From: a virus
Lineage: Duplodnaviria > Caudoviricetes
Strand: one strand, 5' to 3'
Length of the DNA: 32,496 nucleotides
IMG/VR virus record: IMGVR_UViG_3300028865_000008
Location: 1 to 32,496 of that record
Below, piece after piece: positions 1 to 32,496 of this stretch. The position numbers were made by a program, and so were the translations under genes. The notes beneath the pieces are model-generated. The model had not been told where the DNA came from, did not search any database, and was given only the letters and a program-made list of their open reading frames with translations. Each line of letters starts with the position of its first letter. The stretch's first letter is position 1.

Positions 1-10
1 GCGAAGCCCA

Positions 11-547
11 ATGACCCGTGTCGAACATGCCCAGCTCTCCGCCCAAGGGAAGCGTCGGTGTCCTCAGTGCGGTGAAGTCAAGGACATCAAGGAGGACTTC
101 CCTGAGCGCAACACGTCGAACTCTCCAGCTCCGTACTGCAAGCCCTGCCAGCGTGAATGGGGCAGGGCTTATCGGGCAGCCAACAAGGAGAAACTCAATG
201 GGCAGTGGCGCATTCAGAGAGAGGGCCGGATCCAGCGAGATCCTGAGAAGGTCGCTCTTCAGGAGTGGACTGCCTACCTGAAGTGTTACTACCGGATCTC
301 TCCTGAGGACTACGGACAGATGCTGGAGGAGCAGGGTGGCGTCTGCGGCATCTGTGGGAAAGCTCCTGCTGGAAAGCGGCTCGCCGTGGACCATGACCGA
401 CGCTGCTGCCCCGGTAAGAGAAGCTGTGGAGAGTGCGTCAGGGGTCTCCTCTGCGGGAGTTGTAACCCGAAGCTGGGGTTCTACGAGATCTTCGAGGAGA
501 AGGCGAGTCAGTGGCGATCCAGACGTGTAAGGAGTGCGGAAAAGTGA
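11..547 (+). CDS. Endonuclease VII-family (putative homing) endonuclease
   Basis: N-terminal CPQC...CKPC Zn finger; C-terminal QGGVCGIC...LAVDHDRRCCPGKRSCGECVRGLLCGSCN, the Endo VII His-Me signature; codon usage less GC3-biased than neighbours. Confidence 0.9.
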   Translation: MTRVEHAQLSAQGKRRCPQCGEVKDIKEDFPERNTSNSPAPYCKPCQREWGRAYRAANKEKLNGQWRIQREGRIQRDPEKVALQEWTAYLKCYYRISPEDYGQMLEEQGGVCGICGKAPAGKRLAVDHDRRCCPGKRSCGECVRGLLCGSCNPKLGFYEIFEEKASQWRSRRVRSAEK

Positions 548-1368
548 CGGTGCGGTTGAGCTGGTCAGGGCTGCGAACTCATGAGGATTGCAAACAGCGC
601 AGCCATCTGGCCCGCACGCACAAGCTCGGCACCCTCGACAACAAGCGCAACTTCCTTCCCGGATCGGTGACCGACCGGGTCGTTCGTGACTGGCTGAACA
701 ACGACCCGCTCGATCACATCGGTGAGATGCCGTCCATGGTCGACGCCACCATCGAGTCCGAGAAGGAAGAGCTGGTCTCCAAGGGTGAGGGCGTCGTCCG
801 CTGGCGCAACCCCGGGGACCGCAAGCTGGTGGTGGCCGACTGCACCGAGGCGGTGAAGGCCATCGAGCCGATCCTGCTGAAGTACGTCGTGCCGTTCGAC
901 TTCGAGGCCGACAAGCACTTCGAGGCGGAGATCATGATTCGTCATCCTCGTACAGGAGAGCCTGAGCAGATCATCCTCAACGGCTACATGGACATCCTCG
1001 TGCGTGACGACAAGGGCCGCTGGATCGTCTGGGACGTCAAGCACACCCGGGACGAGTCCTACTGGCGCAAGACTGTCGGCCAGCTCGGGTTCTACGACCT
1101 CGCCGTTGAGCTAATGTTCGGTCAGGCCTCCGCCATGACCGGGCTCCTCCAGCCGCTGTGCAAGGAGAAGGTCAAGGCCTACAAGCCCTCGGTCGATTCC
1201 AGAAACCAGCTCTTGCAGCGAATCCTTGGAATGGCCAACGACGTCCTGCTGGACATCAAGACCCCCGTCGAGGGAACCGGTCCCTGCGGTTTTTGTCCTA
1301 CACGTCATGCGTGTACCAAGTTCGAGCCGATCATCGACGCCAAGGGAAAGAAGCGGATGGCGCTCTGA
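544..1368 (+). CDS. Cas4/RecB-like PD-(D/E)XK exonuclease with Fe-S cysteines
   Basis: LSWSGL...C at the N-terminus, LNGYMDIL...IVWDVKH, QLGFY, C-terminal CGFCPTRHAC. Start moved from 511 to GTG 544 (AAGGAG at 529-534; GTGA overlap with the upstream stop). Confidence 0.85.
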   Translation: MTVRLSWSGLRTHEDCKQRSHLARTHKLGTLDNKRNFLPGSVTDRVVRDWLNNDPLDHIGEMPSMVDATIESEKEELVSKGEGVVRWRNPGDRKLVVADCTEAVKAIEPILLKYVVPFDFEADKHFEAEIMIRHPRTGEPEQIILNGYMDILVRDDKGRWIVWDVKHTRDESYWRKTVGQLGFYDLAVELMFGQASAMTGLLQPLCKEKVKAYKPSVDSRNQLLQRILGMANDVLLDIKTPVEGTGPCGFCPTRHACTKFEPIIDAKGKKRMAL

Positions 1369-1370
1369 GA

Positions 1371-1379
1371 GGCGTATCA
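1371..1379 (+). promoter_or_regulatory. GGCGTATCA motif, putative phage-specific (middle) promoter element
   Basis: Same 9-mer at 1371, 5938, 6452 and 27719, always just upstream of a gene start. Confidence 0.6.
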
Positions 1380-1400
1380 GGGAAGTAGAGAGGAGCCACC

Positions 1401-1649
1401 ATGGCCAGTACCGAAGATCAGATTCGTGAAATACGCGGTTCCATCGCGCAGGTCCAGAGCAAGAAGGTCCGCGCCGCCGTCGAGCTGGAGAACGCCAAGG
1501 CCCGTCTCGCTGATGCCCGCAAGGTGCTGAAGTCCGAGTTCGGGGTGTCCACCACCGAGGAGGCCAAGGCCAAGCTCGCAGAGCTTCGTGCTGAGCTGGA
1601 CGCCACCGTCGTGGAGGTCGAGGAAGCCCTCGCACTGGCGGGGGCATGA
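1401..1649 (+). CDS. Small coiled-coil hypothetical protein
   Basis: AGGAG RBS, heptad-like A/L/E/K pattern, GC3-rich codons. Confidence 0.8.
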   Translation: MASTEDQIREIRGSIAQVQSKKVRAAVELENAKARLADARKVLKSEFGVSTTEEAKAKLAELRAELDATVVEVEEALALAGA

Positions 1650-1771
1650 TCACCGAGTGGATCTCGTGGGGTGCGCTGGCTGTCGGGCTCACACTGGTTC
1701 TCTGGGTGGCCAGCACGATGAAGCCGGGGCCTGCCGAAGAAGAAGATGATGAGGACTTGACTCTTACTTAG
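1646..1771 (+). CDS. 41-aa membrane protein (not in ORF track)
   Basis: ATGA overlap with the previous stop; MITEWISWGALAVGLTLVLWVAST hydrophobic helix plus acidic tail. Confidence 0.6.
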   Translation: MITEWISWGALAVGLTLVLWVASTMKPGPAEEEDDEDLTLT

Positions 1772-1786
1772 GACAGGTCCTATACT
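1757..1786 (+). promoter_or_regulatory. Sigma70/SigA-type promoter
   Basis: TTGACT (1757-1762), 18-nt spacer, TATACT (1781-1786), upstream of the ORF at 1827. Confidence 0.75.
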
Positions 1787-1826
1787 AGAGACGTCAACCC
1801 AGCTTTACGAAACAAGGCGGTCACCA

Positions 1827-2396
1827 ATGAGCAAGGGCAAGTACGACAAGCTGCGGAGGGGCCTCATGGCCAATCCCATCCCGGTCACCCGGCGTCTTCC
1901 CGGCCAGCCCCCGGCACCCATCACCGAGCCTGTGCAGGACAAGCTCCCGCTGGCTGAGGACTTCTCCGACCTCAAGATCTCCCTCACTGACGGGATCCTC
2001 GATGTGTCTGTGGCCGAGATCCACCCCGACATCCAGAAGGTGATGGATCAGCACTGGTCGAAGGTCAAGGTCGAAGGTCTGGCCGAGGGCCTGCGCCTGA
2101 AGGAGGAGGGCCAGACCAAGGCGCTCACCGGAGCAGCGTCGTGGGCCGAGCGCGCCAACACGTGGATCGCCGGACTCCCGACCGGGCGGTACTTCACCTC
2201 CAACGACCTGTTGCAGCACGTCGACCTGCCACACCCGGACGCCGCCAAGCCGAACCAGAACAATGCCGTCGGCGCGATCTTTTCCTCCGCCTCCAAGCGG
2301 GGCCTGATCCGCAAGACCGGTGACTACGAGCCGAGCATCCGCGCGGCCAACCGTGGTGCTGTCGTGGCCATCTGGGTCCGGTCGGGCAAGCTGTGA
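1827..2396 (+). CDS. Hypothetical protein, possible C-terminal winged-helix DNA-binding domain
   Basis: GC3-rich ORF; C-terminal NAVGAIFSSASKRGLIRKTG...VAIW pattern. Confidence 0.7.
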   Translation: MSKGKYDKLRRGLMANPIPVTRRLPGQPPAPITEPVQDKLPLAEDFSDLKISLTDGILDVSVAEIHPDIQKVMDQHWSKVKVEGLAEGLRLKEEGQTKALTGAASWAERANTWIAGLPTGRYFTSNDLLQHVDLPHPDAAKPNQNNAVGAIFSSASKRGLIRKTGDYEPSIRAANRGAVVAIWVRSGKL

Positions 2397-2665
2397 ACGG
2401 AGACCCGAACGTCCGCTGGCTGGTCGTCACCAACGCCGAGGCCAGCACCGTCAAGCGGTACCTCTACAGCAGCGCCGTGCTCGTTTCCAGTTTCGACAGC
2501 TCCTCCCACGACTACCCGGTCCACCTCGTGGTCGTGATGGCGCGGAGCAACGTCGAGTACTCCGCCAACTACCAGTCCGACCGGATGCTTTCCGGCCTGA
2601 TGGGATCCAAGGTCTACGAGACCTACATCGAGGCTCTGAACGCCATCCTCACCATCGCGACCTGA
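2393..2665 (+). CDS. Hypothetical protein
   Basis: GTGA coupling to the upstream stop, typical codon usage. Confidence 0.7.
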   Translation: MNGDPNVRWLVVTNAEASTVKRYLYSSAVLVSSFDSSSHDYPVHLVVVMARSNVEYSANYQSDRMLSGLMGSKVYETYIEALNAILTIAT

Positions 2666-2678
2666 AAGGAGGCTCGTC

Positions 2679-3116
2679 ATGAAGGCTGCCATCTTCGACA
2701 TGGACGGCACGCTCGCCGACGTGACGAGCATCCGGCACCATGTGCTGGGGTCCATCAAGAACTTCGACGCCTTCCACCGTGCCAGCGTGGACGTGCCCAC
2801 CCACCAGTGGGTGGTTGATCGCGCTCGGGCTCTGCACGACGACGGAATCGCCATCCTGATCGTGACCGCCCGCAACCACATGTGGCGTCACCACGCAGTG
2901 TGGTGGCTGGCCCTCAACGACGTCCCCAGCGATGCGCTGTGGATGCGCCACGACGACGACCAGCGCAAGGACCGGCTGGTGAAGGAGGACATCTTGAAGC
3001 GGATTCTGGAACTGGGGTTCGAACCCATTATCGCGTTCGACGACAACCCCACCGTGATCGACCTCTGGGTGGAGCACGGCATCCCCGTCGTCAACGTGCC
3101 CGGCTGGGTGTACTGA
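2679..3116 (+). CDS. HAD-family phosphatase (T4 polynucleotide kinase phosphatase-like)
   Basis: AIFDMDGTLAD motif I, IVTAR motif II, K motif III, FDDNPTVIDLW motif IV; AAGGAGG RBS. Confidence 0.88.
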   Translation: MKAAIFDMDGTLADVTSIRHHVLGSIKNFDAFHRASVDVPTHQWVVDRARALHDDGIAILIVTARNHMWRHHAVWWLALNDVPSDALWMRHDDDQRKDRLVKEDILKRILELGFEPIIAFDDNPTVIDLWVEHGIPVVNVPGWVY

Positions 3117-3343
3117 TGGCTGACATCGCTGGTGTCGACCTCCTGTGGAACGCCGTCCGGCTCAGTGCCGCCGACGCCGCCATGGGAGACCATGTGATGA
3201 ACCAGCGCGAGATCGTTGAGGCAGCGGTGAAGGCCACCCTGAACTGCCTGCTCGGTAACGGTCTGGTCACGCTGGTCCCTTCCGAGGAGTGGCCGATGTG
3301 GCTGAAGATGCACCCGGAAGTGGATGAGGTAAGCCATGAGTGA
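3116..3343 (+). CDS. Hypothetical protein
   Basis: TGATG coupling at 3116 (MADIAGVDLLW...); distal part of the 2882..3343 ORF. Confidence 0.7.
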   Translation: MADIAGVDLLWNAVRLSAADAAMGDHVMNQREIVEAAVKATLNCLLGNGLVTLVPSEEWPMWLKMHPEVDEVSHE

Positions 3344-4562
3344 CCAGATGAGCCTGCTCGAACTCAGCGAACTGGAGGACGACCTCGTCCCCGAGATCCT
3401 GCCGTCGACGGCGTCGCTGTCGATCAAGGCCGACGTCACCAAGCTGAAGGCGCTGTTCTCACGGGCCAGCAGCGTCACCCCGTTGAAGGAGATCATTCCC
3501 GGCACGGCCTACGCGCTGTTCGAGGCACTCCCAGCCACCTCCGATGTGGTGTCGCACCTCCGGATCACGGCCAGCGACGGAGAGCAGACGGTCTCGGTCG
3601 TGGAGGATGGGGTCTCGGTCAAGGTGCCGGGCTCGGTCCTGCTGCCTCCCAAGCGGGTGCTGGACATCCTGCGGCTGGCTCCGACCACCACCGTCGACAT
3701 CACCGTGGTGGGCTCCACCGCGTTGGTGCGCTCGGGCCGGGCCCGCTGGACCGTGCAGGTGCCGGTGGGGGAGATCAACACCTTCGGGCTGGACGAGGTT
3801 TCCGGAATCAAGCTGGCTCCGGTGCCGGTGGTGCCCTTCCTGTGCGCCCTGATGGCCGCGCGCAAGGCTGCCTCCACCTCCGCTGCCCGGGTGTCCCTGA
3901 TGCAGGTCAAGGTCAAGGACTCCGCGATCCTCGCCTGTGACGGGGGACGGCTGCACAAGGCCACCGTGGAGGGGCTCGACCCGACCATGGACACCACCAT
4001 CCCGGTGAGCACGGTGGACGAACTGATCAAGGCCCTCGACGGGGCCACCGACCTGCTCATGGGCTTCGACGAGCACCATCTGGTGTTCCGGGCCGGGGCC
4101 GACTCCATCGTGGCCCAGCGGATGCTCCTGCCGTTCCCGGATGTGCAGCAGCTGCTGCTCGGGCCGCAGGTGACCAACACCATGGGCCTGCTCGTGGACC
4201 GGATGGAGCTGTACGAAGCGATCAAGCGGGTGCGGATCAACGCCGACCCCGACATCGCCGTGGTGACCCTGAACATCATCAGGGGGGCCCGTAGCGCCGA
4301 CGACTGGGCTCTGGAGGTCAGGAGCAAGGACGGGGCCGGGAACACCGCACATGAGGTCATGGAATGCCAGTGGAAGGGCAAGCCGAAGGAGGTGTCCTTC
4401 AACCATCACCACCTGACCGACCTGCTGGAGGTCTGCGTGGCCGACACCCTGATCCTGAAGCTGGGTGGCGACACCAAGGCGAACCGCACGCCGCTGCTGG
4501 TCGACGACACGGACGCTGGGGTGATGGGCATTGTCCAGCAGGTGACGAACCACTGGCAGTAG
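3336..4562 (+). CDS. dnaN: DNA polymerase III beta subunit (sliding clamp)-like protein
   Basis: LRITASDGE, ILACDGGRL, FPDVQQLL, VDRMELYEAIKRV, VSFNHHHLTDLL match the three-domain beta-clamp motif order; 408 aa. Confidence 0.85.
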   Translation: MSDQMSLLELSELEDDLVPEILPSTASLSIKADVTKLKALFSRASSVTPLKEIIPGTAYALFEALPATSDVVSHLRITASDGEQTVSVVEDGVSVKVPGSVLLPPKRVLDILRLAPTTTVDITVVGSTALVRSGRARWTVQVPVGEINTFGLDEVSGIKLAPVPVVPFLCALMAARKAASTSAARVSLMQVKVKDSAILACDGGRLHKATVEGLDPTMDTTIPVSTVDELIKALDGATDLLMGFDEHHLVFRAGADSIVAQRMLLPFPDVQQLLLGPQVTNTMGLLVDRMELYEAIKRVRINADPDIAVVTLNIIRGARSADDWALEVRSKDGAGNTAHEVMECQWKGKPKEVSFNHHHLTDLLEVCVADTLILKLGGDTKANRTPLLVDDTDAGVMGIVQQVTNHWQ

Positions 4563-4593
4563 GTTGTGCGTAGTCGCGTTGCGACGACTGGGA

Positions 4594-4629
4594 GCCCGGA
4601 GGTGTTTCGATCCCTCCGGGCCTTCGTTT
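4594..4629 (+). terminator. Intrinsic terminator
   Basis: GCCCGGAGG (4594-4602) / CCTCCGGGC (4613-4621) stem followed by CTTCGTTT, just after the dnaN stop. Confidence 0.75.
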
Positions 4630-4659
4630 GCCCGGCGATAGGTTGATTCCTGAAACCAG

Positions 4660-4688
4660 TTGACATGCCCACCGGAAGTGACTATAGT
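4660..4688 (+). promoter_or_regulatory. Sigma70/SigA-type promoter
   Basis: TTGACA (4660-4665), 17-nt spacer, TATAGT (4683-4688), upstream of AGGAG and ATG 4722. Confidence 0.85.
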
Positions 4689-4721
4689 TAGGGACAGGTC
4701 AACAACCCACAGGAGAACATC

Positions 4722-5123
4722 ATGGCTGCCATTCCCACCGGTCTCACGCAGGCCGATCTCGACCGCTACGCCCAGCTCGACGCAGGCATCGCGGCGCTCT
4801 CCGAGGAGCACAAGGTCCTCAACGCCAAGATCAAGAAGGCCCACCTCGACGCAGGTCTTTCCGGAAAGAAGACGCTGGTCTACCCCAGCTCCAAGTACGG
4901 CTCGATCATCGTCAAGCTCAACGAGCAGCGTCGGTTGAACCTCGCCGACCTGACGGAGAACTACCCCGAGGATGACTTCCCGGAGTTCTACTCCTCCGCG
5001 CTGGACACCAAGAAGGTCCCCGCCGACGTGCAGGACGAGTTCCGCACCGTCATCGTGCAGACCCTGTTCATCGACCGGGAGAACGCCGAGCCGGTTGTCT
5101 CACCGAAGCGCGTGCAGGTCTGA
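4722..5123 (+). CDS. Hypothetical protein (early, N-terminal coiled coil)
   Basis: Strong promoter and AGGAG RBS, GC3-rich codons. Confidence 0.8.
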   Translation: MAAIPTGLTQADLDRYAQLDAGIAALSEEHKVLNAKIKKAHLDAGLSGKKTLVYPSSKYGSIIVKLNEQRRLNLADLTENYPEDDFPEFYSSALDTKKVPADVQDEFRTVIVQTLFIDRENAEPVVSPKRVQV

Positions 5124-5383
5124 TGGTTGAGACCATGACGGTTCGCAGCGAGGTCCGGGGAACCGGGTCTCAGCTGCGGATCTTCGCCCGCATGACGGGC
5201 ACCCAGACCCAGCGCACCCTGCGCATGGACGGGAAGCGTTCCCTCACCCAGAACCTCACCACAGCAGCGCTGATGGTGGGCCGGGTGGAGGCCAAGAAGC
5301 AGGGCACCGATCCTGCCTCTGTGCGGGTCGTTCAGCAGTTGGAGGATGGCTATGGGCACGTCGCCCTTCTGGAGGGGCTGTGA
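5123..5383 (+). CDS. Hypothetical protein
   Basis: TGATG coupling. Confidence 0.7.
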   Translation: MVETMTVRSEVRGTGSQLRIFARMTGTQTQRTLRMDGKRSLTQNLTTAALMVGRVEAKKQGTDPASVRVVQQLEDGYGHVALLEGL

Positions 5384-5397
5384 GGTCGGCAGGGACC

Positions 5398-5556
5398 ATG
5401 GTCGAGACCTACACCTGTGCTGACTGCCTCGACACGCTGATACTGGCCATGCTGGAGACCTACGGGAGTGCCTACGTCCTCAACATCAAGACCGAGCTGG
5501 AGCTGCCCTGCAAGAGCTGTGGGCTTCCCGCCATCGCGGTGGTGACTCGGCTGTGA
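5398..5556 (+). CDS. Small Zn-ribbon protein (not in ORF track)
   Basis: MVETYTCADC...PCKSCG, two CxxC pairs; fills the gap and overlaps the next GTG; may start at GTG 5380. Confidence 0.6.
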   Translation: MVETYTCADCLDTLILAMLETYGSAYVLNIKTELELPCKSCGLPAIAVVTRL

Positions 5557-5837
5557 AGTTCCCATGGCAGCACAAGCCCACTCCAGCCGAGCTGGCGGTC
5601 GAGGAAGCCATCTCGCAGGCTGTGCACGAGGTGTTGTCCAAGAGGGACGCCATGCTGGAGGAGATGTGCGTCCAGATGCTCCTCGAAGGCAAGAGGGGCC
5701 TCAGGGTCGTCGAGTACGCCGACAAGATCACCGCTGAGCTGACCGATGATGTGCCCTACGGGGAGATCCACTGGCATCAGGATCTCTACAGTCCGGCGCT
5801 GCTGCACACGCAGATTTTGTTCGAGCCGAAGTCGTAA
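5553..5837 (+). CDS. Hypothetical protein
   Basis: GTGA coupling, typical codon usage. Confidence 0.7.
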   Translation: MKFPWQHKPTPAELAVEEAISQAVHEVLSKRDAMLEEMCVQMLLEGKRGLRVVEYADKITAELTDDVPYGEIHWHQDLYSPALLHTQILFEPKS

Positions 5838-5952
5838 AGCTCTATGTAACCTTTAACTAACTACCCCCGTAGGGGGAGTAAGGGATCCCAGATCGTGGGG
5901 CTCTGATCGAGCCATGGTTGAGTTTTCGTGTCGCTGCGGCGTATCAACGAAC

Positions 5953-6909
5953 GTGCGCCTCTTCCCATACCCCAGCTCCGGAGACAGTACGGCTGTCATC
6001 GGGTGGATGAAGGGCAACGCCAACCGGTACCTGCACACGTTCCGCAGGACCAGCACCCCGCTGCCTCCGGTGGAGCTGCTGGAGGACTGGATCTTCGAGG
6101 TCAGCGTGAAGCTCCACCGACCTTTGGGCGCTACCGAACGGTCCTTCCTCCACACCGCCAATCAGGCCCACGATGCTGCGGTCTACGCGCTGGAGAACTA
6201 CGACCCGGAGCATGAGTGCTTCGAGAAGGCCCGTCGCGGTGGCTGCCGGTCCAAGCGGGTCTCACCCCTGCTGGGGATCGTGCGGGATCTGGCCTACATG
6301 AGCGCGGCGCAGGTGGCTGCGAAGCTAGGGATCTCCCGGCAGCACGCGACCCGGCTGCGGAAGCGGGTGGGCTCCAACCCTCCACAGGACGTTTCCGAAA
6401 AAGAGATAGATGCGCTTATCGGGCACCCGGGTTGGGTTGGGACCGAAGTCAGGCGTATCAACAGGTATGGACACACTGGATTCGCTGGTCATCAGGGCCC
6501 GCCAGCGCCGCAGGCAGATCGACGTGGCGCAGGGCGAGGTCCGGGCGGTGCTGACCCGGGGCAAGGAGCTGAGCGCGGAAGTGGCCTCACTGGGCCAGTC
6601 CGTGGAGGAGCTGGACCGGGTCACGATCCTGCTGAACTCGCTCGGGGAGGAGCGGCAGCTCGCCGCCCAGTCCAGCATCGAGGAGCTGGTCACCCGTGGC
6701 CTGCGGATGATCTTCGACGACACCCTGAGCTTCCACATCACCCAGTCCGTGCGGGGCAAGACCCCCGTGGTCGAGTTCGTGGTGCGGACGACGTTGGGCA
6801 ACGACGTCATCGAGACCCCCGTGATGGACGCCCGGGGCGGTGGCCTTGCCGCCGTGATCGGGTTCCTGCTGCGGCTGGTGGTGGGTCTGATGGGGCGCGA
6901 TCCCCATGA
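5953..6909 (+). CDS. HTH DNA-binding protein; 3' boundary uncertain
   Basis: MSAAQVAAKLGISRQHATRLRK helix-turn-helix. Likely leaderless GTG 5953, 6 nt after GGCGTATCA. Protein-like content ends near 6420 but the frame stays open across the next gene. Confidence 0.55.
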   Translation: MRLFPYPSSGDSTAVIGWMKGNANRYLHTFRRTSTPLPPVELLEDWIFEVSVKLHRPLGATERSFLHTANQAHDAAVYALENYDPEHECFEKARRGGCRSKRVSPLLGIVRDLAYMSAAQVAAKLGISRQHATRLRKRVGSNPPQDVSEKEIDALIGHPGWVGTEVRRINRYGHTGFAGHQGPPAPQADRRGAGRGPGGADPGQGAERGSGLTGPVRGGAGPGHDPAELARGGAAARRPVQHRGAGHPWPADDLRRHPELPHHPVRAGQDPRGRVRGADDVGQRRHRDPRDGRPGRWPCRRDRVPAAAGGGSDGARSP

Positions 6910-7117
6910 CGCCTCCCTGCTTGTGCTCGACGAATCGTTCGCGCACGTCTCCGCCGAGTACCTCGAACCGTTGGGCCAGTTCCTGCGGGAGGTCGTCGAC
7001 AGGACCGGGGTGCAGATCATCCTCGTCACCCACCAGCCCGAGTTCGCTGAGTACGCCGACCGGGTCTACAACTTCTCCACCACCGACGGCAAGACCATCG
7101 TGAAGGACGTTTCCTGA
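6467..7117 (+). CDS. SbcC/Rad50-like ABC ATPase, C-terminal half only
   Basis: N-terminal coiled coil, signature-like ARGGG, Walker B LLVLDESFAHV, H-loop ILVTHQ; no Walker A; ATG 6467 lies 6 nt after GGCGTATCA. Confidence 0.85.
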   Translation: MDTLDSLVIRARQRRRQIDVAQGEVRAVLTRGKELSAEVASLGQSVEELDRVTILLNSLGEERQLAAQSSIEELVTRGLRMIFDDTLSFHITQSVRGKTPVVEFVVRTTLGNDVIETPVMDARGGGLAAVIGFLLRLVVGLMGRDPHDASLLVLDESFAHVSAEYLEPLGQFLREVVDRTGVQIILVTHQPEFAEYADRVYNFSTTDGKTIVKDVS

Positions 7118-7118
7118 A

Positions 7119-7310
7119 ATGAACTACGTCTACGGCTGGGCCTACCCCGACGACCTTGAGGACATGGTCGTGTGCGGCTTCCTCAACGTGGAGGCAGCTC
7201 AGCGTTGGTTGAAGGTGTGGTCTGATCCGGGGGAGGTCGTGATGGTCCGCGTGGTGACCAGCCACGGCGAGTGGGACATGTCCACCGTCGAACTCGTGAA
7301 GGGCCTGTGA
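7119..7310 (+). CDS. Hypothetical protein
   Basis: Abuts the upstream stop, AAGGA RBS. Confidence 0.65.
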   Translation: MNYVYGWAYPDDLEDMVVCGFLNVEAAQRWLKVWSDPGEVVMVRVVTSHGEWDMSTVELVKGL

Positions 7311-7552
7311 TGCCCAAGAGCTTTGACTCCGGGATGCCTCGCAGGGTCTTGCGCTGGGCCCACGAGCACGGCGGTGTGCACAACGACTGCCTCATCTCCG
7401 GGACCCCCTGTGAGAGCTGCGAGACGGTCATCATCGCTTCGTTCGACCACTTCTACGGCCACGCCTCCGACATCGGTGCAGTGCTGGCCATGGTCATCGC
7501 GGACTATCGGCAGGACCTCCTTGCCGACGAACAGGAAGACCCCTGTGCCTGA
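7310..7552 (+). CDS. Hypothetical protein
   Basis: TGATG coupling (MPKSFDSG...), Cys/His cluster. Confidence 0.6.
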   Translation: MPKSFDSGMPRRVLRWAHEHGGVHNDCLISGTPCESCETVIIASFDHFYGHASDIGAVLAMVIADYRQDLLADEQEDPCA

Positions 7553-7703
7553 GAACATCAAGATCCACGCCTCCTTGCTGGTGGCAGCTGCACTGGTGGC
7601 AGCGATGTGCCTGTACGGCTTCTGGTTCTACAGCCACTGCTTCTACGCCCCATTACAGGACTCCCCTGCCGGGTGCCTCGGCTCCTTCGTGAGCGGCAAG
7701 TGA
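7545..7703 (+). CDS. Small membrane protein
   Basis: GTG 7545; LLVAAALVAAMCLYGFWFY hydrophobic segment. Confidence 0.55.
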   Translation: MPENIKIHASLLVAAALVAAMCLYGFWFYSHCFYAPLQDSPAGCLGSFVSGK

Positions 7704-7744
7704 TGAGCGACGCCGACACAGCCCCGCTGGCCCTGAAGTACCGG
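7703..7744 (+). pseudogene. Displaced original 5' end of dnaX (14 codons), in frame with the endonuclease
   Basis: MSDADTAPLALKYR duplicates MEPTEPLALRYR(P) at 8520; TGATG-coupled start; GC3-rich codons. Confidence 0.75.
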
Positions 7745-7749
7745 ATCAA

Positions 7750-7758
7750 TGATACTGT
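7750..7758 (+). promoter_or_regulatory. Extended -10 promoter for a leaderless endonuclease gene
   Basis: TG-A-TACTGT, then 7 nt to ATG 7766; no RBS. Confidence 0.6.
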
Positions 7759-7765
7759 GCTTGGA

Positions 7766-8533
7766 ATGAATGACATTGTGTTTCAAGGCCACATGGTTGA
7801 GCGCGGAAACAAGGACCCTGAGGTGTGGTTCTGGCCATTCGTCGTCAAGGAAGACTCAGGGTGTTGGACGTGGTCCAGAGGAACTCGGTCGGGCGGAATC
7901 GGCTCAGTTCGGGATCGCCGTATCGGAGGAGACAAGCCAGCTCACGCAGTTGCCTACTCATTGACTCATGATCTGGACTACGACGACTTCGGTCCCCTTC
8001 GTCGGCTGTGTGTCACCAAGCTCTGCTGCAACCCGGATCACTACCGTCCGAGGCTGACTTCGATGTTCGATGTGGACGGGGTGCGGAAGTGCTTCCGCTG
8101 TGGAGAATCTAAGGCGCTGGATGAGTTCACACTGAACAAGACATGCACCAGCGGTCGAACTTCTATCTGTAAGAGCTGCACCAACACCTACCACAGGGAG
8201 TGGGCGGACAATCCAGAGAGAAAGATCGAGGCCAGCTACCGGAACCGGAAGACTCACCTTCTGCGCTGGTTCCATCTGACTGAGGAGCAGTTCGATGCCC
8301 TCCTTGCTGCACAGGACGGCGTCTGTGCCTGCTGTGGCACAGACCAGTGGGGCAGCCCTAGTGGGGTGCCCGCTGTGGATCACGACCACTCCTGCTGCCC
8401 GGGAAAGCGGTCCTGCGGGAAGTGTGTACGTGGCTTGCTGTGCATGTCATGCAACACCTTGGCTGGAGCGTTCGAGCATCCGAAGAAGGACATGATTCTG
8501 GACTATCTGGAGCGCACCCATGGAACCTACTGA
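7766..8533 (+). CDS. Endonuclease VII-family homing endonuclease with degenerate N-terminal HNH-like domain
   Basis: GCWTW...AHAVAY...CVTKLCCNPDH; CFRC...CKSC; QDGVCACC...AVDHDHSCCPGKRSCGKCVRGLLCMSCN; lower GC3. Confidence 0.9.
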   Translation: MNDIVFQGHMVERGNKDPEVWFWPFVVKEDSGCWTWSRGTRSGGIGSVRDRRIGGDKPAHAVAYSLTHDLDYDDFGPLRRLCVTKLCCNPDHYRPRLTSMFDVDGVRKCFRCGESKALDEFTLNKTCTSGRTSICKSCTNTYHREWADNPERKIEASYRNRKTHLLRWFHLTEEQFDALLAAQDGVCACCGTDQWGSPSGVPAVDHDHSCCPGKRSCGKCVRGLLCMSCNTLAGAFEHPKKDMILDYLERTHGTY

Positions 8534-9659
8534 GCCTCTTGCATTGCGTTATCGCCCGACCCAGTTTTCAGAAATGGTCGGACAGAGGATCAACGCTTTG
8601 GTCCTGCAACGGATGGTGGACACCGAGCGGGTGCCACACGCCCTGCTCTTCTCCGGCCCGAGCGGGGTGGGCAAGACCACAGCCGCTCGGGTGCTCGCCT
8701 CCCAGATGGGAGCCTCCGACGTGATCGAGGTGGACGCGGCCAGCAACGGTGGGGTCGACCAGATCCGCAAGCTGCTGGACGTCACCCGGTTCTCCACAGG
8801 TGGCTTCCACAGGCTGTTGATCCTCGACGAGGCGCACAGCATCACCCGGCAGGGCTTCGAGGCCCTCCTGAAGACGCTGGAGGAGCCCCCCGGCAACACC
8901 GTGTTCGTGCTGGTCACCACTGAGCCCCACAAGATCCCCGGCACCGTGCTGAGCCGTCTGGTGGAGTTCCAGTTCCGCTCCGTGCCGGACGCCGACGTGC
9001 TGGACCGGATCATGGTCGTCTCCCAGCAGGAGGGCATCCACGCCGAGTTCGACCTGATCAACCACATCGTGCGCAAGGCAGGCGGCAACGTCCGCACCGC
9101 GCTGATGGCGCTGGACCAGTCATGGAGGGCTCAGGTGACCACTCTGGTCGACTACCTGCGCCTGACCGGTGAGCACGACCCGGCACCGTCCCTGCTGGAG
9201 GCCTGCTCCTCCGGTGACCACGCCCGTGTCTTCGAGGTGCTGGACTCCCAGCTGTCCTCAGTCGGCTCACCGGGCCAGATCACCGCCGAGCTGATCTCCT
9301 GCCTGCGGGATCTGCTGGTACTGCGCGCCGGAGGCACCCTGAAGGCCACGGGGGAGGACTACGAGGTCCGTCACGGGCTGGCGATCAAGCTGGAGCCGGA
9401 ACGGCTGCTGGCCGCGATCCGGGTGCTCTGGGAGGTCAAGACCAAGATCCGCTCCGACGACCCCAGAGGGGTGCTGGAGATGGCGCTGGTGCTGGTCACC
9501 GAGGCGTTCACCAAGGGCCGCGACATCATCCCGAAGGTGATGAAGCTGCCGGAGTCCGGGACTCCCCCGGTGCTCACCAACGGCGCACAGACACCCCGCA
9601 GGATGAGTCTGTCGGATCTTCAGAGGTTCACTCCTGCCTCCTCTGTGAGCCCCTCATGA
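8520..9659 (+). CDS. dnaX: DNA polymerase III gamma/tau clamp-loader ATPase
   Basis: LALRYRPTQFSEMVGQ, Walker A GPSGVGKTT, EVDAASNGGVDQIR, ILDEAH, LLKTLEEPP, TTEPHKIPGTVLSR. Confidence 0.95.
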   Translation: MEPTEPLALRYRPTQFSEMVGQRINALVLQRMVDTERVPHALLFSGPSGVGKTTAARVLASQMGASDVIEVDAASNGGVDQIRKLLDVTRFSTGGFHRLLILDEAHSITRQGFEALLKTLEEPPGNTVFVLVTTEPHKIPGTVLSRLVEFQFRSVPDADVLDRIMVVSQQEGIHAEFDLINHIVRKAGGNVRTALMALDQSWRAQVTTLVDYLRLTGEHDPAPSLLEACSSGDHARVFEVLDSQLSSVGSPGQITAELISCLRDLLVLRAGGTLKATGEDYEVRHGLAIKLEPERLLAAIRVLWEVKTKIRSDDPRGVLEMALVLVTEAFTKGRDIIPKVMKLPESGTPPVLTNGAQTPRRMSLSDLQRFTPASSVSPS

Positions 9660-10345
9660 ACGTCGTGCTGACCTCCCTCCTGACCAAGGAGGTCGATCCC
9701 ATGCGGGGCCGGAAGTGGGATGCTGACCCGTCGATTCTGGAAACGTGGGCAGCGTCCATCAAGGGCGCAACACCTGTCGTGATCGCCGATGAACTCACCA
9801 CAGCCCCGCAGGGGGTGCAGCTGGTCAACTCCTCCGTGCTGGAGTCCCCCAACGTCCCCTCCGGAGGCCCGTACTTCAACCGGTGGGTCTACTTCCTCCA
9901 GTGGCTCTACCTCAACGCGCACAGCCTCGAATGGGTGTGGCTCACCGACGGTTCGGACGTGGTCATGCTCCGGGAGCCATGGGACCAGATGAAGAAGGGT
10001 GTCCTGTACGTCGGCAGCGAGGAGCAGCACCTCGTGGGATGCGACTGGATGCGCAACATCAACCACCACCCCTCCTCCGCTGAGCAGCTGTTCATCGACA
10101 ACCACTCCTCCCTCCTGCTGCTCAACGCCGGGCTGGTGGGCGGTCACGTCACGACCGTGCAGGCGTTCCTCGCTGCACTGCTGGTGCAGTGGGCCGGGGC
10201 GGGCTTCCCGGCCAAGTCGGACATGGCGATCTTCAACTACACGGCGTACTGCAACGCTCCCGACCCTGTCATCACCGGAGAACAGGTACACACCACCTTC
10301 TGGGCCAACGCCGACAACGGCACAGCGTGGTGGCAGCACAAGTGA
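9656..10345 (+). CDS. GT-A fold glycosyltransferase
   Basis: WVWLTDGSDVV acidic motif, LLNAGLVGG, terminal HK. Confidence 0.7.
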   Translation: MNVVLTSLLTKEVDPMRGRKWDADPSILETWAASIKGATPVVIADELTTAPQGVQLVNSSVLESPNVPSGGPYFNRWVYFLQWLYLNAHSLEWVWLTDGSDVVMLREPWDQMKKGVLYVGSEEQHLVGCDWMRNINHHPSSAEQLFIDNHSSLLLLNAGLVGGHVTTVQAFLAALLVQWAGAGFPAKSDMAIFNYTAYCNAPDPVITGEQVHTTFWANADNGTAWWQHK

Positions 10346-10367
10346 TCACCCCCGAGAAGGAGTTCTG

Positions 10368-10880
10368 ATGCACCAAGAAGCAATGCGCTGGGTCCGGCAG
10401 TGGGAGACCCATGATCCTGAGATGATCGTGGTCGAGCTGGGCTCCCGCAACACCAGTGGCAGAGGAATCCGCCAGTTCTTCAAAGGCACCCAGTACGTCG
10501 GGATCGACGCGGTGGCTGGCCCCGACGTGGACATGGTCGTCAACGCGGCCACCGTGCGTCTCAGCAAGCCGGTGGATCTGGTGCTGTGCTGTGAGCTGCT
10601 GGAGCACACCCCGTACTGGCGCGAGATCCTCAACAACGCCTTCTTGATGCTGAAGCCGGGTGGGCGTCTGGTCGTCACCTGCGCAGGCCCTTGGAGAGCT
10701 GTCCACGGTGTCAACAACGACGATCCGGACCAGCCCGGCTGGTATGGCAACGTTCCCATCAGTGCACTGAGCCGGGTGATGGAGGCGCAGGGCTGGGGAG
10801 ACATCTGGGTACGTGAGGTGGAACACGCCTCCACCGAACTCGGAGGCACGGACAGTCAGGCGACGGCGGTCCACCCATGA
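10368..10880 (+). CDS. Class I SAM-dependent methyltransferase
   Basis: AAGGAG RBS; VVELGSRN, YVGID, DLVLCCELLEH, LKPGGRLVV. Confidence 0.85.
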   Translation: MHQEAMRWVRQWETHDPEMIVVELGSRNTSGRGIRQFFKGTQYVGIDAVAGPDVDMVVNAATVRLSKPVDLVLCCELLEHTPYWREILNNAFLMLKPGGRLVVTCAGPWRAVHGVNNDDPDQPGWYGNVPISALSRVMEAQGWGDIWVREVEHASTELGGTDSQATAVHP

Positions 10881-11617
10881 CGACCAAGGCCATCTTCCTC
10901 ACTGCCTACGACCGGCCCGAGCTGCTGGCTCGCACCATGCGGTCGTGGGAACTCGTCCGGGGTGTGCTCGGGCTGCCCTTCCTCGTCATGATCGAGCCGG
11001 GACCCAAGGCGGAGGAGTGCGCCGCTGTCGTTGAGGCCTCCTTCGTTCGGATGGGCCACCTCGCATCCCACGTCGTGGTCAACCCCACCCGTTACGGAGT
11101 CCTCCACCACCCGTGGGTGGGTTTCGAGAAGATGTTCAAGAACTACGACTTCGTCATCCGGGCGGAGGACGACCTGTGTGTCTCCGATGACGTGCTGGAG
11201 TACTTCGACTGGGCGGAGGCAGCCTTCAGGGACGATCCTGCTGTGGCCACGGTGCACGCCTACTCCGACGGCCCCGGCTCCGATCCCGAGGTGGTGCTGG
11301 TCCTGCCTGAGTTCAACCCATGGATCTGGGGCACGTGGGCGGACAGCTGGCACGGTGTGATCGGCCCGACATGGGACCACGACTACTCGACCTTCAACGG
11401 GACCCCCGGCAACCAGTCGGGATGGGACTGGAACCTCAACACGCGGATCTTCCCCCAGTACCACCTCACAGGGGTGTTTCCTGAAATGAGTCGTGTTGAC
11501 AACATCGGCGTCCATGGCGTCCATGGCACAGCGGAGAACTTCCGCACCGCCGAGAGCTTCAGGCCTCTCCACGCGAGTGGGGGGTATCAAGTGAAGGGCC
11601 GATCTTCAGAGGTGTGA
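10877..11617 (+). CDS. GT-A fold glycosyltransferase
   Basis: IFLTAYDRPELL, VIRAEDDLCVS (DxD-like), WIWGTW, SGWDW, SRVDNIG. Confidence 0.8.
   Translation: MTTKAIFLTAYDRPELLARTMRSWELVRGVLGLPFLVMIEPGPKAEECAAVVEASFVRMGHLASHVVVNPTRYGVLHHPWVGFEKMFKNYDFVIRAEDDLCVSDDVLEYFDWAEAAFRDDPAVATVHAYSDGPGSDPEVVLVLPEFNPWIWGTWADSWHGVIGPTWDHDYSTFNGTPGNQSGWDWNLNTRIFPQYHLTGVFPEMSRVDNIGVHGVHGTAENFRTAESFRPLHASGGYQVKGRSSEV
11599..11606 (+). promoter_or_regulatory. CCGATCTT motif, putative late promoter
   Basis: 7 nt before GTG 11614; same motif at 17728, 28591, 29117 and 32257. Confidence 0.7.
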
Positions 11618-12075
11618 CGAGTCTGCCTCCCGAAGATGGTGCCCCCGAGCTGGGCCCTGCTTTCCGGCTGCCTACCTACATCATGGACAAGCCCGAGCTG
11701 GTCCAGATCTTCGAGGAGTCCGTCCGGAAACTTCAGGCGGAGTCCCGAGGGATGCCGATGCACACCGTGCAGGAGTTCCTGCTGGAGCGGATCGCCACCA
11801 AGTATGTGCTCCTGAAGTACCGCGAGATGTACGGCGCGGAGGCCAACGGCCACTACGTCGGGGTGAACGCCGAGAAGGACGCCAACGCCCACTGGCTGGA
11901 TCTGGTCAAGGAATGGGACAAGGTCTTGGCCACTGGACAGGAGCAGATGCGCGACGCCTTCCTGAAGGAGTTCACGAGCATCGCCCTCCGTGGTGTGGAG
12001 CTGGTCGAGGACAAAGAAACGCGGCAGATGCTGACGCGCCACTTCAAGGAGCAGTTCGCTGCTGCTGGCTACTGA
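11614..12075 (+). CDS. Hypothetical helical protein, candidate terminase small subunit
   Basis: Position, size and helical composition only. Confidence 0.55.
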   Translation: MTSLPPEDGAPELGPAFRLPTYIMDKPELVQIFEESVRKLQAESRGMPMHTVQEFLLERIATKYVLLKYREMYGAEANGHYVGVNAEKDANAHWLDLVKEWDKVLATGQEQMRDAFLKEFTSIALRGVELVEDKETRQMLTRHFKEQFAAAGY

Positions 12076-12085
12076 AAGAGGATCC

Positions 12086-12847
12086 ATGGACGCAAACGAG
12101 ACTGACCTGATCCTCAAGCTCGCCGCTGCGGGCCCGTGCTCACTGGACTCCTCCCCGAAGAAGAACTGGGTCGAGAAGGCCGGGGGCCTGCCGAACTACA
12201 TCTGCCACATCGCCAAGGGCATCATGAAGTCCGGCAAGTCCAAGGGACAGGCTATTGCCATTGCCGTTTCCCGGGTCAAGGTGTGGGCAGCGGGTGGCGA
12301 CAAGGTGGACAAGGACACGCAGGCGAAGGCCGCAGCTGCTGCGTCGGAGTGGGAAGCCCTGAAGGGCAAGAACGCCTCCAAGAAGATCGTCAAGGCCTCC
12401 CGTCACGACGGATTCCAGTACCTGATGCTGACCAACATCGGCTCGTTCAACACCGACATGATCCGCAGCGCGTGGAACGCCCGTGAGCGCGAGATCCGCA
12501 AGGCCAAGGAAGCTGCCCACCGCGCCGAGAACGGCGACGGGCCGTTCTCCATGGAGGCTGCGGCCCCAATGCACAACTACAGCTGGATCCGGGAGCTGTG
12601 GACCGACTACATCATCGTCGAGGTCGAAGGTCACGAGGGCACCGAGTTCTACAAGGTCCCCTACACCGTGGAAGGCACCGACGTGGAGTTCGGCGACCCG
12701 ACCGAGGTCAAGCAGGAGTGGGTCGACTCCCCCGAGGAGGACAAGCTCTCCGAGGCCGAAGAGGGCCTGCTCGAAGACGTCATCAACATGAAGAACAGCG
12801 ACCCCAGCTTCCTCGCGAAGATCCAGAAGATCGCGCAGCGGGGGTAG
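12086..12847 (+). CDS. Putative head-associated protein
   Basis: GAGGA RBS; NWVEKAGGLPNYICHIA N-terminal domain; C-terminal YKVPYTVEGTDVEFGDPTEV segment resembling domains attached to prohead proteases. Confidence 0.65.
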   Translation: MDANETDLILKLAAAGPCSLDSSPKKNWVEKAGGLPNYICHIAKGIMKSGKSKGQAIAIAVSRVKVWAAGGDKVDKDTQAKAAAAASEWEALKGKNASKKIVKASRHDGFQYLMLTNIGSFNTDMIRSAWNAREREIRKAKEAAHRAENGDGPFSMEAAAPMHNYSWIRELWTDYIIVEVEGHEGTEFYKVPYTVEGTDVEFGDPTEVKQEWVDSPEEDKLSEAEEGLLEDVINMKNSDPSFLAKIQKIAQRG

Positions 12848-12852
12848 CCCGC

Positions 12853-14727
12853 GTGCTGTTCAGTGGACCCAACGCTCTGACGACCTCCTTCGACGTCGAG
12901 GTCGAGTACAAGCCACGGTCGGCGGCGGAGGACCTGTTCGTGGAGGAGCCGGTCCCCCTTCAGGTGTTCGTGCAGGACAAGGCCTACCTCGGAGCCACCG
13001 ACTGGATGCTCTCCGACATCCAGTACGAGCTGGTCCGGGTGATCGAGCGGGTCTACCTCCAGCAGACCTTCACCGACATGGGCTCATGGTTCGGCGGCTA
13101 CTGGGCCAAGCCGTACCCGATGAAGAACCTGATCGTTGCCGAGTGGGGCAAGGGCGGTGGCAAGGACTCCACCGTGCGGGTCGCAGCCATGCGGGTCGCC
13201 TACCTGTTGATGTGCCTGCGCTCCCCCCAGCGCTACTTCAACATGCCGGAGGACGACTCGATCCACATCCTGAACATCGCGGTCAACTCCGCACAGGCCA
13301 ACCGCGCCTTCTTCGAGCCCCTGACTCGGATGGTGAAGCGCGGCTGGTTCAAGGACAAGGCCGAGCCCAAGCGCGACACCATCGAGTACGCCAAGAACAT
13401 CACTGCCATCTCCGGCCACTCCGATGCGGAGTCGCAGGAAGGCCTGAACATCATCCTCGGGGTCGCCGACGAGATCGACGCGTTCAAGGCCAAGGGCGAG
13501 ATGATCGGGCAGGGCAACAAGGCCCGGGAGGCGAGCACCTCCGCCGAGTCGATTCTGAAAATGATCAAGACCTCCGCGTCGACCCGTTTCCCACAGAACT
13601 ACAAGCGGGTCGCGATCTCCTACCCCCGCTACCTCGGTTCCACCATCCAGCAGCTAGTGGCCGAAGCCGAGCAGGACATCGCTGAGGTCGGATCTGAGCA
13701 GTCGATCTACTTCGCCTCCGGCCCATACGCCACATGGGACGTCAACCCACGTATTTCTGGAAAAGACGCCTTCGCGTCGGACTACCGCAAGGACCCGGAA
13801 GAGGCTGCGGCCAAGTACGAGTGCCGCCCCTTCCGAGCCACCGACTCCTACTTCCGCAACCCGGCGATCTTCCGGATGGCCGTCGACCGTCCGGACCAGC
13901 CCATTCAGGTCGACTACGAGGTTGTCGAGACCACCAGCAAGGCCACCGGCCAGACCGTCCGTGGGTGGGAGCCGGTCTTCACCTTCGCCGCCGACTTCCA
14001 CCCTGTCGCCGGAGCCCGCTACGCCATGCACGGTGACCTCGCGGTCACGGGCGACCGGGCCGGGATCGCCATGAGCCACGTAGAGCACTGGGTTGATCAG
14101 ACCGAGACCATGGAGGACGAGACCGGCTTCGTCTCCGCCTACACCACCACGGCCCCCCACGTCCGCAACGACTTCACCATCAGCCTCTCCGCCGACATCG
14201 CCGCCGTCGACCACGAGCGGGGTGAGGTACTTCCCCGGGAGATCCAGATCCGCTGGGCCCGCAAGCTCTGCTTCGAGCTGATCAAGCGCGGCTTCTGGAT
14301 CGGGTCCTTCACCTTCGACGGCTTCCAGAGCGTCGACACGATCCAGATCCTGACCTCCCACGGCATCCTCTCGGAGCGCGTTTCCACCGACCTGAAGCCC
14401 GACCTCTGGAAGACCCTGAAGGACGTGGCCAGCGACAGTCGGCTCAAGATGCCGTTCAGCCAGCGGCTCCAGAACGAGCTGGAGGGCCTGTCCCGAGTTA
14501 ATGGCAAGGTCGATCACCCCGTGAACGGGTCGAAAGACGAAGCAGACGCCTTCGTGTGCTCTATCGTGGGGGCTATCGGTATAGGCGGCGAGGAAACCCC
14601 CGACGGCGAGGCCATCGACTCTGGCGGCTCACTGTTCATGTTGGGGGAGCAGCTGGCTCCACTGGAGTATGGACAGGGAGCCTTCGAGCTTCCATTCGGC
14701 ATGAAGGGGATGAGCATCGGTGTCTAG
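12853..14727 (+). CDS. terL: Terminase large subunit
   Basis: Walker A WGKGGGKDS, Walker B LGVADEID, nuclease acidic motifs MHGDLA, TFDGFQS and KVDHPVNGSKDEADA; start probably GTG 12853. Confidence 0.92.
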   Translation: MLFSGPNALTTSFDVEVEYKPRSAAEDLFVEEPVPLQVFVQDKAYLGATDWMLSDIQYELVRVIERVYLQQTFTDMGSWFGGYWAKPYPMKNLIVAEWGKGGGKDSTVRVAAMRVAYLLMCLRSPQRYFNMPEDDSIHILNIAVNSAQANRAFFEPLTRMVKRGWFKDKAEPKRDTIEYAKNITAISGHSDAESQEGLNIILGVADEIDAFKAKGEMIGQGNKAREASTSAESILKMIKTSASTRFPQNYKRVAISYPRYLGSTIQQLVAEAEQDIAEVGSEQSIYFASGPYATWDVNPRISGKDAFASDYRKDPEEAAAKYECRPFRATDSYFRNPAIFRMAVDRPDQPIQVDYEVVETTSKATGQTVRGWEPVFTFAADFHPVAGARYAMHGDLAVTGDRAGIAMSHVEHWVDQTETMEDETGFVSAYTTTAPHVRNDFTISLSADIAAVDHERGEVLPREIQIRWARKLCFELIKRGFWIGSFTFDGFQSVDTIQILTSHGILSERVSTDLKPDLWKTLKDVASDSRLKMPFSQRLQNELEGLSRVNGKVDHPVNGSKDEADAFVCSIVGAIGIGGEETPDGEAIDSGGSLFMLGEQLAPLEYGQGAFELPFGMKGMSIGV

Positions 14728-16402
14728 TACCGCTGTAGAGGACAAGAAGAAGCCGTCCGAGCTGTACTCCGAGATCCCGGAGTTGGGCTACGAGCAGGGT
14801 GTGGACTCCTCCTTGGCGTACACCACCCCGTTCAACCCCGTCGCCATGGGCCTGAAGAAGACCCCCTCTGAGGACCTCAACGAGGTGCTCAAGGACGAGT
14901 ACAACGTCACGCGCCCCACCACCCGCCAGCTCGTCACCATGCGCCGTCTGGACGGCCACGCCCGAGCCCTGTACCGCCTCCTGACGCTGCCGATCCGCGC
15001 CTCGCTGGTGTCGGCCACCTTCAAGCCCGCAGACGGCGGAGAGGCCGAAGGAGAGTTCATGGAGGCCGTCTTCCGGACGGCTCCGGCCAACGGGGGCATG
15101 ACCACCACCTTCCAGCGCTTCATGGGCCAGATGCTGGGAGCCCTGTTCGAGGGCTTCTCCTGTTTCGAGAAAGTGTTCTGGGTTCCCACCAAGGGTCCGC
15201 TCAAGGGCAAGTACACCCTGAAGAAGCTGGCCTACCGTCCCTCCGACACGATGACCTTCGTGGCTGACAAGACCGGTGGGTTCGCCGGGCTCCGCCAGCG
15301 TGCTGTCGTCGGTGGCAAGGTCACCGACGTCTTCATCGAGCCGGAGTACGCGTTCTACTACTCCGCGCAGGAGGACGAGCGCAAGTTCTACGGCGTCTCC
15401 TTCTTCGAGTCCGCGTTCCCGCACTACGACGCCAAGGCCAAGGCCTACTTCACTGCCCACCTCGCAGCCCAGCGGGCAGCTGTAGGCACCCGGATCGGCA
15501 CCGTCCCCCCGAATGCCTCCCAGAACGCCAAGACCGAGTTCGCGCGGAACCTGAGCAGCCTCGCGCTGGCCCAGTGGATGATGATGCCCGAGGGCTTCAA
15601 GGTTGAGGTGCTGAAGGAGGGCGGGACCTTCGACTTCCTGAACCTCATCAACCACCACAACCACATGATGAGCGAGTCGATCCTAGCGGCCTTCTTCGAC
15701 GCCGACACGGGCGGTGGCTCCGGTGAGTCCGGCTCATTGGTGAACTTCGCCACCCCCGGTGACGACATGTTCGTCTTGATGCTGCGGGCGATCATGGACG
15801 ACGTCGCCAACCAGATCAACCACTACATCATCCCCCAGCTGATCGATTACAACTTCGACGGTGGCAAGTACCCGACCTTCACGTGGGGCACCTTCACCGA
15901 CGAGCAGCGCTCGGCCATCGCAGCCACCTTCGACAAGCTCGCCACCTCCGGGCAGTCCATGAACGTCTCCGAGGAGTTCATGCGCGAGCTGGAGAAGACG
16001 CAGGCCAAGGAGATGGGGCTGGAGATCGACTGGGAGCTGGTCGAGGCCCGGGAGGCAGAGGAGAAGGCCGTAGCAGCAGCCCAGTTCGCTGGCGGTGGAG
16101 TCGGCCCCGATGGTCAGCCCCTGCCGGGAGCCGCACCCGATCCTGCACTGGCAGGAATCGCCGGAGCACCCGGAGATGTCACCAATGCCGAGCTGGGTGG
16201 CGCACAGGACCTGACCGACGTTTTGGGAATCATGGCCAAGAAGGCAGACAAGGCCGCTGGCGCAGGATCCTCCACACCGCCCCCCGCTGACCCAGCCCTC
16301 AAGGCGAAGAAGACGGTGAAGCTGTCTGGCATCACCGATGACATGTTCGACTGGGCGCTCCAGATGGTAGGGATCGCAGGAGAGGACTACAGCGATGGCT
16401 GA
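14720..16402 (+). CDS. Portal protein (DUF935/Mu gp29-like) with low-complexity C-terminal extension
   Basis: Follows terL; FEGFSCFEKVF, FYGVSFFESAF, INHYIIPQLIDYNF...YPTF. Confidence 0.85.
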   Translation: MSSTAVEDKKKPSELYSEIPELGYEQGVDSSLAYTTPFNPVAMGLKKTPSEDLNEVLKDEYNVTRPTTRQLVTMRRLDGHARALYRLLTLPIRASLVSATFKPADGGEAEGEFMEAVFRTAPANGGMTTTFQRFMGQMLGALFEGFSCFEKVFWVPTKGPLKGKYTLKKLAYRPSDTMTFVADKTGGFAGLRQRAVVGGKVTDVFIEPEYAFYYSAQEDERKFYGVSFFESAFPHYDAKAKAYFTAHLAAQRAAVGTRIGTVPPNASQNAKTEFARNLSSLALAQWMMMPEGFKVEVLKEGGTFDFLNLINHHNHMMSESILAAFFDADTGGGSGESGSLVNFATPGDDMFVLMLRAIMDDVANQINHYIIPQLIDYNFDGGKYPTFTWGTFTDEQRSAIAATFDKLATSGQSMNVSEEFMRELEKTQAKEMGLEIDWELVEAREAEEKAVAAAQFAGGGVGPDGQPLPGAAPDPALAGIAGAPGDVTNAELGGAQDLTDVLGIMAKKADKAAGAGSSTPPPADPALKAKKTVKLSGITDDMFDWALQMVGIAGEDYSDG

Positions 16403-16745
16403 CGCACCCACCCCGGCAGTGGGAGTTCGCCGGGTACGCACCACCGAGGGGGCCCGGTTCTTCGGCCTCCCGGTCGGAGGCGAGATCGGCAACCGCTACG
16501 ACCCCAACATGAAGGCTGCCAAGCGGGCTACCTCCCTCACCCGGCTGACCAGCCTCCAGCGCCAGTTCGCAGTGGCCAAGAAGACTGGCAACCTCTCTCA
16601 GATGCGCTCCGTGCAGGAAGAGTTCACCATCGCGGTGAAGGACTACGCAGCCACCAACGGCCAGCTGACCGACGTCCTCAGCGCGCTGGTCGGGTCCCGG
16701 GGACGGTCGGACATGGCGATAGACAAGCAGAGCCTGAAGTCCTGA
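16395..16745 (+). CDS. Small putative head protein with VRTxEG...GLPxG motif
   Basis: GAGGA RBS; N-terminal motif shared with the giant protein. Confidence 0.7.
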   Translation: MADAPTPAVGVRRVRTTEGARFFGLPVGGEIGNRYDPNMKAAKRATSLTRLTSLQRQFAVAKKTGNLSQMRSVQEEFTIAVKDYAATNGQLTDVLSALVGSRGRSDMAIDKQSLKS

Positions 16746-17554
16746 TGGCCAGCTTCGGGGAGCAGTTCGAGGCTTCCCGGAAGACCAACCAAGCCATCAG
16801 GGCTCTGGAGGTGTCTGTCCGGATGCGGATCGCAGAGGCCTTTGCGGATTGGGTAGACGGCAGGCACAGCGACCAGTCCGTGCGCTGGGCGATGGAGGCC
16901 ATCATCCGTGACGCCTACCGCTCCGCCGCAGCTGTCGGTCTTGCCCACCTGTCTGCACAGGCCGGGGTCCCCCGATGGAAGCCCACCGGGATGAGGGTCG
17001 AGGTGCTGCGCTCGGCGTACCTCGACGGTCTACTGGAGGACGTCCGCAAGAACCTTCGTGAGTACAAGGCCGGACCCCACGACGACGCCGCCCGAGCACG
17101 CTTCGTTTCCAGAATCGCCCACAGCGCTGGAGTGGCAGCCAGCAGAGGTCACACCGATGCTCTCCTGCGAGGAGCCCGGGAGCTGGTGGACACCTACGGC
17201 TTCGTCGTGCGCAAGGTGTGGCGAGCCAACTTCGTCAACCATGTCCCCTGCGAGCTGTGTGGGGCACTGGAGGGCACGGAAGTGGGTCTCGGGGAGGAGT
17301 TCCCCTCCGACAATCGGCTGAAGGTCTACGGGGACCTGAAGGGCCCCCCGCGCCACCCCCGGTGCATGTGCTGGCTGGTGATCCTGATCGAGGGGCTGGA
17401 GAACTACAACGACTCGACCACCGAGGACAGCACCACCTCTGAGCGGGAGACGTTGTCCACCGATGAGGTCCAGAAGATGAGCCCCGGCTTCTTCGTCAAG
17501 ATCGTCCACTGGCTCCGGAAGCTGGTCAGGACGCTGAGGAGTGCAGATGAGTGA
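16745..17554 (+). CDS. MuF/SPP1 gp7-like head morphogenesis (minor capsid) protein
   Basis: KVW...PCELCGALEG...GPPRHPRCMC signature; located after the portal. Confidence 0.8.
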   Translation: MASFGEQFEASRKTNQAIRALEVSVRMRIAEAFADWVDGRHSDQSVRWAMEAIIRDAYRSAAAVGLAHLSAQAGVPRWKPTGMRVEVLRSAYLDGLLEDVRKNLREYKAGPHDDAARARFVSRIAHSAGVAASRGHTDALLRGARELVDTYGFVVRKVWRANFVNHVPCELCGALEGTEVGLGEEFPSDNRLKVYGDLKGPPRHPRCMCWLVILIEGLENYNDSTTEDSTTSERETLSTDEVQKMSPGFFVKIVHWLRKLVRTLRSADE

Positions 17555-17777
17555 GCTTCCACAGGCCCATGAGACCGTCCGGGTCACCTTCGACACCTAC
17601 CTCGGAGCCGCTGAAGGACTCCTTCTGGTGCTCGAAGATGCCCGGGTCACCGAGTGTGTCTACAGCTTCACAGGGCTCTCCCCGAACAGGATTCTGAAGA
17701 TGGGCCTCACCCTCCAAGGTGACGTGGCCGATCTTCTAAGGCGTGTGGAGCTGATTTCGGGTTCTCACACGGAGTGA
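17547..17777 (+). CDS. Hypothetical protein
   Basis: GAGGAG RBS before ATG 17547. Confidence 0.55.
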   Translation: MSELPQAHETVRVTFDTYLGAAEGLLLVLEDARVTECVYSFTGLSPNRILKMGLTLQGDVADLLRRVELISGSHTE

Positions 17778-17818
17778 CTTCCAGTGCTTTCAGAATCTCT
17801 CTGCTGAGGACAACCACA

Positions 17819-20800
17819 TTGACCGGCACAACTGGCGACCCGCTGATCTTGGAGCTGGCCCGAAAGGTCACCCTCGCAGCTCGGGGAAGCAAGACTCGGT
17901 ACGTCCGCACCCCTGAAGGCTCCCGCAAGTACGGCCTGCCCATCGGTGCACCGATCACACTGGATGCGGTCAAGCGCGCTGCGATCAGGCACCCGGGCAT
18001 GGTCGCCCCCGAGGACAGCGCCACCGGGAACGGTTCCTCGACGAACGCTCCCAGCTCCGCCGCCTCCAAGCCGTCCATCGAGGCCCTCACCAAGGCCCTC
18101 ACCCTGCCCGAGTCCGACAGTCCGAAGATGGTCACCCCCAAGGGAGACCAGAAGGTCAGCGTCGGCGGAGCCACGTTCAACTTCCCCTCCGGTTCCAAGG
18201 TCTTCCGGCCCAAGAAGAACCCGGATGGCTTCGCAGTGGTCCGGGACCCCAACTACGATCTGGTGCTGATCACCTCCAACGGCACCGCCAGCGACATCTC
18301 CGGTGAGTCCGAGCACGTCCTGAACGCCCGACTCGACGACATCGGCCCGAACGACTCCGAGTTCAGCTCTGAGGAACTCGGTGCTCCCGCAGGGGATGCT
18401 GGGAAGCCCTCAGCAGGGTCTCCAGACCCCAACGCGCCCGACACGGCGGATACCACTGACTACGCCCAGTTCCCGTCCTACAAGGACGTTCCTGACTACC
18501 TCGACGACAAGTACATCGCCAAGGTGGTCAGCGGCCTGAAGGCCACCGGGATGGACGAGACCACCCTGAAGGCGCTGGAGGACCAGCTCCACAAGCAGAA
18601 CTCCGACATCAAGGACCGCTGGACCGAGGTCAACGACCCCGACACCCACGCCCAGCAGAAGAAGATCAAGGAGATCGAGGACCAGATGGCCGCGCTTCAG
18701 GCGCAGCTGGAGGACCTGAAGACTCCGAAGCCGAACCCGACCCCCGGCAAGAAGCCTGCTCCCGACGAGGGCACGCCCCCCGCCCCCGACTACTTCGGCA
18801 ACCCCAAGGGCACGGACTACGCCAGCACCCCTGCGCCGAAGGTCGACGGCGCTTCCGCGCGCAAGAAGAACGCCACGGACAAGGCGGTCTCCACCGACAT
18901 CGCGGCCAACGGCATCGACGGTGAGAAGACAGCCGCGAAGCCTGCCGAGCCCAAGAAGCCTGCCGAGCCCAAGAAGCCTGCCGAGCCCAAGAAGCCTGCC
19001 GAGCCCAAGAAGTCCACCAACAAGGAGCTGGCGACCACGCAGGCCGCTTCAGTGCTGAACACCCTCAACGACGGCCCGCTGGACTCGAACAACCCGGACC
19101 ATCAGGCCATGGTCGACTCGTGGGAGAAGTACCTCGACGCCAACCCCGATGTCGCGGATGCCCTGACCCCGAAGCCCAACGCCCCCGAGACGAACCCGGA
19201 GCACGACAAGCAGCTCGCTGGGCTGGAGAAGGAGGCCCGCAAGAACGCTCTGGGCCTCGCCTCCACCGAGATCGGTGGCCAGAAGGTCTGGGCCCGCCGC
19301 AACCGCCAGACCGACAGCTTCGAGTACTCCGTCGAGGACGTTTCTGGAAATGACAACGTCTTCAAGACGCGCGAGGAGGCTCTCGCTCACGTCGCTGCGA
19401 ACATGCCCGAGCCTGCCCCTGAGGACCACGTCTCCAAGCGGGACACCACCAACCTGCCCCCGGCAGAGATGACTCCCGACGAGATCTCCGCGACCATCGC
19501 CGACCTCGAAGCAGGACAGGCCGAGTTCGGCTACATCAGCCCGGAAGGGGAGAAGCGCCTCTCCGAGCTGAAGGCTGCCAAGGGTGGCAAGAAGCGCGCC
19601 CCCAAGGAGGCAGCTCCCGCTCCGGTCGAGCCGGTGGTCGGTGAGTCTGGAGTGAACACCGACCCGAACATGAAGGACTACTGGACCAAGGGCGACATGG
19701 ACACCCACGGCATCGCGCCGGGGCTGCCCGATTTCCCGCAGCAGGCCGTGAGCCGGTCCCAGATCTTGGAGGCCAAGCCCGGAGACAAGTTCCTGCTGAG
19801 CCACCCAGACGACCCGGAGCACAACTCCCTGTGGAACGTCGGCAAGGACGGCTACGCGCACTCGATCTCCGAGGGCGGGGATCCCATGCCTGCCCCTCTC
19901 ACCGAGTTCGCGGAGACCATGGAGTTCGGCTTCCAGATCCACCCGTTCAAGGGCAACAGCAAGAACAAGAACCCCAAGCCTGACCCGGTCCCCGGCGACG
20001 TCGCCACGGAGACGTGGACTGCCAGCGCGCCCGAGGGTGCCTCCGTCCAGTCCAGCAACGGCCTGATCGGTGTGAAGGACCGGGAAGGCAAGTGGACCAC
20101 CGCCATGGGCCCTGTGGCTCCGGACTACTTCGACCCCGCAGACGTCAAGGATGACGACTCCGCCGTGGTCAGCCCGACACCCACCCCGGACCACCCTCTC
20201 GGGGCCACCCGGCAGATCTCCTCTGCTGAGGACCTCAAGCTGGTGCAGGTGGGAGACTCTCTCGCGTTCAAGGACAGCGCCATGACCGGGACCAAGAACT
20301 CTGACGGCACATGGACGCTGGAGAACGACGGACTGGTCTGGAAGATGGACGATGCCAGCATTCTGGCATCGGTGGAAACTCCCGGAACCACGTGGTGGCA
20401 CGTCCCCAATCAGGAGCTGGCGGGCGATGAGCCCAAGAAGAACTGGAAGCCCGGGGAGGCCATCAAGCGTCTCGGTGACCTGCTCGCACAGAAGGTCGGC
20501 ACCAAGCTCCGCTACAAGTTCAAGAAGCCCAAGCCCGATGGCACTGCCGAGTCGGTCTATGTGGTGTACCCCGACGGGAAGCTCAAGAAGGATGGCAGCG
20601 CCCACTCCTTCGACTACTGGACCCTGAAGTCCTCCGTCGCCAGCGGGCAGATCTCCGTGCTGGAGGTCCCGAAGGACGACGTCGTCCTCAATGAGCCCGA
20701 CGTACCCGCCATCACCAAGGTCGAGGACTACACGGTCGGCGACAAGATCGCCGACTACAAGCACCTGAAGGCGATGAAGGCCGGGGATCAGATCACGATG

Positions 20801-23800
20801 ACGATCCCGTCGTCCAAGAACGGTGGCCAGCCGACCGCCGTGGTGCTGACCCGCACCGACGACAACAAGGACTCCGCAGGCTTCATGTTCCTCGTGGGCA
20901 AGAAGGGTGCGGGCTACAACGCTCTGGGCGAGAACAACGCGTCCATCTTCCAAGCCATCTACGACGGTCGTGTGCACTTCGGAGACATCACCCAGCTGCC
21001 GGATGCTTCCGACAAGGAGCTGATGGACAGCGGCGACTGGAGCACCGTCGCCGACATCCCGCTGTGGGATGGTGGACCTCTCGTTTCCGAAAAGGATCTG
21101 CGTACCTTCATCGACGCCCAGATCTACTCCCGCGCCATGCAGGGCTCGTACTACAACACCGACCTGCTCCCCTCCAACAGCCCCTTCAAGTCCGCCTCCC
21201 TGCGCAAGCAGATGTCCAAGATGGCCATCAAGGAGTACAGCAAGCCCGGGATGCCTGCGCGCCACAAGCCCGCCATGATCCGCTTCGCAGCGGAGAAGCT
21301 GGGGCTCCAGTTCACCGATCCGGGCTCCGCGCTGATCCCCGATGACCTCGAACTGAAGGACTTCAAGACCAAGGTCACCGTCGGCAGGTTCGCCAACAAG
21401 AACGGCTTGCCCTCATCCGAGGCCGACAAGATGGGCCCGGAGTCGCTGGAGGTCACCGTCGCGGACATCAAGACCGCCCTCGCGGTGCTCGACAGCATGG
21501 ACGTGATGACCGAGGACGACCAGAACAAGGCTGACAAGATCCTGAAGCGGGTCATGGCCATGCGCGGCAGCGCCCTTCAGGACATGAACGTCGCTCTCGG
21601 CATCGCCGCCTACTACAAGGTGGGCCGCTCGCATGACGAGAAGCACAAGTCCAACTTCGGGTTCGCTGCTCGCCAGCACGACAAGCGCCGCAACAAGGCC
21701 ATGCTCAAGCAGATGCTGATCGAGCAGATGGAAGGCCGGGAGCCCGGCTACTACGGCATCCCCGAGAACGAGGTCTGGTACGACGCCTACGACGAGAACG
21801 GCAACGGCATCGGGGTCAAGTACACCAACTTCTCCACGCTGACCCGGCCCAAGGTCAACAGCGACACCGATTCTGGAAACAAGAGCGCCTACGCCGACGA
21901 GGCCAAGCAGGCACTGGCAGAGGTCAGCGACTCCAAGCTCCCGGCATCCCTCACGGCGAAGGACTTGGCCAACTACCCCAAGTCCTTCCATGGCAAGGCC
22001 GGGACGATGACCCGGATGGAGTCCAAGGGTCCGGTCAGCTACCACGGCACGATCCACTTCAACTCCTACAACAACGAGCCGGGCGGGAAGCCGCACTTCA
22101 AGTACGACGACGGAGCAGGCGCAGGGTTCGCCTTCGGCCCGAACGATCTGGTCACCCTCGATGCTGACGTGACCAACACAGCTCTCGATGAGAACGTGGC
22201 TGCGGTCCTCGACGGTCCTTCCGTGCAGGCCTACCCCGTGACGTGGGTGCAGCCGAAGCCTTCCGAGCACCTGCCCAGCTACGTCGTGTCCAAGAGCGCG
22301 ACCGAGATCAACGGCAGCGAGCACTCGATCTGGATCATCAACAACGGTGGTGCAGACGGCTACAGCTTCTCCCCGTTCCTGAACGGCTACCACGTCGAGC
22401 ACGACAACCACGACAACCACTACCCCTCCGCTGGGGCAGCGCAGGCCGGTGCGGAGGAGTACCTCGCGGCCAAGGCCAACGTGCCTGATGCCGAGATCCC
22501 GCAGTGGGAGAAGGACCTGATGGACTGGTCCAACACCGTGGAGGTCACGACCAAGGTCAACGACACCCCCGGGTCCGTCGACCTGTCCAAGTCCATCCTG
22601 CCTGAGGAACAGCGTGGCCTCCCCGGTGATGGGCACGTCATGATCCACCCGGTCGACGGCAGTGAGCCGAAGCCTTCGTGGGGCAAGTACGGCGCTGGTG
22701 GTGTCGTGGTCACGGCCATGGACAATGGCGTCAAGAAGGTCCTCGTGGGCAAGCGTGGCGACCGGGATGAGTGGTACCTCCCCGGTGGTGCCATCGACCA
22801 GAACGAGACCGGCCTTCAGGGTGCGATGCGCGAGTTCTCCGAGGAGATCCACGGTGGCGAAGGCATCCTGAGCAACCTCAAGCTCGTTAGTGAAAACAAG
22901 GCCGTGATCGGCAAGATCTCCGGCACCGACAAGGACTGGACCTACTCCACCATCGTCACCGACCTCGGTCAGGTGCAGGACATCACAGCCCCCTCCTTCA
23001 CTGAGGACTGGGAGCTGAAGGAGTACCAGTGGTTCTCCGCTGAGGAGCTGACTGCACTGGAGTCCACAGGGGCCCTGCACGCCGCGCTGTCTCACGGCAA
23101 CCTCGCCAAGCTGGCCGGGTTCGAGACCGGCGACATGACCGTCCCCACCGCTGCCTACAGCAAGATGGGCCCCGACAACCTTGCGGAACCCAAGTACGAC
23201 ATCTCTGGCTGGACGAAGATCGCCGGAGACATCGGAGGGTCGAACCCCGGAGGCGTCTACCTCGACGAGAGCGGCAAGAAGTTCTATGTCAAGAAGGGCA
23301 CTCCCGGGCACATGCACAACGAGGTTGTGGCTTCCGCCTTCTATCACCACTTCGAGGTCAATGCCAACGAGGTCGCCTTGGGCAAGGATGGGAACAAGAG
23401 CGACCGTTATCTCGTGAGTCCGTGGATCGAGAACGACGGCAAGGCACTGCCCAAGGCAATGGTCGGACAGGGCCCCACCGGCAAGGCGTTCCTCGCCAAG
23501 GTGCAGGAAGACTTCGCCATCGACGCATGGCTGGGCAACTACGACGTGGCCGGGATGGGCCCGTGGAATCTCGTTGCTGACAAGGATGGCAAGCCCCTCC
23601 GCATCGACCCGGGGGGTGCGATGGGGTACCGCGCCACGGGTGGCAAGAAGGACTGGTGGAGTGGAGACCCCACCGACATCGACGACATGCGCAACGGATC
23701 GACCAAGTCCCCCGGCTACTCCAAGCTGCCTCAGGTCTTCGGGTCGATGGATGACGAGGCTGTGGGTGAGTCCGCCAAGAAGCTGCTGAACATCACCCCG

Positions 23801-26800
23801 GACCAGATCCACACCATCGTCCACTCCTCCGGGTTCAGCGACGCCGAGAAGGCTGAGTTGTACGACACGCTGGTGGAGCGCCGCGCCAAGATCCTCGACC
23901 GGTTCGGGATCAAGGACGAGACCCCCAACGCCGCCGTGAACGCGGTGGCCACCATTCAGGCCCACAGCAAGGGACAGGGAGCCTTCAAGAAGGGCGAGGT
24001 CGCCCAGCTCAAGCAGACCGGCGAGAAGTTCACCATCACCGGCTCCAACAACGAGATCTCCTACGGCGAGACCTCCCCCGGCGTCTACGGGGCCTACCTC
24101 AACGACGAGCTGTCGGTGCAGGATGCTCCGTTCACGATCCCCGCTGGTGAGACCTACGCCTTCTCCAGCAACGACAAGGTCTACACGGTGGGGGAGAAGG
24201 TCAGCGTCTCCAACCCCGAGACCGAGAAGTTCAAGGACGCTGTCGTGCTCAGCGCTGACCCCTCCAGTGGACTGGTGGAGCTGGACTACGCCGACGGCAC
24301 CCACGGCTTCGCGGACAAGACCCACGTCGTGAAGGCTCCCGAGCCGCTGGGCAGCAACAGGGTCCCCACTGCACTGCCGGATGGTTACAAGCCGGTTCCT
24401 GCTGGAGAGAAGATTCTCGCCAAGTACAAGGGCGCGGACATCTACGCGGTGACCAATGGGGACAGCGTCGACTACCACTACGGGCCGAACAATGGCTCCG
24501 AGTCGGGGACGGTCTTTCATGCTGGGGGCATTGACACGGCCTTCATCAAGGACCACAAGGCGATGTGGGACTCCTTCGACGAGGCTCCTGCTGCCGCGCC
24601 GGAGCCGATCCCCAGCTACCCCGAGGGGCTCAGCTTCACCCCGACGTACCAGCTGGCTGCGGGGGACAAGCTCTACTACAACTCTGACCAGTCGTCCATC
24701 ACCATCGTCGAGGCCAAGGGGCAGGTGGTGCAGGTTTCTGCAAACCAGCCCAACGGCGACATGTACGGCGCACAGAGTGAGACGGCCAAGAGCATCAAGG
24801 AGTGGATCGCGGATCCGAAGAGCAGCTTCACTCCGGTGGAGGACGCCCCCAAGGCTCCCGACCTGCCCGCTCTGCCGTTCGTGTCCACCTACGTCCCCGA
24901 GGCGGGGGACCAGATGTACTACAACGAGGACGAGACCACTGTCTCGGTGCTCAAGGCCAACGGCGACGTGGTCCACGTCAGCGAGTTCAACCCCAACGGT
25001 CTCACGCACCCCAACGGCGACTCCATGAATGCAGTCATGAAGGACTGGTTCGCCGCCCCTGACAGCAGCTACCACCCGGTCCCCACTGGCACCCCGGACG
25101 CTCCGGCAGCCGCAGGCAACCCGGCACCGGCCACCATGCCCGACGGCTACGCCCCGATGCCCGAAGGCGCTCGGATCCTCGCCAAGCACACCAGCAACGG
25201 CAACTTCGTGGTCCGCCACGCCGACAACACCGCCCACTACTACTTCCCCGACGGCAAGGTGCAGGCTGCGCTGGCCTACCCCTCCGTCTTCGAGGAGAAG
25301 TCCGACAACTGGGATCCCTACGACAAGCCCGAGCCCGGCGTCTCCAAGAAGCTGCCGCCCATGACCGAGCTGCCGGATGGCTTCAAGAAGCTCCCGGCCA
25401 ACGCCACCATCGTGGCCAAGACGGTCTCCCCCAGCCCCGCCTACGCCGTGGAGTGGAAGGGCAAGATCTGGTACTACAACCCCTCCGGAGCCGTCATGGA
25501 CGCCGGAGAAGCTGGTGCGACCAAGCGGATGATCGAGAAGACCACCGACGGCTGGGTCATGTTCGAGAAGCCCAACGAGATCCTCGACAGCCCCAAGGCC
25601 GATGTGATCAAGGCCCCCGATAAGCTGCCCGCTGGTTACACCCAGCCCGCACCGGGATCGAAGTACATCGCCATGTACTCCGGAGCCTCCGGAGATGTTC
25701 ATGCAGTGATGGGGGCCGACGGCAAGGTCTCCTACTTCTACGCCGACGGCAGCACCTATGAGCTGCCCGGGGACGGCGACGTGGAGGCCAAGAACCTCGC
25801 GAACACGGCCAAGTACGAGAAGAGCTGGTCGCTGTACGACGGCTACGACCTGCCGATGTCGGCCCCGAAGAAGAGCTTGCTGCCTGACAACTACCTTGCG
25901 CCCCCGGAGGGCTCCAAGGTCATCGCGGTGGACATGACCGGCAAGATCTACGCGGTCAAGCACCCCGACGGAACCATGAGCTGGGCCTACCCGTCCGGCT
26001 ACAACTACGACCAGCCCGCCCACATCACCGAGCAGACGGTGCTGGGGAACACGCACAGCTGGAAGCCGGTCGACCCGAGCAACCCAGCCACGGTCATCGA
26101 CGCCAACATCGATGGGGTCAAGGACCACAAGGGCTCCGTGCTCGCCGTCGGCGACGACGTCACGGTCGTGAAGTTCAACAAGGGTGGACTCTCCAACAAG
26201 GCCAAGGTCGTTTCGATAAACAAGGTGACCGGCAAGGTCAAGATCGTCCGTCTGGACGACAAGGGCAACCAGCTCTGGGGCTCGGACGGCAAGCTGGTCT
26301 ACTCGACGCTGGACTCCAAGAGCCTTGGCAAGGCCGCACCCAAGGTGGTCTGGGACTCCTCCACAGGCCTCCCCAAGGGCGTCTCCATGAGCGAGGGCAA
26401 CCCGGACAGCCCGATGTATGGCAAGCCCGCTCCCGTGGCTCCCAAGGCCCCTGTGAGCGTCGGTGACAGTGCAGGCCCAACCCCACTCGATCTGTCGCCT
26501 GACTTCATGGAGCGGGCGGAGAAGGCCTATGCCGCCTACCGGGCGAAGCACTCTCCCGTTCTCGACCCCAAGGCATTGAAGGACTCCTCCACTGCGTGGA
26601 ACCCGATCAATCAGGCCATGCACGGGGATCAGGCCCAGCTGGACCACATCAAGACCAAGGGCTACTTCGGCGACGAGCCTGCGCTCTACGAGGAGATTCA
26701 GGCCTCCATCGACAAGCTGAAGGCCAGTTACTCCGAGACCATCCACGCCTACGAGGTGCAGAAGGCCGAGTACGAGGCCAAGCACACCGAGTGGCTACAG

Positions 26801-27736
26801 GCCAATGGACACGCCTTCTACACCCCACTGCACCACGACGATCCCAGCGTGCTGGCGATGTCGGCAGATGAGTCCGACAAGTACTGCAAGGCGAAGTGGG
26901 GAGGCATCCTCAAGACGTTGTCCCCGAAGGCCCAGAAGGGACTGGACACCCAGAAGAACGCTTCCAACTGGCAGACCTACCTCCGGAAGATGCCCGCCAA
27001 GCTGGGCTTCAAGAAGGCAGACATCGCTGAGCAGGCCAAGACCGACCCCTACTCAGCCAAGATGGATGTCTGGGAAGGCTGCAAGCAGGCCGCAGATGAG
27101 GCTGGTCCTGTGGGCGAGGCCTTCCGGGCTTCCCGGACGGTCTCCTTCGACCGGTTCGTGCGGAACGATGGCAGCCGGTTCAAGGAAGGTGACGATCTCA
27201 GGTCCATGATCGGATCCATCCAGAAGGATCACGGGGCCATGGAGATCGTTCCCGGCTCGATGGACCACGGAGGTCAGGTCGTCAAGTTTTACAACGTCTA
27301 CGTCGACCTCGTGGTGCCTCCGGAGATGAAGGGTGTCTACACAGGGGCAGGTAGTGGGAACCACAACAACACCGGGGAAAACGGCATGATCATGGAGCCC
27401 GGTCTGGCCATGTATATCTGGGACGTCGTGCCTTACAACGGTTCCTACAAGGTGATGGCGTCTCTGATTCCCCCGGAGGTCTACCCCTACATGAACTACT
27501 TCGAGGGAGACCCGGACAGCCACAACATCGTCGAGCCCAACAGCCCGCAGGCTGCGGCCATGAACGGGATGAAGAAGGCCAACGAGATGAAGGCCGACTA
27601 CGAGGCTGCCATGGCCCTCTACAAGGCTCAGAAGCTGCCGAAGGAGTCCCCTGCGATGGTGGAAGCGGAGAAGCTGAAGTCGGAGTACGAGGCCCTGATG
27701 GCGAAATACGCTTCGGTAGGCGTATCAACGAAGTGA
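17819..27736 (+). CDS. Giant (~3300 aa) polyvalent protein: Nudix hydrolase, PI3/4-kinase/HipA-like kinase, internal repeats, degenerate VIP2-like ADP-ribosyltransferase
   Basis: Continuous GC3-rich ORF (track start 17774; GAGGA RBS favours TTG 17819); Nudix box GAIDQNETGLQGAMREFSEE; kinase motifs YVK, NE, DAWLGNYD, N, RIDPG; ART-like C-terminus. Confidence 0.85.
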   Translation: MTGTTGDPLILELARKVTLAARGSKTRYVRTPEGSRKYGLPIGAPITLDAVKRAAIRHPGMVAPEDSATGNGSSTNAPSSAASKPSIEALTKALTLPESDSPKMVTPKGDQKVSVGGATFNFPSGSKVFRPKKNPDGFAVVRDPNYDLVLITSNGTASDISGESEHVLNARLDDIGPNDSEFSSEELGAPAGDAGKPSAGSPDPNAPDTADTTDYAQFPSYKDVPDYLDDKYIAKVVSGLKATGMDETTLKALEDQLHKQNSDIKDRWTEVNDPDTHAQQKKIKEIEDQMAALQAQLEDLKTPKPNPTPGKKPAPDEGTPPAPDYFGNPKGTDYASTPAPKVDGASARKKNATDKAVSTDIAANGIDGEKTAAKPAEPKKPAEPKKPAEPKKPAEPKKSTNKELATTQAASVLNTLNDGPLDSNNPDHQAMVDSWEKYLDANPDVADALTPKPNAPETNPEHDKQLAGLEKEARKNALGLASTEIGGQKVWARRNRQTDSFEYSVEDVSGNDNVFKTREEALAHVAANMPEPAPEDHVSKRDTTNLPPAEMTPDEISATIADLEAGQAEFGYISPEGEKRLSELKAAKGGKKRAPKEAAPAPVEPVVGESGVNTDPNMKDYWTKGDMDTHGIAPGLPDFPQQAVSRSQILEAKPGDKFLLSHPDDPEHNSLWNVGKDGYAHSISEGGDPMPAPLTEFAETMEFGFQIHPFKGNSKNKNPKPDPVPGDVATETWTASAPEGASVQSSNGLIGVKDREGKWTTAMGPVAPDYFDPADVKDDDSAVVSPTPTPDHPLGATRQISSAEDLKLVQVGDSLAFKDSAMTGTKNSDGTWTLENDGLVWKMDDASILASVETPGTTWWHVPNQELAGDEPKKNWKPGEAIKRLGDLLAQKVGTKLRYKFKKPKPDGTAESVYVVYPDGKLKKDGSAHSFDYWTLKSSVASGQISVLEVPKDDVVLNEPDVPAITKVEDYTVGDKIADYKHLKAMKAGDQITMTIPSSKNGGQPTAVVLTRTDDNKDSAGFMFLVGKKGAGYNALGENNASIFQAIYDGRVHFGDITQLPDASDKELMDSGDWSTVADIPLWDGGPLVSEKDLRTFIDAQIYSRAMQGSYYNTDLLPSNSPFKSASLRKQMSKMAIKEYSKPGMPARHKPAMIRFAAEKLGLQFTDPGSALIPDDLELKDFKTKVTVGRFANKNGLPSSEADKMGPESLEVTVADIKTALAVLDSMDVMTEDDQNKADKILKRVMAMRGSALQDMNVALGIAAYYKVGRSHDEKHKSNFGFAARQHDKRRNKAMLKQMLIEQMEGREPGYYGIPENEVWYDAYDENGNGIGVKYTNFSTLTRPKVNSDTDSGNKSAYADEAKQALAEVSDSKLPASLTAKDLANYPKSFHGKAGTMTRMESKGPVSYHGTIHFNSYNNEPGGKPHFKYDDGAGAGFAFGPNDLVTLDADVTNTALDENVAAVLDGPSVQAYPVTWVQPKPSEHLPSYVVSKSATEINGSEHSIWIINNGGADGYSFSPFLNGYHVEHDNHDNHYPSAGAAQAGAEEYLAAKANVPDAEIPQWEKDLMDWSNTVEVTTKVNDTPGSVDLSKSILPEEQRGLPGDGHVMIHPVDGSEPKPSWGKYGAGGVVVTAMDNGVKKVLVGKRGDRDEWYLPGGAIDQNETGLQGAMREFSEEIHGGEGILSNLKLVSENKAVIGKISGTDKDWTYSTIVTDLGQVQDITAPSFTEDWELKEYQWFSAEELTALESTGALHAALSHGNLAKLAGFETGDMTVPTAAYSKMGPDNLAEPKYDISGWTKIAGDIGGSNPGGVYLDESGKKFYVKKGTPGHMHNEVVASAFYHHFEVNANEVALGKDGNKSDRYLVSPWIENDGKALPKAMVGQGPTGKAFLAKVQEDFAIDAWLGNYDVAGMGPWNLVADKDGKPLRIDPGGAMGYRATGGKKDWWSGDPTDIDDMRNGSTKSPGYSKLPQVFGSMDDEAVGESAKKLLNITPDQIHTIVHSSGFSDAEKAELYDTLVERRAKILDRFGIKDETPNAAVNAVATIQAHSKGQGAFKKGEVAQLKQTGEKFTITGSNNEISYGETSPGVYGAYLNDELSVQDAPFTIPAGETYAFSSNDKVYTVGEKVSVSNPETEKFKDAVVLSADPSSGLVELDYADGTHGFADKTHVVKAPEPLGSNRVPTALPDGYKPVPAGEKILAKYKGADIYAVTNGDSVDYHYGPNNGSESGTVFHAGGIDTAFIKDHKAMWDSFDEAPAAAPEPIPSYPEGLSFTPTYQLAAGDKLYYNSDQSSITIVEAKGQVVQVSANQPNGDMYGAQSETAKSIKEWIADPKSSFTPVEDAPKAPDLPALPFVSTYVPEAGDQMYYNEDETTVSVLKANGDVVHVSEFNPNGLTHPNGDSMNAVMKDWFAAPDSSYHPVPTGTPDAPAAAGNPAPATMPDGYAPMPEGARILAKHTSNGNFVVRHADNTAHYYFPDGKVQAALAYPSVFEEKSDNWDPYDKPEPGVSKKLPPMTELPDGFKKLPANATIVAKTVSPSPAYAVEWKGKIWYYNPSGAVMDAGEAGATKRMIEKTTDGWVMFEKPNEILDSPKADVIKAPDKLPAGYTQPAPGSKYIAMYSGASGDVHAVMGADGKVSYFYADGSTYELPGDGDVEAKNLANTAKYEKSWSLYDGYDLPMSAPKKSLLPDNYLAPPEGSKVIAVDMTGKIYAVKHPDGTMSWAYPSGYNYDQPAHITEQTVLGNTHSWKPVDPSNPATVIDANIDGVKDHKGSVLAVGDDVTVVKFNKGGLSNKAKVVSINKVTGKVKIVRLDDKGNQLWGSDGKLVYSTLDSKSLGKAAPKVVWDSSTGLPKGVSMSEGNPDSPMYGKPAPVAPKAPVSVGDSAGPTPLDLSPDFMERAEKAYAAYRAKHSPVLDPKALKDSSTAWNPINQAMHGDQAQLDHIKTKGYFGDEPALYEEIQASIDKLKASYSETIHAYEVQKAEYEAKHTEWLQANGHAFYTPLHHDDPSVLAMSADESDKYCKAKWGGILKTLSPKAQKGLDTQKNASNWQTYLRKMPAKLGFKKADIAEQAKTDPYSAKMDVWEGCKQAADEAGPVGEAFRASRTVSFDRFVRNDGSRFKEGDDLRSMIGSIQKDHGAMEIVPGSMDHGGQVVKFYNVYVDLVVPPEMKGVYTGAGSGNHNNTGENGMIMEPGLAMYIWDVVPYNGSYKVMASLIPPEVYPYMNYFEGDPDSHNIVEPNSPQAAAMNGMKKANEMKADYEAAMALYKAQKLPKESPAMVEAEKLKSEYEALMAKYASVGVSTK
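18938..19012 (+). repeat. Perfect 18-bp tandem repeat x4 (KPAEPK)
   Basis: AAGCCTGCCGAGCCCAAG four times plus AAG. Confidence 0.95.
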
Positions 27737-27756
27737 CAGTGCAGACAGGAGCACCG

Positions 27757-28209
27757 ATGAGCAGCACGGCCCCACCCGGCCCGAACACCCAGCCGACGCC
27801 CGAGCAGATGGCCATGATCGAGGCCATGCAGCAGCCGTTCGAGCTGGTCCGCAAGGGCGCTGAGCGCTACGACGGGCTCGACCGCACCAAGCAGGGCACG
27901 TGGCGTGCGATCACCTCCCACGGGCTCCCCATGGGGCTGGCGTGGACCGACTGGGAGAACGGCTTCGACGTCCGTCCCCTGCACGACGGGGCGGTCTCTG
28001 TCCGACTGGGCAAGTACCCCGAGCACGCCAAGGCCGTGGGGGTCACAGCGTCGTGGGCGTTCACCACACTGGAGGAGTACATCAAGACCTTCGACCCGAC
28101 CGACGAGGTGGCCATGGGTCCGGACCAGAGGGGACCTCTCTCGGGAGCAGCGGACTATAGCGGAGATGTCCCAAGTTATGGTACCTTTGTTGATACCGAA
28201 GAGGACTAG
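27757..28209 (+). CDS. Hypothetical protein, candidate immunity/partner of the giant protein
   Basis: AGGAG RBS before ATG 27757 (alternative GTG 27733); GGCGTATCA motif upstream. Confidence 0.7.
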   Translation: MSSTAPPGPNTQPTPEQMAMIEAMQQPFELVRKGAERYDGLDRTKQGTWRAITSHGLPMGLAWTDWENGFDVRPLHDGAVSVRLGKYPEHAKAVGVTASWAFTTLEEYIKTFDPTDEVAMGPDQRGPLSGAADYSGDVPSYGTFVDTEED

Positions 28210-28227
28210 CAGAAGGGAAGGATCACA

Positions 28228-28533
28228 GTGCCACTGAAGCCTGAGTACGACGGCGACGCCATGAAGGCACCGGGTGCCTTCCTCGCTGTTTCCAAGAACA
28301 AGAAGACCGACGAGGTCCTCGGTCTCTACGTCATCTGCGATGAGGGCAACTTCATCCGGGGCAACGGTCTGTGGATCACCGCCACAGGGAAGGCCCTGTA
28401 CCAGCTGCACGGCTCCCAGCTCATCCCGATGGACCCCGCGTTCATCGACACCTTCGACGAGATGGACAAGACCGGGCGGAAGCCCACCGATGACGAGATC
28501 ACCGACGGCAGCAAGGTCACGGCCACCGCGTAG
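28228..28533 (+). CDS. Hypothetical acidic protein, candidate immunity/partner
   Basis: AAGGA RBS, GTG start; extended -10 TG-G-TACCTT at 28179-28187. Confidence 0.7.
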   Translation: MPLKPEYDGDAMKAPGAFLAVSKNKKTDEVLGLYVICDEGNFIRGNGLWITATGKALYQLHGSQLIPMDPAFIDTFDEMDKTGRKPTDDEITDGSKVTATA

Positions 28534-28548
28534 TTCCTGAAACAAGTC

Positions 28549-28575
28549 GAGCCCCTTCCCCTGTGGGAGGGGCTC
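28549..28575 (+). terminator. Stem-loop, probable terminator
   Basis: GAGCCCCTTCCC-ctgt-GGGAGGGGCTC just after a stop; weak U-tract. Confidence 0.6.
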
Positions 28576-28605
28576 TGCTGTGTCCTTGGTCCGATCTTCT
28601 TCAGC

Positions 28606-29697
28606 ATGGATCAGTTCGTAGTCGTACCGGGGCCGAGGGGTGACCGCTTCGTCGAGCTGTCCCACACCGCCTCAGGGCGTGTTTTCCGAAAGCAGATCCT
28701 GCACTTCGGACAGCTGAAGTACCCCGGCGTCAAGGGCGGCTCGGTGCAGGTCGACCAGAAGTTCGCCGACACCCTCATCGCCAACTTCGCCGCAGGCGTG
28801 GCCGACATCGTTCAGGTCCCCAAGGTGAACGGCGACAACGAGCACACCGAGGATCCCGACCGGAACATCGGTGAAGTCATCAGGCTCTACAAGGCCGACG
28901 ATGGCGTCTACGTCGACATCGACGTCCGTACCGACGATGCGGACAAGGTGGGCAAGACCCTGCTGGGGGCTTCCGCCATGCTCCACCTCGACTACATGGA
29001 CACCACGAGCGGCGAACGGGTGGGTCCGACCCTCCTGCACACCGCCATCACCAACCGGCCCTATGTGACCAATCTCAAGGGTTTCGAGGAGGTCATCGCT
29101 GCCTCGCGCGGTGGGGCCGATCTTGATAAGCAGGTGCTGGTGCTTACTCCGGCAGACAACGAGGAGAACTTCATGACTCTGGAAGAGACGCTCGCCGCTC
29201 TCAAGGCCGACCACGGCATCGACGTGACCGCCCTTCAGGAGAAGGCCGCGCTGGCAGATGCGTCTGTCGCACTGAGCAACAAGATTCAGGAAGAGCTGGT
29301 CGGTACCGGCCTCCTGACCCTGAGCAACACCGACGAGACGGTCTCTGCTGAGGTCCTCATCGGTGCCGTCGCAGAAGCCGGGAACAAGATCGTCGCGCTG
29401 ACCGCCAAGGTCGACACGCTGGTCGAGGCTTCCGCCAAGAGCGCCGCCGAAGCCGCAGTCGAGGCACTGGTCCTCTCCGGCCACATCCTCCCGAAGAACC
29501 GTGAGGCCATGGTCGAGCTGAAGCTCTCCAACGCCGAGCTGTTCGACAAGGTCCTCCCGGAGAAGCCGCTCGTCAAGCTCTCCGCAGAGGGTGGCGTCGA
29601 GACCACCGACGACGCGCACGACAAGACCGTGGAGGACGAGATCGCTCGCCTCAGCGCGGTCGCCGACAAGCAGACCGCCGCGTACGTCCGCTCGTAG
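28606..29697 (+). CDS. Mu gpI-type prohead protease/scaffold
   Basis: FRKQILHFG, NEH, GPTLLHTAITNRPYVTNL protease motif, helical scaffold C-terminus; leaderless ATG 7 nt after CCGATCTT. Confidence 0.85.
   Translation: MDQFVVVPGPRGDRFVELSHTASGRVFRKQILHFGQLKYPGVKGGSVQVDQKFADTLIANFAAGVADIVQVPKVNGDNEHTEDPDRNIGEVIRLYKADDGVYVDIDVRTDDADKVGKTLLGASAMLHLDYMDTTSGERVGPTLLHTAITNRPYVTNLKGFEEVIAASRGGADLDKQVLVLTPADNEENFMTLEETLAALKADHGIDVTALQEKAALADASVALSNKIQEELVGTGLLTLSNTDETVSAEVLIGAVAEAGNKIVALTAKVDTLVEASAKSAAEAAVEALVLSGHILPKNREAMVELKLSNAELFDKVLPEKPLVKLSAEGGVETTDDAHDKTVEDEIARLSAVADKQTAAYVRS
29173..29697 (+). CDS. Nested in-frame scaffold protein
   Basis: Internal CCGATCTT (29117), GAGGAG RBS (29161) and in-frame ATG 29173. 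Confidence 0.7.
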   Translation: MTLEETLAALKADHGIDVTALQEKAALADASVALSNKIQEELVGTGLLTLSNTDETVSAEVLIGAVAEAGNKIVALTAKVDTLVEASAKSAAEAAVEALVLSGHILPKNREAMVELKLSNAELFDKVLPEKPLVKLSAEGGVETTDDAHDKTVEDEIARLSAVADKQTAAYVRS

Positions 29698-29739
29698 TAC
29701 TCAGACCCGACCAGAACTCTCAGAAGGAGAACACCAGAA

Positions 29740-30132
29740 ATGACCACCGAATACTACGGAAACTCGATGCCCGGTGCGGGCTTCGTCACCTCCGACACCA
29801 CTGTCGACGACGAGCTGATGTACTCGATGGTCGGCTACACGCAGAAGGGCGTCACCCTGAAGCCGGGGCAGGGCGTGCTCCTGCTGGGCACCTTCATCAA
29901 GCAGGACGCCGGTTCCAAGATGTACGTCAAGACCGCTGGCACCGACGGTGAGGGTGTGCTCCGCAAGACCACCAACACCGGCTCCGACGTCAACGGCCAG
30001 CGCTGGCAGGGCAACATCGTCCTCACCGGCCTCCTGAAGCTCGACAAGGTCTCGGCAGCCAACTCCGGGGTCACGCTGACCTCGGTGCTGGGTGCGCGGG
30101 TCAACACCGTGCTCGGTTTCTTCAAGTTCTGA
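29740..30132 (+). CDS. Head decoration protein (lambda gpD-like)
   Basis: AAGGAG RBS; VTLKPGQGVLLLGT; 130 aa between scaffold and major capsid genes. Confidence 0.75.
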   Translation: MTTEYYGNSMPGAGFVTSDTTVDDELMYSMVGYTQKGVTLKPGQGVLLLGTFIKQDAGSKMYVKTAGTDGEGVLRKTTNTGSDVNGQRWQGNIVLTGLLKLDKVSAANSGVTLTSVLGARVNTVLGFFKF

Positions 30133-30138
30133 GCAAGG

Positions 30139-30311
30139 ACCTCTCCCGGTCGGGATTCTGAGGTGATGGAAGGGCCCCGGCCCTTCCTGATCCTGAGTAG
30201 CTCGGAAGGCCAACTCAATCCAGATCAGGCAAGTGACCGGTAACCAATCCGGGCCGCAGATCGGGCACCTAAGCCGGTGTCGCTGACTTCCCAGAAACCA
30301 CTCTGGCGCGA
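30139..30311 (+). ncRNA. Candidate structured RNA / leader of the major capsid gene
   Basis: Consecutive stems visible by eye across a non-coding gap of ~195 nt. Confidence 0.4.
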
Positions 30312-30327
30312 CGAAAGGACAACTTCA

Positions 30328-31386
30328 GTGCCCGAGATCTCTCTGCTCCAGCCCACGGTGCTCCGTGGTGTCGTCGAGCGCTTCACCGCTCCTGAGTCTC
30401 TGGAGATGCTCAGCCGCGTCCCGCAGACCCCCCACCCGTTCCCGACGGTGCAGTGGGAAGTCATCCGTGGCTCCCGCGCCATCGCTCGCCCGAACGTCCC
30501 GAACAGCGAAGCACACATCGTGCCGCGCCTCGGTCGCTCCAGCCAGAGCGCGGCCTTCGTCTACCTTCGCGAGAAGAAGGTCTTCGAGCCCACCACGCTC
30601 CACTGGCTGCGCCAGTCGGCCAACTCGGTCTCCGAGCTGGCGAACACCCGCGCTGAGGAGTCGGTGCTGCGTGAGGTCAAGGACCTCAACCAGCGCTTCG
30701 ACAACTTCGCCGAGTACCTGATCTGGCAGGCCTGCACGGGCACCCTGACCCTCGACTACCCGGACGTTCAGGCGACCGTGGACTACAAGTTCCTCCCGTC
30801 GCACAAGGCGTCGGTTGCGGGCTCGTGGGCCACTGCCACCCCGGGAGCAATCGTCGAGGACATCCGCGCCCTCAAGCGGCTGATCACCCGCGACGGTCGG
30901 GTCCCGGCTGTCGATGCGTACGCCACGGAGAAGACCATGACGTACATCTTCAACGCCTTCGCCAACACGGGCGCGGCTTCCCCCGGCACTGCCGGTGGCA
31001 TCCTGCTCTCCGACCGGATGAAGGACCAGTACTACCAGAACGGCATCCTCCCGGGCTTCATGGGCCTGAACTGGAAGCCGCAGGAGGCCGTGTACGACGG
31101 CGCAGGCGCTGCCTACACCGCATCCCCGACCATCCCCGCCGCCGAGCAGCGCTTCTTCGCTGACGACGCCCTGCTGATCGGCAACTTCACCGAGAACCGC
31201 CCCATCGAACTCTTCATCGGCCCCACCGCCGACGACGAGGCCCCGGACGGCTACACCGGCAAGTTCGCCAAGACGTGGAAGGACAAGGACCCGTCGGCCC
31301 GTCAGTACCTGCTGGAGTGGAACCTCCTGCCGGTCATCACGAGGCCGGAACAGTTCGTTTATGTCAGCGATGTTACGCCGGGCTGA
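30328..31386 (+). CDS. Major capsid protein (lambda gpE family)
   Basis: AAAGGA RBS with GTG 30328; EYLIWQACTGTL...VDY, W.....DI, KTWKDKDPS...LPVITRPE; 352 aa. Confidence 0.88.
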   Translation: MPEISLLQPTVLRGVVERFTAPESLEMLSRVPQTPHPFPTVQWEVIRGSRAIARPNVPNSEAHIVPRLGRSSQSAAFVYLREKKVFEPTTLHWLRQSANSVSELANTRAEESVLREVKDLNQRFDNFAEYLIWQACTGTLTLDYPDVQATVDYKFLPSHKASVAGSWATATPGAIVEDIRALKRLITRDGRVPAVDAYATEKTMTYIFNAFANTGAASPGTAGGILLSDRMKDQYYQNGILPGFMGLNWKPQEAVYDGAGAAYTASPTIPAAEQRFFADDALLIGNFTENRPIELFIGPTADDEAPDGYTGKFAKTWKDKDPSARQYLLEWNLLPVITRPEQFVYVSDVTPG

Positions 31387-31408
31387 TCTGGTGATCACAG
31401 CTAAAGTG

Positions 31409-31417
31409 TGCTAAACT
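31409..31417 (+). promoter_or_regulatory. Extended -10 promoter for a leaderless endonuclease gene
   Basis: TG-C-TAAACT, then 7 nt to ATG 31425; no RBS; same layout as at 7750. Confidence 0.65.
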
Positions 31418-31424
31418 CTCCTGC

Positions 31425-32270
31425 ATGGAGAGACGTGCATGGTTGGACTCAGAGGTCGAACTTCTTCGGAAGTCGGCCTCTGAGTCATTTCTGAAGGATC
31501 TGGCGACCGAACTGGATCGCCCGGTGAAGATGGTCCGCTGGAAGCTCAATCAGCTGGGTCTGAAGGCCAAGGACGCCCGGACAGGCAACACTGGTCGTCC
31601 CGTGTCGATCTGGACTGCTGAGCGGCTGGAGCACCTGAGAAGGCTGGCCCCCACGATGTCAGCAGCCCACATCGCCGTGGGGCTGGGAGTCACCGAGAAG
31701 CAGGTGAGGACCGCCCTGTTCGAGCACGGGATCGAGGGTCGAGGTGTTTCGAGAAAGCAGACTCCTGAAGAGGTGAAGGCTCGGACAGCTCCCCTGAAGG
31801 GCCGGATCAAGGTGGACCGGAAGGCATCTCGTACCTGCTCCCGCTGCGGGGAAGAGAAGCCGGTCTTCCAGTACCCCAGTGAGTCCACGGTGGAGAGCCT
31901 GCTGTGTGAGGAGTGCCGGAAGAAGGCTCGGGCTGAACGTCATGCTGCGCTGACTCCTGAAGAACGTCGGCGGATGAACCTTCAGCAGAGAACCAATCGC
32001 CATGGCCTGTCGAGGGAGACCTACACAGCCCTGTTGGAAGCACAGAGTTACTCCTGCGCCGTGTGCCTGACTCCGTTTTCCGAAACCAGATCACCTGCGA
32101 TTGACCACGACCACAAGCACTGCTCAGGAGTATCGGGGTGCGCCCAGTGCATCAGGGGGCTGGTCTGCACAAGATGCAACACAGCCGTGGGGTGGGCGGA
32201 GACCTTCCACGCCTCTCCCGAGTACCTTGAGGCCATCGCTGCCTACCTGTCCAAGGCCGATCTTCTGTAG
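31425..32270 (+). CDS. Endonuclease VII-family homing endonuclease with two N-terminal HTH repeats
   Basis: WLDSEVELLRK...LATELDR and WTAERLEHLRR...IAVGLGV; CSRC...CEEC; QSYSCAVC...AIDHDHKHC...CIRGLVCTRCN. Confidence 0.9.
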   Translation: MERRAWLDSEVELLRKSASESFLKDLATELDRPVKMVRWKLNQLGLKAKDARTGNTGRPVSIWTAERLEHLRRLAPTMSAAHIAVGLGVTEKQVRTALFEHGIEGRGVSRKQTPEEVKARTAPLKGRIKVDRKASRTCSRCGEEKPVFQYPSESTVESLLCEECRKKARAERHAALTPEERRRMNLQQRTNRHGLSRETYTALLEAQSYSCAVCLTPFSETRSPAIDHDHKHCSGVSGCAQCIRGLVCTRCNTAVGWAETFHASPEYLEAIAAYLSKADLL

Positions 32271-32289
32271 TGACTACCGGGAGGCAACG

Positions 32290-32496
32290 ATGAACAGGTT
32301 CGTGCTGGACCTCGAAGCCTTCCGGGGCGACTCGTTTGACAAAACAATCCGGATCAAGGACAAGGCAACCCGGCAGCCCATCGACCTGTCCGGCTCGACA
32401 TGGGCAGCACAGGCCCGCAAGGATCCCGACGACGTGGAGCCCATGTTCACCTTCGAGGTGGATGTCACCAATGCTGCACAGGGGGAGCTGACCTTG
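32290..32496 (+). CDS. Virion beta-sandwich structural protein, truncated by the window end
   Basis: GGAGG RBS; MNRFVLDLEAFRGDSF...PIDLSGSTWAAQAR...AAQGELTL with no stop; CCGATCTT at 32257. Confidence 0.7.
   Translation, partial: MNRFVLDLEAFRGDSFDKTIRIKDKATRQPIDLSGSTWAAQARKDPDDVEPMFTFEVDVTNAAQGELTL

Follow-up and report, generated by a model that had tools for sequence, protein, structure and literature searches.

A palindrome array in phages related to Microbacterium phage Magritte, with a small HTH protein as its candidate binder

The window, the whole 32,496-nt stretch of DNA analysed here, is part of the genome of a relative of Microbacterium phage Magritte and contains a copy of one palindrome about every 1.3 kb, with a consensus of about 16 bp, T(C/T)GTTT(C/T)-NN-(G/A)AAAC(G/A)A. 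Sites were scored with symmetrised matrices, which do not register subtle asymmetry of the flanks. One such matrix, built from 55 sites of a relative in DNA that is not homologous to the window, finds 25 window sites at 11 bits or more, 22 of them wholly within coding DNA. All 27 site coordinates listed in an initial annotation hold the sequences described, and 24 of these sites reach 11 bits; the others are a weak site at 1802-1813 (9.9 bits), one upstream of the capsid gene at 30287-30298 (7.7 bits) and one at 17786-17797 that is too weak to count (6.1 bits). Three further sites, starting at 22886, 28288 and 32334, had not been listed.

The first site (1195-1206, 18 bits) lies inside a PD-(D/E)XK exonuclease gene (511-1368), at the same codon in the relative G001, and a borderline site (1421-1432, 11.1 bits) sits near the start of gene 1401-1649. 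Two sigmaA-type promoters on the plus strand have sites beside them. The weak site at 1802 is just 3' of TTGACT-18-TATACT (1757-1786), and its G001 counterpart scores 15.3 bits with its centre near +14. At the other promoter, TTGACA-17-TATAGT (4660-4688), which precedes gene 4722-5123, an abutting site (4645-4656, 18 bits) has its centre at about -44, with TTGACA beginning 15 bases past the site start. Sites inside the sliding-clamp gene 3336-4562 (3798-3809, 17 bits), gene 4722-5123 (4857-4868, 18 bits), the glycosyltransferase gene 9656-10345 (9733-9744, 19 bits) and gene 10877-11617 (11476-11487, 20 bits) are all kept in G001. G001 also has a site in the same place as that at 6391-6402, inside an HTH-bearing ORF starting at 5914, and a counterpart (at 6994) of the site at 7109-7120 (20 bits), which covers both the stop codon that ends the SbcC C-terminal gene and the start that follows it. 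Early in the clamp-loader gene (8520-9659), a site at 8564-8575 (15 bits) shares its codon with G006 and is absent from G001.

The terminase gene contains sites at 13551-13562 (17 bits; same codon in G012, G014 and G019, absent from G001) and 13753-13764 (17 bits; kept in G001), and the portal gene contains sites at 15162-15173 (15 bits; kept in G001) and 16220-16231 (15 bits; absent in G001). In the head-morphogenesis gene 16745-17554, a site at 17105-17116 (18 bits) occupies the same codon in G001 and Magritte. The gene for a 3320-aa protein carries sites at 19340-19351 (20 bits; four rare codons), 21083-21094 (20 bits), 21869-21880 (19 bits), 22886-22897 (12 bits), 24734-24745 (13.5 bits) and 26210-26221 (17.5 bits). 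Gene 28228-28533 has one site inside (28288-28299, 13.5 bits) and one at its stop codon (28532-28543, 12.6 bits), and the scaffold/protease gene 28606-29697 has one that is kept in G001 (28681-28692, 14.5 bits). The endonuclease VII gene (31425-32270) contains two sites (31746-31757 and 32075-32086, 16 bits each). The last, cut-off ORF contains a site at 32334-32345 (15.8 bits); TTGACA is present there but falls within a coding frame, and we rejected this site as a promoter.

The initial annotation had described a 12-bp palindrome, GTTTC-NN-GAAAC. The enriched array stands, but the perfect 12-mer GTTTCNNGAAAC does not occur in the window: of the 27 sites listed, 14 are one base off it, 11 are two bases off, and those at 13551 and 17786 differ by more than two. 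The exact TTTC-NN-GAAA core is present in 7 copies, as the annotation had counted ("at least seven"). With up to one mismatch, the core occurs 24 times, compared with 3.65 +/- 2.0 in dinucleotide shuffles, none of which (0/100) reached 24. The proposed enrichment also held against synonymous-codon shuffles, in which the exact core averaged 0.11 (7 observed), the 12-mer at up to one mismatch 1.49 (maximum 4 in 1000; 14 observed) and coding sites of at least 11 bits 0.61 +/- 0.74 (maximum 3 in 500; 22 observed). Dinucleotide and synonymous-codon shuffles together rule out chance or a codon artefact, and the palindrome array is real. Sites force rare codons, as had been suggested, with 48 of the 87 codons in 21 intragenic sites being rare against a background of 10.8%. 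A claim of even spread was borne out in part: gaps in the window are modestly more regular than under random placement (CV 0.63, P=0.011), but the gap histogram is broad and there is no strict periodicity.

When gapped palindromes were ranked in the window and G001-G004, TTTC-N2-GAAA came first. Other spacers are not equally frequent: at up to one mismatch, spacers of 3-6 bp gave 0 matches in the window, compared with 14 for the 2-bp spacer. The 1-bp spacer was likewise raised (5 exact cores versus 1.0), an excess that we attribute to sites whose inner position is T/A and which match in a shifted register. Spacer length also bears on the partition role raised in the initial annotation and, more broadly, on a reading in which a ParB-family protein uses the sites for centromere function or occlusion, as with parS or NBS. 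The half-sites TTTC/GAAA equal those of consensus parS and NBS, the 16-bp palindromes of ParB and Noc, and one of the 37 members of the HTH family described below weakly matches a ParB-like PHROG (E=0.002). However, parS and NBS half-sites are 4 bp apart (TGTTTCAC-GTGAAACA; PMC7383237, in the accessible portion of that paper), whereas those here are 2 bp closer, and the 4-bp form is unenriched. A ParB_N domain (PF02195) was found over the cut-off in 0/5 complete genomes, with one weak match in G019, and sites are scattered along whole genomes and linked to promoters rather than clustered near the origin. We therefore consider the partition reading extremely improbable.

The motif spans genomes of one clade that includes Magritte, and its flanks vary by lineage within that clade. 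G003 represents the same phage as the window (1,970-base overlap with 5 mismatches), and together they hold 63 sites in 90,886 bases. Counts elsewhere were 73 in G001 (104 kb), 54 in Magritte, 49 in G014, 47 in G031 and 32 in G006, and sites run the full length of G001, G006, G014 and Magritte. Enrichment of the fixed pattern was weak in G008, G012, G019 and G031 (log10 P -2 to -4), and refitted counts were near their nulls in G012 (13; null 5-11) and G019 (22; null 8-15). G021 and G022 were covered by exact-core counts alone (1 versus a control of 3, and 3 versus a control of 3). The window consists mostly of structural genes, so its view of the array is biased: taken over whole genomes, roughly one site in three is intergenic, and in G001 44 of 73 are inside genes. 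Complete relatives had no tyrosine integrase (0/5) or resolvase (0/5) over the cut-off, and the Magritte paper reports no integrase and no immunity repressor. RNA runs included no holder among the matches listed.

With this intergenic share, and with many sites at a fixed position relative to promoters, transcription control is the first function indicated. In G001, 14 of 20 intergenic sigmaA-type promoters have a site within -60 to +40 (1.4 expected), and 12 of these 14 have the site centre at -43 to -45. G003 has a site at 4/5 promoters. With other promoter sequences, sites abutted the -35 box in Magritte (7/54 sites), G031 (4/47) and G019 (3/22), compared with 0.3-0.5 at random, in a scan to which the hexamers TTGTGC and TTGCGC were added after the Magritte and G031 data had been seen. 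This geometry was absent from G014 (0/49 sites) and G008 (0/25), and a strict promoter scan found a site at 0/3 promoters in G006, 0/2 in Magritte and 0/1 in G014. A scan for a site combined with TTGAC returned 62 loci, of which this clade contributed the G001 locus only; none of the 62 has the candidate HTH gene described below.

These positions can be read as activation or as repression. One alternative is that the HTH dimer proposed below acts as a class II activator like Mor of phage Mu, contacting sigma region 4 from -43.5 and switching on early or middle promoters, with intragenic sites serving as a sink or a second use. The 16-bp dyad near -43.5 at 12/20 G001 promoters resembles the 16-bp element to which Mor binds as a dimer at that position (PMC4390567, accessible text), and the boxes of several promoters in Magritte and G031 are poor (TTGTGC; TTTAAT or TTAAAT). 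However, TTGACA is intact at site-bearing promoters of G001, G003 and the window, those of G001 and the window scoring 9-11 of 12, whereas Mor replaces the -35 element at Pm (same source). Other sites cover the spacer or start region, as at the promoters of the DUF932 gene and of the HTH gene itself, an arrangement that suits repression, and activation leaves the dozens of intragenic sites, 44 of them in G001, unexplained. No Mor family appears among the Pfam or PHROG matches of the HTH protein, and no Mor or C structure is among the Foldseek matches listed (none at E<=0.001). We regard an activator as fairly unlikely.

The palindrome's binder is quite probably a coiled-coil HTH protein of 70-85 aa, whose gene (G001 83042-83293; Magritte gene 154) lies shortly ahead of the SbcC N-terminal gene. 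We note that this gene is known from relatives: it falls outside the window, G003 ends before its region, and searches for a contig of the window phage that spans the region returned none. It was present in 8 of 28 records searched, and the motif was enriched (log10 P <= -2) in 8/8 HTH-positive and 0/8 HTH-negative genomes examined; since both are marks of the same clade (support 1.0), this co-occurrence counts as a single event. Further scans picked up the HTH locus in one more complete genome, G031, and in three additional short contigs, and the sole match in prokaryote genomes was partial (E=6e-6). At 8 of 11 distinct loci, counted with a loose pattern and no formal null, a site precedes the HTH gene by no more than about 300 bases; none was found there in G008, G012 or L187. 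Among 37 HTH proteins, R52 is invariant and L50, S51 and I58 are at least 90% conserved in the recognition-helix region. The recognition-helix region is thus conserved alongside lineage-wise drift of the motif flanks, as expected of a phage-encoded partner.

The AlphaFold2 model of the HTH protein consists of a long helix plus the HTH (mean pLDDT 83), and the protein is predicted to be a dimer. Its homodimer score was 0.59, against 0.01 for the best control; the pass mark was attained by 20/30 solved one-chain pairs and 1/23 single chains. Runs showed 100% contact agreement and pLDDT of at least 85, on our own alignment, and resemblance to solved dimers may account for the pass. Searches of solved structures found nothing at E<=0.001, and the viral matches that ranked best were small HTH proteins, including several actinophage ones. 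Together with the promoter geometry, this predicted homodimer supports the initial proposal that a dimeric protein binds the sites of the array.

Other binders were weighed: a cysteine-containing protein of 78-80 aa (window 7310-7552), the product of ORF 5914, the DUF932 protein or a host regulator. The 78-80 aa gene shares the HTH gene's clade pattern (it and an exonuclease are equally restricted, 7/8 in and 0/7 out), but the protein has no usable DNA-binding look-alike. ORF 5914 has a weak HTH match and contains a site, but we rejected it as binder, as it is unlike the candidate family and matched only the window, G001 and G004. Sites flank the DUF932 gene in G001, G003 and G006, but that gene is also present in motif-negative relatives. 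Flank variants that follow phage lineage also argue against another binder, which we consider very unlikely.

The array is also open to a mainly structural reading, in which the dimer coats the chromosome every 1-3 kb, organising the DNA or marking it as self against the phage's own SbcCD-like or host nucleases, with promoter control secondary. Most sites are intragenic and paid for in rare codons. Sites as such persist, but their positions shift: of the 15 window sites that can be aligned, G001 keeps 9, and more distant clade members keep only 0-1 of 8-13. Sites also occur inside the endonuclease VII gene, which is missing after the capsid gene of G001. Against a synonymous-opportunity null, spacing was more even in the window (P=0.027), G003 (0.016), G014 (0.0005) and G008 (0.004), but not significantly so in G001 (P=0.06), G006 (0.07) or Magritte (0.26); gaps reach 8-12 kb, and density among high-GC members ranges between 1 per 1.4 kb and 1 per 4 kb. 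At 10/11 loci the HTH gene precedes the SbcC N-terminal gene by no more than about 700 bases, but this adjacency may be mere inherited synteny, and the SbcC gene is retained in HTH-negative relatives. Precise promoter geometry demands a transcriptional explanation in any case, and a mainly structural array seems unlikely to us. More speculatively, and with still lower probability, the sites could be a self-tag throughout the chromosome of a non-integrating phage, paid for in rare codons every 1-3 kb, with the dimer, encoded directly ahead of the SbcC/Rad50 subunit, both closing early promoters and coating DNA so that the same nucleases spare it. As an added role for the intragenic sites, coating or shielding is possible.

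We favour, with modest confidence, a reading in which the palindrome is bound by the small HTH dimer as a genome-wide repressor. The protein would build up during infection, limit its own promoter and crowd the -35/UP region of strong early promoters, thereby closing them. Intragenic sites would act as stoperator-like roadblocks, or as a sink damping read-through, although so small a dimer may lack the strength to halt elongating polymerase. The stoperator-like interpretation in the initial annotation gains support from the many sites of which only some are at promoters.

That annotation had recognised no described system. We found no paper on this motif and nothing on such an array in this phage clade, and the sole paper naming Magritte is silent on the motif (supplements aside); however, the general kind is known from stoperators, cluster O repeats and SPBRE. 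In phiC31, conserved inverted repeats are palindromic operators across an actinophage genome, bound by the c repressor; they differ in being intergenic, in a temperate integrating phage and in having a much larger repressor. The comparisons below follow the accessible portions of the papers cited. One near parallel is the 17-bp dyad repeat of cluster O mycobacteriophages, with many palindromic copies (34 in Corndog), intergenic and intragenic and of unknown function, and, like our clade as far as found, no integrase, and no parAB (PMC4351075). This repeat, TGTTCGG-NNN-CCGAACA, differs in sequence, has a 3-bp rather than 2-bp centre and near-invariant arms, and is mostly not promoter-linked (PMC4351075), whereas the sites here are degenerate, about 60% intragenic and fixed relative to -35 boxes, with a named candidate binder. 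Stoperators of cluster A (L5 repressor) are also numerous and genome-wide with few at promoters, and motif and protein drift together, as they appear to here with the candidate protein; unlike ours, they are asymmetric, 13-14 bp long, oriented with transcription, at 20-30 per genome, and serve lysogeny (PMC6550527), in temperate phages that have an integrase or partition system, whereas we find palindromes, 32-73 per high-GC genome, and no integrase in the clade. Microbacterium phages of cluster EG, which share Magritte's host genus, have an 18-bp inverted repeat with a 2-bp centre and, in the text available, no identified repressor or integrase, but its sequence is different and its 8-10 copies are intergenic, 14-22 bp before start codons (PMC7302621). 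SPBRE of SPbeta is a repeated phage element later shown to be bound by one master repressor, MrpR, which differs in its recombinase fold, temperate phage and 9 motif peaks at promoter regions (PMC10516654).

Dispersed palindromes of non-integrating actinophages (clusters O and EG) have been published without a binder or function. This clade offers a specific site and a specific candidate of 70-85 aa, both in a cultured phage, Magritte (host M. foliorum), which makes the question of what binds the palindrome directly testable. The high intragenic share, bought with rare codons, raises the question of why roadblocks would lie in structural genes of phages in which no lysogeny module was detected. 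The array could bear on Magritte's turbid plaques despite the lack of an annotated repressor, and Magritte gene 154 could then gain annotation as a regulator.

Near-palindromes were present in the window at all 27 positions listed by the initial annotation, none of them a perfect GTTTCNNGAAAC, and three further sites were found. Core matches in the window numbered 24, compared with 3.65 expected from dinucleotide shuffles, and this enrichment survived synonymous-codon shuffling (14 versus 1.49 for the 12-mer with at most one mismatch, 7 versus 0.11 for the exact core). Spacers of 3–6 bases gave 0 matches in the window. A matrix trained on 55 sites, all from DNA of the relative G001 that is non-homologous to the window, recovered 22 wholly coding sites compared with 0.61 in 500 shuffles, while 24 of the 27 listed sites scored at least 11 bits against a matrix whose training set partly consisted of window sites. 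The cost in rare codons noted initially was also borne out, with 48 of 87 codon positions within sites being rare against a background of 10.8%. The palindrome array is thus a genuine feature of this DNA.

The window is a phage fragment (63% GC). It carries the genes for terminase, portal, a 3320-aa protein, and the capsid, along with replication-accessory genes. The host is probably an actinobacterium, since the sole annotated relative returned was Microbacterium phage Magritte (capsid 77%). A second record, G003, overlaps the window by 1,970 bases with 5 mismatches and, judged by this overlap, is one and the same phage; together they hold 63 sites across 90,886 bases, with a median gap of 1.3 kb.

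In the window, an endonuclease VII gene (7703–8533) looks to have been inserted into the start of the clamp-loader gene: its first 14 residues are identical to those of the G001 clamp-loader gene, and the window's clamp-loader gene begins anew at 8520, where its N-terminus is similar. In the 5836–6468 region, the ORF starting at 5914 carries an HTH at its C-terminal end and extends into the SbcC C-terminal gene in a different frame. It had matches only in G001 and G004 and is preceded by an AT-rich conserved stretch with a short inverted repeat; the ORF may encode a replication initiator and the stretch may be the origin. The gene for the SbcC/Rad50-like ATPase appears to be divided, with N- and C-terminal genes far apart and an Mre11-like gene at a third location (window 6467–7117; G001 83320–84405 and 97632–98693). 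The 3320-aa gene (17774–27736) lies between head-morphogenesis and protease genes, with Nudix as its sole recognized domain and counterparts of low identity in G001 (2096 aa) and G006 (3476 aa). G001 also encodes a histone-deacetylase-family protein (L088:12185–13414, G001 92185–93414; PF00850, E=4e-51); related proteins occur in G006 and Magritte.

The best gapped palindrome in the window and in G001–G004 was TTTC-N2-GAAA, extending to a consensus of ~16 bp, T(C/T)GTTT(C/T)-NN-(G/A)AAAC(G/A)A. Refitted for each genome, counts were 73 in G001, 32 in G006, 54 in Magritte, 47 in G031, and 49 in G014 (nulls 0–12), with weaker signals in low-GC members (G008, 25 versus 7–9; G019, 22 versus 8–15; G012, 13 versus 5–11). 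The TTC-NN-GAA core is shared, and its flanks vary by lineage. Enrichment was absent in eight more distant genomes. Intragenic site positions turn over among relatives: of the window sites that could be aligned, G001 retained 9 of 15 and more distant clade members 0–1 of 8–13, whereas the outgroup retained 0; G001 also retained 13 of 18 sites from G003. The even spacing initially described held modestly in the window, G003, G014, and G008 but was not significant in G001, G006, or Magritte. Other palindromes were over-represented in single genomes, namely GTTAC-N4-GTAAC (eight in G014), ATTGCAAT (12 in G006), GTCTA-N5-TAGAC (six in G011), and TGACA-N2-TGTCA (six in G020).

Gene-content comparison pointed to a candidate binder, a 71–83 aa protein whose gene directly precedes the SbcC N-terminal gene. 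Its relatives in the database number 43, and they conserve the end of a helix, TGLSRDRL; the predicted fold is a long helix plus HTH. In Magritte the protein is gp154, and the alignment points to a start codon upstream of its annotated one. Twelve of 37 members matched PHROG 686, an HTH DNA-binding family, and its Atlas neighbors were small HTH clusters. A homodimer joined by an antiparallel coiled coil was predicted with a score of 0.59 (best control 0.01), 100% contact agreement, and pLDDT of at least 85. Among solved one-chain pairs, 20 of 30 attained the dimer-score mark, as did 1 of 23 single chains, and the score possibly stems from likeness to solved dimers. The gene is present in 8 of 28 records, and among genomes examined all 8 carriers showed motif enrichment, compared with none of 8 non-carriers; we note that this co-occurrence counts once, because carriers form a single clade (support 1.0). 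Two other genes share the carrier pattern, and neither resembles a DNA-binding regulator. Contig searches did not find the gene in the window's own phage, and P0011, a database protein with 84% identity to the G001 protein, may be its copy. We consider it quite likely that the candidate dimer binds the motif. Alternatively, some other protein could bind the sites. At 10 of 11 loci the candidate's gene is next to the SbcC N-terminal gene, which, like site turnover and even spacing, fits a rival explanation in which the array would coat the DNA or mark it as self.

A link to promoters is hidden in the window because it consists mostly of structural genes. Of the 75 sites in G001, 25 were called intergenic (at least one of these is actually coding, as the gene caller missed some genes), compared with 8% of sequence. 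G001 has 20 sigmaA-type promoters in intergenic DNA; 14 of these carried a site (1.4 expected), with 12 sites centered at −43 to −45. The strict scan found sites at 4 of 5 such promoters in G003 and 1 of 2 in the window (4645/4660), and at 0 of 3 in G006, 0 of 2 in Magritte, and 0 of 1 in G014. A looser test sought a −35-type hexamer 14–17 bases past the site start; two of the hexamers used were picked post hoc from promoter data, and some matches are not promoters. It identified 14 of 73 sites in G001, 6 of 40 in G003, 7 of 54 in Magritte, 4 of 47 in G031, 3 of 22 in G019, 2 of 32 in G006, 0 of 49 in G014, and 0 of 25 in G008 (random 0.2–0.7). At the DUF932 promoter, sites overlie the −35/spacer or start region: two each in G001, G003, and G014, and a single one each in G006 and Magritte. 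Site-bearing promoters in Magritte (88381–97800, among them those at 88381, 96243, and 97729) and G031 (92000–98800) share a second conserved element in the spacer, GTTAG(C/T)GCG, and atypical −10 boxes. Separately, GGCGTA is over-represented in the 60 bases preceding clade genes (e.g., window about 6450–6456; 19 versus 4.8 expected in G019, 13 versus 4.4 in G014) and not in the outgroup, and is possibly an element of a phage sigma factor.

Enrichment, genome-wide spread, clade restriction, and promoter geometry are established for this array. The dimer could be a Mor-like activator, as the Mor element is likewise centered at −43.5 (PMC4390567). We favor repression of transcription by the bound dimer, because promoters in G001 and the window already match the consensus in their boxes, sites elsewhere overlie the spacer or start region, and the HTH gene has sites at its own promoter (upstream in 8 of 11 loci). 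Given repression, intragenic sites would be roadblocks or a sink. Tyrosine integrase, resolvase, and ParB searches gave none over cut-off in five complete genomes. The Magritte paper describes turbid plaques and reports neither repressor nor integrase.

The phiC31 repeats were a further system compared. The array would work in the manner of cluster A operators and stoperators (PMC6550527) and SPBRE/MrpR (PMC10516654) but differs from them in symmetry and lifestyle. Its closest likenesses are the unexplained dyad arrays of clusters O (PMC4351075) and EG (PMC7302621), which differ in sequence. The sites are neither parS nor NBS (PMC7383237). D29 Gp36 shows that a small repressor can serve a lytic actinophage (PMC12266134). 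Our literature search, which covered few subscription journals, found nothing on the motif or its spellings. Phage-wide operators already have many precedents; the significance here is a concrete pair of site and candidate protein in a cultured phage.
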